Assembly (NCBI GenBank): GCA_963710815.1
Contig: CAVQCA010000022.1
Coordinates: 9,872 to 73,871 of the forward strand
DNA length: 64,000 nucleotides
Source of the DNA: an uncultured Gammaproteobacteria bacterium
Lineage (GTDB): Bacteria; Pseudomonadota; Gammaproteobacteria; UBA9214
Direction: 5' to 3'
Under the pieces are notes generated by a model. That model saw nothing but the letters and a program-made list of their open reading frames with translations. It was not told where the DNA came from and did not search any database. Numbering within the stretch: position 1 is the stretch's first letter; each line of letters opens with the position of its first letter. The translations under genes and the position numbers were made by a program. Of the stretch, positions 1 to 64,000 are shown piece after piece.

Positions 1-630
1 TGATCGGCATCCCCTCGGCTGTCGGCCTGATCGTCCTGGCGCGGCCGGTGCTGGCGACGTTGTTTCTGTACCATGACTTCACCGACCTGGGACGTGCGCA
101 TGTCGGGTTTGAGCCTGATGACGATGTCGTTCGGGTTGCCGGCCTTCATGCTGATCAAGGTGCTGGCCCCGGCATTCTACTCGCGCAAGGATCCGCGTAC
201 GCCGGTGCGCATCGCGGTGATTGCCCTGGTGACCAACTTCGTTTTCAACCTGATCATCGTGGTGCCGATGGCGCTCCTGGGGGTACCCGGCCCGCATGCG
301 GGACTGGCGCTGGCGACGTCCATCGCCGCCTATGTCAATGCCGGGCTGCTGTTCCGGGCTTTGTACCGCCGGCGGATTTACCGGCCACGCGCCGGATGGA
401 GGAAATACCTGATTCAGATCGGTCTGGCCGCCTCGGTGATGGCCGCTGTGTTGTGGTGGGGAGCGCCGGCCTTGCCGGAATGGGTCGCCTGGCCTGCGTA
501 TCATCGCGGCCTGGTCCTTCTGGCCTGGGTGTGCGCGGGGTCGGCGGCCTATTTTCTTGCGCTGCGCGCCGGCGGCCTGCGGGTTTCAACGCTGTGGCAT
601 GGCGAACATGCGGCCGGGGAGGGCGCATAA
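1..630 (+). CDS. murJ: Lipid II flippase MurJ/MviN, 3' part (starts before window)
   Basis: Hydrophobic ORF with FMLIKVLAPAFYSRKDPRTPV and HAGLALATS motifs; lies upstream of ribF. Confidence 0.93.
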
Positions 631-685
631 TGCGCGGTGTGGCATTATCCCCGGCGGTTTCTCGCACTGTTCGACGGATTTCCCG

Positions 686-1612
686 ATGGACCTGATTCGC
701 GGCATACATAACCTGCGTCCCCGCCACCGGGGTTGCGCCGCGACCATCGGCAATTTCGATGGCGTGCATCTCGGCCACCAGGCCGTGCTCGGGCAGTTAT
801 CTGAACGTGCCGGCGTGCTGCGTCTGCCGGTGACGGTGATTACCTTCGAACCGCAGCCACGGGAGTATTTCACCCCGGAGCAAGTGCCGCCGCGCCTGAC
901 GCGGTTGAGGGAGAAGGTGGAGACGCTGCGCCGGTTTGGCGTGGACCGGGTGCTGTGCCTGCGCTTCAACGACCACCTGGCCGGTCTGCCGCCGGAGGAA
1001 TTTATTCGCATCATTCTGCTGGAAGGGCTGGACGTGAAGTACCTCGTCGTGGGAGATGATTTCCGCTTCGGCAGGGACCGGGCCGGGGATTTCGACCTGC
1101 TCGAACGCGTCGGGGCCAGCCGGGGATTTCCGGTCGTGACCATGCACAGCTTCAGTATCGGCGGTGTCCGCGTCAGCAGCACGCGTGTCCGCGAAGCCCT
1201 GGAGGCCGGCGATCTGGCGACGGCCGAATCCCTGCTGGGCCGGCCTTACCGCATGAGCGGCCGGGTGGCGCATGGCGACAAACGCGGCCGCACGATCGGC
1301 TTTCCGACGGCCAATATCTATCTGCATCGCACGGCCACGCCGGTGCAGGGCGTGTTCGTGGTGGAGTTGTTCGGGCTCGAGGGCGAACCCGTGCGGGGCG
1401 TGGCCAATGTCGGCAACCGCCCGACCGTCGATGGTACGCGCAGCCTGCTCGAGGTCCACCTGTTTGATTTCCACCGGGAGATCTACGGCTGCCACGTGCA
1501 GGTAGAGTTCCTGCACAAACTCAGGCCGGAACGACGCTTCGAGAGCTTCGACGCCCTGAAGCGCCAGATCGAGGAGGATGCCGCCCGTGCGCGTGCCTGG
1601 TTTGGTAAATGA
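686..1612 (+). CDS. ribF: Bifunctional riboflavin kinase/FAD synthetase
   Basis: TIGNFDGVHLGH, VVGDDFRFG, GRTIGFPTAN, LEVHLFDF motifs; ATG at 686. Confidence 0.97.
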   Translation: MDLIRGIHNLRPRHRGCAATIGNFDGVHLGHQAVLGQLSERAGVLRLPVTVITFEPQPREYFTPEQVPPRLTRLREKVETLRRFGVDRVLCLRFNDHLAGLPPEEFIRIILLEGLDVKYLVVGDDFRFGRDRAGDFDLLERVGASRGFPVVTMHSFSIGGVRVSSTRVREALEAGDLATAESLLGRPYRMSGRVAHGDKRGRTIGFPTANIYLHRTATPVQGVFVVELFGLEGEPVRGVANVGNRPTVDGTRSLLEVHLFDFHREIYGCHVQVEFLHKLRPERRFESFDALKRQIEEDAARARAWFGK

Positions 1613-1613
1613 A

Positions 1614-2161
1614 TCAACGCAAAGGCGCAAAGAACGCAAAGGATTTCTTTTACTGAAATCTTATAGTTTTTTTTGTTCTTTATTACTTCGCGGCGCCATC
1701 ATCCTTTTTTGATTGGACAATAGCTGAAGGATTGATACCAGGGAGGGTGTCGATGAGCAGGGAAGATATACTTTCACACGAGATTATCAGCGCGGCAATT
1801 GAAGTCCACCGGTGTACAGGCCCCGGTATGCTGGAATCGGTGTATGAACAGTGCCTTTGTGTGGAGCTCGGGAAAAGGGATATTGGTTTTGAGCGGCAGG
1901 TCCGAATACCGGTAAACTATAAAGGCTGTATGATCAATTGCGGCTACCGCATGGATCTGCTTGTCGATGACCTCGTCGTTCTTGAACTGAAGGCAGTCAG
2001 CACGCTGGAAAGAATTCACGAAGCACAATTGCTGACCTACCTGAAACTCTCCGGAAAGCGGCTTGGGATATTAATGAATTTCAATGTTGTGCTTTTAAGA
2101 AATGGAATCAAGCGAGTTGTTAACGGTTTATAACTTTGCGCTCTTTGCGTCTTTGCGGTGA
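1614..2161. mobile_element. Candidate GxxExxY cassette bounded by 28-bp inverted arms
   Basis: Left arm 1614-1641 TCAACGCAAAGGCGCAAAGAACGCAAAG; right arm 2134-2161 CTTTGCGCTCTTTGCGTCTTTGCGGTGA (25/28 as inverted repeat); AT-richer than flanks; separates ribF from ileS. Confidence 0.75.
1753..2133 (+). CDS. GxxExxY protein (PD-(D/E)xK nuclease superfamily), 126 aa
   Basis: EVHRCTGPGMLESVY (G-x-x-E-x-x-Y), RMDLLVDDLVVLELK, HEAQLLTYLKLSGKRLGILMNF; GGAGG upstream of ATG 1753. Confidence 0.93.
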   Translation: MSREDILSHEIISAAIEVHRCTGPGMLESVYEQCLCVELGKRDIGFERQVRIPVNYKGCMINCGYRMDLLVDDLVVLELKAVSTLERIHEAQLLTYLKLSGKRLGILMNFNVVLLRNGIKRVVNGL

Positions 2162-2170
2162 GAAAAACAC

Positions 2171-5017
2171 GTGGCTGATTACAAAAATACCCTGAATCTT
2201 CCCAGTACGGCTTTCCCCATGAAGGGCAACCTGCCACAGCGCGAACCGGAGCTGCTCAAGCGCTGGGAAGACATGAACCTCTATGGTCTGCTGCGCGAGG
2301 CCGGCCGGGGACGACCTCGCTTCGTGTTGCATGACGGGCCGCCCTACGCCAATGGCGATATCCATATCGGCCATGCCGTCAACAAGGTTCTGAAGGATAT
2401 TATCGTCAAGAGCAAGACGCTGGGCGGGTTTGATGCACCCTACATCCCCGGCTGGGACTGCCATGGTCTGCCGATCGAGCTCAATGTCGAGAAAAAGGTC
2501 GGCAAACCGGGTGTCAAGGTGAATGCTGCGGAGTTCAGGAAGGCCTGCCGAGAGTACGCCAGCCGGCAGGTCGAGGGGCAGCGCCGTGATTTCATCCGTC
2601 TGGGCGTGGTGGGTGACTGGCAGCGGCCCTATCTCACCATGGACTACCGCGTCGAGGCCGACATCATCCGGGCGCTGGGTAAAATCATCGAGAATCGCCA
2701 TCTGACCAGGGGTTACAAGCCGGTGCACTGGTGTACGGACTGCGGTTCCGCACTGGCGGAAGCGGAGGTGGAATACGAGGACAAGGATTCCTTTGCCATC
2801 GACGTTCGTTTCCCGGTACTGAACGAGCAGGCGCTGCTGGCGCGCTGTCACCATGTCGGGGGGCACTGCGGTGAAGGTCCGCTCTCCGTCGTCATCTGGA
2901 CCACCACCCCCTGGACGCTGCCGGCCAACCGGGCGGTTGCGCTCAACCCGGGGCTGGACTACGTCGTGGTGCAGTGCGATGCCGGCCATGGCCAGGAGCG
3001 GTTGCTGCTGGCCGATGCGCTGCTCAAGGACGCCATGGGGCGATACGATGCCGAGAAATACCAGGTGCTGGCCTATTGCAAGGGCAGCGATCTGGAAGGG
3101 CTGCATCTGGCGCATCCCTTCTACCAGCGCGAGGTCCCGATCATACTCGGCGAGCATGTCACCACGGAGGCGGGTACCGGTGCGGTCCATACCGCACCCG
3201 GACATGGCCAGGAAGACTATATCGTCGGCAGGCGCTACCGGCTGGCGGTGGACAACCCGGTCGGCGGAGATGGCCGGTTTCTCCCGGATACCGAACTGTT
3301 CGCCGGCCAGCATGTCTTCATGGCCAACAATTCCGTCATCGAGGTGTTGAAGGGCCGGGGCGCGCTGGTGCATGAGGAGAAGCTGCGTCACAGCTACCCG
3401 CACTGCTGGCGGCACAAGACGCCGATCATCTTTCGCGCCACGCCACAGTGGTTCATCGGCATGGAGCAGAACCACCTGCGCACCGCGGCGCTCTCCGAGA
3501 TCCGGCAGGTGGAATGGAAGCCGGAGTGGGGGCAGGCGCGCATCGCCGGGATGGTGGAGAACCGCCCGGACTGGTGCATCTCGCGCCAGCGCACCTGGGG
3601 TGTGCCGCTGCCTCTGTTCGTGCACAAGGAGAGCGGCGAGCTTCATCCGGACAGCGCCGGCCACATCGAGGCGGTGGCGCGACGCGTCGAGGAGCGGGGC
3701 ATCGAGGCCTGGCATGAACTGGATCCGGTCGATCTGCTGGGTAACGCTGCTGCCGCCTACACCAAGATCGCCGATACGCTCGATGTCTGGTTCGACTCCG
3801 GCGTAACGCACTTCGCCGTGCTGCGCCGGCGTGAGGAACTCGCCTTTCCCGCCGACCTCTATCTCGAGGGCTCCGACCAGCATCGCGGCTGGTTCCAGTC
3901 CTCGCTGCTCACCTCGGTCGCCATGTGCGGTCTGGCGCCCTACAAGGGGGTGCTGACCCACGGCTTCACCGTCGATGCCGCTGGCCAGAAGATGTCCAAG
4001 TCACGGGGCAATGTGGTGGCGCCGCAGAAGGTGGTGAATGCCCTCGGTGCCGATATTCTGCGCCTGTGGGTGGCCGCGACCGACTACCGCGGCGAGATGG
4101 CGGTCTCGGACGAGATCCTGAAGCGCACCGGTGACGCCTATCGCCGCCTGCGCAACACGGCCCGTTTTCTGCTCGCCAACCTGAACGGGTTTGACCCCGC
4201 CCGGGACCTGCTTGATCCGCAGACGATGCTGGCTCTGGATCGCTGGACCATCGAGCGTACCCGCCGGTTGCAGGAGCAGGTAATACAGGCCTATGACGAG
4301 TATGAGTTCCACCGCATCTATCAGCTGGTGCACAACTTCTGCGCGGTGGATATGGGAAGTTTCTATCTGGATATCATCAAGGACCGGCAATACACGACGC
4401 GGGCCGACAGCATCCCGAGGCGCTCGGCACAGACGGCGATGTACCACGTGGTCGAGGCGCTCGCACGCTGGTTTGCGCCGATCATGAGCTTCACCGCCGA
4501 GGAAATCTGGCGGCACATCCCGGGTGAGCGCACCGCATCGGTTCTTCTGAGTACCTGGTATGAATTGCCGCAGACCGATCATACGGAAACCGAGGTCCTG
4601 CGGCATATGGATGCCGATTACTGGGAGCGGGTCATCGCGGTGCGTGTTGCCGTCAGCAAGGAGCTGGAAAAACTGCGAGTGGGCGGCGCGATCGGCTCCT
4701 CGCTCGATGCCGAGGTGGACCTCTATGCCGATGCGGAGACCGTCGAGCTGTTGCGTGCGCTGGAAGATGAGCTGCGTTTCGTGCTGATCACCTCCTATGC
4801 CCGCGTCCATGACGCTGCCGATCGTCCGGGTGAGGCGGTCGAGGCGGACCTTCCGGGGTTTCAGCTGTGGTTGCGGGCGGCGCCGTCGGAACACGCCAAG
4901 TGCGTGCGCTGCTGGCATCATCGCGAGGACGTGGGCGGTGACCCCGAGCACCCGCAGCTCTGTGGACGCTGTGTGGAGAACGTCGCGGGAGCGGGTGAAC
5001 AGCGCCGTTACGCCTGA
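2171..5017 (+). CDS. ileS: Isoleucyl-tRNA synthetase
   Basis: [21 protein letters not shown]-terminal CVRCW..CGRC zinc finger. Confidence 0.99.
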
Positions 5018-5039
5018 ACCCCTGCCTGGAGAAACGGAA

Positions 5040-5516
5040 ATGAAATGGTACTGGCTCGCCGGCGTGGTGCTGGTTCTGGATCAAGGCAGCAAGCGGCTCG
5101 CCGATTCCCTGCTGGGCCCGCATGATGTGGTATCGCTGTTGCCGTTTCTGGCCTTGCGCAAGACCTATAATCCGGGCGCGGCCTTCAGCTTTCTTAGCAA
5201 TGCCTCCGGCTGGCAGCGCTGGTTCTTCGTGGGCCTGGCGCTGGTGGTGATCGGCGTGCTCGTGACCTGGCTGCGAAGGCTCCCCGCGGGTCAGGGCCGC
5301 CTGATTTATGGTCTCGCACTGATCCTCGGCGGGGCGGCAGGCAACCTCATCGACCGCCTGCTCTATGGCCATGTCATCGACTTTATCGACCTGTACTACA
5401 AGGCCTGGCACTGGCCTACCTTCAATATCGCCGATTCGGCGATCAGCATCGGCGCTGCGCTGCTGATACTGGATGCCTTCCTGGGACGCAGGGTGGCAGC
5501 TCCGGAAAGGCGATAA
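5040..5516 (+). CDS. lspA: Lipoprotein signal peptidase II
   Basis: [32 protein letters not shown] motifs. Confidence 0.97.
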
Positions 5517-5518
5517 GT

Positions 5519-5601
5519 TCACCGCAGAGTCACAGTGAACGCAGAGTGTTTTATTGTTTTCACTAAAGAATTTCTCTGCGTTCTTTGCGTCTTTGCGGTG
5601 A
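5519..5601. repeat. CGCAAAG hairpin element, 83 bp (28+27+28)
   Basis: Inverted arms TCACCGCAGAG.../...CTTTGCGGTGA around AT-rich spacer; begins 2 bp after lspA stop; outer-arm remnant to 5623. Confidence 0.9.
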
Positions 5602-5668
5602 AAAGATGTTCATCGATGCACACTAATTGTGGAAGTCTCGATAAGTCCGTAGCATCAAGGGGCGCGTT

Positions 5669-6121
5669 TTGATCAATGCTGTGATATATCCCATTGGCGC
5701 AGGCAGCACCGTGACCCTGCATCTGACACTCACCCTGGCGGACGGCACGGTCGCGGAAAGCTCGCTTGACGGTGAGCCGCATACCTTCACCATGGGTGAC
5801 GGGTCAATGCTGCACGGTCTGGAGCTGGCGCTCTACGGCTTGCGTCCCGGCGATACGCAGCGGCTGATGCTCCATGCAGAGCAGGCTTTCGGCAGGCGCG
5901 ACCCCGCCAGGATCCACTATCTGCCGCGCGCGGACTTTGCCGACGAGCTGGCGCTGGAACCCGGCCTCATCCTCGGGTTCACCACCCCTGAAGGCGATGA
6001 ACTCGCCGGGACCGTGTTGTCCTTCACGGCTGAAACCGTCGAGGTGGATTTCAACCACCCGCTGGCAGGCCATGCCCTGACCTTCGAAGTGAAAATCATC
6101 GATGTGATTCCCGGCGGATAG
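5669..6121 (+). CDS. fkpB: FKBP-type peptidyl-prolyl isomerase (SlpA/FkpB); start uncertain
   Basis: VTLHLTLTLADG, VEVDFNHPLAG; position between lspA and ispH. Confidence 0.92.
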   Translation: MINAVIYPIGAGSTVTLHLTLTLADGTVAESSLDGEPHTFTMGDGSMLHGLELALYGLRPGDTQRLMLHAEQAFGRRDPARIHYLPRADFADELALEPGLILGFTTPEGDELAGTVLSFTAETVEVDFNHPLAGHALTFEVKIIDVIPGG

Positions 6122-6153
6122 CGGTAAGCCGGTTGATGTTCACCGCTTGTTAT

Positions 6154-6362
6154 TCACCGCAGAGACGCAGAGGACACAGAGAGTCAATACGTCGTGAAAG
6201 ATAGATCAATGCAAAATATAATTGGATTATGTGCGGAAACTGCTTTCTCAACGCAAAGACGCAAAGACGCAAAGACGCAAAGTCGATTAATTGTTTTTGA
6301 AATAGATTTTCTTTGCGAACTTTGCGTCTTTGCGTTGAGTTGGTTCCTTTATGAACAGACAC
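6154..6362. repeat. Orphan CGCAGAG arm (6154-6181), full hairpin (6248-6338) and outer arm (6348-6362)
   Basis: TCACCGCAGAGACGCAGAGGACACAGAG; TCA(ACGCAAAG)x4 ... CTTTGCGTCTTTGCGTTGA; TTTATGAACAGACAC. Confidence 0.88.
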
Positions 6363-6384
6363 TGTCACACATGAATAATCATCC

Positions 6385-7318
6385 ATGCAAATCCTGCTAG
6401 CCAATCCGCGCGGTTTCTGCGCCGGTGTCGACCGCGCGATCGAGATTGTCGAGCGGGCGCTGGAACTGTTCGGCGCACCGATCTACGTCCGGCATGAGGT
6501 GGTGCACAACCGCCATGTCGTGGAGGGGTTGCGCGCGCGCGGCACGGTGTTCGTCGAAGAACTCGACGAGGTGCCGGATGATGCCACCGTCATATTCAGC
6601 GCACACGGCGTTTCACAAGCGGTGCACGAGGAAGGGGAGGGGCGACGGCCTGCGCGTATTCGATGCCACCTGTCCGCTGGTGACCAAGGTGCATCTTGAG
6701 GTCGCCGCCATGCCCGGGAGGGGCGCGAGTGTCGTCCTGATCGGCCACAAGGGACATCCGGAGGTGGAAGGCACCATGGGCCAGTACGATGGGTCCCTCG
6801 GCGGCGCCATGTATCTGGTCGAGACACCGCGGGATGTGGCGCAGCTGGTGGTGCGGAATCCGGACAATCTGGCGTTCGTCACCCAGACGACCCTGTCGGT
6901 CGATGACGCCGCCTCCGTCATCGACGGCTTGCGGAAGCGGTTTCCGCGGATCCAGGGACCGCGCAAGGATGATATCTGCTATGCCACCCAGAACCGGCAG
7001 GATGCCGTCAAGGCATTGGCCGGTCAATGTGATGTGTTCCTCGTGGTCGGCTCGCCCAACAGCTCCAACTCGAACCGGCTGCGCGAGATCGCCGAGAAGC
7101 AGGGCGTGGCGGCCTACCTCGTGGATGCGGCGGACGAGATCCGCCGGGAATGGGTGACGGGCAAACAGAGCGTCGGCGTCACTGCCGGGGCGTCCGCGCC
7201 CGAGGCCCTGGTCAACGACGTGGTTGAACGCCTGCGCGCCTGGGGCGGTGAAGTGGTGGAGGAGTTGCCGGGCCGCCGGGAGAGAGTGACCTTTTCGCTG
7301 CCGCGGGCGTTGCAGTAG
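6385..7318 (+). CDS. ispH: 4-hydroxy-3-methylbut-2-enyl diphosphate reductase; frameshift near 6635-6650, probably sequencing error
   Basis: [12 protein letters not shown] in one frame; [38 protein letters not shown] in the next; shift lies in a G-rich run. Confidence 0.93.
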
Positions 7319-7382
7319 CGGAGCCGGATCGATGTTAATGAGGCAACGACGGGAGGGTCACCGGGTAGTCATGTCACCAGCA

Positions 7383-7447
7383 CGTAGGGTGCGCCGTGCG
7401 CACCGCAGGTAGTGAATCCCAGTCCGGTGCGCACGGCGCACCCTACG
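7383..7447. repeat. GTAG-family REP doublet (REPIN-like)
   Basis: Perfect 23-bp inverted repeat CGTAGGGTGCGCCGTGCGCACCG, 19-bp spacer, between convergent ispH and pilE. Confidence 0.85.
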
Positions 7448-7504
7448 GGTGTAGGTATCCGGTTAGATTTTCCCGAAAGGGTGTGTGCGGTGTCGGCGTC
7501 CGGC

Positions 7505-7921
7505 CTATTTCCAGCAATCGCCGTCGGACAGCGGCCCGCTGACCGACTTGGTGCCCGTTGAGTCCAGCGTGAAGGTGCCGCATTTGTCGTTCGTCCTGCC
7601 CACCCTGCGGGGTGGCACTAACGGTAAAGGACGACGTTGGTCTGCGCTATCGATGCTTAGCATGTAATTTCCCTTGTCGGTCAGCTTATGGAAGATGTCT
7701 GCTGACGTCGTACCGAGCGTCGCACCGGCATAGGTGCCCTTGTCAGAGTAATAGCGCTCCAGCCGGTCCGCCAGCTCCAGCAGTTCACCCATACCCTCGG
7801 CGCGCCGCGACTTCATGACCTGGTCCCGGTAGGAGGGGTAGCCGAACGCGACGATAATGCCCAGGATCGCCACTACGATCATCGCCTCGATCAGGGTAAA
7901 GCCACGCATCATTCTGTTCAT
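7505..7921 (-). CDS. pilE: Type IV minor pilin PilE
   Basis: GFTLIEAMIVVAILGI prepilin motif, YPSY..V.KSRR, DKCGTFTLDSTG; apparent compensating indels near 7590-7640. Confidence 0.9.
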   Translation of the reverse strand: MNRMMRGFTLIEAMIVVAILGIIVAFGYPSYRDQVMKSRRAEGMGELLELADRLERYYSDKGTYAGATLGTTSADIFHKLTDKGNYMLSIDSADQRRPLPLVPPRRVGRTNDKCGTFTLDSTGTKSVSGPLSDGDCWK

Positions 7922-8023
7922 AGCAACCGTCCTGTTTTGCCTGCCTCCATGCCCCGGCAACGGGGCATGGCATCGGTTCTGAGCCTGCCCCGGCTGTTCT
8001 TGTCCAGCCAGGGCAGGGGTATC

Positions 8024-11000
8024 TCAATCGCTCAGGTCAATCCAGCTGCGCCGCCCGGCCGTGAGATTCGGGCCCAGGTGAACGTTGTTCGGATGACCTC
8101 GATTCAATCGTCGTCGCCGGTGAGCCGCGGGTGCCGAGCAGATCCTTGTCGATCGGCAGCAGGTGCTGCTCCGGCACGTGACCGGGGGCGTACCGGCGGT
8201 AGTGATCGTATTTCGCGAGGTCCGGGTTGTCCTTAAGCAGGTTCGCGAGATCTAACAGCGCCTGGTTGAGTTCGCCCTCGCTCGTGGCACCCTGTACCTT
8301 GTCAAGTGCTCGCACGTACTGCGAATACAGACTGTCCTGGTTCGAGGGGTCGCCAATACCGCTACCACAATCTTGGCCACCTGTACCTGTCGTCAGGCAG
8401 TCGTACTCGCCGTATGTCAAGCCGCCGAGTTCCTGCTTGAGCGCGCTGTTATAGCTGGAATCGCCGTAGCAGGGGATCGAGGCGGGGGGAGCACGACGCA
8501 GGTTGTCGGCCAGGTCGCTGTAGTGCCAGAACATGGTGAGCTCGTACAGCAGGCCGTTGTCTACGCCGCCGTTGTAAGCTTTGGTCATGAGCGTCGTGTT
8601 GTCAGTGTATGTCAGGATCACAGGGTTTTTGCTGCTCTTGGACGTGCTGAGTCTGAAGGCCCTCGCATACGTACCTCCGAAGCGTGTGCCGCCGCCGTTG
8701 GATACGGGCAGGGTGTTCGGATCCTGCAGGGGGCATTCGGTGTTGTCATAGTGGGCCGCTTGGCAATAAGTTCCCTGCTTAAAGTTGTCAACATCGATAA
8801 ACTGCACCGTCAGGGCGCCGTTGCGCCAGCGGTATTTGTTACCCTTTCCTTCCATGCTTTCGGTGATGTGCAGGTTGCGCGCCGGATCTCCTGACGTAGC
8901 CGACGGGCGGCGGCGGGGCTGGAGTGTTGTTCGAGCAGTTTGGGCTGCTGTAACTGTCCCAAGTAGTTGTTTCGGTGACGTCATATGAGAAGTCTGGCGC
9001 GTTGCTCAGCACTTGCTGATCCGTATAGCACACCGGGTCGCGGTAATCGTGCAGGCCCAGCACGCACTGCGAGCGTGTACCCACCACGCCGCCGTCGAGA
9101 ATGGACCGTTGGTTCAACTTCACCCGCACGCTGGGCGTACTGCCATCGCCACACTTGCCGTCGCTGCCGCCCGCCTTGGCGATGTCGTCCAGCGTGAACA
9201 CGAAGCCTGTATGGCCATCGAGTGTGAAGCTCCTCAAAGCACTTACAGGGTCGCCACTGGTCTCCAGTTTATTGGTGATCGTGTCCTCGTATTCAACCAC
9301 GGGCCAGCTGTCGCAGCCGATCTGCAGCTCCGCACTCGGGGAGAGATCGCCGTTGGCTACGACGATGATGAACTCCTTGTCGTTGGCAAGCCGCGTTGTC
9401 TGACCGCTGTTGCCGTAGACCTCGGATTCTGGCGTCGTTAGCGTCGTATCATAGGCGCGGTTGAGTTCGGGCACGACCGCCCCGATGCATCCGTCGCCCG
9501 CCACGACGCTGCCGCCGGGACAGACAGGGGGAGTGGTATCGGTGGCATTGGTCGTTGGAACGACGGGTGCGCCGATAAAGCTGGCCTTGCCGCGCCGGGG
9601 TTCCAGCCGGAACAGATCCACGTCAATGGTGTTGGTGACGGGATTGAAGAGATTGTTTGCGTCACTGTATTCGTGGAAGTGCCCGTCGACGGCGCCTCCC
9701 GCGCCATCGTGATCAGCCGCGGCCAACATGTCGTAGCCCTCGGTTTCGTCTACGTCACTTTGTGTTAAGGAGTAGTGTGGGGCGGCCGTACTGACGCTCG
9801 GCGCCATGGTGCCACCATAGGGGCTGTCCGTCTCCACGTCCAGATGGCCGTCAAGCAGTATGGGCGCAGGCTGGACCGGCAGGCGCAGGCCGTTGATGAG
9901 CATGATGTCCTGTCCCTGGCCCAGGCGGGCGATGTCCGGCTGGGAAATGTTGCCGTCGCCGAGCCCCACTCCGACGGGGAATTTGCCGCCGGTGTACTCG
10001 TCGCAGGCATCCAGCGACTGGTCGTGATTGGTGTTGAAGACAACTTCCCCGCCGTCGCCCCCGGTGAGGTAATCCAGGGACATCAGCCAGCTGGAGCCGG
10101 CTCCATCAGTCCCCGGGCCGCGTGTCACGACTGTCACGCGCCCGGCGCGAAGCTTGGGCGAACCCAGCACCTGTTCGTCAGCAGGCAAGGATACCCGCCA
10201 GCCTTTGGCTTTGGTGCATTGTGTCGGATCCTGACCCGTACACAGATAGTCGACCGAATTCGCGGTATCCATGTACCGGATGATATCGGCTGCCGGGGGG
10301 GTGGTGATCGTGCAGGGGGAGCTGTTGGTGAATGTCGGCTCGGTTGCATGCAGGGTCTGGTCGACGATCTTGGTTCCCGGGCCGCGGTCCCAGATGCCAT
10401 AGATGGCCTGCGGTGGATAGGTGTTCGCCGGATAGTTGGTCGACCCTCCCACTGATGCTGGATGGTGCCAGTGCCGAAGTAGACCATATAGCCGCCGTTT
10501 GGCTGGCTGCCGATTTCCGGTGCGGTGGTGATGGGTTGCAGCGGTGTTCCATCGGTGTCTATCTTGCCGGTGTATAGTTTGATCACCGTGTTATCGTGCA
10601 AATTGAAACGCCACATGTTGCCGCTGTCATCGCCGGCATAGGCGAAATCAACCACGCTATCACCGTCGGTGTCGACCAGCGTCGGGGCGGCGAGACCCTC
10701 TGCTACAGGTGCGCAAGAGGTGCCTTCGCAGGCGGATATTTTGGTCACGGTATAATCTTCCAGGCTGATGAGCAGCAGTCTGGCTTTGCCGCTGGTGCTG
10801 CCAAAACCGTTGCCGGTGACGATGTACCATTTGCCATTCGCCAGGCGGGCGATGGTCGGCGAGCCGTAGATATGGCCGATATCGGCGCCGGTCTTCTCGA
10901 ACAAGACCTTGTCGTTGCTGGCGTCCGGATTGGTGACATCCAGCGCGAACAGCCCCTTGGCGCCGGCTCCCAGGCCGCCGGTGAGCACGGTCTTCCAGTT

Positions 11001-12016
11001 CCCGCTTGTGGTGCCGACCTCGGCATCCGCGGCCGTCAGTTCACCGTCGACGAAGTAGGTGTGGACATAGGGAATGTTTTTCAGCTTGTCGAGCTTGCTC
11101 ACGGGCGGAGGCGGTGCAGGCGTAGTTGAGCCGGGATCGTAGTCCGGATCGACGATCAGCATTGACGGGATATAGGCATACACTTCGTCCCCGTTGGCGG
11201 CATCGAAGACATGCAGCATGCCGTCGTTGGCGCCCATGGCAATCCGTTTCTCTCGGCCGGCCTGGTCTGTCTTGAAGGCAGAAAAATTGTCGAAGTTGAA
11301 ATTTTCCGGCGGGTCGCCGATGTACACGGGGTTCGAATTGATAATATCGCCGAGCAGGCTGGAGCGGATGCGGTAGGTGCCGCCCGGGTTGCTTTTTTCG
11401 TTGCTGTGGTCGCCGCGGATGAAATTCAGTATCGGGCTTGCGGACAGCGTGTCGGTGAAGACACCGTCGCCATTAGGATCGTAAGCCGCGGGGTCCAGGG
11501 CCTGCTTTTGCGTGGCACTCAACCCGTTTGTGGCTTCCATCGGAAATTAACCTGGCGCAGGTTTGTCAGCGTAAGTATGTATAGATCGTTCCGTCCCGTA
11601 TCCCAGTAATCCGTATAGCTCGTACAATTTGTGTCAGCACACTCGTTTTTATAAAAGGTAGCGCGCGCCATCCAGTTGGTTCCCGTGGCCTCTGGTGGAT
11701 TGGAGCCTACTACCGCATCGGTGATCAGCTTGCCTGCCGAACCTGCCGGACAGGTCGTCGTGTCAGTGGGTGTTTGTCCGCAGAGAGTGTACTGGATGAG
11801 GTCACCCTGCCATGCACCGTTTTCTAACCATGGCGCATAGGCATGAACGCTGTCGCCCGACAGGTCCGTGCCGGACAGGGCATAAGGGGCGAGCGTTGTC
11901 GTCGGCTGCTCACTAATGGTGGTTTCGTTGATGATGAACGCCGCGTACAGGGCGGTGCTTATTACCACAATCGCAGCGGCAGCAATGAGGTAACGGCTCT
12001 TTATCTTCATTTTCAT
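8024..12016 (-). CDS. pilY1: PilY1/PilC-like pilus adhesin (~1330 aa), split over four ORFs by frameshifts
   Basis: N-terminal signal; LGDIINSNP, GANDGMLHVFDA, YFVDG, DTDGDSVVDFAYAGD, YFGTG propeller motifs; terminal GRRSWIDLSD* at 8024; located between pilX and pilE. Confidence 0.85.
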
Positions 12017-12034
12017 GACACGGTCTCCAGTGAA

Positions 12035-12598
12035 TCAACAGGGAGGCTTGGCGGATACGTACACCGATTGCACGGTGCGCCTGGCGCCCCTGCTGGAATC
12101 GTTCTGTGCAGAGATAAGAAAGATGTAACGTACGCAGTCCGAGGTGGAAGTTGTTGAATTGTATGAGGCAGAGCCTTTGTAACTCTGACTGCATTTCAGG
12201 TCTTTGTACGGACCGAAATATTCCACGATATAGCGGGAGGGTGCGGTGTCATCATCGGGTGGTATCGTCAGGTAGGAAGCGTCTGGCCAGTTCACTGCCG
12301 CGGGATCGAAAGCGGGCTTGGAACCGCTGGGAAGGTCGTAGTACCCGACGCCCGGCACCGTGCATTTCTCAACCGCGGTTTGTGCAACCTGCTCGCCCGT
12401 GGCGAGCGTTGCTTCCGCGTTGTTCAGCGCCCTGGCCTGGAACTGGCTGTTACCGGCCATCAGGTTCTCCAGCCGCGCGATGTTCATTCCAAACACGCCG
12501 AGGATGGTGAGAACGAGCAGGACAATCAGCGCCATGAACAGGGCAGCGCCCTGCTGGCGGTGGTGGATCGTTAATGATACGGCTGGGGAATGCGACAT
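12035..12598 (-). CDS. pilX: Minor pilin PilX
   Basis: QQGAALFMALIVLLVLTILG, MAGN, RYIVEY, RTVQSVY. Confidence 0.9.
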   Translation of the reverse strand: MSHSPAVSLTIHHRQQGAALFMALIVLLVLTILGVFGMNIARLENLMAGNSQFQARALNNAEATLATGEQVAQTAVEKCTVPGVGYYDLPSGSKPAFDPAAVNWPDASYLTIPPDDDTAPSRYIVEYFGPYKDLKCSQSYKGSASYNSTTSTSDCVRYIFLISAQNDSSRGARRTVQSVYVSAKPPC

Positions 12599-12613
12599 AA
12601 CTTGAACTCCGGC

Positions 12614-13667
12614 TTAACGATTGCGCAGCATGACGGTAGTTGTGTAGAGCTGCCGGCGGTAACCATCATTGAAGGGGGTGATCACACCGGGCATGGTGTA
12701 CGTTGTTCGTATTGGTGTAGCCGGTCTCCGGGCACTCCGCACGCGTCAGCAACCAGTACTGGACGGCGATGACATTGCCCCAGTCTGAGTCGATTTTAGA
12801 GTCGCCGGCATCCACGTAGTCGTCGGCCGACTTGTCCCCGTCGGTGTCGATGCCGTATTTGACCTCGAACTTTTCGACGCCTGTGGCGATCTCTTCCGCC
12901 GCGGGTTTCCCGCTATCGTCGAGGCTTTCGCGGAGCAGCGAAGGGACCGCGGTGCCGCGGCACTTGGTGGTGGGGGACGGGCCGATGTAATAGGCGTGCG
13001 CGACCAGTTCCGCCACGCGCTCGTCGGGTGCGGCACCCGCGTCGGGTGCGGATGGGGTCGAGAGGTCGTAGTCCATGTCATTATCTATCTTGCCTGCGTC
13101 CTTGCCCTGAAATATGCGGCCGAGCGCCTCGCCGGAGGCCGTTAGCGAGGAGCGCAGGTAGAGCCGGTTGGCTTCAAAATCCGGTGTTGTCTGACTGCCG
13201 ACCTGCCAGGGCGCCTGGTAGCGCGTCACCAGGATGTCGCTGCCCAGGTAGTCGCTGTCGGGGATGCAGCCAGTAGCCGGATACTGGAAGTATAGCCGGA
13301 ATTGGTATTGTTCATACCGAATATCGGCCTGTCCAGCATGCGGCCCCAGGTATTGTCGTCTTTATTGCATGTGCCGTCGTCATTCAGCATCGGGGCAGTG
13401 CCCGATATCAGTTCGATGTCGGCATTGCCGCCCCAGTAACTGGCACGCCGCAGGTCCTGGGCGATGGTCTCAACCGCGTAACGGGCGTTTTCCTGCTGGT
13501 GCCCGAGGGTGTCCTGGATGGTGAAGCTCTTCTTGGAACTGAGGTAGATCTGCCCGATGCCGGCAAGCAGAATGAGCGTAATGACCAGCGCCACCATGAG
13601 TTCGACCAGGCTGAAGCCATGGCAACGGCGGTATAAGTGTATCCAGATTGAGGTCTGCCTTATGCAT
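12614..13667 (-). CDS. pilW: Minor pilin PilW (frameshifted in assembly)
   Basis: GFSLVELMVALVI, QENARYA..DLRRASY, GVEKFEVKYGIDTDGD and C-terminal RRQLYTTTVMLRNR* across frames. Confidence 0.85.
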
Positions 13668-14300
13668 TGGGTATCGGCCTCGGGATGGTCACGTTCAATT
13701 GCATGCAGCGCAGGCTTTTCTCATTGCTTGGGTAGGAGACGTTGCCGTTAGCATCCACCTACAGTCCGTTTTAGTGGCGCCGGTCCGGGACTCGTCCCAA
13801 TACACGGTAACGTCATAGCTGACAATATCGTCGAGTGCGCCGACGGGTGTGCCGAGCGTCCCGTCGATGCCGGGGTCGATTGCCTGTGTGATCTTGGCCT
13901 TGCCGGTGGGCAAGATGCGTTCTACAGCGCTACACCAGGTATCGAGGTCGTATTCGGCCATGGTCGAGGGATCAGACGAAGTCGGAGGGCGGGGCAGGCA
14001 GCGGATCAGGGCAACGGCCATTCCATAATTGTCGACTATAGCGGTAACTTCATTCGTTGAGGTGTCCGTGGTATAGCTACCCGCCACATTGGCGCGCATT
14101 CGATCTGCGATGTCATAGATCAGCTGGGTTGCGTGTGTGCGCGTGGTGGCCATGGTGTTGGAGCGCAGGCCCGTGGTCTGCAGTGCCGCCAGTCCCAGCA
14201 GGCCGATGGCCAGAACCAGCAGGGCGATCAGGACCTCGAGCAGGGTAAAGCCAGACTGGTGCATTCCTCGTGAAAAAGTCATGGCAGATGTGTTAGTCAT
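13660..14300 (-). CDS. pilV: Minor pilin PilV (3' end frameshifted)
   Basis: QSGFTLLEVLIALLVLAIGLLGLAALQ, DIADRMRAN, VTVYWDE. Confidence 0.9.
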
Positions 14301-14302
14301 AT

Positions 14303-14887
14303 TTAGCTGCATCCAACCGTGGCAACACTGGTGTGCCCCTGTGGTGTGATGGAAATCTTGCGAGCCTGTGTTTTCTCGCAGTTCTTTGCCTCGATGGTGA
14401 AATCAACTGTGTCAGCACTATCTCTCGAGCATGCGCCGGACAGGTGGGTGCCGGACAACCCCGTCGGGAGAAAACACAAAAGACCAGCATCGGTGGTCAG
14501 GGTGCTTCCCTGGGAAAGGCCTTTGTTGGTTCTCATGATGCAATCTTCCGTCTTGAGACATTTTCCCGTGCCTATGTCGGGCGCCTTATGTCCGGCCAGG
14601 TCAGTATCTCTGTCCAGGTCAGAAAAAACGATCCAGCCATCCGCCCAGGTGTCCTTGCCGGTACAAGTCGCCTGGTCGCTACTCGCGCAAACGACAATAT
14701 TTTCGCCACGCTTCAGCGCTTCACTGCGTGCCAGCTGGATGGCGGAGATCAGGTCATTGGCCTGTCCCGTCACGCGGTTGTTCTTGATAAAGGACTGGAA
14801 CGCCGGAACGCCCGCGGCCAGCAAGATAGTAAGCACGACAATGGTGATCAGTAATTCCACCAGGGTGAATCCGGGTTCTTTGTCCAT
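14303..14887 (-). CDS. fimU: FimT/FimU-type minor pilin
   Basis: GFTLVELLITI, ARSEALKRG..VVCAS, WADGWIVFSD; first gene of the minor pilin operon. Confidence 0.85.
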   Translation of the reverse strand: MDKEPGFTLVELLITIVVLTILLAAGVPAFQSFIKNNRVTGQANDLISAIQLARSEALKRGENIVVCASSDQATCTGKDTWADGWIVFSDLDRDTDLAGHKAPDIGTGKCLKTEDCIMRTNKGLSQGSTLTTDAGLLCFLPTGLSGTHLSGACSRDSADTVDFTIEAKNCEKTQARKISITPQGHTSVATVGCS

Positions 14888-15253
14888 AGTCAATTTATTA
14901 CAAACCTCGCTCATCAATGTCATCCGCTATAAGATAAGCGGCTGATATTACCCGACAGGCGGACTGATTACGCGGATTTGTGCGTCAGTTTTCCGTCAGA
15001 TTCTGTCCGGTCCACCCGCTCTGTCCGGCGTGCGTAAAAAATCTTCATGCTATTCCATTCGTTGACAAGGCGTGGATGGCGGTGGAGTCGGCTCATCCGG
15101 GTCATTTCGACCGTTCGCTTCGCGTCGTCGCTGGACTGCGGGCGGCATGGCATCATCGTTTTTAGCGGCTTCTGTCGTTATCGGGCCCGAATCGATATGC
15201 TTTACCTGAATTCAGTCTCCCGCGGGCGGATCAGCGAGCAGGGTCCATGAATC

Positions 15254-16361
15254 ATGAGTAACGAGGTACCAGGGAAGTGTGTAGTGGTGGGCGGCGGCCT
15301 GCTGGGTCTGCTGGCTGCACGCGCGCTGAGCCAGGCCGGAGCCACGGTGACCCTGCTGGAACGGGAAGAAACCTGCCGTGAATCCTCCTGGGCCGGCGGC
15401 GGCATACTGTCGTCACTGACTCCCTGGCGGTATCCGGATGCGGTTTCCACGCTGGTCAGCTGGAGTCAGCAGTACTACCCGGTGCTGGCCCGGGAACTGC
15501 GTGAAGAGACCGGCACGGATGTCGAATGGACCCTGTGCGGGATGTTGATGGTCGATGTTGCCATCGACAGTGCTATCGAGGCGTGGGCGGAGAAATATCA
15601 TTACCGGGTGCAGTCGCTCGACGGGGTCTCAGGTTGCATCACTGGAACCGGCTCTGGCAGTCGATTCCCGTGCCTCGATACTGTTGCCGCATGTGGGGCA
15701 GCTTCGCAACCCGCGACTCTGCAAGGCGTTGCGCCGGTCATTGTTGCAGCGTGGTGTCACGATTCACGAGCATACGCCCGTCCAGGGGATCATCTATCGG
15801 GATGGCGCCATTGAAGGGGTCAGCACACCCCGGGGGGAGTATCACGCGGAGCAGGTGGTGATCGCCGGCGGCGCGTGGAGCGCGCAACTCCTCAAGGACA
15901 CCGGACTGGAGCTTCCCGTCCGGCCGGTGCGCGGCCAGATGATCCAGTTTCAGGCCCCTCCGGGCATGTTGAAGCATATCGTTCACTATAAGGAACACTA
16001 CCTCATTCCCCGCCTGGACGGTCTCATCCTGGCCGGCAGCACCCTGGAATTCACCGGTTTCGACAAGTCGACGACACGGGAGGCGCGCGATGAACTGGTG
16101 CGCGCGGCAACCGACCTCGTGCCGGCATTGTCCGAATGTGAACTCGTCAGGCACTGGGCCGGTCTTCGGCCCGGATCGCCTGAGGGGGTGCCCTTTATCG
16201 GTGAACATCCCCGGATTCGGGGTTTATTCGTGAATACCGGTCACTTCCGCAACGGCGTGGTGATGGCTCCAGCGTCAACCCAGCTGTTGCTTGACCTGAT
16301 GCGGCGGCGGGCCGGATTCACGGATCCTGAACCCTATTCGATTGAAAAATATATGAAATAA
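15254..16361 (+). CDS. thiO: FAD-dependent glycine/D-amino-acid oxidase (ThiO-like); frameshift near 15625
   Basis: VVVGGGLLG, SSWAGGGIL, PVRGQ, HWAGLRP, GHFRNGV. Confidence 0.82.
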
Positions 16362-16419
16362 TATTTCCTGACTGCAGGGAGATAGACGTCGGCAGGGCGC
16401 GCGGATTATACTTTGATCC

Positions 16420-16860
16420 ATGGAAAAACATTCACACAGACAAATGCTTAGCTCACGCCAACTGGCCGAGCTGCTGAAAAGCCACGGGATTCTTCCGACC
16501 CGGCCGCGCCTGTTGATCGCGCAGGTGCTGTTCACGCGCACCGAGCACATGTCCGCCGATCAGGTCATGTATTACGTCAATAACGGCAGGGACCATGTCT
16601 CCAAGGCGACGGTCTATAACACGCTGGGGGTGTTTGCCCGCAACGGGTTGATCCGCGAGGTCATCGTGGACCCGGCGCGCGTGTTCTATGATCCCAATAC
16701 CAGCAATCATCACCATTTCTACAACATTGATACCGGCGAACTGAGGGACATCGAGGCCGCCGAGCTTGACATTGAAACGCTGCCCGAGCCACCGGAGGGG
16801 ACGGTGGCCGATGGTGTAGATGTCATTATCCGTGTGCGCAATGCCGCAACTGCAGTTTGA
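16420..16860 (+). CDS. Fur-family regulator (Irr-like)
   Basis: HMSADQV, VSKATVYNTL, YDPNTSNHHHFY; no CxxC motifs. Confidence 0.88.
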   Translation: MEKHSHRQMLSSRQLAELLKSHGILPTRPRLLIAQVLFTRTEHMSADQVMYYVNNGRDHVSKATVYNTLGVFARNGLIREVIVDPARVFYDPNTSNHHHFYNIDTGELRDIEAAELDIETLPEPPEGTVADGVDVIIRVRNAATAV

Positions 16861-16888
16861 ATCCGCGCTATTCGGCCGGTAGCCATTT

Positions 16889-16918
16889 TTGCTTCCTTAA
16901 CCGCCGTCGTTTTATACT
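16889..16918 (+). promoter_or_regulatory. Sigma70 promoter of tRNA-Thr
   Basis: TTGCTT-N18-TATACT followed by a GC-rich discriminator GCCCGCC. Confidence 0.6.
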
Positions 16919-16929
16919 GCCCCGCCGCA

Positions 16930-17005
<76 letters not shown>

Positions 17006-17106
17006 TTCTACGCAATGACACTTGAAGCAGTGCACCCGTATGCACATGTCGTGGAGCCTGAATGCAGGCTAGTGCCAGCAGCCGGGGAAACAAGGAGAAG
17101 ACGGTA

Positions 17107-17457
17107 ATGCAGCCAATACTTGCGGTTGAATACAGGGTAAAGGTTGGTGAGGATGAGCTGAAGGAGGAAACCGTACCCCTGCATGGACTGGAGGAGCTTC
17201 TTGCCTATGTGGCGCCCGGAGGGGGGTGTGAACAGATTCCCTCGGAAGTGAGCGAAATCAGGATGGTGTTTCTTCCCCCGAAGCATCCAAACCGGGGTAA
17301 TCCGTTGGCCGATGTGCCGGTGACCCTGCAGCTCGGGATGGTGTTTTTCAGTGGCCCCCTGTCCGAGGTGGCACGCACGGTGCAGGAACTTCTCGACAAG
17401 GCCGGCCGCCGTGAGCTGTCAGAATCCTTTCTCCTGGTTATCGGCCTGAATTCATGA
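17107..17457 (+). CDS. Hypothetical protein (~116 aa)
   Basis: AGGAG upstream, plausible codon usage, no recognised motif. Confidence 0.65.
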   Translation: MQPILAVEYRVKVGEDELKEETVPLHGLEELLAYVAPGGGCEQIPSEVSEIRMVFLPPKHPNRGNPLADVPVTLQLGMVFFSGPLSEVARTVQELLDKAGRRELSESFLLVIGLNS

Positions 17458-17813
17458 GATGTGCCCGGGTCTCCGGCAATGCCGGCTTCCCGGGAGCCGG
17501 TAAACGTAACGCGAGGCACCTGTCGCCGTGGTGATGTCTCAACGGCGGAATTCGCGGGCGCTTCAGCGGCAGGCAAACGACCGAGCCGCGCTTTCCAGAC
17601 GTTCAGGCTGCAACCGGGTCGCAAAGCCTGTATAGTGGTCCGACGGATTTTCCGGCTGTCTCCAACCCCGCGGTGAAATTTGGGTCACGGCCATGATACC
17701 GGGTCGTCAATCCGGCTGACGGGCTGCACCGCAGGCGGTGAAGTGGTTTCTTCCCGGCAGCAGGCAGGAGAGTCCTTTCTTCTCTTCGGCACTAAAATCA
17801 GGAATATCCAGTC

Positions 17814-17838
17814 AAGCCCGCCACTCGCGGGTTTTTTT
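17814..17838 (+). terminator. Intrinsic terminator just upstream of typA
   Basis: AAGCCCGC-CACTC-GCGGG followed by a T tract. Confidence 0.7.
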
Positions 17839-17868
17839 GATGTGTAACGATCCGGGTACGACCAGAGC

Positions 17869-19690
17869 ATGATCAGAAATCTTCGAAATATCGCCATTAT
17901 CGCCCATGTCGACCATGGCAAAACCACCCTCGTCGACCAGTTGCTGCGCCAGTCCGGAACGTTCGACGCACGGGCCGTGATTCCCGACCGCGTGATGGAT
18001 TCCAACGAACTGGAACGGGAGCGCGGCATCACTATCCTGGCAAAAAATACCGCCATCCGGTGGGGTGAGTACCGGATCAATATCGTCGACACTCCGGGCC
18101 ACGCCGATTTCGGCGGCGAGGTGGAGCGCGTGCTGTCGATGGTCGATTCTGTGCTGTTGCTGGTGGATGCCGTGGATGGCCCCATGCCGCAGACGCGCTT
18201 TGTTACCAGCAAGGCCTTTGCGCAGGGACTGAAACCCATCGTCGTGATCAACAAGATAGACCGGCCGGGCGCGCGCCCGCACTGGGTGCTCGACCAGACC
18301 TTCGAGCTTTTCGACCGCCTCGGCGCCACCGACGAACAACTCGATTTTCCCGTCGTGTACACCTCTGCCCTGAAGGGGCATGCGGGCACGGATGTGGACC
18401 ACCTGAGTCACGACATGACACCGCTGTTCGAAACCATTGTCAGGCATGTCGACCCCCCGCCCGTGGACCTCGATGGCCCGTTCCGGATGCAGGTGACCTC
18501 CCTGGATTACAGCAGCTATGTAGGCGTGATCGGCATCGGGCGCATCAGCCGGGGCAGCGCAAGGACCAACATGCCGGTTACCGTGGTGGACCGGGATGGC
18601 AAGCGCCGTAATGCCCGTATGCTGCAGATTCTCGGTTTTCTGGGGCTGGAGCGGGTGGTTGCGCCGGAGGCCCAGGCCGGTGACATCATCGCCTTCACCG
18701 GTATCGACGGGCTGAAGATATCGGACACCCTGTGTGATCCGTCCAGCGTGGAGGCCTTGCCGCCGCTGGTCGTCGATGAACCCACCGTCAGCATGACCTT
18801 CCAGGTGAACAATTCACCCTTTGCCGGGCGTGACGGCAAGTACATCACCTCGAGAAACATCCAGGAACGGCTTGAGCGCGAATTGATACACAACGTTGCC
18901 TTGCGCGTGGAGAGCACCGGGGATCCGGACAAGTTCCGGGTGTCCGGGCGGGGCGAACTGCATCTGGCCATCCTTATCGAGAACATGCGTCGTGAAGGCT
19001 ATGAACTCGGTGTCTCACGACCCGAAGTCATCATCCGGGAAATCGATGGCATGAAGCAGGAACCCTATGAACAGGTCACCGTGGATGTCGAAGAGACGCA
19101 CCAGGGCGCCGTCATGGAAAGGCTGGGCGAGCGCGGCGGTGAACTCACGGATATGATGCCGGATGGCAGGGGACGGGTGCGGCTGGACTACCTCATGCCC
19201 TCCCGGGGCTTGATCGGTTTTCGCACCGAGTTTCTCACCGCGACACAGGGCAGCGGACTGCTCTACAGCATATTCTCCCACTACGGGCCGATCAAACCGG
19301 GTGAATACGGGCAGCGCATCAATGGTGTCCTGATTTCCAATGGTACCGGCAAGGCCCTGGGTTACGCCCTGTTTAATCTGCAGGAACGGGGGCGGCTCTT
19401 CATCGGACACGGCGACGAGGTCTACGAGGGGGGCATCATCGGCATCCATTCCCGCGGCAATGACCTGGTGGTCAATCCGTTAAAGGCGAAACAGCTGACC
19501 AATATTCGTGCGGCGGGTTCGGATGAGAACATCCTGCTGACGCCGCCCATACGCATGAGCCTGGAGCAGGCGCTGGAATTCATCGACGAGGATGAACTTG
19601 TGGAGGTGACGCCGCATCATATCCGGCTGCGCAAGAAAGCAACTTCTGGAACAGGACCGCAAGCGGACGTCACGCATCGTCTCGGCCTGA
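17869..19690 (+). CDS. typA: Translational GTPase TypA/BipA; one extra base near 19637 shifts the last codons
   Basis: [39 protein letters not shown]; corrected end [13 protein letters not shown]...SA* at 19690. Confidence 0.96.
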
Positions 19691-19716
19691 GTGCGGGCAG
19701 ACATAAACCCCATGAT

Positions 19717-19801
19717 TCACCGCAGAAGAGCGCAAAGTACTCAGAGAATTACCCCCCAAAAACAACTAAATTCCCTGCCGTACTTTGCGTCTCCGCGGTG
19801 A
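19717..19801. repeat. Degenerate CGCAAAG hairpin element
   Basis: TCACCGCAGAAGAGCGCAAAG... / ...CTTTGCGTCTCCGCGGTGA between convergent typA and fimT. Confidence 0.8.
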
Positions 19802-19849
19802 GTTAATTTGTTTTGGTGAATATGATTATTGTACGGTGTGCGCGAGAGT

Positions 19850-19918
19850 TTATGGAGAAGCCGGTGTGCAGGTCGAGAAATTGTCACTGCACATCTTGGG
19901 GATGTCGCTGAGCGAGAC
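19850..19918 (-). pseudogene. Diverged duplicate of the fimT 3' end
   Basis: Reads VSLSDIPKMCSDNFSTCTPASP* versus gene VSLSGIPSMYSDNISTCTP(D)PP*. Confidence 0.8.
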
Positions 19919-19942
19919 CTCATCTGTGGTGAAATCATTTGT

Positions 19943-20520
19943 CTATGGAGGATCGGAGTGCAGGTCGAGATATTGTCGCTGTACATGCTGGGGATGCCGC
20001 TGAGTGACACTACGATCTGTCTGCCCTTGTCTTTCCCGCGGTCGTCACAGAGCGACATCATGGCAATGTCACTCTCATGGAGGGAGCCATTCGAGTTGAA
20101 TTCCAGGTTTTTGTTCCAAGCCTTATTGGTGTGTATATTGACGCCGGACGGGGCGGGCTGCCCACGGCGTAACAGGATGTCGCTGCCCGACTCATAGGTG
20201 TTGTTCGTGGCATTGCCGTCATCTGCGAAGATCAGGTATCCCTGGGTCCAGATGTAATCGTTTATCCCGTCGATACCGCATTTCGGTGTGCCTGCATTGG
20301 GATTCTCGCTTCTGCAAAGGATGACCCGCACATCCCGCTTGGCCGCCTCGCTGCGTGCGAAATGGATATCCGCGATCATGTTGTTGACCTGAGTTGCCAG
20401 GCGGTTGTCCTTGATCGTGGTGCTTACGCCCGGTACGGCGGTGGTGAGAACGATGGCGGTAATGCCCAGCGTAATAAGCAGCTCGGCTAGCGTAAAGCCC
20501 CTGCAGTTTCTGTTTGTCAT
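19943..20520 (-). CDS. fimT: Orphan FimT-like minor pilin; probable true stop at 19943 after a 1-bp loss
   Basis: GFTLAELLITL, HFARSEAAKR..VILCRS, WTQGYLIFAD, LCDDRG. Confidence 0.8.
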
Positions 20521-20684
20521 TGCGCTCGTCCGGTAATGATGATTGGCGATTGATTGGCAGAGTGGGGAGTCCGTCGAGCTCCTGGATGTCCACCAAAGTC
20601 GTTATCGACAGTCGAGTCGCTTTCTATATGTCTGTCGTTACCGGAATCGGCTTGCCTTGTTGCATCGCCGGCGTCGAGTGCGGG

Positions 20685-21524
20685 CTATATGTGGAACCTC
20701 ATTGATAAATCAATGGAATGCAGGTCTTTTGTCAGAGCGCCTGTGGATATGAAGTCGACCCCGGCTTGGGCGATTTCGCGGATATTCTCCAGCGTCACGC
20801 CGCCGGAGGCCTCCAGCCGGGCGCGTCCGTCGACCAGCCGCACGGCCTTCATGAGTTCCTCAAGGGTGAAATTGTCCAGCAACAGGATATCCGCGCCGGC
20901 CGCCAGGGCTGCGGTGATCTGAGCTTCATTTTCCACCTCCACCTCGACCGGAAATCCCGGACCGGCCTGGCGTGCGACCTGCACGGCGTGTTTGATGGAG
21001 CCGGCGGAGGCAATATGGTTTTCCTTGATCAGGATGCCATCGTACAAGCCCATGCGGTGGTTGTGGCAGCCCCCGACGCGTACGGCATATTTTTGCGCCT
21101 GGCGCAGGCCGGGAATGGTCTTGCGGGTATCCAGCACCTTGACCGACAGTCCTCTTACTGCATCGGCATAGCGGCGTGCGAGGGTGGCTGTTCCCGAAAG
21201 GGTCTGCAGAAAATTCAGCGCGGTGCGCTCACCGGTGAGAATGCGCGCCGCCGGGCCATGAAGCCTGCAGAGGGTCTGATCGGCCAATATCGCCTCACCG
21301 TCCCTGATTGCCCAGTCTACTGTGATCCGGGTATCCAGTTCGGCAAACACGGCGCTGAACCACGCCATGCCACAGAGTATGGCTGGCTCGCGGCTGATGA
21401 CGATTGCGTCAGCCATCACCTCTGGCGGGATCAATGCCGCCGTGATATCGCCCGTGCCGATGTCCTCGGCCAATGCCTCGCGCACGCTGTGCAGCATCGG
21501 CGCTTCAAGAACCTCAAGCAGCAT
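20685..21524 (-). CDS. nadC: Nicotinate-nucleotide pyrophosphorylase
   Basis: EDIGTGDIT, ERTALNFLQ, DTRKTIPG, LIKENH, LEASGG. Confidence 0.96.
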   Translation of the reverse strand: MLLEVLEAPMLHSVREALAEDIGTGDITAALIPPEVMADAIVISREPAILCGMAWFSAVFAELDTRITVDWAIRDGEAILADQTLCRLHGPAARILTGERTALNFLQTLSGTATLARRYADAVRGLSVKVLDTRKTIPGLRQAQKYAVRVGGCHNHRMGLYDGILIKENHIASAGSIKHAVQVARQAGPGFPVEVEVENEAQITAALAAGADILLLDNFTLEELMKAVRLVDGRARLEASGGVTLENIREIAQAGVDFISTGALTKDLHSIDLSMRFHI

Positions 21525-21881
21525 TCAGGTCGAGATCTCCAGCAGTTCGATTTCGAATACCAGGGTCGCATCGGGGGGGATGATGCCGCCGGCGCCCCGG
21601 GGACCGTAGGCCAGTTCGGGGGGGATCACGAGACGGCGGATTCCGCCAACCCGCATGCCCTTCACGCCTTCATCCCAGCCAGGGATGACGAACCGGCAAT
21701 CCAGGGGAAAGCTGAATGGTTCATTGCGATCCCGGCTGGAATCGAACCTGGTGTTGTCTTCCAGCCAGCCGGTGTAGTGTACGATCACGGTCTGGCCTTT
21801 CCCCGTGGCCGTCTCGCCGGTACCGGCTTTAATGTCCTCGTAGCGCAATCCGCTGTCCGTGGTGGTTTCTGTCATGATCAA
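21525..21881 (-). CDS. FKBP-type peptidyl-prolyl isomerase
   Basis: VHYTGWL, FDSSRDR, VIPGWDEGV, LAYG, IPPDATLVFEIEL. Confidence 0.95.
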   Translation of the reverse strand: MIMTETTTDSGLRYEDIKAGTGETATGKGQTVIVHYTGWLEDNTRFDSSRDRNEPFSFPLDCRFVIPGWDEGVKGMRVGGIRRLVIPPELAYGPRGAGGIIPPDATLVFEIELLEIST

Positions 21882-22554
21882 CTCCTCGTCATGGATTTAA
21901 CCGCCGCCGGGATGCGAAGAACGCGCTGAGGGTCGTTGCTTCAACGACCGTGACCGGCCGCCCTGTGTTCATCCGTTTATCGCTCCGCAGGGACATCGGA
22001 ACAATGATTGATGCGACGAATGGTTCCGGCAGTGAATCCCGGGCTGCGGACAGCTGTCTCAAGTGGCCGACCGCGACACCTTACTATATCGGAACAATGG
22101 TTATCCATAAAAAACGCCCCTGGGCGGGGCGTTAGGTAGCGTGGCGTTATGGGACTGCTTTTATTGGAGGGTTGGGTTTGCCACTGGTCATCAGAATAGG
22201 CCACTGTCACCCGCGGGTATATTGGCCTCAGGTGCATCAGACTTTGGTACCATCGGGTGGTGGACTTTGCCCTCCTGATTCGATAACAACGCCCCACGGG
22301 CGACCGGGCATTGCCTTGCCCCGGGTCGATTGTTTCCGGAAAAGGTCAGGGAATGTGTACCGGTCGGCACGCCATCTCGATGTACAACCCGGAGATGGTC
22401 AGCCGGGCTCCTTCATGATGTTTTTACGTATTGTGATCATCCGCTTCAATCACGTATATTCTGCGCACATGAGATGCACCGCTGGCGGAACCCTGGTCGG
22501 GGGACCACCGTCGGTCGATAACAAGGATTTGCAACAGAAACCTGTGGATAGACT

Positions 22555-23720
22555 ATGGAACGCGTAGGCCACGCCAGAATTCCGGTACACCTCAATGCCG
22601 TCCTGATCGGTGAGAAAACGGTTCCCAAGGGATGCAAGGTGCGAAATGTCAGCGACCAGGGCATGCTCCTGACATGCGATGCGGATGGCCGTATCCTGAC
22701 GTTCCGGGATGGTGATTCAGTCGACGTCCATCTGTTGTTCCAGCGGCCTGATGGAACGAAATATTTGTCCATTTCGGCCATCGTCAGGCACGTGGACGCC
22801 AACGGCATCGGTGTGATGTTCACCCATCCGGATGAGCAGCTCGTCAATCTGATCGAAACCTATCGCATCGACAAACCCCGGGATCCGGATGCGAGCATGG
22901 TGCATCAAGAAATGGCGCCGGAGCCTGTCCGGCCTGAGGCGGTGGTAACGAGTCCCGCTCCCGTTTTTTCAGGGCACGCCGACACGGAACAACCTCCGGT
23001 GGATACCGGCAGTCACCGTTACTATTATCTCGGTCTGCTTACCCTGGTGATGGCCATTGGCATCATCACGGCGGGTTATCTTGGCACCTCGGGCCTGGGT
23101 AAAGGCGTAAACGGGCTGGAAGCGCCTGGCTCTGGCTACGACCGCGAACCGCCCCGTTCCGGAATTCAGTCTCAACCCGGCTCCGATGGCGGGACGGGTG
23201 GCATTTCCAATGATAGCGAAATACCGCTGATATCGGCCGAATCGAATCCGAATCCGCGCCGGAGCAGGAAGGCACGGTGGATACACCGACACAGGTGGGC
23301 GTATCTGAACCCATCCTCCCGGGTGTGACGGCGGGCATACCCGTTACCGAAGAGACGGGCGGAGCTCCTGCGGCCGGACTAAGCCACGAGGAAGAAAACG
23401 TTGATTCTCTCACCATGGCGCCCGCAACGCCCGATGAACGGGAGACCGGTCAGGCAAAGACGAACGGTCATGCCGCTGAAGAACGCGGTCCCTGGGTAAT
23501 CAACCTGCTGTCATCCCCGAGCAAGAGCGAGGCGGACCGGTTCACAGAAAGAGCCAGGAAACAGGGCATCCCGGTTGAGCAGAGCAGTGTTATGCTGAAA
23601 GGCAGAATGCGCTACCGCGTGCAGTTAACCGGCTTTCAGACGGCAAGGCAGGCCAGTGATGACGCCGGCCCGGTCAAGGAAGCGCTCGGGTTGAAGGACG
23701 TGTGGATTTTCAGGCCCTGA
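22555..23720 (+). CDS. PilZ-like + transmembrane + SPOR-domain protein; frameshift near 23250-23280
   Basis: N-terminal ERVGHAR..NVSDQG..GIGVMF; TM YLGLLTLVMAIGIITAGY; C-terminal WVINLLS..YRVQLTGF..DVWI. Confidence 0.7.
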
Positions 23721-23860
23721 GGCCGGCCGGGCGGGTCTACCCCGCCGGCGCAGGACCGCAGGTGCGACAATGGGTGATCATTATAAAATCATCCATGGCA
23801 TGAATGGCATGGGGAGGTTGAATACCCCGGGGAACGGTCGATCACTGATTGGTTGAACAC

Positions 23861-24298
23861 ATGGCGGCATACAGCAATATTCTGGTGGCGGTGGATTTGT
23901 CCCCCGAGGCGAAGGCAGTGGTTGGTCGCGCCTGTGAACTCAGGAAGTCTTATGGGGCCGTGCTCAGCCTCATTCATGTCGTGGAGCCCATACTGCTTGG
24001 CGGGGACTACGAACTGGCGCCTGCGATGCCTGTCGAGATCGAGGATACGCTTTTGCAACGGGCAAAGGGGTATCTCGAGTCACTCGCCGGAGAAATGAAC
24101 ATCTCCGATGTTGAGCGGGTCGTCGAGGTTGGGTCAGTGAAACATGAAATCCTGCGTTTTGCCGAGAGACGCGGTTGCGACCTGATCGTGATCGGCTCCC
24201 ATGGCCGGCACGGTGTGGCCACCCTGCTTGGATCGACCGCCAACGCGGTGCTGCATGGGGCGGGGTGTGATATACTTTGCGTTCGTTTGGGTGTGTAG
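23861..24298 (+). CDS. Universal stress protein
   Basis: YSNILVAVD, LIHV, DLIVIGSHGRHG..LLGSTANAVLH. Confidence 0.93.
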   Translation: MAAYSNILVAVDLSPEAKAVVGRACELRKSYGAVLSLIHVVEPILLGGDYELAPAMPVEIEDTLLQRAKGYLESLAGEMNISDVERVVEVGSVKHEILRFAERRGCDLIVIGSHGRHGVATLLGSTANAVLHGAGCDILCVRLGV

Positions 24299-24533
24299 CT
24301 GGCCGTAACGCATGTTGCAAGCCTGCTGCGTTTGATCCCGAGGATCGCCCGGGACTTTCCCGTGAAGCGATGTCCGGTGGATACCATGAAATCCACGTGT
24401 TGGCAGGGGGGGCCCGTCTTGTGGTCTTTAAATGCGCCAGGAACGGGAATACGACTTTCGTTCAGTAGAAAATATTTGTCAGTTGTACAAGACTGGAGTT
24501 GCACAAGACTGGTCGGGAACGGGACTTGAGGAA

Positions 24534-24728
24534 ATGAGAGATCGCAGAAAGCAGAAGGACAGGCGTGGCTATGGCAAGCCGCCCTCGGAGGTTTGCGGAC
24601 GTAGTCGTTTTCCGGATCGTCGGCTTAACAACATTTCGGTCGAGTGGGTGCCCATGGGGCTGGTGCATTCCCACCCCCTGACGCATCGTGTCTTCGAGAT
24701 CACCCGCCGCGTATTCAATAAAAACTGA
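24534..24728 (+). CDS. Small DRR-motif protein (64 aa)
   Basis: GAGG RBS; MRDRRKQKDRR...PDRRLNNISVEWVP; homologous to 29687-29866. Confidence 0.7.
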   Translation: MRDRRKQKDRRGYGKPPSEVCGRSRFPDRRLNNISVEWVPMGLVHSHPLTHRVFEITRRVFNKN

Positions 24729-24773
24729 GAAACCCGGAGTCGTTGCGGCGTTTCCCGGCATGGCTGTTTCCTG

Positions 24774-25452
24774 TCAGGGGGCTGTGGTCTTACCCAATTC
24801 GCCGAGTGAGCTGGCAAGGTGATTGCGTGCGCTGGCTGCATCCACCAGAACAGCGGTAAACGGATAGGATGCCGTGAGCGTACTGACCAATTGTGTGGCG
24901 GCATTCACAAAAGCCGTGTTGTCGGAAAAATCCAGATACTGAATTGCCGTTGATACGGTCGCGTTCGACTGGATCGTCATGGTGTGTAATGCCGCGGGTA
25001 TGGTTATCACGTGGTCACCGGGTATTGCGTCCAGGGACTGCAGCAACCTGGCGATATTGATGACGGCTGGTGTATCTATCGTCCCGCCGCTTATCAGGTC
25101 AAGCGGGGTAATCACCGCTTTCCCACTGACTGCATTCCCCAGGGCGATTTCGCCGATGTAGAAACGAATGGTGCCGCCTTCCTCGTACTGGAATTCACCA
25201 GCTGGCGCCGGTAACTCCGGAAACCGACCCCGATACATAGCGTACTCCCTGTACGGGTGCATCGATCAGCTGGCCGGTTTTGACGACGACGACCGTACCG
25301 GAACCGTTGTTTTGCTTCGCATCGCATGAATCGTTGTTTGCTGACTTGCAGGAATTGTTGTTGCCTGAGCTGGCGACAAACACACATTGACTGCCTGTCA
25401 GCGCCAGTATGGCTACCATGACCAGCAGGAGCAGCGGGCGTTTCGGTATCAT
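24774..25452 (-). CDS. Exported/lipoprotein-like hypothetical protein (frameshift near 25200)
   Basis: Signal peptide with Cys; IDAPVQGVRYVSG..G.T..GEFQYEEGGTIRFYIGEIALG..NIARLLQSLD spans two frames. Confidence 0.7.
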
Positions 25453-25562
25453 GCGCGGTTATACATTCTGCAAATGGCGTTTCAGGCGGGTGGTGGCCGG
25501 TCTTTCGTCAATTCTAGCCCATCACGTTGACATGCGCGCTGCGCTACCCCCAGGATTGTTAC

Positions 25563-26483
25563 ATGAGTTCGGAAATCGACGATATCATCTCGCAGGTTGG
25601 CACCATCATTCTGGGCAAGCGTCACCAACTGCGCCTTGCGCTTGCCTGTCTGCTGGCCCGCGGGCACCTGCTGATCGAGGATCTGCCCGGTGTGGGCAAG
25701 ACCATGCTGGCACACGCACTCGCCACGACACTCGGCCTGCAATACCAGCGTATCCAGTTCACCAGCGACCTGCTGCCTGCCGATATCCTCGGCGTTTCCA
25801 TCTATAACCGTGAAAACGGGAGCTTCCAGTTTCACCCTGGCCCGGTCTTTTCGCAACTCGTTCTGGCGGATGAAATCAACCGCGCCACGCCCAAGACGCA
25901 AAGTGCGCTGCTCGAGGCCATGGAGGAGCATCAGGTAACCGTGGAAGGGGAGACCCGTCGACTGCCGCAGCCGTTTTTCGTCATCGCCACGCAGAATCCG
26001 CTCTACCAGATCGGCACCTTCCAGCTGCCGGAATCGCAGCTGGACCGTTTCCTGATGCGGATCGAACTCGGGTATCCCGACGATCAGTCCGAACGCATCC
26101 TGCTGCAGGGCGAGGATCGCCGCAAACTCCTTCAGGAGATCACCCCGGTCTTGTCCACGGAACGACTGCAGGAACTGCAATCGCTGGTTGACAGGGTCCA
26201 CGCCTCGGATGCCCTGCTGGATTACCTGCAGGCACTGCTTGGCTTCAGCCGTCGTGCGCCGCACTACCAGAACGGTCTGTCGCCACGCGCCGGGCTGGCT
26301 TTGCTGCACAGCGCCAGGGCCTGGGCCTTCCTCGAAGGCCGTGATCTGGTGTTGCCCGAAGACCTGCAGGCCGTGCTGCCGGCGGTAATCGGACACCGCC
26401 TGCAACCCGCGACGGAGCAATCCGAGTCCCTGTCTGTGCCGGAGCGGCTGCGCCTGTTTCTGGCGTCGGTCCCGATTCCCTGA
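25563..26483 (+). CDS. MoxR-family AAA+ ATPase
   Basis: HLLIEDLPGVGKT, RIQFTSDLLPADI, LADEINRATPKTQSALLEAM. Confidence 0.95.
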   Translation: MSSEIDDIISQVGTIILGKRHQLRLALACLLARGHLLIEDLPGVGKTMLAHALATTLGLQYQRIQFTSDLLPADILGVSIYNRENGSFQFHPGPVFSQLVLADEINRATPKTQSALLEAMEEHQVTVEGETRRLPQPFFVIATQNPLYQIGTFQLPESQLDRFLMRIELGYPDDQSERILLQGEDRRKLLQEITPVLSTERLQELQSLVDRVHASDALLDYLQALLGFSRRAPHYQNGLSPRAGLALLHSARAWAFLEGRDLVLPEDLQAVLPAVIGHRLQPATEQSESLSVPERLRLFLASVPIP

Positions 26484-26556
26484 CGCCGTTGCTCGTCCTG
26501 TGGATATGCAGCTGTTGCACCCGGCATATTACCGGGTGCAATACCGGTGATACTTT

Positions 26557-27510
26557 ATGCGGACGCTGACATTACGCCAACGATTCAAGCTGGTACGTTT
26601 TACACGTGGCCTGGGGCCCGAGGACGGCCCGATCAGTCTGGACCGTTCCCGTGTCTTCATCCTGCCCACCGGCAGCGGGTTGGCATTCTTCGTCATGCTG
26701 CTCGTGATGCTGTTCGGCTCGATCAACTACAACAACAGCCTTGGACACATGTTTACCTTCCTGCTCGGCAGCATGGTAACGGTCTCCATACTCCATACCT
26801 ACCGCAACCTGGCCATGCTGGGTTTTGCCGTTGGCAGGGCCCGACCGGTATTCGCCGGCGAACGCGCCGGTTACGAAATCCTGGTGGCCAATCCCGGTGC
26901 ATTTCCACGCGCCGGAATCAGTCTGGAGGTCGCGGACCAGCCACCCGTCAACATCGATCCGGGGCCGCAGGAGACAATCCCGATCACGCTGTACCGTGAT
27001 ACCGCCAGGCGTGGTGTGCTGGCTTTGGGGCGCTGCAGGGTTTCATCGTGTTACCCGCTGGGGCTGTTCAGGGCCTGGGCTTATGTGGAGCTGCACATGC
27101 AATGCCTGGTCTATCCGCGACCCGGCCCGCCGCGCCGGCTATCGCAACGCGTGGCCTACAAGCCCAGCCTGTCCGGCGACAAGGGCAGGGGAGTGGATGA
27201 TTTTGCAGGCTTCCGTCCTTACCGGCCCGGCGATTCGCCGCGCCGTTTGTTCTGGAAGGCGGCGGCTCGTGAACAGGCCCTGCTCGTCAAGCAATTCAGC
27301 GGCGACCGGGAAGACGAGCTCTGGCTGGACTGGCATGACCTGGAGGGTCTGGACACCGAGACCCGCCTCAGCCAGTTGTGCCGTTGGGTGCTTGATGCGG
27401 AGCATAACCGGCAATGCTATGGACTTCGCCTGCCCGGTACGGAAATTCCCGTCGCCAGCGGGGATGTCCATCAACAGCGTTGCCTTGAGGCGCTGGCGCG
27501 CTTTGAATGA
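26557..27510 (+). CDS. DUF58 family protein
   Basis: FILPT, INYNNSL, YPLGLFRAW, DFAGFRPYRPGDS..WK; follows moxR. Confidence 0.9.
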   Translation: MRTLTLRQRFKLVRFTRGLGPEDGPISLDRSRVFILPTGSGLAFFVMLLVMLFGSINYNNSLGHMFTFLLGSMVTVSILHTYRNLAMLGFAVGRARPVFAGERAGYEILVANPGAFPRAGISLEVADQPPVNIDPGPQETIPITLYRDTARRGVLALGRCRVSSCYPLGLFRAWAYVELHMQCLVYPRPGPPRRLSQRVAYKPSLSGDKGRGVDDFAGFRPYRPGDSPRRLFWKAAAREQALLVKQFSGDREDELWLDWHDLEGLDTETRLSQLCRWVLDAEHNRQCYGLRLPGTEIPVASGDVHQQRCLEALARFE

Positions 27511-29527
27511 ATACTTGCGAAATTCCGGTACACCCCTGAGTGCACGGGCGCAACTGTGGATGCTCACCTCGCTGACGCTGGTGATGCTGCCGCACGCCAC
27601 GCGACTGCCGTGGTGGATCCTGCTGTTCGTATCCGGCATCCTCGCCATGCGTTTATTGCAACTGCGGTCATCCGGCGGGAAGACACCACGCCTGCTGGTT
27701 TCAGCCGCCACGCTGGCGGGCGCCGCCGGAGTGTATCTGCAATATGGTACCCTGCTGGGGAAGAACGCCGGTGTGGCGCTGCTGGTTGTCATGCTGGCAC
27801 TCAAACTGCTCGAACAGCAGCGCTCGAGAGATGTTCTGCTGGTAATCTTCCTCGGCTATTTCCTCGTTATCACCAACTTCCTGTTTACGCAGACGCCGTT
27901 CATTGCAATCTACATGATGCTGGCCACGCTGGTCATCACGGCATCCCTTGCGGTTGCCACACAATCACGGCCCATACACCGGGTTACCGGCGAGTTGCGA
28001 TTCGCCGCGACATTGATGGCCCAGGCAGTGCCTCTCATGCTGGTGCTGTTCGTCTTTTTTCCGCGCGTCACCGGTCCGATCTGGGGGTTGCCAAAGGACG
28101 CGTATTCCGGAGTAACGGGTTTGAGTGACAGTATGAGCCCCGGAAGTATCAGTCAGCTGGTGCAATCCGGGGCGCCGGCATTCCGGGTGTCATTTTCAGG
28201 CGCCGTCCCACCGGCGCGGGAGCGCTACTGGCGCGGGCCGGTGCTGTGGCATACCGATGGCCGGACCTGGTCGGCCGGCCGGACGGCAGCTCTGCGGCGT
28301 CCTGTGACGAATCAAGGCATGCAGACCGTGGGTAAAGCCGTGCATCAGACAATTACACTGGAGGGCCAGGACACCCGCTGGCTGGTCGGTCTGGATGTGC
28401 CGGTAGAGGTATCGATCCCGGCAGTTCATACCGCCGGTTTCCAGTGGCTGTCGAAGAGGACGCTTCGCGAACGCACCCGTTATGAAGTGACCTCGTACCT
28501 GCGCCTGCAGACAGGGAAGCTCGATCCCGGGTTGAGGGAGGCCGCATTACAGCTACCCGATAAACTCAGCAAGCGTATCAGGGCGCTGGCGCGCAGCTGG
28601 CGCAACGGCGCCGCTACAGACAGTGAGGTGATGCAGCGGGCGCTCGAATATTTCCATAACGAGCCGTTCGTCTATACCCTGACCCCGCCGCTGCTCGGCC
28701 AGGACCCGCTGGATGAATTCCTGTTTTCCTCACGCCGGGGATTCTGCGAGCATTACGCCGCCGCGTTTGTCGTATTGATGCGCAGTGCCGGCATACCTGC
28801 CCGTGTCGTCACCGGTTATCAGGGTGGAGAATACAACCCGGTGGGGGATTACTGGCTGATTCGCCAATCCGATGCTCATGCCTGGGCGGAGATATGGCTG
28901 GCCGGGACGGGATGGAAGCGCGTCGATCCGACCGCCGCCGTGGCGCCCGAGCGCATCGAGCATGCGCTTGATCCGGGTATCCAGCTCTCGGGCGCCCCGG
29001 TTCTCTTTCGGGCGAACGAAAACAGCCTGTTATCCCGTGGCTGGCGGCGACTGCGCTATTCGCTGGACGCCATCAACAGCAACTGGGACCAATGGGTTCT
29101 GTCCTATGGGCCTGAACTGCAACGAGAGGTGCTCACGAGATTCGGGTTTGGCCAACCTTCCTGGAAGGATATGACCCTGGTGCTGGTCATTCTCGTCAGT
29201 GTCCTGCTGACCGGCATAGCCGGGTGGATGCTGGTGAAAACACCGTCAGCGTCCGACCCCGTACTGCTTGCCTACAGGATGTTTTGCACACGTGTGGCTC
29301 GCCTTGGCATTCAGCGCCAGTGTGGTGAAGGCCCGCTGGATTTCTCGCGCCGCATCATATCGGCGCGTCCCGACCTCGCACCTCAGGTGAGACGGATTAC
29401 GGATTTGTTTATCGTGTTGCGTTACGGCTGGCCGACGACTGACCCGGGACGTCACATTGCCCGGTTGCGGCGACTGGCGCACCGCTTTCCGCGCGATGCG
29501 GTACAAAAACCTCTCGGCAGGCGTTAA
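27503..29527 (+). CDS. Membrane transglutaminase-like protein (TgpA/DUF3488 type); start approximate
   Basis: N-terminal TMs, RYWRGPVL, GFCEHYAAAF, DAHAWAE, DPT. Confidence 0.9.
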   Translation: MNEYLRNSGTPLSARAQLWMLTSLTLVMLPHATRLPWWILLFVSGILAMRLLQLRSSGGKTPRLLVSAATLAGAAGVYLQYGTLLGKNAGVALLVVMLALKLLEQQRSRDVLLVIFLGYFLVITNFLFTQTPFIAIYMMLATLVITASLAVATQSRPIHRVTGELRFAATLMAQAVPLMLVLFVFFPRVTGPIWGLPKDAYSGVTGLSDSMSPGSISQLVQSGAPAFRVSFSGAVPPARERYWRGPVLWHTDGRTWSAGRTAALRRPVTNQGMQTVGKAVHQTITLEGQDTRWLVGLDVPVEVSIPAVHTAGFQWLSKRTLRERTRYEVTSYLRLQTGKLDPGLREAALQLPDKLSKRIRALARSWRNGAATDSEVMQRALEYFHNEPFVYTLTPPLLGQDPLDEFLFSSRRGFCEHYAAAFVVLMRSAGIPARVVTGYQGGEYNPVGDYWLIRQSDAHAWAEIWLAGTGWKRVDPTAAVAPERIEHALDPGIQLSGAPVLFRANENSLLSRGWRRLRYSLDAINSNWDQWVLSYGPELQREVLTRFGFGQPSWKDMTLVLVILVSVLLTGIAGWMLVKTPSASDPVLLAYRMFCTRVARLGIQRQCGEGPLDFSRRIISARPDLAPQVRRITDLFIVLRYGWPTTDPGRHIARLRRLAHRFPRDAVQKPLGRR

Positions 29528-29543
29528 GGAATCCTGTTAAGGC

Positions 29544-29676
29544 GAATAGCACTAAGTTAAGCCTGATCACACCCCTATGGCCACGGAACACACGGAAAAA
29601 CACGGAATACAGGCTCTTCTTTCCGTGTCTTTTCCGTGGCTATTTATCGGGCTTGGGTCTTAACTAAGTGCCATTC
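29544..29676. mobile_element. IS4-like MITE (133 bp) carrying a CACGGAA hairpin
   Basis: 18-bp TIRs GAATAGCACTAAGTTAAG / CTTAACTAAGTGCCATTC (16/18); direct repeat CTGTTAAGGC at 29534-29543 and 29677-29686. Confidence 0.88.
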
Positions 29677-29686
29677 CTGTTAAGGC

Positions 29687-29866
29687 CTACTCAATGCTGG
29701 AGTTGTAATAAACATCGAGGGGAATGAACTCCACCTGGATGCTATTCAGACGCCTGTCAGGGATTCTGCGGCGATCCACCGGCTTTGTCCCGACCTTCGT
29801 GTCCAGGGCGGCAAATGTCTGCGCGCGACCCAGATCGCGTCTCTCTTGATGCCTTCTTTCTTTCAT
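29687..29866 (-). CDS. Small DRR-motif protein (59 aa, below the ORF-track cutoff)
   Basis: MKERRHQERR...VDRRRIPDRRLNSIQVEFIPLDVYYNSSIE*, translated by hand. Confidence 0.7.
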   Translation of the reverse strand: MKERRHQERRDLGRAQTFAALDTKVGTKPVDRRRIPDRRLNSIQVEFIPLDVYYNSSIE

Positions 29867-29971
29867 TATGGCATTACGTACCCCGGCTCGATACGCTCCT
29901 CATTGTTTGTTATTGAATACAAATATTTTTACATATTATAGTCCATGATTACAGTATCGATTGCTTTTGCC

Positions 29972-29985
29972 TTGATCCATATCAA
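29972..29985. promoter_or_regulatory. FNR/CRP-family box
   Basis: Perfect TTGAT-CCAT-ATCAA in an AT-rich intergenic region. Confidence 0.6.
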
Positions 29986-30155
29986 GAAATTCTATATCTC
30001 CCGTCGGCGGATCGCTTCCCCGGCGATGCCTTCAGAACACAAACCCGCCAGGGTATGCCGCATGCCGGGATGTCCGGGGATTTTGTATGTGACTCGGGAA
30101 AACGTACAAAATCAAGCGATCTGATTATCGCTTGTGTCGCAAGGCAGGCGCGCTC

Positions 30156-30344
30156 TCAGGTGAGCTTGTAGAATGTCAACCAGGGCATTTCCGATAACAG
30201 CAGCTGGCGTTCTTCTTCCTCCAGGTTGCCCAGACGGCGATCTCTTGTTTTGCGTCGATCCATAGTTACATAGTCATGTGCGCTGTCTTCCAGCGGGAAC
30301 GTGACAATGGAATGGGAATGCCGCCTTTCTTTTAGATTTCTCAT
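30156..30344 (-). CDS. Small DRR-motif protein (62 aa)
   Basis: KERR...FPLED...MDRRKTRDRRLGN; G-rich RBS upstream. Confidence 0.65.
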   Translation of the reverse strand: MRNLKERRHSHSIVTFPLEDSAHDYVTMDRRKTRDRRLGNLEEEERQLLLSEMPWLTFYKLT

Positions 30345-30900
30345 GACTTACCCCCCACTGCGCAGCGAGACACCGGGACTGGCTCGACGGGTTATCGGCT
30401 GATTTGGCCCAGTCCTTGAATTCAACTATAGCAATAGCATGAGAAATCCTCTGTTGAAAGCGGTAATTTTTACCGGTTATACGGCAGCCTCCGGGTCGTC
30501 AGTGACGGGATACACCGGTTCCGCGGGTGTGGTCCCCGTGCGGCGTGCTCGGGATGGATGCTCCAGCCGGGGTTTTTCTGAACTTCCATGATGACCGTCA
30601 CATTTCTGCTTGCGGGTTCTTTGAATCATCGCTGTCCGGTCGATAAGGCCGTTATCAAACGCCTTTTTCCGTTGAACGCGTGTATTCCGGCAACTTATCG
30701 AGGTCTGACAGAAGTGCGTATCACACCCTGGAGGAAAATGTTCAATTCTTTCGGTTTCATCACCATCGTGGTGTTTGTGTTTGCTTTCCTGAGCACAATG
30801 GCGTTCCCCTCGACGGATGCGGGTCGGAAATGGGCCGTGGCCCATACCCTGGCCCAATCCCATAGGCTCCTCCGCTCAGTCGACGACCACGGTATTCCCG

Positions 30901-32142
30901 TCAATCCGGAGATTGCCGGGCGTAGCGGCGCTGCACGTAATCATCCACCAGTTGCTGGAAGTCTGTGGCGATCGTCTCACCCTTGAGTGTGACGGTCTTT
31001 TCCCCGTCCACATAGACCGGTGCGACCGGTATCTCGCCGGTGCCCGGCAGGCTGATGCCGATATTGGCGTGCTTGCTTTCGCCGGGACCGTTGACTACGC
31101 AGCCCATGACGGCGACGGTCATTTCCTCTACGCCGGGATAGCGCATGCGCCAGAGCGGCATCTGCCGGCGCAAATGGTCCTGGATGTCACGGGCGAGCTG
31201 CTGGAAGTAATGGCTGGTCGTGCGTCCGCATCCCGGACAGGCGACGACCGCCGGGGTGAAATGCCGCAGTTGCATAGCCTGCAGCAATTCCTGCGCGACG
31301 AGGACCTCCCGGGTGCGTTCACCGCCCGGTTCCGGAGTGAGGGAGATGCGGATGGTGTCGCCGATGCCCTCCTGCAGCAGCACGGCGAGCGCGGCCGTTG
31401 ATGCCACGATGCCTTTCGACCCCATGCCGGCTTCGGTGAGTCCCAGGTGCAGGGCATGGTCAGAGCGTGCCGCCAGTTCACGGTACACGGAGATCAGGTC
31501 CTGGACCCCGCTCATCTTGGCCGACAGGACGATGTGATCACGCGCAAGACCGAGTGCCTCGGCACGGGTGGCGTTTTCCAGGGCCGAGGTGACCATAATC
31601 TCGTGGATGATCCGGCGCGAGTCCAGGGGGTCGCCGCGCCTTGCGTTTTCATCCATGATTCGGGCCACAAGCGCCTGATCGAGGCTGCCCCAGTTGACGC
31701 CGATGCGTACCGGTTTGTCGTAGCGGCAGGCTGTTTCGATCATGGTGGCGAATTGCTCATCGCGTTTCCGGCCGCGTCCGACGTTGCCCGGATTGATCCG
31801 GTATTTGGCGAGTGCCTGCGCGCATGGCGGATGGTTCGCCAGCAGCTTGTGCCCGTTGAAATGAAAGTCGCCAATCAGCGGTACGTGCTCGCCGCGCTGA
31901 AGCAGGTTCTCGTGGATAAAGGGTACGGCCCGTGCGGCCTCGTCCGAGTTGACGGTGATGCGCACCAGTTCCGAACCGGCCCGCGAGAGTTCGATGACCT
32001 GTTGCGTCGTGGCGGCGACGTCGGCGGTGTCGGTATTGGTCATCGACTGCACCACGACCGGTGCGCCGCCGCCGAGGGTCACATTGCCGACGCGCACGGC
32101 GATGCTGCGGCGGATTTTGCTGGAGGTGGCGGGTTCGGACAT
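30901..32142 (-). CDS. ispG: HMBPP synthase IspG
   Basis: [52 protein letters not shown]. Confidence 0.97.
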
Positions 32143-32508
32143 GTATGAATGAGTGTGTCTGGATTGCCTGCGGTGTCACCCGGCGCTTCGGCTGGTCCCG
32201 GTGCGGTCGGTTCGGGCGGCTGCCTGGCGGCGGCCAGAAGGCGAGCAACCCACCCGCCACGATCAGCGCCCCCCCATGATAATCGATTTCCGCCGCGGGC
32301 ACAGGCCAGGGGTTGTGTGTATCGGTGACAGCGGTCGTCTTGCGGCATATCCTCCTCACAGGGTGGGGGGCTCCGGTCCATGGCGACATGTCGAGCCGTC
32401 GGGTAATGCGGAATCTTTTTGATTTAATGGTCTTTATTATGTTTCCTCCTGCCGGAGGCCGGCATTCTTCCCGGTGTCCAGCGATGCTAATGGAAGGAAC
32501 ACCGCCGC

Positions 32509-32560
32509 TTGCATAACCAAACCTGCCGTATATGATTCCGGTGACTGGATATACAGGCAG
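32509..32560 (+). promoter_or_regulatory. lexA promoter with SOS box
   Basis: TTGCAT-N16-TATGAT, then CTGGATATACAGGCAG (CTG-N10-CAG) at 32545-32560. Confidence 0.8.
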
Positions 32561-32568
32561 TCGCCGCC

Positions 32569-33177
32569 ATGGTCAGGGACACGCTTACCCCCCGCCAATC
32601 CGAGATTCTGGAGCTGGTCCGCAATTGCATTGCCGCGGACGGATGCCCCCCTACGCGTGCCGAGATTGCACGGCGTCTCGGATTCCGTTCGGCGAACGCG
32701 GCGGAGGATCACCTGCGCGCGCTGGCGCGCAAGGGCGTTATCGAACTGGTGCCCGGCGCATCGCGCGGTATTCGTCTCGTCGATGCCGTGTCCGGACTGC
32801 CGGTGGTGGGGCGCGTGGCGGCGGGTGAGCCCCTGCTCGCCGAACAGAATATCGAAGACTACTGCCCGGTCGATCCGGCCGTTTTCCATCCGCGCGCCGA
32901 TTACCTGCTGCGGGTGCGCGGGGACAGCATGAAGGATGCCGGTATCCTCGATGGTGACCTGCTGGCGGTGCATCGCACACCCTATGCCGTAAATGGTCGG
33001 ATCGTCGTGGCGCGTATCGGCGATGAGGTGGCGGTGAAACGGTTTCGCCGGCGGGGCGCGTTCGTACACCTGCTGTCCGAGAATCCGGACTACGGTCCGA
33101 TCAGGATTGATCTGCGCAGGCAGCCGCTGGTCATAGAGGGTTTGGCGGCCGGCATCCTGCGCAGGGGGACAGTGTAA
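32569..33177 (+). CDS. lexA: SOS repressor LexA
   Basis: [24 protein letters not shown] cleavage site, GDSM, VKR. Confidence 0.97.
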
Positions 33178-33318
33178 GGATGCCGGGTGGTTGGATCGCG
33201 ATGTTATGCACCCGCTCGCAAGAGGAGCCGGAATTATTCCGAAGGAAGGGGTGTGCATCGGAAAAACCGGCGAATGTTCTGATACCATGACCTTTGCAAT
33301 GACCTGCACGGAAAGGTC

Positions 33319-34209
33319 TTGTCCAACAGGGAAAATCACGTGAGCATCACCGCATCGAATTCCGCCATATTGCTGATCGACTGTCCCGACCAGAGGGGGA
33401 TCGTCATCTCCATCACCGAGTTCATCTTCAAGAACGGCGGTAACATTCTCTATCTCGACCAGCATGTCGATGCGGAGCGTGAGATTTTCTTCATGCGCGT
33501 CGAATGGGATCTGGCCGGTTTCGCCATCGCGAAGGAAAAGATCGGCGAGTATTTCGATACGCTGGTGGCCGGTCGTTTTTCCATGCGATGGCGCCTGCAC
33601 TTCTCGAACGAGGTGCCGCGCATGGCGCTGTTCGTGTCAAGGCAGCCGCATTGCTTCTATGACCTCCTGGCTCGTTACGAGGCCGGTGAATGGCTGGTCG
33701 AGATCCCGCTGATCATCAGCAACCACCCCGATATGCAGCCGGCGGCGGAGCGACTCGGGATCGATTTCGTGCACCTGCCGATCACCGCGGAGAACCGACA
33801 GGCGCAGGAGCAGCGGCAGTTCGTCCTGCTGGAGCAGTACCGCATTGATTTCATCGTGCTGGCCCGTTACATGCAAATACTCGGGGAGGATTTCATCACG
33901 CGCTACCCGCAACGGATCATCAATATCCATCACTCCTTTCTGCCGGCATTCCCCGGAGCGCGCCCTTATCATTCGGCCCATGACCGCGGCGTCAAGATCA
34001 TCGGTGCCACCAGCCATTACGTGACCGCGGAACTGGATGCCGGACCCATCATCGGGCAGGACGTGGTGCGGGTCAGCCACAAGGATACGGTCGATGACAT
34101 GGTGCGCAAGGGACGCGATCTGGAGAAGATCGTGCTGGCGCGCGCCGTGTGGCATCACCTGCGGCATAACCTGCTGGTCTATGAAAACCGCACGGTCGTC
34201 TTCGAATAG
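33319..34209 (+). CDS. purU: Formyltetrahydrofolate deformylase (start 33319 or 33340)
   Basis: CPDQRGIV, LARYMQIL, INIHHSFLPAF, GVKIIGATSHYVT. Confidence 0.96.
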   Translation: MSNRENHVSITASNSAILLIDCPDQRGIVISITEFIFKNGGNILYLDQHVDAEREIFFMRVEWDLAGFAIAKEKIGEYFDTLVAGRFSMRWRLHFSNEVPRMALFVSRQPHCFYDLLARYEAGEWLVEIPLIISNHPDMQPAAERLGIDFVHLPITAENRQAQEQRQFVLLEQYRIDFIVLARYMQILGEDFITRYPQRIINIHHSFLPAFPGARPYHSAHDRGVKIIGATSHYVTAELDAGPIIGQDVVRVSHKDTVDDMVRKGRDLEKIVLARAVWHHLRHNLLVYENRTVVFE

Positions 34210-34499
34210 ACGATCTCGGTACCATCTGTTGTCCTTGTCTCCTTGATGCGGCGCCCTGATCGATAGCTGCCATCCCTGTAGGCCGGCCGGTGCGGCAGAT
34301 GGTCTTGCGATCCTGGCCCCTAAGCCGCCTGGAAACGCCTCCAGTGGCTGTGCGGACTGCGCAGCGTGACCGTCGACAGCAAGACCGGGAACCGGTCGAG
34401 AAGCTGGTCTGGGTCATGCTGTCGACGAGCGTACAGGGAGGTATCCACACCGCAGCCACCACCACCGCTCCACCTATATGGGTGTCTGCGGTTTAAGGC

Positions 34500-34653
34500 G
34501 AATGGCGCTTACTTAAGTCCAAATCGTGATAAATAGCTACGGAATCCACGGAAAAACACAGAAATTATCTGATGAATATTCCGTGTTTTTCCGTGTGCTT
34601 CCGTGGCCATTTATTTTTTTATAATGACGATATCCCTTAAGTAGGCGCCATTC
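34500..34653. mobile_element. IS4-like MITE (154 bp) carrying a CACGGAA hairpin
   Basis: TIRs GAATGGCGCTTACTTAAG / CTTAAGTAGGCGCCATTC (17/18); direct repeat GGTTTAAGGC at 34490-34499 and 34654-34663. Confidence 0.9.
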
Positions 34654-34692
34654 GGTTTAAGGCGGGATTCCCCGGGTAAACGGCCTGGGGTA

Positions 34693-35556
34693 TCAGCTTG
34701 CTTCGCCCCGGCGTACCGCTTGCTTGTAGTCCTGGTAATACCGGATCATGCGCCGCCACACGGGTCCCGGTTTGCCGTCTCCGACGGTACGATCGTCGAG
34801 ACGGATGACCGGGGAGATTTCCCTGCTGGAACTGGTAAGCCAGACTTCATCGGCGCGGAAAAGGTCTTCCACGGGGATATCGGCCTCCCGGCAGGGGGTG
34901 TCGTTGGCCTGCGCCAGTTCCAGTACGAGGTCGCGGGTCACGCCCGGCAGCAGGGCGGCACTGTTGGGCGGCGTCGTCACCACGCCGTCTCTCACGGCAA
35001 AGACGTTGCTGGCGGCGCCCTCGACCGCGCAGCCGTCCCTGATCAGGATGGCCTCGGCGGCATTCGCTTCAATGGCCTGCTGGCGCAGCAGGATATTGGG
35101 CAGCAGGGTGATGGCTTTGATGTTGCAGTACTGCCAGCGGATGTCGGTCAGGGTGATGGCGGCGATACCTGGTTCACTGTCGATCTCGCGTGCGGGCTGT
35201 CCCGGCGTGCACATGGCGAATACCGTCGGCGGGGTGGCGACCGGGAAGGCGTGGTCACGCTGTGGGGCAACACCGCGGGTGACCTGCAGGTAGATGCTCC
35301 GGTCCTGCTCCTGTGGCGCGTTGACCAGTTCCGACAGCATGGCTTTCCACTCCGCATCCGCGAGGGGATTGCCGATGCGAACTGCATCCAGGCTGTTCTG
35401 CAGGCGCCTCAGGTGGTGCTCGAGGCGGAAGAGTTTACCTCCATAGACGGGAATGACCTCATAGACGCCGTCACCGAACAGAAAGCCCCGGTCCAGTACC
35501 GGGATTTGCGCCTGATCGAGCGGCAGGAAGACACCGTTCAGGTAGGCGGTGGACAT
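34693..35556 (-). CDS. dat: D-amino-acid aminotransferase (class IV PLP)
   Basis: DRGFLFGDGVYEV, YLQVTRG, IKAITLLPN, EGAASN, LPGVTR. Confidence 0.9.
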   Translation of the reverse strand: MSTAYLNGVFLPLDQAQIPVLDRGFLFGDGVYEVIPVYGGKLFRLEHHLRRLQNSLDAVRIGNPLADAEWKAMLSELVNAPQEQDRSIYLQVTRGVAPQRDHAFPVATPPTVFAMCTPGQPAREIDSEPGIAAITLTDIRWQYCNIKAITLLPNILLRQQAIEANAAEAILIRDGCAVEGAASNVFAVRDGVVTTPPNSAALLPGVTRDLVLELAQANDTPCREADIPVEDLFRADEVWLTSSSREISPVIRLDDRTVGDGKPGPVWRRMIRYYQDYKQAVRRGEAS

Positions 35557-35600
35557 ACCGATTGCAGGATCGTGGTGCAAGGGGAGCGGGATGTTCGGTC

Positions 35601-36746
35601 CTATTCGAAGTAGAGCAGGGCATCATCCACGACGCGCCGCCAGATGGAGCCGGTATTTACCCCCTGCAAGGCAACCAGGTTCTCTTCGGCAATGACCGAA
35701 TCATCCAGGTGGACCTGCACCATGCCCAGCGTCTGATCCTTGCTGACCGGTGCCATGATGCGGTTATTGATGGTCATGGAGGCGCTCAGCGACTTGTACC
35801 GGCCGCGTGGAACGGTTGCATAAAGCGGCTTGAGCAGGCCCAGCGCCACCGTTTTGGCCTGCCCCTTCCAGACACGTGCGCTCGCGAGCTGTTTGCCCGC
35901 ATCGTAGAGTTTGTGCGTCTCGAAAAAGCGGAATCCGTAGTTAAGCAGGGCCTGACTGGTATCGGCGCGTGCATTTTCGCTCTCGGTGCCGAGAACGACG
36001 CTGATAAGGCGCATATTGTCCCTTTTTGCGGTGGACACCAGGCAGTAACCTGCGGATTCGGTATGGCCTGTCTTCATGCCATCCACCGACTCATTACGCC
36101 ACAGCAGCTTGTTTCGATTGTATTGCGTGATGCCGTCGAAGGTGAACTTCTTCTGGGAATACCAATGGAAGTATTCGGGGAACTCCCGGATGATGGCCGC
36201 CGCCACCACCGCGATATCATGCGCCGTCATGTAATGCTGGGGGTCCGGCAGGCCGGTGGAATTCACAAAGTGGCTGCCCTCCAGTCCCAGCGTGGCGGCG
36301 TACCGGTTCATCAGTGCGGCGAAGCTGTCCTCGGTGCCGGCGACATATTCGGCCAGCGCCACCGTGGCGTCATTACCGGACTGGACGATCATGCCTTGCA
36401 TCAGGTCCTCGACGCTTACCTGCTTGCCGACCTCGACGAACATGCGTGAGCCGGGAGTGCGCCACGCCTTCTCGCTTATCGTTACCATGTCGCTGAGTGA
36501 GATTTTACCTGCGTGCATCTCCTTGAAGATGACATAGGCGGTCATCAGCTTGGTGATGCTGGCGGGTTCGACTCGCTTGTCTGCGTCCTTTTCTGCGATG
36601 ATTCGTCCACTGTCAAAATCCTGCAGGATATAGGCCTTGGCCCCGATCGACGGGGGTTTGGGAACCGGCAGAGGCTCGGCCCGGAGGCCGGAGACGGCGA
36701 ACAGCAGCAGAACGAGGGCTAACAAACGCGTGAGTCGATAGGGCAT
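35601..36746 (-). CDS. dacA: D-alanyl-D-alanine carboxypeptidase (PBP5/6)
   Basis: PASITK, SGN, KTG motifs; signal peptide. Confidence 0.93.
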   Translation of the reverse strand: MPYRLTRLLALVLLLFAVSGLRAEPLPVPKPPSIGAKAYILQDFDSGRIIAEKDADKRVEPASITKLMTAYVIFKEMHAGKISLSDMVTISEKAWRTPGSRMFVEVGKQVSVEDLMQGMIVQSGNDATVALAEYVAGTEDSFAALMNRYAATLGLEGSHFVNSTGLPDPQHYMTAHDIAVVAAAIIREFPEYFHWYSQKKFTFDGITQYNRNKLLWRNESVDGMKTGHTESAGYCLVSTAKRDNMRLISVVLGTESENARADTSQALLNYGFRFFETHKLYDAGKQLASARVWKGQAKTVALGLLKPLYATVPRGRYKSLSASMTINNRIMAPVSKDQTLGMVQVHLDDSVIAEENLVALQGVNTGSIWRRVVDDALLYFE

Positions 36747-36840
36747 GATTTTCCAGTTCAGGTTGCGGGGGTAGGAACACCGAGCATTGTCCGCATGTCA
36801 CGGACGATTTGCAACGGTTCGGCGCCCGGTCGGGTGCGGG

Positions 36841-37743
36841 TCAGTTGATGACGACCGTGGTATCGCCGAAACCCTGTGATATCAAACTGCTGCTGATGCG
36901 ATCGGCCTCGTCGACGGATTGGAGCGGCCCGATCCTGACGCGGTAGATGGGGCCGGAGGCACTGGCGGCCTCCACGATGTGGATGGTGCCGATGTTGATT
37001 TTTTGTAATTTCCCGCTGAGACGAGTGGCATTGTCCCTGTTCCTGAAGGCGCCCACCTGGAGAAACAGTGAGGATGCCTGGTGCAAGACGGGCCTGGGGG
37101 CGGTGCGTGGCGGTTCCGGCGGCTTCGAGGGGTCGATCGCCACTACCTCGACCAGACCGGTGCCGGTGGCGAGTATGCCGAGCTTGGCGGCGGCGGCATA
37201 GGACAGGTCGATGATGCGGTTGGGATGAAACGGACCCCGGTCATTGATCTTGACGACGATGGATCGACCGTTCTTGAGATTGGTCACCCGTGCATAGGTC
37301 GGTAACGGCAGGGTCTTGTGGGCAGCCGTCATCTTGTAGAGGTCGTAGACTTCGCCACTCGAGGTGCGCTGGCCATGGAACTTGGTTCCGTACCACGAGG
37401 CAATGCCGCGCTCGTGGTAACCGGTGCGGCTCTTCAGCGTGTAGTAGCGATGACCAAAGACGACGTAGGAGACGGGGTTGCCGTAGCGGCTGAGGGGCTC
37501 ATTGCGGGGTACGGCATCCGGAATGCCGGAAATGTCGACCGGCTCCCGTGGGGCGTGGTCTCCGGTATCCCGGGTGACATGTGAACTGCACCCGGCAAAC
37601 AGCGCGGTGATCAATATGGCGGCGGCGAGCACCGCCGCGGACGGCAGGGTATTGGTGCAACAGGGGAACCTGGCGTTAACCGGACGGGTGCGGACGGCCC
37701 GCCGCGGCGGAAGTGGCGTGACTGACGCCGACCGGTTTTGCAT
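36841..37743 (-). CDS. rlpA: Septal lytic transglycosylase RlpA
   Basis: Lipobox FAGC, GIASWYG, TAAHKTLPLP, INDRGPF, C-terminal SPOR. Confidence 0.95.
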   Translation of the reverse strand: MQNRSASVTPLPPRRAVRTRPVNARFPCCTNTLPSAAVLAAAILITALFAGCSSHVTRDTGDHAPREPVDISGIPDAVPRNEPLSRYGNPVSYVVFGHRYYTLKSRTGYHERGIASWYGTKFHGQRTSSGEVYDLYKMTAAHKTLPLPTYARVTNLKNGRSIVVKINDRGPFHPNRIIDLSYAAAAKLGILATGTGLVEVVAIDPSKPPEPPRTAPRPVLHQASSLFLQVGAFRNRDNATRLSGKLQKINIGTIHIVEAASASGPIYRVRIGPLQSVDEADRISSSLISQGFGDTTVVIN

Positions 37744-37767
37744 GGCCTCCCACTCCCCCCGTGAGGT

Positions 37768-38787
37768 CTATTGACTGCGCGCGCGCGCCTGCCGGATTTC
37801 CTCGCTCAACTGATATACCGCCATCGCGTAAAGCGGGCTGTGGTTGTAACGGGTAATGACGTAGAAATTGTTCAACCCCAGCCAGTATTCCGGGCTGCTT
37901 TTCTGATCGAGTGATATCAGCGCGGCCAGCATATCGTCCGGAAGGGGATTTACCGGCGTGATGCCCGCCGATTTCAGCTGTTTCACCGTCATTTCCGGTT
38001 TCAGCCCCTTTTCGATGACGCTCTTGAAACGGTTCCCGGTGACACTGGCCCGGTCCGTTACCTTCGCGCCCGGTTTCCAGCCATTGACATGCAGGTAGTT
38101 CGCCACGCTGCCGATGATGTCCATGGGGCTGTCCCAGAGGTCGCGTTTTCCGTCCTGGTCGAAATCGACGGCATAGCGCTGATAGCTGCTGGGTATGAAC
38201 TGTCCATACCCCATGGCGCCGGCATAGGAGCCCTTGGTGTTCAGCAGGTCGATGTGTTCCTCGCGCGCCAGCAGCAGGTATTGTTCGAGTTCGCTGCGAA
38301 AGAATTTTGCCCTCGGCGGGTAGTCGAACGCCAGCGTCGAGAGCGCATCCAGCACGGCGTACTTTCCCGTATTCCCGCCGTAGCGGGTCTCCACACCGAT
38401 AATGGCCACGATGATCTGTGGCGCCACACCGTAGACCTTTTCTGCCTGCGCGAGCACCGCCGCATTCCGGTTCCAGAACTGCACCCCCCCATCGATGCGG
38501 CTCCGGGTCAGGAAGATATTCCGGTATTCATACCAGGCGAGTTTTTTCTCGGCCGGTTTGCTCATCAACGCCAGGATATCGTCGCTGCGATGGGCCTGGC
38601 TGAAGACTTTCTCCAGCTCTGCCTTGCTGAATCCGTGCTTTGAGACCATCTCATTGATGAATACCTGCACTTTCGGATTGGATGCATAACCATCGGATTG
38701 CGGCACGGACGCCGTGGTAGTGCAGGCCTGGAGCGCGCCGAGCAGGATGGTGGCGGTGATGACGAATTTCAGAAACCCTTTCGGCAT
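37768..38787 (-). CDS. mltB: Lytic murein transglycosylase B
   Basis: IIGVETRYG, GSYAGAMGYGQFIPSSY, ITRYNHSPLYAMAV. Confidence 0.96.
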   Translation of the reverse strand: MPKGFLKFVITATILLGALQACTTTASVPQSDGYASNPKVQVFINEMVSKHGFSKAELEKVFSQAHRSDDILALMSKPAEKKLAWYEYRNIFLTRSRIDGGVQFWNRNAAVLAQAEKVYGVAPQIIVAIIGVETRYGGNTGKYAVLDALSTLAFDYPPRAKFFRSELEQYLLLAREEHIDLLNTKGSYAGAMGYGQFIPSSYQRYAVDFDQDGKRDLWDSPMDIIGSVANYLHVNGWKPGAKVTDRASVTGNRFKSVIEKGLKPEMTVKQLKSAGITPVNPLPDDMLAALISLDQKSSPEYWLGLNNFYVITRYNHSPLYAMAVYQLSEEIRQARARSQ

Positions 38788-38831
38788 GGTTGAACTTCCC
38801 TCGTTATGGTGGCGCAAGCGATATTATCACT

Positions 38832-39956
38832 TCACGTCGGCAACAGCTTGCGATGCGTTTGTATCGACATCAGGATGCCAAACGCTGCCATCAACGTGAC
38901 GATCGATGTGCCACCGTAGCTGATCATCGGCAGCGGCAGGCCGACCACCGGCAGTATGCCGGACACCATACCGGTGTTGACGATCACATAGACGAAAAAC
39001 GTCATCGCCAGGCTCCCGGCAAGCAGCCGCGTGAAGGTGTCCTGCGCCTGGATGGCGATGAGGAGGCAGCGGACCACGATGACAACGTAAAACATGAACA
39101 GCACGGTGATCCCGATGAGGCCGAATTCCTCGCCGAGTACGGCAAAGATGAAATCGGTCGATCGCTCCGGAAGGAAATCCAGCTGCGACTGGGTTCCGTT
39201 CAGCCATCCCTTGCCGAACAGGCCACCGGATCCGATGGCGATCTCGGACTGAATGATATGGTAGCCGCTCCCCAGCGGGTCGACCTGCGGATTGAGAAAG
39301 GTGATCACGCGCTGGCGCTGGTAATCGTGCATGAAATGCCACAGGATCGGGGCGGCAGCGGCGGCGAGTACGGAGAGTATGGCCAGCAGGCGCCATTGCA
39401 GACCGGCAAGAAAAAGGACGAAGAACCCGGCGCTGGCGATGAGCAGCGCGGTGCCGAGATCAGGCTGCTTGACGATCATCAGCGTGGGCACGACGATCAT
39501 CACAAGGCTGGTGAGCAGCTGCATGCGGTTCGGAGGCAGGGAGACATCGGCCAGGAACCAGGCAATCATCATGGGAACGGCCAGCTTCATCATCTCGGAG
39601 GGCTGGAAACGCACGATATAGAGGTCCAGCCAGCGTTGCGCTCCGCCGCTGATCTCGCCCCTGATCAGAACCGCGAGCAGCAACAGGATGCCGGCCGCGT
39701 AGACCCATGGCGTGATACGTTGCAGCAGGCGGGGCGTGACCTGAGCCATCGTGATCATCACGGCATAGGCGATGCACAGGCGCAGTATCTGGCGGCCGAC
39801 CAGGTCCATGTCCCTGCCGCCGGCGCTGTAGAGCACCAGCAACCCGATGGCCGAGAGTCCGATCAACGCGATCAGCAGCGGCACATCGATGTGCAGCCTG
39901 TACTGCCAGCCACGCTGGCTGGCGTCATCGCGGCTGGTTGAGATCACGGCGTTCAT
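38832..39956 (-). CDS. rodA: Rod shape-determining protein RodA
   Basis: GAQRW, FQPSE, QPDLGT, TDFIF, ISYGG. Confidence 0.97.
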   Translation of the reverse strand: MNAVISTSRDDASQRGWQYRLHIDVPLLIALIGLSAIGLLVLYSAGGRDMDLVGRQILRLCIAYAVMITMAQVTPRLLQRITPWVYAAGILLLLAVLIRGEISGGAQRWLDLYIVRFQPSEMMKLAVPMMIAWFLADVSLPPNRMQLLTSLVMIVVPTLMIVKQPDLGTALLIASAGFFVLFLAGLQWRLLAILSVLAAAAAPILWHFMHDYQRQRVITFLNPQVDPLGSGYHIIQSEIAIGSGGLFGKGWLNGTQSQLDFLPERSTDFIFAVLGEEFGLIGITVLFMFYVVIVVRCLLIAIQAQDTFTRLLAGSLAMTFFVYVIVNTGMVSGILPVVGLPLPMISYGGTSIVTLMAAFGILMSIQTHRKLLPT

Positions 39957-41803
39957 GACGGTCCCCCCAGTAGATAACTGTCCATGATGGCGCGGGCAAT
40001 GGGCGCTGCCACGGAGCTGCCGGCACCGCCGTGTTCGACGATGACGGCCACGACGATCTTCGGGTCGTCCGCCGGCGCGAAGGCGATGAACAGGGCATTA
40101 TCGCGCAGTTTTTCCTCAAGATGCTTCGCATCGTATTTTTCCTCCTGCTTGAGGCCAAAGACCTGCGCCGTTCCGGTCTTGCCGGCGATCTTGTAGCGAG
40201 CGCCGATGCCGATGCGCCGTGCGGTGCCATGGGCGCTGTTCACGACATCGATCATGGCATTGATGACCGTGTCCCAGTTATTCGGGTCATTCACCGGGAC
40301 GGTTTCCTCGATCTGAACCGGATGCGGCAGCAGGGCACTGCTGCCGGCCTCCTGCTCCGCATGAACGATGGATGGTCTGACGCGCAGGCCGTGGTTCGCC
40401 AGTGTCGCCGTGGCCGTCACCAGCTGCAGGGGTGTGGTCAGGAAAAAGCCCTGGCCGATGCCGGTGATGAGGGTCTCGCCGGGAAACCATGGCTGGTTGC
40501 GGTGTTTACGTTTCCACTGCGCCGACGGCAGCAGTCCCGGCAATTCTCCCTGGATGTCGATGTTGGTGAGCTTGCCGAAGCCGAAGTGCGAGAGATAGTC
40601 ATGTATCCGGTCGATGCCCAGCGACATGGCGAGGTCATAGAAGTACACGTCGCAGGACTGGGTTATCGCCGTGACGAGGTTGACCGTGCCGTGACCGCCA
40701 TGTTTCCAGTCGCGGTATCTGTGCGTGCTGCCCGGCAATGTGAAAAATCCCGGGCAATAGGTGGTCGATCGGGCGGTGGTGACGCCGAGTTCCAGCCCGG
40801 CCAGCCCCATGAACGGTTTGATGGTGGAGCCCGGCGCGTACTGTCCGCGCAGGGCGCGGTTGAACAGGGGCTGGTTGCCGTCATTCCTGAGCGCCTCGTA
40901 GTCGGCCTGCTCGATCCCGTTCACGAAGAGATTCGGGTCATAGGTCGGCATGCTGACCAGGGCAAGGATGTCGCCGTTGCGGGGATCCATCGCGACCGCG
41001 GTGCCCGTATAGTCGCCAAAGGCCTTCTCCGCCGCGTCCTGCAGGCGTGAATCCAGTGTCAGGTAGAGATTTCTGCCCGCGACGGGCGGGGTGCGCTGCA
41101 GCACCCGCAGCACGCGCCCCTGGGCGGTGGTTTCCACCTGCTGCACGCCGACCTTGCCGTGCAGCACGTCCTCATAGGTTTTCTCGATGCCGATCTTGCC
41201 GACGTGCGTCGTGCCATTGTAATTGGACGGATCCAGATGCTTCAGGGCGTATTCATCGATCCGCCCGACATACCCCAGTGCGTGCGCCGCCAGCTTGCCC
41301 AGCGGATAATGCCGGGCCAGGCCGGCCTGGATATCGACGCCTGGAAAACGGTACCGGTTGACGGAAAAGCGTCCGACCTCTTCATCGCTCAGGTGAAAGC
41401 GCAGCGGCACGGCCTCGAAGCGCGGCTTGTTGCGCAGGAGTCTCTCGAACCGGATGCGGTCGACATCGCGGATGTCGATGATCTTCGCGAGTTCCGCGAG
41501 GGTCTTGTCCATGTCATCGACCTGTTCCGCGGTGATTTCGAGACGGTAGGAGGGCAGGTTGTCGGCGAGCAGGATGCCGTTGCGGTCATAGATCAGGCCG
41601 CGGTTGGGCGGAATGGCCTGCAGCTTCACGCGATTGTCTTCCGAGAGCGTCGTGAAGTGTGCATGCGCGATGATCTGCAGGTAGAAGAGCCGGCTGAACA
41701 GTGCCGCCAGCAGCACCCCGCAGAACACAAGCAGGATGATCGCCCGGTTGGTGAACAGGCGATATTCGAGAAAATGGTCCTTGAGCGTCAGTTGTCGCAG
41801 CAT
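39953..41803 (-). CDS. mrdA: Penicillin-binding protein 2
   Basis: PNRGLIYDRNG, STIK, SCD, KTGTAQ. Confidence 0.97.
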   Translation of the reverse strand: MLRQLTLKDHFLEYRLFTNRAIILLVFCGVLLAALFSRLFYLQIIAHAHFTTLSEDNRVKLQAIPPNRGLIYDRNGILLADNLPSYRLEITAEQVDDMDKTLAELAKIIDIRDVDRIRFERLLRNKPRFEAVPLRFHLSDEEVGRFSVNRYRFPGVDIQAGLARHYPLGKLAAHALGYVGRIDEYALKHLDPSNYNGTTHVGKIGIEKTYEDVLHGKVGVQQVETTAQGRVLRVLQRTPPVAGRNLYLTLDSRLQDAAEKAFGDYTGTAVAMDPRNGDILALVSMPTYDPNLFVNGIEQADYEALRNDGNQPLFNRALRGQYAPGSTIKPFMGLAGLELGVTTARSTTYCPGFFTLPGSTHRYRDWKHGGHGTVNLVTAITQSCDVYFYDLAMSLGIDRIHDYLSHFGFGKLTNIDIQGELPGLLPSAQWKRKHRNQPWFPGETLITGIGQGFFLTTPLQLVTATATLANHGLRVRPSIVHAEQEAGSSALLPHPVQIEETVPVNDPNNWDTVINAMIDVVNSAHGTARRIGIGARYKIAGKTGTAQVFGLKQEEKYDAKHLEEKLRDNALFIAFAPADDPKIVVAVIVEHGGAGSSVAAPIARAIMDSYLLGGPS

Positions 41804-41825
41804 CACGGTCGATGAGAGTGCATCC

Positions 41826-42314
41826 CTAACTGACGCGGAAGCCCCGCCGCAGTGATCGCAGGGTGACATAGACCAGCGGCCACAACATCATGCTGGTGAA
41901 GGAGGGGGTCCAGTAATACCAGGGGGGGGGTGGACGGCCGATGAAGCGACTGACCCATAATGCCAGCAGCTGATGAAGCACCAGCAATACCAGCACCGTA
42001 AGCGCCTGTTGCCAGATCGGGAACAGCCGGACGCGCTGATGGAAGCGCAATGTCAGAAAGGCGACGATGGTGAGCGCCATGGCGTGCTGGCCCAGCAGGG
42101 TGCCGGTCAGCAGATCAACCAGCAGACCCATAAACCAGCCGGTGATGACGCCGACCCGCTCCGGCACTGCCAGACACCAGTAGATCAGCACCAGTCCGAC
42201 CCAGTCGGGCCTGCTGTAACGCAGCCAATCCGGCAGGGGGATAATGGTGAGCAGCAGGGCTATCACGAACGTCGCTACGATCACGCCGCCGCCATGATGC
42301 CGGGCAAGGGTCAC
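41826..42314 (-). CDS. mreD: Rod shape-determining protein MreD
   Basis: RPDWVGLVLIYW, DLLTGTLLGQHA; operon position. Confidence 0.94.
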   Translation of the reverse strand: MTLARHHGGGVIVATFVIALLLTIIPLPDWLRYSRPDWVGLVLIYWCLAVPERVGVITGWFMGLLVDLLTGTLLGQHAMALTIVAFLTLRFHQRVRLFPIWQQALTVLVLLVLHQLLALWVSRFIGRPPPPWYYWTPSFTSMMLWPLVYVTLRSLRRGFRVS

Positions 42315-43237
42315 TGCGTCTTCTCTGTCGCGGTGGCGGGGGCGTCCGCTCCGTGCGCCGCCGCTTTTCCGGGGGGCTTGTTCCCCGCCGGGGCGATGGC
42401 AGGCTTCAGGACATGGGTTTCTCCCGGCCATACCAGCAGGACTTCGCGACTGCGGTCCAGGCGTGCGGTGGGTGTTGCCGTGACCTGCGCGAAGGATTGT
42501 CCGGGGTCATGCGTGACGGATTCCACGATGGCCACCGGGTAGCCGGGCGGGAACTTGCCGCCCAGGCCTGAAGTGGTCAGCAGGTCACCGGGCCGTATGT
42601 CGGCGTTGTTCGCAATGTAGGGCAGATCCAGCCGGTTGATGGTCCCGCTGCCTATGGCGATGGTCCGCATGCCGTTGCGGTTGACCTGCACCGGGATGGC
42701 GTGCGAGGTATCGGTGATCAGCAGGGCGGTAGAGGTGTAGGGCCCGACATGGATCACCTGGCCCATCACGCCATTGGCATCGAGCAGCGGCTGGCCCTGG
42801 TAGATGTTGTCCAGTTCACCCTTGTTGATGACGACCTGGTGCTGATAGGGGTCGAGATTGACTGACAGAAGCTCCGCCACCAGGATTTTCTTGCCGACCT
42901 GGAAGGATGAGTCGAGCAGCTCGCGCAGGCGGATGTTCTCGACCTCCAGCGACTGCAGTTTCAGCGTCTGGGCCTTGAGCATCAGGATCTGGGTGCGCAG
43001 GCTGGCGTTCTCCTCCTGCAGCTTGCGGCGCGTGGCCAGGGATTCGCTGAACCACCCGTAGACCGAAACGGGCAGCTCCACGATCATCTGCAGCGGGTAG
43101 ACCACCACCGACAGGCTGGCGCGCAACGACTCGATGTGCTGCTGGCGGTGGTCCATCGTCATCAGCACGACCGACAGGATGACGAACACGACCAGTCGCG
43201 CGGTAATCGAGGGACCCTGTGTGAAAATCAGCTTCAT
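42311..43237 (-). CDS. mreC: Rod shape-determining protein MreC
   Basis: ENIRLRELL, TSGLGGKFPPGYPVA. Confidence 0.95.
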   Translation of the reverse strand: MKLIFTQGPSITARLVVFVILSVVLMTMDHRQQHIESLRASLSVVVYPLQMIVELPVSVYGWFSESLATRRKLQEENASLRTQILMLKAQTLKLQSLEVENIRLRELLDSSFQVGKKILVAELLSVNLDPYQHQVVINKGELDNIYQGQPLLDANGVMGQVIHVGPYTSTALLITDTSHAIPVQVNRNGMRTIAIGSGTINRLDLPYIANNADIRPGDLLTTSGLGGKFPPGYPVAIVESVTHDPGQSFAQVTATPTARLDRSREVLLVWPGETHVLKPAIAPAGNKPPGKAAAHGADAPATATEKTQ

Positions 43238-43349
43238 GGGATCACCTCTTGGTAAAGTGGCGCCGGTCCGCAAGCGAAGGATGCCTTGCGACGGTTGGCC
43301 TGCAATTCCAGCTAACTTGCCCCGTCAGGGTGGCATGGCGTTGCCGCGG

Positions 43350-44444
<1,095 letters not shown>

Positions 44445-44534
44445 CTATCAACGGGGGGCGCTTTGGGCAAGGAGTCAATTGTGCTACCTTTGCGGCCCTG
44501 TCAAGAACCACTCGTACCGTTGCCGGAGTCCTGT

Positions 44535-44822
44535 ATGGCGCTTGAAGCCTCGCAAGTCGAAAAGATCGCTCACCTTGCTCGTCTGGGCATCGATGCGGAT
44601 GACATCCCCGGCTACGCACGCAACCTGTCGAGCATCCTCGCGTTTGTCGAGCAGTTGAACAGCATGGATACGACCGGGGTGGAGCCCCTTGCCCACCCGC
44701 TGGAGGCCACGCAGCGGCTGCGTCCCGACGCGGTGACCGAGCCGGATGAACGGGAGAAATTCCAGCGATGCGCTCCCCTGACCGAGGGCGGCCTGTACCT
44801 GGTCCCCAGGGTGATCGAGTGA
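44535..44822 (+). CDS. gatC: Asp/Glu-tRNA amidotransferase subunit C
   Basis: [22 protein letters not shown]. Confidence 0.95.
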
Positions 44823-44867
44823 CTTCAGAGAGATGGTCGGTTTAGTATCCATTCACAAATACCTCTT

Positions 44868-44950
44868 TCACCGCAAAGACGCAAAGGACGCAGAGAAATT
44901 CTTTAATGAAAACAATTGATCGCTTTGCGTTCTTTGCGCCTTTGCGGTGA
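44868..44950. repeat. CGCAAAG hairpin element, 83 bp, between gatC and gatA
   Basis: Arms around spacer AAATTCTTTAATGAAAACAATTGATCG; outer arm GTATCCATTCACAAA from 44845. Confidence 0.92.
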
Positions 44951-45016
44951 GTGTATTTCCGTGGCAATTGACAGAGGCCTGGATTTCGTCAGTGTCCTTC
45001 GACTCAGAATCCATTT

Positions 45017-46471
45017 ATGCACCGGAAAAGCCTAGTTGAGTTGTCCGCCGCCCTCGGGCGCGGCGAGTTCTCCAGCGAAGAACTCACCCGCGCCTGCCTG
45101 GCGCGGATCGGGGCGCTGGACGGGCAGCTCAATAGTTTCATCACCGTGACCGGGGAACAGGCGCTCGCGCAGGCGCGTGCGGCGGATGCACGCCTGCGGG
45201 CCGGCGAGGCGGGGCCGCTCACCGGCATCCCGTTCGCCCACAAGGACATCTTCTGCACCGAGGGTGTTCGCACCAGTTGCGGCTCGCGCATGCTGGATAA
45301 CTTCGTGGCCCCGTACGACGCCACCGTGACGCAGAAACTGAAGGCCGCCGGGGCGGTGATGATCGGCAAGACCAATATGGATGAGTTCGCCATGGGTTCG
45401 TCCAACGAGACCAGCTTCTACGGCCCGGTGAAAAACCCCTGGGACACGGCTACGGTCCCTGGCGGATCCTCCGGCGGGTCGGCCGCGGCGGTGGCCGCGC
45501 GGCTGGTTCCCGCCGCCACCGGTACGGACACCGGCGGTTCGATCCGCCAGCCGGCCGCCCTGTGCGGCATCACCGGCCTGAAACCGACCTACGGGCGCGT
45601 GTCGCGCTACGGCATGATCGCGTTCGCCTCCAGCCTCGATCAGGGCGGGCCGTTCGCGCGCACCGCCGAGGACGCGGCGGTACTGCTGGGCACGATGGCC
45701 GGCTTCGATCCGCGCGATTCCACCAGCGTGGACCGGCCGGTCGATGACTACCGGGCGGGCCTGGGCGCCTCCCTGCGGGGCCTGCGCATCGGCCTGCCGA
45801 AGGAATTTTTCGGAGAGGGGCTGGATGGCGCCGTGGCGGCAGCGGTCGAGTCCGCCCTGGCCCAGTATCAAGGGCTGGGCGCGACCGTGGTCGACATCAG
45901 CCTGCCCAACAGCGCACTGTCGGTACCGGCCTATTACGTGGTCGCGCCGGCCGAATGTTCATCCAACCTGTCGCGTTTCGACGGTGTGCGCTACGGCTAC
46001 CGGGCGGAAAATCCGCACGACCTGGAGGACCTGTACAAGCGCTCGCGCGGCGAGGGATTCGGCGCCGAGGTCAAGCGCCGCATCATGATCGGCACCTACG
46101 CGTTGTCGGCCGGTTACTACGATGCCTACTATCTCAAGGCGCAGCAGGTGCGTCGTCTGATCCGCGAGGATTTCCTGCGCGCCTTCGAGCAGGTCGACGT
46201 CATCATGGGACCGACCTCGCCCGGCGTGGCCTTCCGGCTGGGCGAGAAGGCCGACGACCCGGTGACCATGTACCTGTCCGACATCTACACCATCGCCGTC
46301 AATCTCGCCGGGCTGCCCGGCATGTCCATTCCGGCCGGCTTCGCCGACGGCCTGCCGGTGGGGCTGCAGCTCATCGGCAACTACTTCGACGAGGGGCGTC
46401 TGCTTGCTGTCGCGCACCAGTACCAGCAGGTCACGGACTGGCACGCGCGCTGCCCGCAGGGTTTCGAGTGA
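45017..46471 (+). CDS. gatA: Asp/Glu-tRNA amidotransferase subunit A
   Basis: [34 protein letters not shown]. Confidence 0.98.
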
Positions 46472-46510
46472 GCCCCGCAACGGGATGAAATGACGGAGCC
46501 GGTGACTGAT

Positions 46511-47947
46511 ATGGACTGGGAAACGGTAATCGGGCTGGAGATTCACGCCCAGCTCGCCACCCGCAGCAAGATCTTCTCCGGCGCCGCCACCCGCTACGGT
46601 GCGGCGCCCAACACGCAGGCCTGCGCCGTGGACCTCGGCCTGCCGGGTGTGCTGCCGGTGCTGAACGAAGAGGTGGTGCGCATGGCTGCCAGTTTCGGTC
46701 TTGCCATCCATGCCACCGTGGCGCCGCGCTGCGTGTTCGCGCGCAAGAACTATTTCTATCCCGACCTGCCCAAGGGCTACCAGATCAGCCAGTACGAGCT
46801 GCCCATCGTGCATGACGGCTACATCGACATCGAGCCGGACGAACAGTCCAGCCGGCGCATCGGCATCACCCGCGCCCACCTCGAGGAGGACGCCGGCAAG
46901 TCGCTGCACGAGGATTTTCACGGCATGACCGGGATCGACCTCAACCGCGCCGGCACGCCGCTGCTGGAAATCGTCTCGGAACCGGACCTGCGTTCGGCGA
47001 AGGAGGCGGTCGCCTACATGAAGAAGATCCATGCGCTGGTGCGCTACCTGGAGATCTGCGACGGCAACATGCAGGAAGGCTCATTTCGCTGCGACGCCAA
47101 TGTCTCCGTGCGCCCGCAGGGGCAGGCGGCCTTCGGCACGCGCGCTGAACTCAAGAACATCAATTCCTTTCGCTTCGTGGAGCAGGCCATCAACTACGAG
47201 GTCGAGCGCCAGATCGCCCTGATCGAGGGGGGAGGGCAGGTGGTGCAGGAGACCCGGTTGTTCGATCCCGCCAGGCAGGAAACCCGGCCGATGCGCACCA
47301 AGGAAGAGGCCAACGATTACCGCTATTTTCCGGATCCGGACTTGCTGCCGGTGGAGATCGACGCGGCGTTTCTCGAGACGGTGGCGGCCACGTTACCGGA
47401 ACTACCCGACGCCAAACGCCAGCGGTTCCTGGGGGACTATGGCCTGTCGGCCTACGACGCCGGTGTGCTCACCGCGACGCGGGAACTGGCGGATTATTTC
47501 GAGGCTACCGTGGCCGCCGCGGGCGTACCGGGCAAACTGGCCGCCAACTGGGTGACCGGGGAACTGGCCGGCGCGTTGAACCGGGCGGGCCGGGAAATCG
47601 GCGACAGCCCGCTCGCCGCGGCGGCACTGGCCGGCCTGTTGCGGCGCATCGAGGACGGTACCCTTTCCGGCAAACTCGCCAAGCAGGTGTTCGAGGCGAT
47701 GTGGAGCGGCGCGGGGAGCGCCGATGAGGTGATTGAACAGCAGGGGCTCCGGCAGATCACTGACACCTCCGCCATCGAAGGGGTCATCCGGGACATTCTG
47801 GAGAAGCACCCGAAGCAGCTTGAGCAATACCGCGGCGGCCAGGAAAAGCTGCTCGGCTTTTTCGTCGGCCAGGTCATGAAGGCCACGCAGGGCAAGGCCA
47901 ATCCCGCCCAGGTCAACGAGTTGCTGAAGAAACTCATCGGCGGCTAA
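46511..47947 (+). CDS. gatB: Asp/Glu-tRNA amidotransferase subunit B
   Basis: [44 protein letters not shown]. Confidence 0.98.
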
Positions 47948-48009
47948 GTTTTACCATTGGTTCTGCATGTGGCCGGGCAGGCGTGTCCACTCTCGACCAT
48001 GGCTATCCA

Positions 48010-48139
48010 GTGTTCGTTCATAAACATCGTTTTCACCGCAAAGACGCAAAGTTCGCAAAGAAGGTCATTAACATAAACACATAATGGCTTTGCGTTCTTT
48101 GCGTCTTTGCGGTGAGTCAATTTCTTTATGGATAGCCAC
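48010..48139. repeat. CGCAAAG hairpin (48033-48115) inside an outer inverted repeat
   Basis: Outer GTGTTCGTTCATAAA ... TTTATGGATAGCCAC; inner 28+27+28. Confidence 0.9.
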
Positions 48140-48147
48140 TACCTACG

Positions 48148-49311
48148 ATGAAAATCATTGCTGATGAGAACATACCCGCCGTGGCGCAGGCCTTCGGGAC
48201 GCTGGGGGAGGTGACGCTGCTCCCCGGACGGGGCCTTCGCGCAGAGGACGTGCGCGCGGCCGATGTCCTGCTGGTGCGTTCGGTCACACGCGTCGACCGG
48301 GAGTTGCTCGAGGGCTCCCGGGTGCGCTTCATCGGTTCGGCGACCATCGGTTTCGATCATGTCGACCGGGACTACCTGCAGTCGCGGGCGATCGGCTTCG
48401 CCACGGCGCCCGGCAGCAATGCCACCTCGGCGGCGGAATACGTGGTCAGCGCGCTGCTCGCGCTGGGCGAACGAGAGGGGTTCAGGCTGGCCGGGCGCAC
48501 CGTCGGTATTGTCGGTTGCGGCAATGTCGGCTCCCGGGTGCGCGACCGGCTGACGGCGCTGGGATGTCAATGCCTCATTAATGACCCGCCGCTTCAGGAG
48601 CGTGCCGGACACGGCGGGTTTGTCGGGCTGGATGCCGTCCTGCAGGCGGATATCATCAGCCTCCACGTGCCGCTGAAGAAGGCGGGGCGGCATCCCACCT
48701 GGCATCTCTTCGATGCCGCGCTACTGCGGCGGCTCAAGCCGGGCGCCGTGCTGATCAACACCTCGCGCGGCGCCGTGGTCGACAATGCGGCACTGGATGC
48801 CCTGCTGACGACACGCCCGGACCTCTCCGTGGTGCTGGATGTATGGGAGGGGGAGCCGTCGATCAGCATGGCCCTGCTCGAGAAGGTCGACCTGGGGACG
48901 GCGCACATCGCCGGTTACAGCCTGGACGGCAAGCTGCGCGGCACGGAGATGATTTACCGCGCTGCCTGCGACTATTTCGGTTATACGCCGCGCTGGAATG
49001 CCGCGGACGTGCTCCCCGCCGCGGAATCGCTGGACTTGAGAGGCGGCACCGGCGTTGATGCAATCGAGCGGTTGCGCGAAGCGGTGTTCCGCATCTACGA
49101 CGTCCGCGCGGATGATGCCCGCCTGCGCGGCCTGCTGATGCTGACGCCGGAGGAACAACCCGCCGTTTTCGACCGCTTGCGCAAGGACTATCCGCAGCGC
49201 CGCGAATTCGCCGTCACGACCGCAGTCGTCGATGGCACCGACGATGCGTTGGAGAATCTACTGCGGGGCATCGGCTTCAATGTGCTCGACGACAGCGCCC
49301 CGGATACTTGA
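48148..49311 (+). CDS. pdxB: Erythronate-4-phosphate dehydrogenase
   Basis: MKIIADENIP, LLVRSVTRV, SATIGFDHVD, LDVWEGEP, HIAGYS. Confidence 0.95.
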   Translation: MKIIADENIPAVAQAFGTLGEVTLLPGRGLRAEDVRAADVLLVRSVTRVDRELLEGSRVRFIGSATIGFDHVDRDYLQSRAIGFATAPGSNATSAAEYVVSALLALGEREGFRLAGRTVGIVGCGNVGSRVRDRLTALGCQCLINDPPLQERAGHGGFVGLDAVLQADIISLHVPLKKAGRHPTWHLFDAALLRRLKPGAVLINTSRGAVVDNAALDALLTTRPDLSVVLDVWEGEPSISMALLEKVDLGTAHIAGYSLDGKLRGTEMIYRAACDYFGYTPRWNAADVLPAAESLDLRGGTGVDAIERLREAVFRIYDVRADDARLRGLLMLTPEEQPAVFDRLRKDYPQRREFAVTTAVVDGTDDALENLLRGIGFNVLDDSAPDT

Positions 49312-49323
49312 ATCTCTACGGTA

Positions 49324-49448
49324 GGGCGCCTGCAGAAATAATCTCACCGCAAAGACGCAAAGAGCGCAAAGTCTTTAATTGTTTTCGTTAAAGAATTTCT
49401 CTGCGTCCTTCGCGTCTTTGCGGTGAAAGCGGTGTTATGGATGAATAC
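49324..49448. mobile_element. TA-flanked composite element containing a CGCAAAG hairpin (49344-49426), inserted in the moeB 3' end
   Basis: Reverse-orientation homologue of the 60440 element; TA at 49322-23 and 49449-50. Confidence 0.75.
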
Positions 49449-50207
49449 TATGTTTGACGCGGCGTGATCGCCGCAGACCGGGCAGTGCGGGTCACGTCGC
49501 AGCTTCAGCGTGCGCCATTCATGGACGGCGCCGTCGAAGACGACCAGGCGCCCGCACAGTGTTTCACCCAGTCCAAGCAGTACCTTGAGCGCCTCGAGGG
49601 CCTGCAGGCTGCCGATAATGCCCACGATCGGCGCAAGCACCCCGTTTTCGCTGCAGGTCTGGTCTTCCTGTTCACCCGCGTGGTACAGGCAGGCGTAGCA
49701 GGGGCTGTCATCCCGCCCCGGAAGAAACACGGCGATCTGGCCTTCGAGGCGCACGGCCGCACCCGAAACCAGCGGCGTGTGATGTGCGACGCAGGCGGCA
49801 TTCACCGCGAAGCGGGTTTCAAAGTTATCGCTGCAGTCCAGCACCACATCCGCACTCGCGACTTCCTCTTCAAGTCGGTACCCCTGCAGGCATTCTGTGA
49901 TCGGGGTGACGCGAACGTCGGGGTTGATCATCGCCAGTGTGTCGGACGCCGAGGCGACCTTTGGCCGTCCGATGTCGCTCTGGTGATGCAGGATCTGGCG
50001 CTGCAGGTTGGACAGTTCCACCCGGTCCGGGTCGGTGATGACGATCTGCCCGACCCCGGCCGCGGCCAGGTAGATGGCGGCCGGAGAGCCCAGGCCGCCG
50101 GCGCCGATCAGCAGCGCGCGTGAGCCGAGCAGGGTGTCCTGACCCGCGACATCGACCTGCGGCAACAGGATCTGCCGGCTGTAGCGCAATAACTGGCTGT
50201 CATCCAT
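49344..50207 (-). CDS. moeB: MoeB/ThiF adenylyltransferase; C-terminus extended by the repeat
   Basis: RYSRQILL, GAGGLG, SNLQRQ, DCSDNF, CYAC, CPVC. Confidence 0.93.
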   Translation of the reverse strand: MDDSQLLRYSRQILLPQVDVAGQDTLLGSRALLIGAGGLGSPAAIYLAAAGVGQIVITDPDRVELSNLQRQILHHQSDIGRPKVASASDTLAMINPDVRVTPITECLQGYRLEEEVASADVVLDCSDNFETRFAVNAACVAHHTPLVSGAAVRLEGQIAVFLPGRDDSPCYACLYHAGEQEDQTCSENGVLAPIVGIIGSLQALEALKVLLGLGETLCGRLVVFDGAVHEWRTLKLRRDPHCPVCGDHAASNIVFIHNTAFTAKTRRTQRNSLTKTIKDFALFASLR

Positions 50208-50240
50208 CGCAGTTACAGGTCCATCCACAAACAAATGAAC

Positions 50241-50325
50241 TCACCGCAGAGACGCAAAGAGCGCAGAGAATCCCCTGATAAAAAAGCAATTAATTACCTC
50301 TGCGTGCTTTGCGTCTCTGCGGTGA
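50241..50325. repeat. CGCAGAG hairpin element, 85 bp, with outer arms (about 50218 and 50335-50349)
   Basis: TCACCGCAGAGACGCAAAGAGCGCAGAG / CTCTGCGTGCTTTGCGTCTCTGCGGTGA. Confidence 0.9.
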
Positions 50326-50361
50326 ATGAGGGTGTTTATCGACGGATACTGCCTGGATTCC

Positions 50362-50754
50362 TTAGAGGTAACGCCGCAGGTATTCCGGGCGATGATCGCG
50401 GCAGCCGTGCGGGCGGTGCAGATAGCGTGCGATGAATGCATCGCGCGTGTATTCCGCCTGATCGTGCATGCTCTCGGTGCACTCGATGTCCTCGAGGTAA
50501 TAACAGAGGCCACGCATGAAGCGGCAGTAGAAATTGGTTTGCAGATGGTAGCCCAGTTCCCTTAGCAGGGCCTCGATGATCTGCATGGTGATCTGGCGGA
50601 CGTTGTAGCTGACCCTGATGCGGCCTGGACCCAGGACCTGGACGCGAACCACCCCCTTCACGTCATGCAGCAACTCGGCGACGGACTCGGTGATGTTGGG
50701 GTCCGGTTCATCCCGACTCAGACGTATGGTCCTGTGTTTCAGTTTTTCGCTCAC
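50362..50754 (-). CDS. Hypothetical protein, possible HMA-like fold without CxxC
   Basis: L..V.GV..V....IRVSY....T...IE..L.ELGY pattern; operon position; His/Cys-rich tail. Confidence 0.7.
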   Translation of the reverse strand: MSEKLKHRTIRLSRDEPDPNITESVAELLHDVKGVVRVQVLGPGRIRVSYNVRQITMQIIEALLRELGYHLQTNFYCRFMRGLCYYLEDIECTESMHDQAEYTRDAFIARYLHRPHGCRDHRPEYLRRYL

Positions 50755-50833
50755 GTTTTTATCCTAGCCCGATGGGCGTAAATAGCAACCTCCGCCTGCG
50801 CCTCGTCCCTGATTTTCCTGATTAAAAATAATA

Positions 50834-51069
50834 AATGGCCACGGAAGCACACGGAAGCACACGGAAAGTAAAAAAGTGAAAGGTGAAAAAGTGAAAAAAA
50901 CCTGCAGTCCACTGATGCTACAGAGAGTTATACCCTGCAGGAGATATCGCGTGCAGTATTTCGATGCACTGCATGGGCAATGAACTCTCGACATCAATGC
51001 ACCAGCCAGTGCCTGAAGGTTTTTCACTTCTTACTTCTACTTATTTTTCCGTGTGCTTCCGTGGCCATT
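50834..51069. repeat. CACGGAA inverted arms enclosing nested (A)GTGAAA inverted arms and a ~115-bp core
   Basis: Perfect 23-bp IR AATGGCCACGGAAGCACACGGAA; inner AGTGAAAGGTGAAAAAGTGAAA vs TTTTCACTTCTTACTTCTACT. Confidence 0.8.
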
Positions 51070-51125
51070 CCCGGGCGGGCTGAATGGAATCCCGGTAATC
51101 AGGCAACGGTAGTCTCACGAGCGGA

Positions 51126-51968
51126 TCAGCGCCGGCCCAGGGTGACACGGCTGAGGCCGCTGGCATCGGGGTGGTCGCTGATCTTGCGAAAACCCTGCGT
51201 CCTCATCATCTGCATCACCTTGTATCCCTGGTCGTAACCGTGTTCCAGGATCAGCCAGCCGCCGGGGCGCAGGCGATCATGGGCGCCGGTAATGACCCGA
51301 CGCAACGCATCCAGGCCCTCGGGACCGGCGGCGAGGGCCGTGCGCGGCTCGAATCGCGGATCGCCTTCCCGAAGGTGCGGGTCGGTTTCGGCCACATAAG
51401 GAGGGTTGCTCAGGATGAAGTCAAATACGTCGGCGGGGAATGCCCGGCACCATGATCCGCAGACGAACCGCACGTTATCCAGACCGAGTCGCGCGGCGTT
51501 ATGCCTTGCCACCGACAGTGCGGCCAATGAAATATCGGTGGCGATGACCTCGCTGCGCGGGCGCTCCCGTGCAATCGCGAGCGCGATGGTGCCCGCACCG
51601 GCGCCGAGGTCGGCGACGCGCGGTTGATGGTCCACCGGCATTTTTTCGAGCGCCAGGGCCACGAGGGTTTCGGTCTCGGGGCGAGGGATCAGTGTGTCCG
51701 GCGTCACCGTCAGCGGAAGCGACCAGAATTCACGCTGCCCGAGCAGATAGGCGATGGGTTCACCGCGCGCGCGGCGGCTGACCAGGGTGGCAAACCGTTC
51801 CTGCCGCCGGGGTTCGACCTGCCGTTCCGGCCAGGCGTACAGGTGGCTGCGCGGCCGGTCGAGGCAGGCGGCCAGCAGGATTTCGGCCTCCAGCCGGGCG
51901 GCATCCGTACCGAGGAGCCCGGCGGCCTGCGCCAGCAGGGCACCGATGGAATGGGTGGGGTCGTTCAA
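51126..51968 (-). CDS. prmC: Release factor glutamine methyltransferase
   Basis: GEPIAYL, LIPRPETE, DLGAGAG, SNPPY, LEHGYDQ. Confidence 0.96.
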   Translation of the reverse strand: MNDPTHSIGALLAQAAGLLGTDAARLEAEILLAACLDRPRSHLYAWPERQVEPRRQERFATLVSRRARGEPIAYLLGQREFWSLPLTVTPDTLIPRPETETLVALALEKMPVDHQPRVADLGAGAGTIALAIARERPRSEVIATDISLAALSVARHNAARLGLDNVRFVCGSWCRAFPADVFDFILSNPPYVAETDPHLREGDPRFEPRTALAAGPEGLDALRRVITGAHDRLRPGGWLILEHGYDQGYKVMQMMRTQGFRKISDHPDASGLSRVTLGRR

Positions 51969-51984
51969 AACGGCGCCTGCGGGG

Positions 51985-53073
51985 CTACCTGTCCTGCTCC
52001 AGTGCCGCCAGCTGGTCCGCCTGGTGTTCGCTGATGAGCGGGTCGATCAGGGGATCGAGGTTGCCGGCCATGATCTCGTCGAGCTTGTAGAGCGTGAGAT
52101 TGATGCGATGCTCGGTCACGCGCCCCTGCGGGAAATTATAGGTACGGATGCGCTCGGAGCGGTCACCGCTGCCGACCAGGGAGCGGCGCGCCTCGGTTTC
52201 CTCGGCTTTCTGCTTTTCCTGTTGGGCATTCAGCAGCCGCGCCGCCAGCAGCGACATCGCCCGGGCACGGTTCTTGTGCTGGGAGCGCTCATCCTGGCAT
52301 TCGACCACGATACCGCTGGGCAGATGGGTCAGGCGGATCGCCGAATCGGTCTTGTTGACATGCTGTCCGCCCGCCCCGGAGGCGCGATAGGTGTCCACCT
52401 TGAGGTCGGCGGGGTTGATCTCGATCGGGTCGACTTCATCCGCCTCGGGCAGGATCGCCACCGTGGCGGCCGAGGTGTGGATGCGGCCCTGGGATTCTGT
52501 TTCGGGCACCCGCTGCACGCGGTGCGCCCCGGACTCGAATTTGAGGCGGGAATAGGCGCCATGGCCGATGATGCGCGCAATGATTTCCTTGTAGCCGCCG
52601 TGTTCTCCCGGGCTCTCGCTGAGGATCTCGATCTGCCATCTGCGGATTTCCGCGTAGCGTGTATACATGCGGAACAGATCCCCGGCGAAGATCGCCGCCT
52701 CGTCGCCGCCCGTGCCGGCGCGCACTTCCAGGAAGATATTGCTGTTGTCGTGCGGGTCCGCCGGCAGCAGCAGTTTTTGTATCTCGCCTTCCAGTGAACC
52801 GAGGCGGACATCGGCGGACGCGATCTCCTCCGCGGCCATCTCCTGCATGCCGGGATCCGGGTCCTTCAGCATCTCCCCGGCGGAGGCGAGGTCATCCTGC
52901 GCCTTGCGGAAGGCACGGTAGCAGCTTACCAGCGGGGTGAGCTGCGCGTATTCCATCGACAATTGCCGGTATTTTTCCTGATTCCGGATCGTCTGCGCAT
53001 CGGATAGCAGGGCGCTGACTTCCGTGTGGCGTTCCTCGAGGTTTTCGAGCTTGCTGAGTATCGATGGCTTCAT
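51985..53073 (-). CDS. prfA: Peptide chain release factor 1
   Basis: [25 protein letters not shown]. Confidence 0.98.
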
Positions 53074-53094
53074 GGGATGCCAGCGTGCGGCGAT

Positions 53095-54354
53095 TCAATC
53101 GCCATCCTTCAGCCGGAACAGTGTACGGACGGTTTCGAGCAGGAAGGTCTGACCCTGCTCGACGGCCGAACGCAGGTTGACGCTGGGGTCATGGGCGAGT
53201 TTGTTGATGAGGTTATGGGCGAGCAGTTCGACCACCTGCCGGGGGTCCTCTCCGTTGACAAGACGCTGGCGCGCCTTTTTCAACTCGACCTCGCCGACGG
53301 CCTGGGCATGGTCGCGGTAGGCGCGGATGGCGGGGACGGCATCCAGCGAGTTCAGCCAGATCATGAACCGGTCGACCTGCGCATCGATGATCTCTTCGGC
53401 CTGTTCGGCCGCCTCCCGGCGCGACTTGAGGTTTCCCTCGATGACCTCCTTGAGGTTGTCGATGGTGTAGAGGTACACGTCGTTGAGTTCATCTACCCGT
53501 GGGTCGATGTCGGGGGGGACGGCGATGTCGACCATGAAAATCGGACGGTGTTTGCGCCCGCGTATGGCGTCGCACACCATGTCCCTGTCGAGGATATAGT
53601 CCGGGCTGCCGGTGGAGGAGATCACGATATCGGCCTGGTCCAGGTGCGCGGCGATCTGGGATAGCGCGATCCCGAAGCCGTCGAATAGAGTCGCCAGATC
53701 GAGCGCACGTTCGACCGTGCGGTTGGCGATGATCATCTGGCCGATGCCGTGTTCATGCAGGTGGCGGGCGGCGAGTTCGATGGTCTCGCCGGCGCCGATC
53801 AGCAGTGCCGTCTGTTTCTCGAATGCCCCGAAGATCTGCCGGGCCAGGCTGACGGCCGCGAAGGCGACCGAGACCGGGCTTGCGCCGATGGCCGTATCGG
53901 TGCGGATTTGCTTGGCGACCGAGAAGGTATGCTGGAACAGGCGGTTTCCCAGGGCATTCAGGGTGCCTGCTTTGGTTGCCATCTGATAGGTGGTTTTCAT
54001 CTGCCCCAGGATCTGGGGTTCCCCGAGGATCATCGAGTCCAGGCCGGCCGCCACACGGAGTATGTGGCGCACGGCGTCAGCCCCCGAATAGGCGTACAGA
54101 TGGGGTTCCAGCGCACCCTTATCCAGCCCGTGAAACCGGCTCAGCCACTCCGTCACTTTATCCAGCCCCCCATCCTGTTTGGCGCAGTACAGCTCGGTGC
54201 GGTTGCAGGTCGACAGGATGGCCGCCTCGCTCACGTTCTCCACCGCTCTCAGTTCGTTCAGGGCGCGCGGAAGCTGCTCGGCCGGAAACGCCACCTGCCC
54301 GCGAATTTCCACGGGAGCCGTCCGGTGATTAATGCCGAGGACCAGCAGGTGCAT
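53095..54354 (-). CDS. hemA: Glutamyl-tRNA reductase
   Basis: GINHRTAP, STCNRTE, GEPQILGQ, GAGE. Confidence 0.97.
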   Translation of the reverse strand: MHLLVLGINHRTAPVEIRGQVAFPAEQLPRALNELRAVENVSEAAILSTCNRTELYCAKQDGGLDKVTEWLSRFHGLDKGALEPHLYAYSGADAVRHILRVAAGLDSMILGEPQILGQMKTTYQMATKAGTLNALGNRLFQHTFSVAKQIRTDTAIGASPVSVAFAAVSLARQIFGAFEKQTALLIGAGETIELAARHLHEHGIGQMIIANRTVERALDLATLFDGFGIALSQIAAHLDQADIVISSTGSPDYILDRDMVCDAIRGRKHRPIFMVDIAVPPDIDPRVDELNDVYLYTIDNLKEVIEGNLKSRREAAEQAEEIIDAQVDRFMIWLNSLDAVPAIRAYRDHAQAVGEVELKKARQRLVNGEDPRQVVELLAHNLINKLAHDPSVNLRSAVEQGQTFLLETVRTLFRLKDGD

Positions 54355-54496
54355 AATGGTTAAATAAAAAATGTCGAAGAATCTTAAAATTCTGCATGGT
54401 GAGGTGACTTAATACAAGCGGCGCCCCGTTTTGATCTCAATTGCACCCAACCTGGCCTGATGAAATTACAACTAATTTATTGGACAAACTGCTAGA

Positions 54497-56257
54497 ATGC
54501 CGCGCATGTATCTAGATGAAATACTCGGGCCCGGTTCACGACCGCGCGCCTGGCTGCTGATTCTGACTGTCTCGATCCTGACGGCCTGTGCCCATCCCGG
54601 TGGCAAGGGCGCCGTGCGTCCTGAGCCCCAGGTGCCCGCCGCCCACGCCAAGTCGCCGGCCGCCAATCCGGAATCACTGACCGATCAAACACTGTTCGAC
54701 ATTCTGATGGGTGAAATCGCCGCCCAGCGGGGACGGCTCGACGTGTCGGCCACGCATTATCTGCAGGCCGCGATGAATTCGAACGACCCCCTGATCGCCG
54801 AGCGCGCAGTACAGATTGCCACATTCGCCAGGCAGTACGAAATCGCCCTGAAGGCGGCGCGCCGCTGGCTGGCGCTCGACAGCGGCAATGTCGAGGCGCG
54901 CAAGGTGGTTACCGCGCTGGCTCTGAAGGTCGGCGACATGGACGAGGTGGTCGAGCAACTGGATCATATCATCACGGCATCAAACGACCGCCAGCAGGGC
55001 TTCCACCTCGCGACGGTCATTCTGGCCCAGAATACGGACAAGAAGATCGCCCTGGGGGCCATGGAAAAGCTCGCTGCACGTTTTCCCGACAGCGTCGATG
55101 CCCGGCTCGCGGTCTGCCGGATCGCCATCCTGGCGCAGGACATGGGTCGGGCGCAGACAGCGATCGATCAGGCGCTGCAGATGCGGCCGGGTGATCCGCA
55201 GGCTCTGATTCTCAAGGCGCAGATCCTGATCAGCCAGGACAGGAAGCCGCAGGCCATGAAGGTGCTCGAGGAGGCGGTCGCCCAACACCCGCGGAGCGCC
55301 GACCTGCATCTCGCCTATGGGCGGATGCTGCTCGATGCCGATAACGTGAAAGGCGCCAGGGAACAGTTCCGTCTCGTGGTGAAGCTCGCGCCCGGCAATA
55401 CCGACGCGATTTATTCACTGGCGTTGCTGGAACTGGAAACCCGTCAGCTGGACTCCGCCGAACGGCACCTGAAACAGCTGCTTGGCGTGGAAGACAAGCG
55501 TCAAAGCGCCTATTACTACCTCGGCTACGCGGCGCAGGAAAAAGGCGATAACAGCGCAGCGATAAAGTGGTTTGGCAAGGTCGATGAGGATAGCGAATAC
55601 TGGACCCAGTCCCGACTGCGCATGGCGAAAATCCTCGCCGGGGAGGGGAAGCTCGATGAGGTGCGCAAGGAGATGCAGGCGCTGCGTCGGGACAATCCGG
55701 AAAATGCCGTCGAATATTACCTGGTCGAGGGGCAGGTATTGTCCGACCTGGCGAAGTACCAGGAGGCCTTCGACCTTTACGCCGAGGCGCTGGAGGGCAA
55801 CCCCCGGGATGAGGACCTGCTCTACGCGCAGGCGCTGACCGCCGAACAGCTCGGTCGCGTCAGTGTCGCCGAGAAATACATGCGGCAGATTCTCAAGCAG
55901 GATCCGGACAACGTAAAGACGCTCAACGCCCTCGGCTATACCCTGGCCGACCGCACCAACCGTTACGCCGAGGCGCAGAAGTATATCGAGAAGGCCTATG
56001 CGAAGAAACCCGACGATCCGGCCATCATCGACAGCATGGGTTGGCTGCAGTATCGGCTTGGCCACCTCCAGGAGGCGCGGCGCTACTTGCAGAAGGCCTA
56101 TGACAAGACCGGCGACGCGGAAATCGGCGCGCATCTCGGTGAGGTCCTGTGGATGCTGGGAGACCATGCGGGCGCGCGCCGGGTGTGGCAAGAGTCCCTC
56201 AAGGCGGCACCCGATGATCCGGTTCTCAAGAAAACCATCAACCGCTTCAAGCCGTGA
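54497..56257 (+). CDS. TPR-repeat lipoprotein
   Basis: LTAC lipobox, TPR patterns, LNALGYTLADR, IIDSMGW, AHLGEVLW; upstream of lolB. Confidence 0.9.
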   Translation: MPRMYLDEILGPGSRPRAWLLILTVSILTACAHPGGKGAVRPEPQVPAAHAKSPAANPESLTDQTLFDILMGEIAAQRGRLDVSATHYLQAAMNSNDPLIAERAVQIATFARQYEIALKAARRWLALDSGNVEARKVVTALALKVGDMDEVVEQLDHIITASNDRQQGFHLATVILAQNTDKKIALGAMEKLAARFPDSVDARLAVCRIAILAQDMGRAQTAIDQALQMRPGDPQALILKAQILISQDRKPQAMKVLEEAVAQHPRSADLHLAYGRMLLDADNVKGAREQFRLVVKLAPGNTDAIYSLALLELETRQLDSAERHLKQLLGVEDKRQSAYYYLGYAAQEKGDNSAAIKWFGKVDEDSEYWTQSRLRMAKILAGEGKLDEVRKEMQALRRDNPENAVEYYLVEGQVLSDLAKYQEAFDLYAEALEGNPRDEDLLYAQALTAEQLGRVSVAEKYMRQILKQDPDNVKTLNALGYTLADRTNRYAEAQKYIEKAYAKKPDDPAIIDSMGWLQYRLGHLQEARRYLQKAYDKTGDAEIGAHLGEVLWMLGDHAGARRVWQESLKAAPDDPVLKKTINRFKP

Positions 56258-56260
56258 GAA

Positions 56261-56890
56261 ATGCGGGTTAGGAGCCTGGCGCTTTCCCTGTTGCTGACAC
56301 TGGCGGGTTGTGCAACCCAGCAAGCGCGTGAGGCAGCGCCCACGGCCCTCGACCTCGCTTCACCACAGTATGCCCACTGGCAGATCAAGGGTCGGGTGTC
56401 GCTGAGCAAGGACAAGCAGGGATGGCATGCCAGCCTCGACTGGCGTGAGGATGCGGGGCACTATCGTCTGGACCTGAGCGGCCCGCTGGGACAGGGCGCA
56501 GTGCGCGTCGAGGGCGACAGCGCGGGCGTCAGGCTGCAGACGGCTGACGGGCGCGAGTACGTCGCGCAGGATGTGGACACCCTGGTGCAATCGGTGACGG
56601 GCTGGCGGTTCCCCGTGGCGGGTATCCGCTACTGGGTGCGGGGTGTCCCGGTACCCGGGAAAGTGGCGATGATCACCACCGACAGTAATGGACGGCTGGT
56701 TCGCCTGGTGCAATCCGGCTGGGACATCACCTATGAGCGCTTCGAGGATCAGGGCGGACGTGCCTGGCCAACCCGCATGAGCATGACCACGAAAGATATC
56801 AGAGTGCGCCTCGTGGTCGATGAATGGACACTGGGCGATGTACCGCATGAGGCATCGCCGAAGGCGGTGTCCGGTCCTCCACCAACATGA
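56261..56890 (+). CDS. lolB: Outer-membrane lipoprotein LolB
   Basis: LAGC lipobox, LSGPLGQG, YWVRGVP, QSGWDITY. Confidence 0.92.
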   Translation: MRVRSLALSLLLTLAGCATQQAREAAPTALDLASPQYAHWQIKGRVSLSKDKQGWHASLDWREDAGHYRLDLSGPLGQGAVRVEGDSAGVRLQTADGREYVAQDVDTLVQSVTGWRFPVAGIRYWVRGVPVPGKVAMITTDSNGRLVRLVQSGWDITYERFEDQGGRAWPTRMSMTTKDIRVRLVVDEWTLGDVPHEASPKAVSGPPPT

Positions 56891-57780
56891 GCAGGCCGGT
56901 GATCCCGGCCGGTGCGCTGGGACCCTGGCCGGCGCCGGCCAAGCTCAACCTGTTCCTTCATATCACCGGGCGGCGTGATGACGGTTATCACACCCTGCAG
57001 ACGGTTTTCCAGTTTCTGGACCATGCCGACCAGTTATCCTTTTCCCTTCGCTCCGACAACGCGATTCACTGCTTCGGCGGCCCGCCCGGGATGCCTGTCG
57101 AGAAAGACCTTTGCGTGCGCGCCGCCCGCCTCCTGCAGGAGGCGGCGGGTATCGGAAAGGGTGTTGATATCTATAATGAAAAACGACTTCCCGTCGGCGG
57201 TGGTCTGGGCGGGGGAAGTTCCGACGCGGCCACCACCCTGTGGGTGCTGAACCGGTTGTGGGGTGCCGGACTGGAACCGGCTCAGCTGGCCGATCTTGGA
57301 CTGCGTCTGGGCGCCGACGTGCCGGTGTTTCTCTTCGGACGGGCGGCCTGGGCGGAAGGTGTGGGTGAACTGCTGACCCCGGTTGATCCGCCGCGGCCCT
57401 GGTACGTGGTGGTCAACCCGGAGGTAAGCGTCTCAACGGCCGCTGTATTCTCAGATCCTGAATTGACACGGGACAGTTCACGGATGACAATACGCGACTT
57501 TCCTTCGAGCGGTGGACATAATGACTGCGAAGCCGTTGTCAGGCGCAGGTATCCCGCCGTCGCGGCGGCGCTCGATTGGTTGAACCGGGCTTCACCGGCG
57601 CGTATGACCGGCACCGGGGCCTGTGTGTTTGCGGCCTTCGCCTCGCAGGCACAGGCACAGGCGGTCGAGCGGAGGGTACCCGCCGGATGGACCGTTTTTG
57701 TCGCCCGCGGGCTCAACCGCTCGCCCCTGCACGAGGTGGCGGAGAGGGATCGCGTCGGCATCACGCGAGCGTCGCATTGA
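56887..57780 (+). CDS. ispE: CDP-ME kinase
   Basis: PAPAKLNLFL, GGGLGGGSSDAAT, LGADVPVF, MTGTGACVF. Confidence 0.97.
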   Translation: MSRPVIPAGALGPWPAPAKLNLFLHITGRRDDGYHTLQTVFQFLDHADQLSFSLRSDNAIHCFGGPPGMPVEKDLCVRAARLLQEAAGIGKGVDIYNEKRLPVGGGLGGGSSDAATTLWVLNRLWGAGLEPAQLADLGLRLGADVPVFLFGRAAWAEGVGELLTPVDPPRPWYVVVNPEVSVSTAAVFSDPELTRDSSRMTIRDFPSSGGHNDCEAVVRRRYPAVAAALDWLNRASPARMTGTGACVFAAFASQAQAQAVERRVPAGWTVFVARGLNRSPLHEVAERDRVGITRASH

Positions 57781-57788
57781 GAGATTAT

Positions 57789-57863
57789 TGGGACGTCGCC
57801 AAGTGGTAAGGCACGGGGTTTTGATCCCCGCATTCGCAGGTTCGAATCCTGCCGTCCCAGCCA
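57789..57863 (+). tRNA. tRNA-Gln(TTG)
   Basis: TGGGACG acceptor, CGGGG-TTTTGAT-CCCCG anticodon arm, GGTTCGAATCC, CCA. Confidence 0.97.
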
Positions 57864-58043
57864 GCACGACCAGCGCCGCAGGCGCTGGTTTGAAACAGGC
57901 GGACGGCGGGATGAGAACCTCAAGGTTCGACTCGAGCGCGCAGCGCGAGAGAACGGCGGGAGCGAAGCGGACGCCGGCCCCGCAGGGGCGAGGGGCGCAG
58001 GCCCGAGTAATCCTGCCGTCCCGGCCAGCACGACCAGCGCCGC
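57845..58043 (+). repeat. tRNA 3'-end duplication, 35-bp direct repeat with 164-bp period
   Basis: AATCCTGCCGTCCC(A/G)GCCAGCACGACCAGCGCCGC at 57845-57879 and 58009-58043 (34/35). Confidence 0.9.
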
Positions 58044-58102
58044 GGACGCGGTGATGGCCGGTAACACTAACCGATTTCGTTGACTGCGAAACAGAGTGGA
58101 TT

Positions 58103-59077
58103 ATGAAGGGGTTGCCTGTGGCGGTTGATGATGGGCGGATGATGGTGTTCACCGGCAACGCCAACCGCAAACTGGCGCAGGACATCGTGAACCAGCTGCG
58201 CCTGAATCTGGGCAACGCGGTTATCGAACGATTCAGCGACGGTGAGGTCCACGTCGAGATCATGGAAAACGTGCGCGGCCGGGACGTCTTTATCGTCCAG
58301 CCGACCTGCGCGCCGACCAATGACAACCTGATGGAGCTGCTGGTGATCATCGATGCCCTGCGGAGGGCCTCGGCCTGGCGTATCACCGCCGTGGTCCCGT
58401 ACTTCGGTTACGCGCGCCAGGACCGCCGCCCGCGCTCGGCGCGGGTGCCGATCACCGCCAAGGTGGTGGCGCAGATGATCAGCACCGTGAAGGCCGACCG
58501 GGTGTTGACGGTGGACCTGCATTCCGAACAGCTTCAGGGATTTTTCGATATCCCGGTGGATAATGTGTACGCCTCGCCGATCCTGCTGGGCGATATCTGG
58601 CGGCAGAAACACCCGGATCTGGTAGTGGTCTCGCCCGACGTCGGCGGTGTAGTCAGAGCGCGCGCGCTGGCCAAGCGGCTGGATGACGCCGATCTGGCGA
58701 TCATCGACAAGCGCCGGCCCAAGCCGAACGTGTCCAAGGTGATGAACATCATCGGCGAGGTTGAAGGGCGCAGTTGCGTCATGATCGACGATCTGGTCGA
58801 TACCGCCGGCACCCTGTGCCGGGCCGCCGAGGCGCTGAAACACGAGGGAGCGAAACGGGTGCTTGCCTATTGCACCCATCCCGTACTCTCCGGCAGGGCG
58901 GTGCGGAATATCGAGGAATCGGTACTCGATGAGCTGGTGGTGACCGACACCATACCCTTGTCGGAGAGCGCGCAGGCCTGCGGGCGCATCCGCCAGCTGA
59001 GTATTGCCGCGATGCTCGCGGAGACCATGCGCCGCGTCAGCATGGAAGAGTCCGTCAGCTCGATGTATATGGATTGA
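58103..59077 (+). CDS. prs: Ribose-phosphate pyrophosphokinase (true start may be slightly downstream)
   Basis: [36 protein letters not shown]. Confidence 0.98.
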
Positions 59078-59142
59078 CGCATGGTTAAACACGGACGCAT
59101 CCCGGCGGCTCGTCAGGCCCCGGGACGCGTCCGTACCCTGTC

Positions 59143-59162
59143 TTCGCCTGGTCGCGGGTGAA
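59143..59162 (+). promoter_or_regulatory. Possible L25 leader hairpin
   Basis: TTCGCC-TGGTCGCG-GGTGAA hairpin upstream of rplY; resemblance to the gammaproteobacterial L25 leader is from recall. Confidence 0.4.
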
Positions 59163-59205
59163 GACGAAACCCGCGCCGCAAGGCGTTTTTTTCCGGAGAT
59201 GAAAC

Positions 59206-59865
59206 ATGGCAGTCAGCTTTGAACTCAATGCGGAGCCGCGTAACGACATGGGTAAGGGTGCGAGCCGCCGCCTGCGTCGTGCCGGCATGGTGCCCGCCAT
59301 CCTGTATGGTGGCAATGATGAACCCCGGGCGATTACCCTGATTCACAACCAGTTGCTGCGCAATCTGGAGCACGAGGCGTTCTATTCCCACATTCTCACC
59401 GTCAACATGGGTGGTACGGGTACGCATGCGGTACTACGCGACGTGCAGCGCCATCCCAGCAAACCGACCATCCTGCATGTCGACCTGCAGCGCATCAGCG
59501 CGATGGAGAAACTGCGCATGCATGTGCCCCTGCACATCATCGGTGAGGACATTGCACCGGGCATCAAGCTCGGCGGCGGTATGGTCATGCACGAACTCGT
59601 CGAAGTGGAAATCGAGTGTCTGCCCCAGGATCTGCCGGAATACATCGAGGTGGATATCTCCACACTCGAAGTGGGCGACGCACTGCACCTTTCGAATTTG
59701 AAGGTTCCGCAGGGTATGACGCTGGTCGAGCTGGCCCGTGGCCCGGACCATGACCTCGCCGTGGTGTCGATCCACGCCCGTCGTGGCGGCGGTGAGGATG
59801 AGGTCGCCGCCCCCGTCGCCGAGGACGGATCATCCGCCGAAGGTTCAGGCTCGGCCAAGCCTTGA
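59206..59865 (+). CDS. rplY: 50S ribosomal protein L25/Ctc
   Basis: [40 protein letters not shown]. Confidence 0.97.
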
Positions 59866-60440
59866 CGGCGATCCGGCTCGTCGCCGGGCTGGGAAACCCC
59901 GGGACAAAGTACCAACAGACCCGGCATAACGCCGGGTTCTGGTTCGTGGACGAGGTCGCGCGCCGCTATGCGGTCCGGTTTCGCACCGAATCCCGCTTTG
60001 CGAGCGAGGTGGCCAGCTGCCAGATCGACGGACAGGAATGCCGCCTGCAGAAACCGCAGGATTTCATGAACCGCAGCGGTCGGCCGGTGGCTGCGCTCGC
60101 CGCGTTTTACCGCATTCCGCGTCCCGCCATTCTCGTGGTGCACGATGATCTCGACCTGCCTCCCGGTACGGTGCGACTCAAGCAGGACGGTGGTCACGGC
60201 GGACACAATGGCCTGCGTGACCTGATTCCCAGTCTCGGCGGCAATGATTTCCTGCGGCTGCGTATCGGCATCGGGCATCCCGGTCATCGTGACGACGTGA
60301 TCGGCTACGTGCTCAGACCCGCCACGCGGGAAGAGCAGGCGGCCATCGAGGCGGCCATCGAGGCGGCGCTCGGGGTGTTGCCCGCTGTCATTACCGGCAA
60401 CCTGGAAGCCGCCATGAAGGTGCTGCATACCGCTAGATAG
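59862..60440 (+). CDS. pth: Peptidyl-tRNA hydrolase
   Basis: [37 protein letters not shown]. Confidence 0.97.
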
Positions 60441-60569
60441 TGTCTGTCCATAAACACCGTTTTCACCGCAAAGACGCAAAGGACGCAGAGAAATTCTTTA
60501 ACGAAAACAATTAAACACTTTGCGCTCTTTGCGGCTTTGCGGTGAGTTTATTTCTTTATGGATGGCCAC
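60440..60569. mobile_element. Composite MITE: outer TIR plus CGCAAAG hairpin (60463-60545)
   Basis: GTGTCTGTCCATAAA / TTTATGGATGGCCAC (12/15); flanked by TA (extendable to TAGATA) on both sides. Confidence 0.8.
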
Positions 60570-60572
60570 TAG

Positions 60573-60635
60573 ATAAGGTGCGCCGTGCGCACCGTGAATG
60601 TTTAAAAACCTCCTGGTGCGCATGGCGCACCCTAC
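60573..60635. repeat. GTAG-family REP doublet, second copy
   Basis: GGTGCGCCGTGCGCACC ... GGTGCGCATGGCGCACCCTAC. Confidence 0.82.
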
Positions 60636-60644
60636 GGGATAACT

Positions 60645-61736
60645 ATGAGCGTCAAATGCGGCATCGTCGGCCTGCCCAACGTCGGCAAGTCCACCCTGTT
60701 CAACGCCCTCACCGAGGCGGGCATCCAGGCGGAGAACTACCCGTTCTGCACCATCGACCCCAATGTCGGCATCGTGCCGGTGCCGGACACGCGCCTCGAC
60801 CAGCTGGCGGAGATCGCGAAGCCACAGAAGGTTCTGCACACTACAATGGAATTCGTCGACATCGCCGGGCTGGTGGCCGGGGCCTCGAAGGGTGAGGGTC
60901 TGGGCAACAAGTTCCTCGCCAACATTCGCGAGACCGATGCCATCTGCCATGTGGTGCGCTGCTTCGAAGACGAAAACGTGGTACATGTGAGCGGGGGCAT
61001 CGACCCGGTGCGCGACATCGAGGTCATCAACACCGAGCTGGCGCTGGCCGACCTGGAGACCGTGGAGAAGGGCATCAACCGTACCGCAAAAGCCGCGAAG
61101 AGCGGGGATAAGGAAGCACGCGCCCGGCTGAATCTGCTCGAAGCCGTGCGCGCGCATCTCGACACCGGGCACATGGTCATCAGCATGGGCCTGGACGAGG
61201 AACAGCAGCAGGGCATTTTCGACCTGCACCTGTTGACCGCGAAGCCGGTGATGTATGTCGCCAATGTCCGGGAGGACGGATTCGAGAACAACCCCTACCT
61301 GAAAGCGGTGCGCGGCATCGCGCGCGAACAGGGGTCCGAGACGGTCACCGTGTGCGCCTCCATCGAGGCCGAACTGGTCGAACTGGAGGCCGCCGAACGC
61401 AAGGACTATCTCGACGAACTGGGCATCTCGGAGCCGGGTCTCAACCGCGTGATCCGTGCTGGCTACAAATTACTCGGCCTGCAGACCTATTTCACCGTTG
61501 GCCCCAAGGAGGTGCGCGCCTGGACGGTGAAAATCGGCGCCACCGCCCCGCAGGCCGCGGGCGCCATTCACACCGATTTCGAGAAGGGCTTCATCCGTGC
61601 CGAAGTGGTTTCCTACGAGGACTTCATCGTCTGCCACGGCGAGCACGGCGCGAAGGAGGCCGGCAAGCTGCGCCTGGAAGGCAAGGACTACATCGTCAGG
61701 GACGGCGACGTCATGCACTTCCGTTTCAACGTGTAA
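60645..61736 (+). CDS. ychF: Redox-regulated ATPase YchF
   Basis: [52 protein letters not shown]. Confidence 0.98.
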
Positions 61737-61918
61737 CCGGCCTGCCGGCAGGCTCCGGCCGCGAACATCTTCTCCACTTCCACGCGCGACTGTGCAGGGG
61801 CGATTCCGACCGCGCATATCCCGCCGTCAGAAAGGCGCCTGCGCCACTCGCATCCGCTTGAAGTCGCAACAGAACTTGTCCCGGGACGCCAACATCGGGT
61901 AATCTAGCGCCCCTTCAT

Positions 61919-61995
61919 GGCTACGTAGCTCAGCTGGTTAGAGCACAGCACTCATAATGCTGGGGTCGGTGGTTCAAGTCCACCCGTAGCCACCA
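61919..61995 (+). tRNA. tRNA-Met(CAT), elongator type
   Basis: GGCTACG acceptor, CAGCA-CTCATAA-TGCTG anticodon arm, CCA. Confidence 0.96.
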
Positions 61996-62125
61996 TTCAA
62001 ATTCAATGATTTATATAACCGGCTCTGTGCCGGTTTTTTCGTTGAACGTGCGGGGTAAGTGCGGAGGGTTGGGTTAGACGGAGAGGTTAGCGAGTTGATC
62101 CTGGCATCGATCGTCTTGCTCAGGG

Positions 62126-64000
62126 CTATTCCGCAGCAGTCTCGTCCCGCTTCGTATGGGTCCTGCTTTCCAGTAACCGGTTGATGGTCTGCACCAGCTC
62201 TTCGGCACGTGCCGGCTTTTGTAACAGCAAGCTGTTGTCCGGCAAGGCGTTCGTATCGCCAGGCAACGTTATGTCGCCAGTAAATATAATCGCGGGAATT
62301 AAACTGCCCGCCTTGGTCCGAAGTTGCTGGACCAGGTCCGTGCCCATGCATTCACCAGGCAAGCGGTAATCGGCAATGATCAGGTCAGGCTTTGGCGATT
62401 GAGGTTCGATGAGCGGCATGGCGGTTTCCGCGTCCGAGGCGGAAATTACTTTATAGCCCAGAGTTGTCAGCAGAATGCGATTAGCGTCAAGGACAACAGC
62501 ATCGTCCTCGATGAGCAGAATACTGCCGCCAGCTGGCGTACTATTCATCTCGACTGTTAATGGCGGTTCAGGATGTATCTCCTCAAGGCTGACGTCAACG
62601 AGGGGTACGTGGATTGTGAAGCCGCTACCCTTGCCCTCGACAGAGTTCATGTGGATCGGGTGGTTCAGGAGGTCTGCAATGCGTTTGACGATAGCCAGTC
62701 CAATACCTGTTCCTCTGCTGCGATCACGGGCCTGGTTGTCGAGCTGATAAAACTCCTCGAAGATGATCTCCTTCATGGCATCGGGTATACCAATACCGGT
62801 ATCGCGTACTTCAATTCCTAGAAGATCACCGCGGCGCTCGCACCCAATGACAACGCTTCCCCGCTGGGTGTATTTGATGGCGTTACTGATAAGATTCTGA
62901 AGTATTACCCGCAGCAGTGTGGGATCACTTTGTACTACTGCGGTGCATGGCATGACGTTAAATGTCAGCCCTTTCTCCATCGCACCCGGCTGGTACTGAT
63001 CTTCGAGTTGACTGAGCAATGTATCTATAGGGAAAGCTTTCATCCCGGGTGTGATAGTTCCGGTATCCAGCTGGCTGAGGCCAAGCAAACCCTCCAGAAT
63101 CTCTTGCATGGCTCGGGTTGATTCAATCAGTTGCTTGATGGATTTCGCTAGCACCGGGTCCGTGTTGCTTAATGCCAGAAAATCGGCGTGCGCAGTTATC
63201 GCCTGCAGGGGTTGTCTCATATCATGGCTGGCCGCAGCAAGAAACCGTGTCTTTGATATATTGGCTTCATCGGCGATCTGCTTTGCTTTAGCCAGCGTCT
63301 GTACCAGGTTCTTTCGTTCGGTGATGTCACGAGCAAAGATCGCAACCGCGTGCGGGTTTCCTTGCTCATCAAATACCGGGCAAAAGTTGTTGTCAAACCA
63401 GCGTCCCGCACGATAATCCTCGAATCGAACCGCCTTTCCGCTGTTGATTACCTCCTGTGCATGTTTCAGCCGCTTGCTTGCGACCGAGAGCGGCATAAAT
63501 GATACAAGCGGCTTGCCTGTCGCATCCTCAACGGTGCTGTTAAATCCGCGCGCCGCTCGTTCATTGACTATTTCCATATTGAAATTGGAATCCAGCAGCA
63601 CGACCACATCGTCGGTTGCCGCATTTATCAATGCCTTCAATCTCTCCTGACTCGTACGCAACGATTGTTCCGCTCGTTTGCGTGCGTTGATGTCGGTCGT
63701 AGTTCCGACCATGCGCAGAGGGTTGCCGTGTCGATCGCGCGTGACCACTTGACCGCGACCAAGGACCCATACCCAGGTGCCATCGATCCTGCGTAAACGG
63801 TGCTCCTTGTTCCATGTCGCTGTCTCGCCAGCCAGATGTGACCGCAATGTCTTTAAAGTGTGGGGCTTGTCCTCGGGATGGATCCTGTCTTCCCAGGTTG
63901 AATAGCTATCCGGGCTATTGTCTTCGCCGAGGATGTCACTCCAGCTCGGGCTGTAATACACATGTCCAGTGGTGATATCCCAGTCCCACAAACCGTCCTG
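62126..64000 (-). CDS. PAS-PAS hybrid sensor histidine kinase/receiver (5' end beyond window)
   Basis: WDWD..YYSP.W..IHPED PAS; FLAAASHDMRQP H-box; NLISNAIKYT, DTGIGI, GIGL; receiver LIEDD..DYRL..KP. Confidence 0.93.
   Translation of the reverse strand, partial: QDGLWDWDITTGHVYYSPSWSDILGEDNSPDSYSTWEDRIHPEDKPHTLKTLRSHLAGETATWNKEHRLRRIDGTWVWVLGRGQVVTRDRHGNPLRMVGTTTDINARKRAEQSLRTSQERLKALINAATDDVVVLLDSNFNMEIVNERAARGFNSTVEDATGKPLVSFMPLSVASKRLKHAQEVINSGKAVRFEDYRAGRWFDNNFCPVFDEQGNPHAVAIFARDITERKNLVQTLAKAKQIADEANISKTRFLAAASHDMRQPLQAITAHADFLALSNTDPVLAKSIKQLIESTRAMQEILEGLLGLSQLDTGTITPGMKAFPIDTLLSQLEDQYQPGAMEKGLTFNVMPCTAVVQSDPTLLRVILQNLISNAIKYTQRGSVVIGCERRGDLLGIEVRDTGIGIPDAMKEIIFEEFYQLDNQARDRSRGTGIGLAIVKRIADLLNHPIHMNSVEGKGSGFTIHVPLVDVSLEEIHPEPPLTVEMNSTPAGGSILLIEDDAVVLDANRILLTTLGYKVISASDAETAMPLIEPQSPKPDLIIADYRLPGECMGTDLVQQLRTKAGSLIPAIIFTGDITLPGDTNALPDNSLLLQKPARAEELVQTINRLLESRTHTKRDETAAE

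What the first reader, a model, noticed from the sequence alone, without database searches (positions are those of the whole stretch)
1614..2161. GxxExxY nuclease gene bracketed by the same inverted arms that form dispersed hairpins: candidate autonomous member of a REPIN-like system
Seen: a 126-aa GxxExxY gene lies between two 28-bp inverted arms (25/28). The left arm starts 1 bp after the ribF stop, and the right arm starts on the base right after the gene's own TAA and ends 9 bp before ileS. Each arm is TCA(C/A) plus three CGCAAAG heptamers. The cassette is AT-richer than its neighbours. The bases just inside the left arm (GATTTCTTTTACTGAAATC) resemble the spacer of the gene-less hairpins (AAATTCTTTAATGAAAAC). 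Established: ribF-ileS are normally adjacent; GxxExxY proteins are PD-(D/E)xK-fold proteins with no established function; RAYT transposases sit between REPs and are linked to REPIN spread. Inference: this is an analogous selfish or domesticated system in which a PD-(D/E)xK nuclease binds or cuts the triple-heptamer arms and spreads both itself and empty hairpins.
Basis: partly seen in the sequence, partly recalled or inferred. Interest (0 to 1): 0.92.

Follow-up and report, generated by a model that had tools for sequence, protein, structure and literature searches.

The report
Small nuclease gene framed by hairpin arms
A small, widespread nuclease-like gene of unknown function sits between two mirror-image arrays of a 7-base motif that also forms hundreds of gene-less hairpins in the same genome, and this pairing recurs from proteobacteria to archaea, so it looks like a second, unrelated version of the known REPIN-RAYT repeat-and-nuclease partnership.

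Summary
It also generalises. Of 93 intact GxxExxY genes, 62 have clustered C[AG]CN[AG]A[AG] heptamers on both sides in arm orientation; the opposite-orientation control gives 4 of 93. The genes come from relatives and from public contigs of many phyla, archaea included.

The window's genome has two paralogues. Each is framed by its own heptamer family (CGCAAAG; CACGGAA), and each family is also dispersed as 350-400 arms. Arm class follows the protein tree.

The ribF-ileS copy is not a recent insertion. It occupies this site in four genera, is under purifying selection (dN/dS 0.12), and was deleted repeatedly, after which its arm decays. CGCARAG arm counts are higher where a cognate gene survives (median 123 against 6.5). 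The CACGGAA family has clear exceptions.

Arms behave as inverted arrays of a recognition motif, not as a selected RNA stem. Four-helix-bundle "23S IVS" genes share the architecture with other heptamers.

Best reading: a RAYT-like resident nuclease tied to its hairpins (about 0.5). No biochemistry exists, and I found no paper linking the two.

The parts
686..1612 (+). ribF (FAD synthetase/riboflavin kinase) 3' neighbour-defining gene; stop TGA 1610-1612
   Evidence: ORF listing and sequence; orthologous ribF found next to the cassette in relatives
1614..1641 (.). left arm: TCAA + three CGCAAAG heptamers (start-to-start spacing 8 and 9 nt)
   Evidence: Inverted repeat I1, 25/28 complementary. 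8 dispersed arms in the genome are identical to its 25-nt core and 44 differ at one base.
1642..1752 (+). AT-rich leader: decayed hairpin loop and decayed second arm, then Shine-Dalgarno AGGGAGGG (about 1740-1747)
   Evidence: Comparison with G001, where the same stretch is left arm + loop + partial right arm + outer arm. The CCAGGGAGGG motif is shared with the second paralogue and with PF05635 cassettes. No sigma-70-like promoter was found.
1753..2133 (+). GxxExxY / PDDEXK_3 gene, 126 aa. Motif residues G23, G25, E28, D68, K80 and Q92 are invariant and E78 is nearly invariant
   Evidence: Pfam and NCBIfam matches; conserved columns in 90 homologues; AlphaFold model pLDDT 94.8; dN/dS 0.12 against G001
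2134..2161 (.). right arm: three CTTTGCG units + GTGA, abutting the stop codon
   Evidence: The arm is kept in all orthologous cassettes inspected in four genera and is decayed to 0-2 heptamers where the gene was deleted.
2171..5017 (+). ileS, downstream neighbour
   Evidence: ORF listing; orthologues
5520..5602 (.). gene-less hairpin of the same arm family (degenerate left arm)
   Evidence: single-stranded DNA fold z = -5.2
6157..6335 (.). gene-less element of the same family with an enlarged loop and an internally expanded array of 4 heptamers
   Evidence: G000:C22:16028-16206
44868..44949 (.). gene-less hairpin, 27-nt loop
   Evidence: single-stranded DNA fold -25.8 kcal/mol, z = -6.7
48033..48115 (.). 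gene-less hairpin
   Evidence: z = -10.6
49344..49425 (.). gene-less hairpin, absent at the orthologous site of congener G001
50241..50323 (.). gene-less hairpin, present only in this genome among four congeners compared
60463..60545 (.). gene-less hairpin
   Evidence: z = -7.5
50838..51065 (.). element of the second (CACGGAA) arm family, the family that frames the genome's other GxxExxY gene on contig C145
   Evidence: G000:C22:60709-60936; second gene and its arms

Best explanation
The cassette is the resident, protein-coding partner of a REPIN-like repeat population. The partnership works like REP/RAYT, but the protein is unrelated.

Proposed mechanism. The 126-aa PD-(D/E)XK protein recognises the C[AG]CN[AG]AG heptamers. 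These stand three in a row, 8-9 nt apart, behind a TTnACC terminus, in mirror orientation on both sides of its gene. The same arrangement occurs in hundreds of short hairpins. By nicking or cutting at these arrays, in duplex DNA or in hairpins extruded from single strands, it triggers repair- or replication-coupled copying and homogenisation of the hairpins. The gene itself stays put and is inherited vertically. When the gene is lost, its own arms and then the dispersed population decay.

Shown here: the anatomy, its generality, the co-variation of arm class with protein, the long residence at fixed sites, purifying selection, decay after loss, and hairpin gain and loss between congeners.

Inferred, not shown: that the protein binds the heptamers, that it cuts, and that this causes hairpin copying.
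For: 1. Anatomy. Arms are at 1614-1641 and 2134-2161. The genome has 350 such arms and 0 in the reversed control, forming 140 convergent pairs, 92 of them with 24-30-nt loops.

2. Second paralogue. G000:C145:54253-54591 is framed by a different triple heptamer, CACGGAA. That family has 404 arms (control 5) and 157 pairs.

3. Generality.
- 24 of 28 scorable loci from relatives have a flank inverted repeat above all 30 shuffles.
- 54 of 79 loci from public contigs of many phyla score 14 or more, against 7 of 79 mismatched flank pairs.
- 62 of 93 intact genes have at least 2 clustered heptamers on both sides, and 45 have at least 3. The opposite orientation gives 4 of 93.
- The modal arm has 3 heptamers (42 of 59 left arms, 43 of 59 right arms). 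Spacing is 8-9 nt in 194 of 232 cases, and the outer terminus is TTnACC.

4. Specificity.
- Arm class needs 16 changes on the protein tree, against 28.7 +/- 2.1 in 500 shuffles (minimum 22).
- The five CACGGAA-armed proteins form one clade (SH-aLRT 97).
- Within single genomes (G000, G029), different paralogues carry different arms.

5. Recognition motif rather than stem.
- Arm-to-arm identity is 99% at the fixed heptamer positions and 89% at the variable ones. It is only 54% (chance 35%) at the spacers.
- Arm mismatches show no G:U bias on the sense strand (51 against 50).

6. Residence and selection.
- The gene lies between ribF and ileS in G000, G001, G004, G005, G009, G012, G015, G019 and G024, which span four genera.
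- The second gene lies between gmd and fcl in G000, G027, G029, G031 and G032.
- dN/dS is 0.12. Between genera pS is 0.72-0.87 (saturated) and pN 0.19-0.30, yet the arms persist.

7. Decay after loss.
- Most gene-less ribF-ileS sites inspected keep the last ~30 nt of the gene, and their right arm is reduced to 0-2 heptamers.
- CGCARAG double-heptamer counts have median 123 in 13 genomes with an intact CGC-armed gene, against 6.5 in 16 without (one-sided Mann-Whitney p = 1.2e-4).
- For CACGGAA, the median is 103 in 5 carriers against 13.5 in 8 genomes with a verified gene-less site (p = 0.024).

8. Hairpins turn over. Two window hairpins are missing at orthologous sites of congeners. In G000, 45 of 104 CACGGAA hairpins have a nearest neighbour at least 95% identical, and 10 have an identical twin.

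9. Five distant carrier genomes, among them Acidobacteriota, Planctomycetota, Geobacteraceae and a Methanosarcinales archaeon, hold 49-120 triple arrays each (controls 0-1).

10. The catalytic-type residues E28, D68 and K80 are invariant and E78 is nearly invariant in 90 homologues.
Against: 1. The CACGGAA family is abundant where no cognate gene was found: G017 365, G033 337, G020 194 and G028 141 double heptamers. G020 (20 contigs, 95% complete) has near-identical copies on different contigs. G054, a complete one-contig genome without any PF13366 match, has 114 CGCARAG hits with well-kept four-heptamer arms.

2. The presence/absence contrasts were assembled after the fact and the genomes are kin. 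Six genomes with assembly gaps and two with degenerate genes were left out of the CGC test. Co-decay of two old relics in the same lineages would give the same correlation.

3. A hydrolytic PD-(D/E)XK nuclease has no known strand-transfer chemistry, so copying must be delegated to host repair. No target-site duplication could be read, because the intergenic DNA is too diverged.

4. Fold matches are weak and generic: Cas4 SSO0001 at E 1e-3 and TM 0.47, then lambda exonuclease.

5. Unrelated PF05635 genes use the same kind of cassette. The cassette frame could therefore be moved by something other than its cargo.
Confidence: 0.5

Rival explanations
1. Passenger or homing gene. The hairpins are an independent repeat family moved by some other, unidentified activity. 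GxxExxY is a selfish nuclease gene that lodges in hairpin loops. It may act as a homing-type endonuclease whose palindromic target is the empty hairpin, and it travels with the hairpin.
For: - Hairpins thrive without the gene in G020, G017, G033 and G054.
- Hairpin loops accept other insertions. CACGGAA elements and other repeats are nested in CGCAAAG loops. Two pairs of small genes (which I recognise from recall as DUF4160/DUF2442-like) sit inside the CACGGAA arms of G022.
- The same gmd-fcl site holds a GxxExxY cassette in G000 and a PF05635 cassette in G001.
- A weak fold match to the catalytic domain of homing endonuclease I-Bth0305I.
Against: - There is only one gene copy per arm family among roughly 150-200 hairpins in G000. 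Efficient homing should fill many loops.
- The gene has stayed at one site through synonymous saturation with dN/dS about 0.1, which is unlike a purely selfish homing gene.
- Locus arms decay after gene loss, and CGCARAG abundance follows the gene.
Confidence: 0.2
2. RNA-level cassette. The arms pair in the transcript and are cut by RNase III, as in 23S rRNA intervening sequences. This lets a promoter-less small gene ride inside operons or rRNA without harm. The protein's own function has nothing to do with the arms.
For: - PF05635 cassettes have the same layout, and one lies inside 23S rRNA (L145: LSU_rRNA_bacteria, 1535 bits).
- Both G000 cassettes sit between co-directional operon genes, and no promoter-like site was found.
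- The Coxiella IVS is described as a selfish element in helix 45 carrying an S23p ORF (PMC4990558, abstract seen in the listing).
- A metatranscriptome contig covers 1732-2159 (weak, because DNA carry-over is possible).
Against: - Arm mismatches show no G:U over A:C bias (51 against 50).
- Spacer positions are barely complementary, while the heptamer identities are kept.
- An RNA stem does not explain why arm motif class follows the protein clade, or why each protein family has its own heptamers.
- No GxxExxY locus examined lies in rRNA.
Confidence: 0.15
3. Host-side function. The heptamer arrays are chromosomal binding or structural sites, for example for a nucleoid or global regulator as proposed for Geobacter. 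GxxExxY is a domesticated protein that binds or trims them for the host, for example by removing hairpins or cruciforms at replication. It does not propagate them.
For: - Paired sites of three tandem TCTCCGTS[Y] repeats (the complement of CACGGAGA) were catalogued in Geobacter metallireducens as putative global-regulator sites (PMC2700814, passages read).
- Long vertical retention and purifying selection.
- Arms are well kept in gene-less G054.
Against: - The gene is lost repeatedly without replacement.
- Cross-phylum identity (50-64%) is as high as between genera of one family. This points to horizontal spread of the cassette rather than a core host function.
- Hairpins differ between congeners.
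Confidence: 0.1

Closest known systems
REPIN-RAYT systems (REP doublets and their REP-associated tyrosine transposase)
   Same: - A single-copy, non-jumping, vertically inherited gene flanked by inverted copies of the repeat.
- The repeat is dispersed in hundreds of gene-less hairpin-forming copies.
- One repeat family goes with each paralogue.
- Repeat conservation is linked to the gene.

Sources: abstracts of PMC3116915 and PMC5581495 and of bioRxiv 10.1101/2021.07.10.451892, seen.
   Different: - The protein is a PD-(D/E)XK fold, not an HUH/Y1 transposase.
- The Y1_Tnp genes of this genome are not near heptamer arms.
- The arm is not itself a palindrome with a GTAG/CGTC tag. It is three direct heptamers, so a hairpin forms only between the two arms.
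- The dependence on the gene is less clean.
23S rRNA intervening sequences carrying an S23p / four-helix-bundle ORF (PF05635)
   Same: - A small ORF with a strong Shine-Dalgarno site between inverted arms of tandem 7-8-nt units.
- Placement inside transcription units.
- 5 of 6 PF05635 loci in relatives show this layout, and one is a true IVS.
- One occupies the same gmd-fcl site as the second GxxExxY gene.
   Different: - The protein is unrelated.
- The heptamers differ (GAAGTGA, GTCAGTG/TTAGCTG, GGTATCA).
- The cassette studied here is not in rRNA, and PF05635 was not found in this genome (94.9% complete).
Paired triple-repeat 'global regulator binding sites' of Geobacter metallireducens (Aklujkar et al. 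2009, PMC2700814)
   Same: 21 pairs of three tandem TCTCCGTS[Y] repeats on opposite strands at variable distance. This is the complement of the CACGGAG arms seen here around GxxExxY genes.
   Different: They were interpreted as IHF/HU-type regulator sites, and no link to a gene between the sites is made in the passages I read. Their supplementary figures and tables, which list neighbouring genes, were not available to me.
MITE-like palindromic repeats without a known transposase (e.g. Neisseria Correia/NEMIS elements; named from recall, no call)
   Same: Roughly 80-150-bp intergenic inverted-repeat elements in hundreds of copies, polymorphic between relatives. In G000, 95 of 350 arms sit inside a larger ~132-nt element with outer inverted ends AGTGTCCGTCCATAAA.
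   Different: Here a candidate cognate protein gene carries the same arms, and the arms are iterated heptamers.
Free-standing or intron-borne homing endonuclease genes of PD-(D/E)XK type
   Same: A small nuclease gene embedded in a phenotypically neutral vehicle, with a palindromic flanking sequence that is split by the gene.
   Different: There is no intron or intein, only one copy per family, and long vertical residence. The fold match is weak.

Membership tests
PF13366 PDDEXK_3 / TIGR04256 GxxExxY | Full-length match to the family profile above the curated cut-off | tested here: met
   PF13366: 146.6 bits (cut-off 22), residues 7-122. TIGR04256: 147.8 bits (cut-off 35).
PF13366 PDDEXK_3 / TIGR04256 GxxExxY | GxxExxY motif and D...E-x-K catalytic-type residues | tested here: met
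   G25-E28-Y31, D68 and E78-L-K80 are present. G23, G25, E28, D68, K80 and Q92 are invariant and E78 is nearly invariant in 90 homologues.
PD-(D/E)XK nuclease fold | alpha-beta-beta-beta-alpha-beta core resembling solved members | tested here: met
   The model has pLDDT 94.8, with helices at 3-22 and 28-41, strands at 46-80, a helix at 87-100 and a strand at 104-109. The best PDB neighbours are Cas4 SSO0001, lambda exonuclease, LHK-Exo and tRNA-splicing endonucleases, but all are weak (E >= 1e-3, TM about 0.5).
REPIN-RAYT system | Associated protein is an IS200-like HUH/Y1 transposase | tested here: not met
   The protein is PDDEXK_3. The 5 Y1_Tnp matches in the genome are not near heptamer arms.
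REPIN-RAYT system | Repeat unit is a short imperfect palindrome (REP), two of which in inverted orientation make a REPIN | tested here: not met
   Each arm is three direct heptamers and is not self-complementary. Pairing occurs only between the two arms.
REPIN-RAYT system | Single-copy, vertically inherited gene flanked by its own repeat | tested here: met
   There is one gene per arm family. The same site is occupied in four genera. dN/dS is 0.12.
REPIN-RAYT system | Repeat population depends on the gene | tested here: inconclusive
   CGCARAG family: median 123 against 6.5. CACGGAA family: exceptions G017, G033 and G020. The genomes are kin, not independent samples.
23S rRNA intervening sequence | Located inside the 23S rRNA gene and excised from the rRNA | tested here: not met
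   The cassette lies between ribF and ileS. No GxxExxY locus shares 23S flanks. Excision is not testable here.
MITE / insertion sequence | Terminal inverted repeats with a target-site duplication and a related transposase-bearing parent | tested here: inconclusive
   Inverted arms are present. A target duplication could not be read at polymorphic sites. No recognised transposase lies between arms; the long arm pairs enclose ordinary genes.
Homing endonuclease gene | Cleaves the gene-less allele and is copied into it | not testable with these tools
   Only a weak fold match to I-Bth0305I. One copy per family argues against efficient homing.
Anti-phage defence or phage protein families | Match to a PADLOC or PHROG family | tested here: not met
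   PADLOC gives only Cas4 at E 0.0046 and PDC-M36A at E 0.0055 for one paralogue. PHROGs gives nothing.

The most novel reading that the evidence does not exclude
GxxExxY proteins, and in parallel the four-helix-bundle '23S IVS' proteins, define a pan-prokaryotic class of iteron-armed palindromic cassettes. Each small protein recognises its own heptamer arrays and sustains a population of hundreds of hairpins. This would be a second, independent origin of REPIN-like intragenomic replicators, based on a PD-(D/E)XK nuclease instead of an HUH transposase. The system is shared by bacteria and archaea through horizontal transfer, and it is the source of protein-coding rRNA intervening sequences.
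Probability: 0.3. Interest if true: 0.9.

Novelty: new variant of a known kind. Interest (0 to 1): 0.8.

Why it matters
PF13366/TIGR04256 is a large family listed with unknown function (PMC3424549, passage read). It is found from Gammaproteobacteria to Methanosarcinales.

Linking it to a defined DNA motif, three C[AG]CN[AG]AG heptamers in mirror arrays, turns it into a directly testable nuclease-substrate pair.

It also offers an explanation for dispersed triple-repeat hairpins that a genome paper catalogued as regulator sites (PMC2700814).

If the dependence holds, REPIN-like partnerships between a resident nuclease and a hairpin population have arisen more than once. In that case, gene-carrying rRNA intervening sequences belong to the same class of element.

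A practical consequence: these cassettes break short-read assemblies. In G003, G012 and G019 the contigs end at the cassette. Gene absence in metagenome-assembled genomes is therefore unreliable.

Tried and rejected
- **RAYT link.** The genome has five Y1_Tnp matches, but none lies within 3 kb of a heptamer arm. Two have their own, different inverted flanks.
- **Other cargo in G000.** Arm pairs 280-2854 nt apart enclose ordinary host genes lying between separate hairpins, not cassettes.
- **Known RNA family.** Rfam gave only sub-threshold microRNA-precursor look-alikes on two hairpins.
- **Solved relatives by sequence.** None.
- **Dimer prediction.** The job returned no verdict (score 0.00, mark 0.42) and is not used either way.
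- **Sequencing runs.**
  - Contigs of three RNA libraries and one DNA run were laid on the region. An RNA-library contig covers 1732-2159, and many contigs join the two arms across a short loop, which are other hairpin copies.
  - Contigs cannot show transcript ends, and DNA carry-over is possible, so this is only a weak hint.
- **Neighbour orientation.** The upstream neighbour is co-directional in 64 of 85 cases and the downstream one in 58 of 86. This is close to what adjacent bacterial genes show anyway, so it is not used.
- **Target-site duplication.** It could not be read, because the intergenic DNA of congeners is too diverged.
- **First naive reading.** 'Many gene-less genomes have many arms' was partly an artefact. 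In G003, G012 and G019 the cassette falls at contig ends.
- **Literature.**
  - 'GxxExxY' gave three papers, two of them listed. The two I opened are not about function.
  - 'PDDEXK_3' gave one paper.
  - Six 15-mer arm strings gave none.
Full report
**The observation**

- ribF ends at 1610-1612.
- A 28-nt arm (TCAA plus three CGCAAAG units) runs 1614-1641.
- A 126-aa ORF runs 1753-2133. The reverse-complement arm runs 2134-2161, directly after its TAA. ileS starts at 2171.
- The ORF is a full-length member of PF13366 PDDEXK_3 and TIGR04256 GxxExxY.
- The inner 492 nt are 45% G+C, in a genome of 59.4%.
- Chance is excluded. The triple-heptamer arm occurs 350 times in the 4.04-Mb assembly and never in the reversed sequence.

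**The repeat population in this genome**

The 350 arms form 140 convergent pairs. Of these, 92 have loops of 24-30 nt. About 42 have loops of 37-200 nt, many holding other nested repeats. Only one pair encloses a gene of its own, the finding.
- As single-stranded DNA the short elements fold into three 7-10-bp blocks separated by mismatches at the spacers, with z = -5 to -10.
- They avoid coding sequence. 25 of 134 lie wholly inside long open frames, although such frames cover 78% of the genome.
- 95 of the 350 arms sit inside a larger ~132-nt palindromic element with its own outer ends.

A second GxxExxY gene lies on another contig (G000:C145:54253-54591), between gmd and fcl. It is framed by a different triple heptamer, CACGGAA. 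That family is also dispersed, with 404 arms (control 5) and 157 pairs. So there are two paralogues, two arm families and two hairpin populations in one genome.

**Generality**

Relatives:
- PF13366 matched in 22 of 61 related genomes.
- In 24 of 28 scorable loci, the best inverted repeat between the flanks exceeded all 30 shuffles.
- The arms were arrays of CGCAAAG/CGCAGAG, CACGGAA, CACGGAG or CACAGAG, and in one distant member AATCCTG.

Public contigs:
- A scan of one genome per species returned 80 loci, 50-64% identical to the query. They come from Acidobacteriota, Planctomycetota, Verrucomicrobiota, Chloroflexota, Bacteroidota, Cyanobacteria, several proteobacterial classes and three archaeal lineages.
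- 54 of 79 scorable loci had a flank inverted repeat of score 14 or more, against 7 of 79 for mismatched flank pairs.

Pooled set:
- The 110 loci were pooled. I kept the 93 with an intact ORF of 105-150 aa and dropped 17 partial or broken ones.
- 62 have at least two clustered C[AG]CN[AG]A[AG] heptamers on both sides in arm orientation, and 45 have at least three. The opposite orientation gives 4 of 93.
- The typical arm has three heptamers spaced 8-9 nt apart behind an outer TTnACC. The right arm begins a median of 14 nt after the stop codon, and the left arm ends a median of 36 nt before the start.

Five distant carrier genomes hold 49-120 triple arrays each, with controls of 0-1.

**What the arms are**

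Three results point to mirror-image arrays of a recognition motif rather than a selected stem.
- Between the two arms of a cassette, the fixed heptamer positions agree in 99% of cases and the family-defining variable positions in 89%. The spacers agree in only 54%, against 35% by chance.
- Arm mismatches show no excess of G:U-compatible changes on the sense strand (51 against 50).
- Arm class follows the protein tree. It needs 16 changes on 76 labelled rows (17 unlabelled rows dropped), against 28.7 +/- 2.1 in 500 shuffles (minimum 22). All five CACGGAA-armed proteins form one well-supported clade.

Kin share labels, so the shuffle test overstates the signal. The within-genome contrasts in G000 and G029 do not suffer from that.

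**History of this copy**

The gene is between ribF and ileS in G000, G001 (twice, one copy a pseudogene), G004, G005, G009 (twice), G015 and G024. Truncated by contig ends, it is also there in G012 and G019. These genomes span four genera.

All these cassettes keep the arms. In G005 the left arm has expanded to about eleven units.

Synonymous sites are saturated between genera (pS 0.72-0.87) while pN is 0.19-0.30. Between G000 and G001, dN/dS is 0.12. The arms have therefore outlived neutral sequence.

Most gene-less sites carry a remnant rather than being empty.
- G002, G010, G020, G022 and most of the 20 further genomes keep the last ~30 nt of the gene.
- Their right arm is reduced to 0-2 heptamers.

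The second gene has a parallel history at gmd-fcl:
- It is present in G000, G027, G029, G031 and G032.
- It is a pseudogene with intact arms in G022.
- The arms remain without the gene in G030 and G007.
- Truly arm-less sites occur in G009, G024 and G014; G006 was judged gene-less from alignment coordinates only.
- In G001 a PF05635 cassette occupies the site.

**Does the hairpin population follow the gene?**

The raw table looked negative, because many genomes without a PF13366 hit have many arms. Part of this is assembly failure at the cassette, as in G003, G012 and G019.

After checking sites, the numbers are as follows.
- CGCARAG double-heptamer counts have median 123 in 13 genomes with an intact CGC-armed gene and 6.5 in 16 without (one-sided Mann-Whitney p = 1.2e-4).
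- G002, whose loss is recent, still has 144.
- Six genomes with gaps and two with degenerate genes were left out.
- For CACGGAA, five carriers have median 103 and eight verified non-carriers 13.5 (p = 0.024).

Large exceptions remain. G017 has 365, G033 has 337, and G020 has 194 with near-identical copies on different contigs. The complete genome G054 has 114 CGCARAG hits and well-kept four-heptamer arms around variable AT-rich loops.

The genomes are kin and the grouping was made after the fact. I read this as suggestive, not decisive.

Hairpins do turn over. Two of the window's hairpins are missing at orthologous sites of congeners.

**The protein**

The model is confident (pLDDT 94.8) and shows a minimal PD-(D/E)XK core. 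PDB neighbours are weak: Cas4 SSO0001 at E 1e-3, lambda exonuclease, LHK-Exo, tRNA-splicing endonucleases, and a homing endonuclease catalytic domain. There is no defence-system or phage family match. The oligomer prediction gave no verdict.

**A wider class**

Five of the six PF05635 (four-helix-bundle, '23S IVS protein') loci in relatives have the same layout with other repeat units (GAAGTGA and others). They share the CCAGGGAGGG-type ribosome-binding region. One lies inside 23S rRNA.

**Comparison with what is known**

The system works like REPIN-RAYT but fails the membership tests for the protein and for the repeat unit.

It resembles ORF-bearing rRNA intervening sequences in layout.

Its CACGGAG arms were catalogued in Geobacter metallireducens as paired triple repeats, thought there to bind a global regulator (PMC2700814, passages read).

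I found no paper that links GxxExxY proteins to these repeats. Steczkiewicz et al. list the family as of unknown function.

**Verdict**

The gene is a resident, not a jumping, partner, and its causal role in hairpin spread remains an inference with real counter-examples.

Noticed in passing
G001 locus L144 (G001:C6, between gmd and fcl) versus G000:C145:54163-54652: The same intergenic site holds a PF05635 four-helix-bundle cassette with GAAGTGA arms in one congener. In the window's genome it holds a GxxExxY cassette with CACGGAA arms.
   Followed up: partly
L145 (G009:C62:666-989): A PF05635 gene with inverted GGTATCA/GTTGTCA-type arms lies inside the 23S rRNA gene (LSU_rRNA_bacteria, 1535 bits). 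It is a protein-coding intervening sequence.
   Followed up: yes
G000:C87:3007-3183; L011 (both arms); L023 (left arm): A ~45-nt insert (beginning CGACTGCAGGGATGCAGGAG...) splits the first heptamer of an arm at the same position in different genomes. In L011 it is present in both arms, giving a 68-nt inverted repeat. It looks like a still smaller element that targets the heptamer.
   Followed up: no
G000 genome-wide; e.g. window 60433-60575: 95 of the 350 CGCAAAG arms are nested in a larger ~132-nt palindromic element with outer ends AGTGTCCGTCCATAAA. The gene cassette lacks these outer ends.
   Followed up: partly
L187 (G022:C4:225380-227120): Inside the CACGGAA arms at gmd-fcl, the 5' part of the GxxExxY gene is replaced by two pairs of small genes. 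I recognise these as DUF4160/DUF2442-like from recall only; they were not profiled. An extra internal arm lies between the pairs.
   Followed up: no
L017 (G005) left arm; window about 6250-6282; G037:C55:17055-17187: Heptamer arrays expand by tandem amplification: about 11 units of ACGCAGAG, 4 units of CGCAAAGA, and 15 units of CACGGAAGT respectively.
   Followed up: no
ribF-ileS intergenic remnants, loci L193-L212 and L178-L181: The remnant of the gene's last ~30 nt (...TTATTGGGTTATAA) is conserved across many species of one genus, long after the gene was deleted. It ends in a TATAA-like box about 35-45 nt before ileS, so it may have been kept as a promoter element.
   Followed up: no
G000:C11:7875-8204 and G000:C157:9962-10285: Two RAYT-like Y1_Tnp genes each carry their own inverted flank (for example GGTGTCAGAGCACATTTTT), unrelated to the heptamer arms. 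The genome may therefore host a classical REP/RAYT system as well.
   Followed up: partly
G054:C1, loci L121-L140: A complete genome without any PF13366 match has four-heptamer CGCARAG arms around loops of 30-230 nt that differ completely from copy to copy.
   Followed up: partly
G003:C23 end and G003:C13 start; G012:C78 and C5 ends; G019:C66 and C113 ends: Contigs of short-read assemblies end exactly at the cassette, so the gene is missing or truncated in these assemblies although it is present in the organism.
   Followed up: yes
G065 (genome of L087), listing: In this Acidobacteriota genome most closely spaced array pairs are in the opposite order, with the pyrimidine arm first and the outer ACC ends facing a ~27-nt gap. 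This differs from the hairpins of the window's genome.
   Followed up: no

Follow-up and report, generated by a model that had tools for sequence, protein, structure and literature searches.

Gene-less heptad hairpins at housekeeping gene junctions of a gammaproteobacterium: probable MITEs with insertion sequence ends and a core related to the GxxExxY cassette

The MITEs of bacteria that are derived from insertion sequences (ISs) include the Correia/NEMIS elements of Neisseria and ERIC. The hairpins analyzed here are like these elements in being short, noncoding, and present in high copy number, in having the TIRs of a full-length IS and a fixed target duplication, in their insertion polymorphism, and in folding into a long hairpin. 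They differ in their interior, which is not an IS remnant but a separate 83-bp module, built of heptads, with its own origin. As REPINs do with RAYTs, the dispersed hairpins coexist with a low-copy-number gene flanked by the same repeat, but the gene here is for a nuclease of the PD-(D/E)XK type rather than for a Y1 transposase, and the copies are bounded by IS ends and target duplications. A third comparison is with the 23S rRNA intervening sequences. In the account of these given in PMC4990558, the ORF-bearing members have an S23p (PF05635) ORF in the loop of a terminal stem of ∼28 bp that is cut by RNase III; what they have in common with our elements is an inverted-repeat stem of ∼28 bp whose loop may or may not contain a small ORF. 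Our elements have other heptads, and all eight hairpins lie between protein genes and none in a 23S rRNA helix. In relatives of the study genome, PF05635 ORFs do occur between arms of tandem heptads, and in genome G009 one such element is inside a 23S rRNA gene. A fourth comparison is with the GxxExxY cassette (TIGR04256/PF13366 PDDEXK_3; function unassigned), which has the same arms, TCAC plus three C[GA]CN[AG]AG heptads with linkers of 1 and 1 to 2 nt; the eight hairpins differ from it in having no gene and in having acquired IS ends. We found no published account of the hairpin family or of the GxxExxY arms in the literature. An earlier note on this DNA had considered that the hairpins might prove to be an already described repeat with a known transposase; the transposase family is indeed known, but the repeat itself was not found described.

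The window, by which we mean the whole 64,000-nt stretch of DNA that was analyzed, contains eight paired-arm units, which begin, as first reported, at positions 5519, 6248, 19717, 44868, 48033, 49344, 50241, and 60463. When recomputed, their lengths were 83, 91, 85, 83, 83, 83, 85, and 83 bp, so that five of the eight are exactly 83 bp, the number given before. An inverted-repeat search returned the units at 5519, 44868, 48033, 49344, and 60463 with arms of 28 to 29 nt that are 83 to 93% complementary and are spaced 27 nt apart. Four units have the common spacer AAATTCTTTA.YGAAAACAAT that had been described, in the forward orientation at 44868 and 60463 and as the reverse complement at 5519 and 49344. 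The arm motif TCAMCGCARAGRCGCARAG, allowing ≤1 mismatch, gave 17 matches in the window versus 0 in 100 shuffles. Many further copies had been foreseen, and a search of the whole genome (4.04 Mb in 158 contigs) gave 126 paired forward/reverse arm clusters plus 62 that were unpaired. Genome-wide, the loops were most often 27 nt long (n = 36), followed by 28 nt (n = 17), 29 nt (n = 8), and 26 nt (n = 7); thus, the suggestion that loop length is constrained is true as a description, but common descent of the copies explains at least part of it. The size that had been assigned to the repeat unit, 83 to 91 bp, proved too small, because conservation runs about 24 to 25 nt past each arm and the element is 132 bp long.

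An intact copy consists, from the outside inward, of 17-bp termini (AGTGTCCGTCCATAAAC and AGTGTCCGTCCATAAAG) with 7 to 8 linker bases, two 28-nt arms, each made of TCAC and then three CGCARAG heptads with 1- and 2-base separators, and a central AT-rich 27-nt loop. Termini of the AGTGTCCGTCCATAAA type are present at both ends, and outside them the information content drops to background. The two outer blocks, A and B, are unlike, and therefore the element has polarity. By the threshold that we set, 40 of 70 copies had both blocks, 13 had A only, 9 had B only, and 8 had neither. The terminal blocks matched the genome 137 times, and in 116 of these cases a heptad arm followed within 30 nt. Copies of exactly 132 bp (n = 17) had a median identity to the consensus of 90.9%, with a maximum of 97.7%. 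No hairpin copy had an ORF of its own; the overlapping ORFs were all read-through from neighboring genes.

The outer 17 bases of the element match both ends of a 1.7-kb ISNCY-family (ISRm17-like) IS from the same genus. In the study genome (G000), this IS lies at positions 8080 to 9764 of contig C152, where it is bounded by the 16- to 17-nt termini of the element and has a transposase that matches NF033593 in two pieces. Because this is the only copy in the assembly, is at a contig end, and has a split transposase, the genome offers no evident active source. A congener, G001, has three copies of 1,687 to 1,693 bp, two of them with an intact 473-amino-acid ORF. The IS transposase scored 469 bits against NF033593 (cutoff, 325), and its nearest annotated relatives are ISRm17-family ISNCY transposases with ∼64% identity, annotated on Sinorhizobium plasmids. 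The IS was not found in congeners G003 and G004, although both carry the hairpin element. In the IS copies of this genus, whose ends were the ones compared, the termini (17 bp) and the duplication (4 bp) equal those of the hairpin element; the eight copies differ from the ISNCY/ISRm17 group in having no transposase.

When the 4 nt before and after 41 full elements were compared, the successive positions agreed at 23, 29, 31, and 16 of the 41, and 7 elements had perfect duplications; in six shifted registers, agreement was only 5 to 18 of 41. Among the IS copies, one has the duplication ATTT/ATTT and two others match at 3 of 4 positions. Because the outer 17 bases match the IS and the 4-bp duplications are as in the IS, we are fairly confident that the eight hairpins are copies of a gene-less MITE of ∼132 bp. 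These sequence features also suggest that an ISNCY-family transposase probably moves the copies in trans. The earlier note had instead taken the hairpins to be nonautonomous derivatives of the GxxExxY cassette, but, as far as movement is concerned, the termini and the 4-bp duplication belong to the IS.

The best-preserved copy is between pth and ychF (60435 to 60574, + strand). Here the 132-bp MITE occupies 60439 to 60570, with matches to the A and B ends of 23/24 and 23/25, respectively, and the hairpin at 60463 to 60545; a 4-bp duplication, AGAT, flanks it (60435 to 60438 and 60571 to 60574). Congeners G001 and G004 have an uninterrupted, base-exact empty site, and the study genome exceeds them by 136 bp, equal to the element plus its duplication (132 + 4). 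A second full 132-bp MITE lies between gatB and pdxB (48009 to 48140, + strand; hairpin, 48033 to 48115), with an A end of 21/24 and a B end of 20/25; the site is occupied in G003 and G002 but not in G001. The copy before gatA (44844 to 44975, + strand; 83-bp hairpin, 44868 to 44950) has an A end of 17/24 and a degenerate B end, which adjoins a remnant of a CACGGAA-type element; in the congeners, this gap has CACGGAA-type hairpins instead. Two copies are in the inverted orientation (− strand). One is between pdxB and moeB (49323 to 49449; hairpin, 49344 to 49426) and is absent in G001, where the gap is 46 bp versus 169 bp. The other is upstream of moeB (50216 to 50350; 85-bp hairpin, 50241 to 50325) and is absent in G001 and G003; in the inverted-repeat search, its arms continued through the IS ends and reached 49 nt.

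The remaining copies are less complete. At the lspA-fkpB junction is a truncated copy (5519 to 5624, − strand) whose 83-bp hairpin (5519 to 5601) begins 2 nt past the lspA stop codon; it has an A-type IS end on the right but lacks the left outer end, and the site is short or empty in all four congeners. The copies at 6248 and 19717 are atypical. The former (6248 to 6363, + strand) has a 91-bp hairpin of a TCAAC variant with four heptads in the left arm and a B-type IS end (20/25) on the right only; it probably recombined with an older resident hairpin. The latter, a degenerate 85-bp hairpin after typA (19717 to 19801, no strand assigned), has barely recognizable outer ends and is absent in G001 (102 bp versus 265 bp). 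There are also "naked" hairpins that have no IS ends. One of these left a solitary older arm, TCAC CGCAGAG A CGCAGAG GA CACAGAG, at the fkpB-ispH junction (6154 to 6181, + strand), where G001 and G003 have both arms, with a loop of ∼120 to 130 nt and no IS ends, and G002 has none; others are remnants between ribF and ileS. Congeners have copies at other sites, and occupancy varies among them at most sites. Because there are empty sites, occupancy is not invariant; invariant occupancy with no empty sites was a finding that the earlier note had named as refuting its reading.

A ninth arm pair in the window, 1614 to 1641 and 2134 to 2161, encloses a GxxExxY gene (1753 to 2133), forming a gene-bearing cassette at the ribF-ileS junction (1614 to 2161, + strand). 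Its left arm is TCAA plus three CGCAAAG heptads, it has no IS-type outer ends, and the gene matches the profiles TIGR04256 (E value, 1.6e-43) and PF13366 (5e-43). A GxxExxY cassette is found at the same junction in relatives from three genera; this cassette is old and vertically inherited, and it is decaying in place rather than excising cleanly. The proposed kinship of the hairpins with the cassette does hold for the core: the arms are the same, TCAC plus three heptads, and the loop resembles the inner loop of a congener's cassette. In that cassette (locus L013 of G001), the order is arm, 25-nt loop, reverse arm, gene, and reverse arm. None of 35 long-loop copies was like the cassette interior. 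Judged by these sequence likenesses, the inner 83 bp of the MITE is a module from this lineage's GxxExxY (PD-(D/E)XK nuclease) cassette.

The cassette architecture is widespread. Arms bracket 51 of 75 testable homologous loci by a strict test (48 to 51 of 75 with TCAC plus three C[GA]CN[AG]AG), and at least three copies of one heptad are present in the flanks of 74 of 80 loci. The architecture recurs in no fewer than 14 named phyla, including one of archaea, and the family is large: 7,979 of 8,000 scored candidates passed an E value of 1e-5. In the study genome, a second GxxExxY paralogue is flanked by CACGGAA-type heptads, and the other paralogue is flanked by the CGCAAAG type. Each type has a gene-less population, consisting of 126 arm pairs (CGCAAAG) and 78 hairpins (CACGGAA). 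Across the phylum, gene-less triple-heptad hairpins were detected in 40 of 301 genomes (IS ends were assessed in the study genus).

We propose that the IS transposase would move the element in trans, making the 4-bp target duplications, and that the hairpin core would be a passenger between the IS ends. Copies would then persist for the most part where housekeeping genes on the same strand are separated by short gaps, presumably because insertions are tolerated at such places. In a transcript, the 28-bp stem with its imperfect pairing might act like the stems of the 23S intervening sequences, on which RNase III acts according to the account in PMC4990558. A further possibility is an action like that of REP hairpins, which are barriers at 3' ends. 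A second, unrelated MITE shell in the genome also encloses a heptad hairpin, in this case with the heptads found beside the second GxxExxY paralogue; given two such captures, a pure passenger model is insufficient.

An unlikely alternative, although the one that fares best, is that the GxxExxY nuclease recognizes the heptads, that the single-copy gene maintains or spreads the gene-less hairpins, and that the IS ends are secondary. The residues D68, E78, and K80 are invariant among 12 GxxExxY sequences. Arms agree with each other at 953 of 1,008 cells at heptad positions but at only 51 of 122 at linker positions, and all three heptads are identical in 55 of 96 arms. Such identity within an arm is not required by base pairing alone; the heptads, and not the base pairs, are the conserved unit. 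Consistent with this reading, each of the two GxxExxY genes in the genome has a heptad type of its own, each type has a gene-less population, and PF05635 cassettes use other heptads, implying that each cargo family has its own vocabulary. Among the 301 genomes, 26 had both hairpins and gene, 14 had hairpins only, 27 had the gene only, and 234 had neither (odds ratio, 16). However, the co-occurrence comes mostly from one family (f46) and so is not phylogenetically independent, and two genomes (G278 and G238) have many hairpin matches and no detected GxxExxY gene. In addition, heptad type tracks the protein tree no more strongly than it tracks the host phylum, the copies bear IS termini and an IS-type duplication, and the ribF-ileS cassette is inherited vertically without clean excision. 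A broader version strikes us as equally doubtful: tandem-heptad inverted arms may serve a large class of selfish cassettes, so far undescribed, as a general code specific to the cargo. A small protein of the cassette (either the GxxExxY nuclease or, in 23S intervening sequences, the four-helix-bundle protein) would then read the heptads that belong to it, whether as DNA or as RNA. Hairpins without a gene would remain substrates of the single-copy gene, as REPINs are of RAYTs, and the two types in this genus would have joined different IS-derived shells as a second route of spread.

Less probable still is that the hairpins are retained for an effect on operon transcripts, namely, termination, processing (by RNase III), or stabilization. 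In keeping with the position inside operons that the earlier note envisaged, copies are mostly between same-strand genes (46 of 64 classifiable copies, with 13 in convergent and 5 in divergent gaps), whereas ∼35, 13, and 15, respectively, would be expected from intergenic length (chi-square P = 0.007). But purifying selection on selfish insertions would equally yield avoidance of promoter gaps. In tandem gaps, 27 copies were in the sense and 14 in the antisense orientation (P = 0.06), and in the sense orientation a U-rich run follows the stem. Folding was far better than that of shuffled sequences on both strands (z = −5.8 to −9.1). Intrinsic terminators have a short G+C-rich stem, a 3- to 8-nt loop, and a T run; here the loops are 27 to 29 nt, and a simple terminator model fit none of the copies between 44000 and 61000. 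An Rfam search of the window at the gathering score returned only three tRNAs and one RtT and gave no match to the hairpins. The pairing of CGCAAAG and CGCAGAG variants across arms that had been pointed out is real in some copies (e.g., at 50241), but many cells are G·T or A·C. These mismatches numbered 71 G·T versus 53 A·C in the MITEs and 17 versus 23 in the gene cassettes; there is no strand bias, and thus they give no support to an RNA stem. In ∼10 of 52 copies, the loop is inverted within the shell. The unlike occupancy among congeners also argues against host selection.

It is extremely improbable that the hairpins are REP/BIME elements of the classical kind, which rely on a RAYT transposase. 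They are short, palindromic, intergenic, and of high copy number, and the genome has five matches to PF01797 (Y1 transposase), but a search of 1.5 kb to each side of the three best Y1 loci found no heptad arms. The copies also have inverted termini of the IS type and are flanked by target duplications, features that REPs are not known to have.

As MITEs with a recognizable IS partner, the eight hairpins are ordinary, and their interest is in the core. It links a very large, unstudied protein family to one fixed DNA architecture, and the presence of the heptad architecture around the ORFs of 23S intervening sequences makes the purpose of those ORFs and stems directly testable. The genus is a convenient system, having two nuclease genes with two types of heptad and an abundant gene-less population of each type. 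The copies also affect annotation: more than 100 of them fragment assemblies, and they can change gene ends, as at 49323 to 49449, where the moeB reading frame enters the copy and its stop codon is the first three bases of the element.

The eight hairpins described in the earlier note were all found, at 5519-5601, 6248-6338, 19717-19801, 44868-44950, 48033-48115, 49344-49426, 50241-50325, and 60463-60545 in the window; their lengths are 83, 91, 85, 83, 83, 83, 85, and 83 bp, respectively. An inverted-repeat search gave arms of 28 to 29 nt, 83 to 93% complementary and 27 nt apart, in five of these copies, and the arm motif proposed in that note, with at most one mismatch, matched 17 times in the window versus 0 times in 100 shuffles. 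The hairpins are real and well past chance expectation. The prediction of many more copies genome-wide also held. A motif search of the window's own assembly (4,041,197 bp, 158 contigs, 59.4% G+C) gave 172 left and 168 right arm ends, which formed 108 pairs at spacings of 50 to 200 bp, 31 of them exactly 83 bp; a looser census found 126 arm clusters that were paired and 62 that were not, with loops of 27 nt in 36 copies, 28 nt in 17, 26 nt in 7, and 29 nt in 8.

When the flanks were aligned at the arm boundary, conservation extended about 24 to 25 bases outside each arm. One flank, block A, reads ...AGTGTCCGTCCATAAACACCGTTT, and the other, block B, reads ...AGTG.CC.TCCATAAAGAAATAAAC; outside these blocks the information content was about 0. 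Among the 70 copies with flanks, and with a block scored as present if at least 10 of its 15 inner bases agreed, both blocks were present in 40, only A in 13, only B in 9, and neither in 8. The complete unit was exactly 132 bp in 17 copies, whose median identity to their own consensus was 90.9% (range, 50.0 to 97.7%); conservation in these copies was 89 to 90% in the arms, 85 to 89% in the termini, 82% in the loop, and 78 to 81% in the linkers. The 132-bp unit had no match in annotated plasmid or phage collections.

Terminal blocks without adjoining arms made up 21 of the 137 in the genome, and screening these revealed an insertion sequence (IS) with the same ends. This IS (G000:C152:8080-9764 in the window's own genome) is 1,685 bp long and has perfect AGTGTCCGTCCATAAA termini at both ends, which read on as ...AAAG and ...AAAC, matching blocks B and A, respectively. 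Its DDE transposase is split in two, and the parts matched NF033593, "ISNCY family" (6.2e-54 and 1.1e-77), as well as DUF772 and DDE_Tnp_1. Three further copies, 1,687 to 1,693 bp long, are present in the congener G001, and two of these carry an intact 473-amino-acid transposase open reading frame (ORF) (469 bits versus a cutoff of 325), one of them at L111:1527-2948. The closest annotated proteins, encoded on Sinorhizobium plasmids and about 64% identical, carry the name "ISNCY-like element ISRm17 family transposase." A literature search on ISRm17, ISNCY, and MITEs gave nothing relevant by title.

The tetranucleotides flanking the IS copies were ATTT/ATTT, ATTT/AATT, and ATTT/AGTT. For the 132-bp unit, unoriented or commonly anchored ends gave a weak and confusing duplication signal; anchoring each end on its own terminus made the signal clear. 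The 4 nt before and after the element agreed, position by position, in 23, 29, 31, and 16 of 41 full elements (a list that counts one locus twice, with alternative ends, and includes two apparently duplicated contigs), versus 5 to 18 of 41 in six shifted control registers. Seven of the 41 had perfect 4-bp duplications.

Occupancy also varied between congeners. At 60463 the site is exactly empty in the congeners G001 and G004 (...cataccgcCACGTagggtgcgcc...) and filled in the window's genome (...cataccgcTAGAT[132 bp]AGATaaggtgcgcc...); the anchors stand 5 bp apart in the former versus 141 bp in the latter, and the difference, 136, is 132 + 4. At 5519 the gap is 31 to 67 bp in all four congeners versus 160 to 199 bp, and the G001 alignment agrees. 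The element at 49344 is missing in G001 and present in G002 and G003, that at 48033 is present in G003 and G002 and not in G001, that at 50241 is absent from G001 and G003, and that at 19717 is absent from G001. The gap corresponding to 44868 holds hairpins of another type, built from CACGGAA, in all four congeners. Copies of the 132-bp unit are abundant elsewhere in the congener genomes. Only 60463 among the aligned junctions gave a base-exact boundary, the congener junctions at 48033, 49344, and 50241 being too diverged for this at about 80 to 85% identity. The IS ends, the 4-bp duplication, and the empty sites together establish that the hairpin copies are miniature elements (MITEs) derived from an IS and polymorphic for insertion.

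At one site the insertion touches a gene: the moeB frame (minus strand; 49344-49470) enters the MITE and stops at the element's first three bases. The moeB of G001 ends about 50 bp earlier, in unrelated sequence, and therefore the insertion replaced the C-terminal tail. We also noted a palindromic repeat, GTAGGGTGCGCCGTGCGCACC plus its complement, that recurs in intergenic gaps of the genus (7383-7447 in the window; junctions in G004) and that directly adjoins the MITE insertion site at 60571.

The earlier note had regarded the hairpins as nonautonomous derivatives of the GxxExxY cassette. In the window this cassette lies between ribF and ileS, with arms at 1614-1641 and 2134-2161, a 126-amino-acid ORF identified as the GxxExxY protein (TIGR04256, 1.6e-43; PF13366, 5e-43), and no A or B blocks. 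The sole paralogue in the genome is 46% identical, and its arms follow the same design with CACGGAA as the heptad. The comparison set was 80 homologous loci in named records that span many phyla. Matching heptad arms were present on both sides at 51 of 75 testable loci by a strict test, and at least three occurrences of one heptad were present in the flanks at 74 of 80; A and B blocks were absent from all foreign cassettes examined. Complete 3+3 arms occur at 48 loci, where the two arms agreed at heptad positions in 953 of 1,008 cells and at linker positions, with linkers of 1 nt and 1 to 2 nt, in only 51 of 122. Three identical heptads made up 55 of these 96 arms, and there were eleven leading heptad variants.

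The cassette is found between ribF and ileS in G001, L013, G005, G009, and G015, representing three genera; in G002, G013, and G014, only remnants of its arms are left. The G005 locus (L098) has 11 tandem heptads on the left and 2 on the right; therefore the arrays grow and shrink, presumably by slippage. In G001/L013 the order is arm, 25 nt, partial reverse arm, gene, and reverse arm. The 25-nt stretch resembles the MITE loop, matching its consensus at about 21 bases by eye, and its mean alignment score against MITE loops was 7.5 versus 4.6 ± 1.8 for shuffled loops. If a deletion joined the two reverse arms, which are in direct orientation to each other, exactly arm-loop-arm would remain. The match in arm design and inner loop upholds the cassette as the origin of the hairpin core; as an account of how the hairpins move, descent from the cassette is incomplete, given the IS-type ends and the 4-bp duplication.

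A codon-model gene caller chose an antisense ORF at 1774-2028 over the GxxExxY gene at 1753-2133, a choice that hints at atypical codon usage in that gene and would fit a foreign origin. Two G001 contigs, C9 and C10, carry different versions of the ribF-ileS-lspA region, one with a 2.1-kb insertion after lspA, which fits two strains and the 7% contamination figure of that assembly.

A one-strand RNA stem gained no support from arm mismatches, folding of both strands, or loop inversion. Heptad positions were nearly always paired in the 52 MITE copies that were oriented, with frequent A.C or G.T cells at arm positions 12, 20 to 21, and 26; the mismatches had no strand bias (71 G.T versus 53 A.C). 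Nor was there a bias in the arms of gene cassettes, where 55 heptad mismatches comprised 17 sense G.U, 23 antisense, and 15 neither. Both strands of three full copies folded equally well (z, −5.8 to −9.1). Relative to the outer blocks, the loop was reverse complemented in about 10 of 52 copies genome-wide; therefore the core can flip inside its shell, as expected if flipping occurred via the inverted arms. The mismatch, folding, and loop data speak for the heptad as the unit that is conserved in the arms. A terminator scan listed no hairpin copy. An RNA run contained 0.07 of the sampled words, and contigs from it stack on repeat copies at 90 to 95% likeness, which leaves transcript ends and strand unreadable. 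An Rfam scan of the window matched tRNAs and RtT only and no hairpin copy; the RtT RNA match, at 57890-58027, directly follows a tRNA gene and scored 52.8 bits versus a gathering score of 45.

A second MITE family, with ends GAATGGCGCTTACTTAAG, encloses a hairpin of triple CACGGAA (34493-34660 in the window; G000:C145:54259-54573), the heptad that also brackets the genome's second GxxExxY paralogue; there are 78 such hairpins genome-wide. There are two different IS-derived shells, each with one heptad type. Genome-wide, 35 copies of the first family have long loops, of 84 to 280 nt, that hold other nested small repeats, among them the CACGGAA MITE (4 copies) and REP-like palindromes, and their interiors lack GxxExxY remnants. 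Other small repeats seem to land preferentially in the AT-rich loop. Three arm-to-arm spans of 1.1 to 1.7 kb, considered as possible cargo, were instead ordinary genes between separate elements.

In a sample of 301 genomes from the phylum, a pattern for gene-less triple-heptad hairpins matched in 40, and a backwards-read control pattern matched in none. By far the most matches, in counts that include overlapping ones, were in the window's own genome. PF13366 was present in 53 of the same genomes: 26 had both hairpins and gene, 14 hairpins only, 27 the gene only, and 234 neither (odds ratio, 16), but because most positives came from one family this co-occurrence is not independent evidence. ORFs of PF05635 ("23S rRNA IVS protein") in G028, G001, and G009 also have tandem-heptad arms, made of other heptads, and the copy in G009 lies inside a 23S rRNA gene (RF02541, 1,535 bits). 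In one published case, an ORF occupies the loop closed by the 28-bp terminal stem of an intervening sequence, and RNase III cuts this stem (PMC4990558). The MITE core is part of a widespread cassette class of which we found no published description in the literature searched: four arm strings had no match, the papers retrieved for GxxExxY did not treat arms, and the function of PDDEXK_3/PF13366 was given as "Unknown."

The GxxExxY protein has no sequence relative in the PDB. Its fold model was confident (pLDDT, 87.8) and resembles only generic minimal PD-(D/E)XK cores; D68, E78, and K80 were invariant in a 12-sequence alignment. A Foldseek search with the model gave a best E of 0.027, and VIA gave a best Z of 7.8, common to Cas4 SSO0001, a restriction-endonuclease-like protein, and BpuSI, with Hjc at 5.2 to 6.3; matches this weak do not allow an enzyme class to be assigned. 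On the protein tree, heptad type changed 32 times versus 47.3 ± 1.7 for shuffled labels, and host phylum changed 31 times versus 46.5 ± 1.9. Because phylum is structured as much as heptad type, the tree gives no ground for claiming protein-heptad cospecificity.

Positions relative to genes were taken from a home-made codon-model caller (3,668 calls, 78.6% coding). The 70 copies fell into tandem gaps (46), convergent gaps (13), divergent gaps (5), called genes (2), and contig edges (4), versus shares of 55% tandem, 21% convergent, and 24% divergent expected from intergenic length (chi-square P = 0.007). Orientation within tandem gaps was 27 to 14 (P = 0.06). The window copies lie at the lspA-fkpB-ispH junctions, after typA, before gatA, at the gatB-pdxB-moeB junctions, upstream of moeB, and between pth and ychF.
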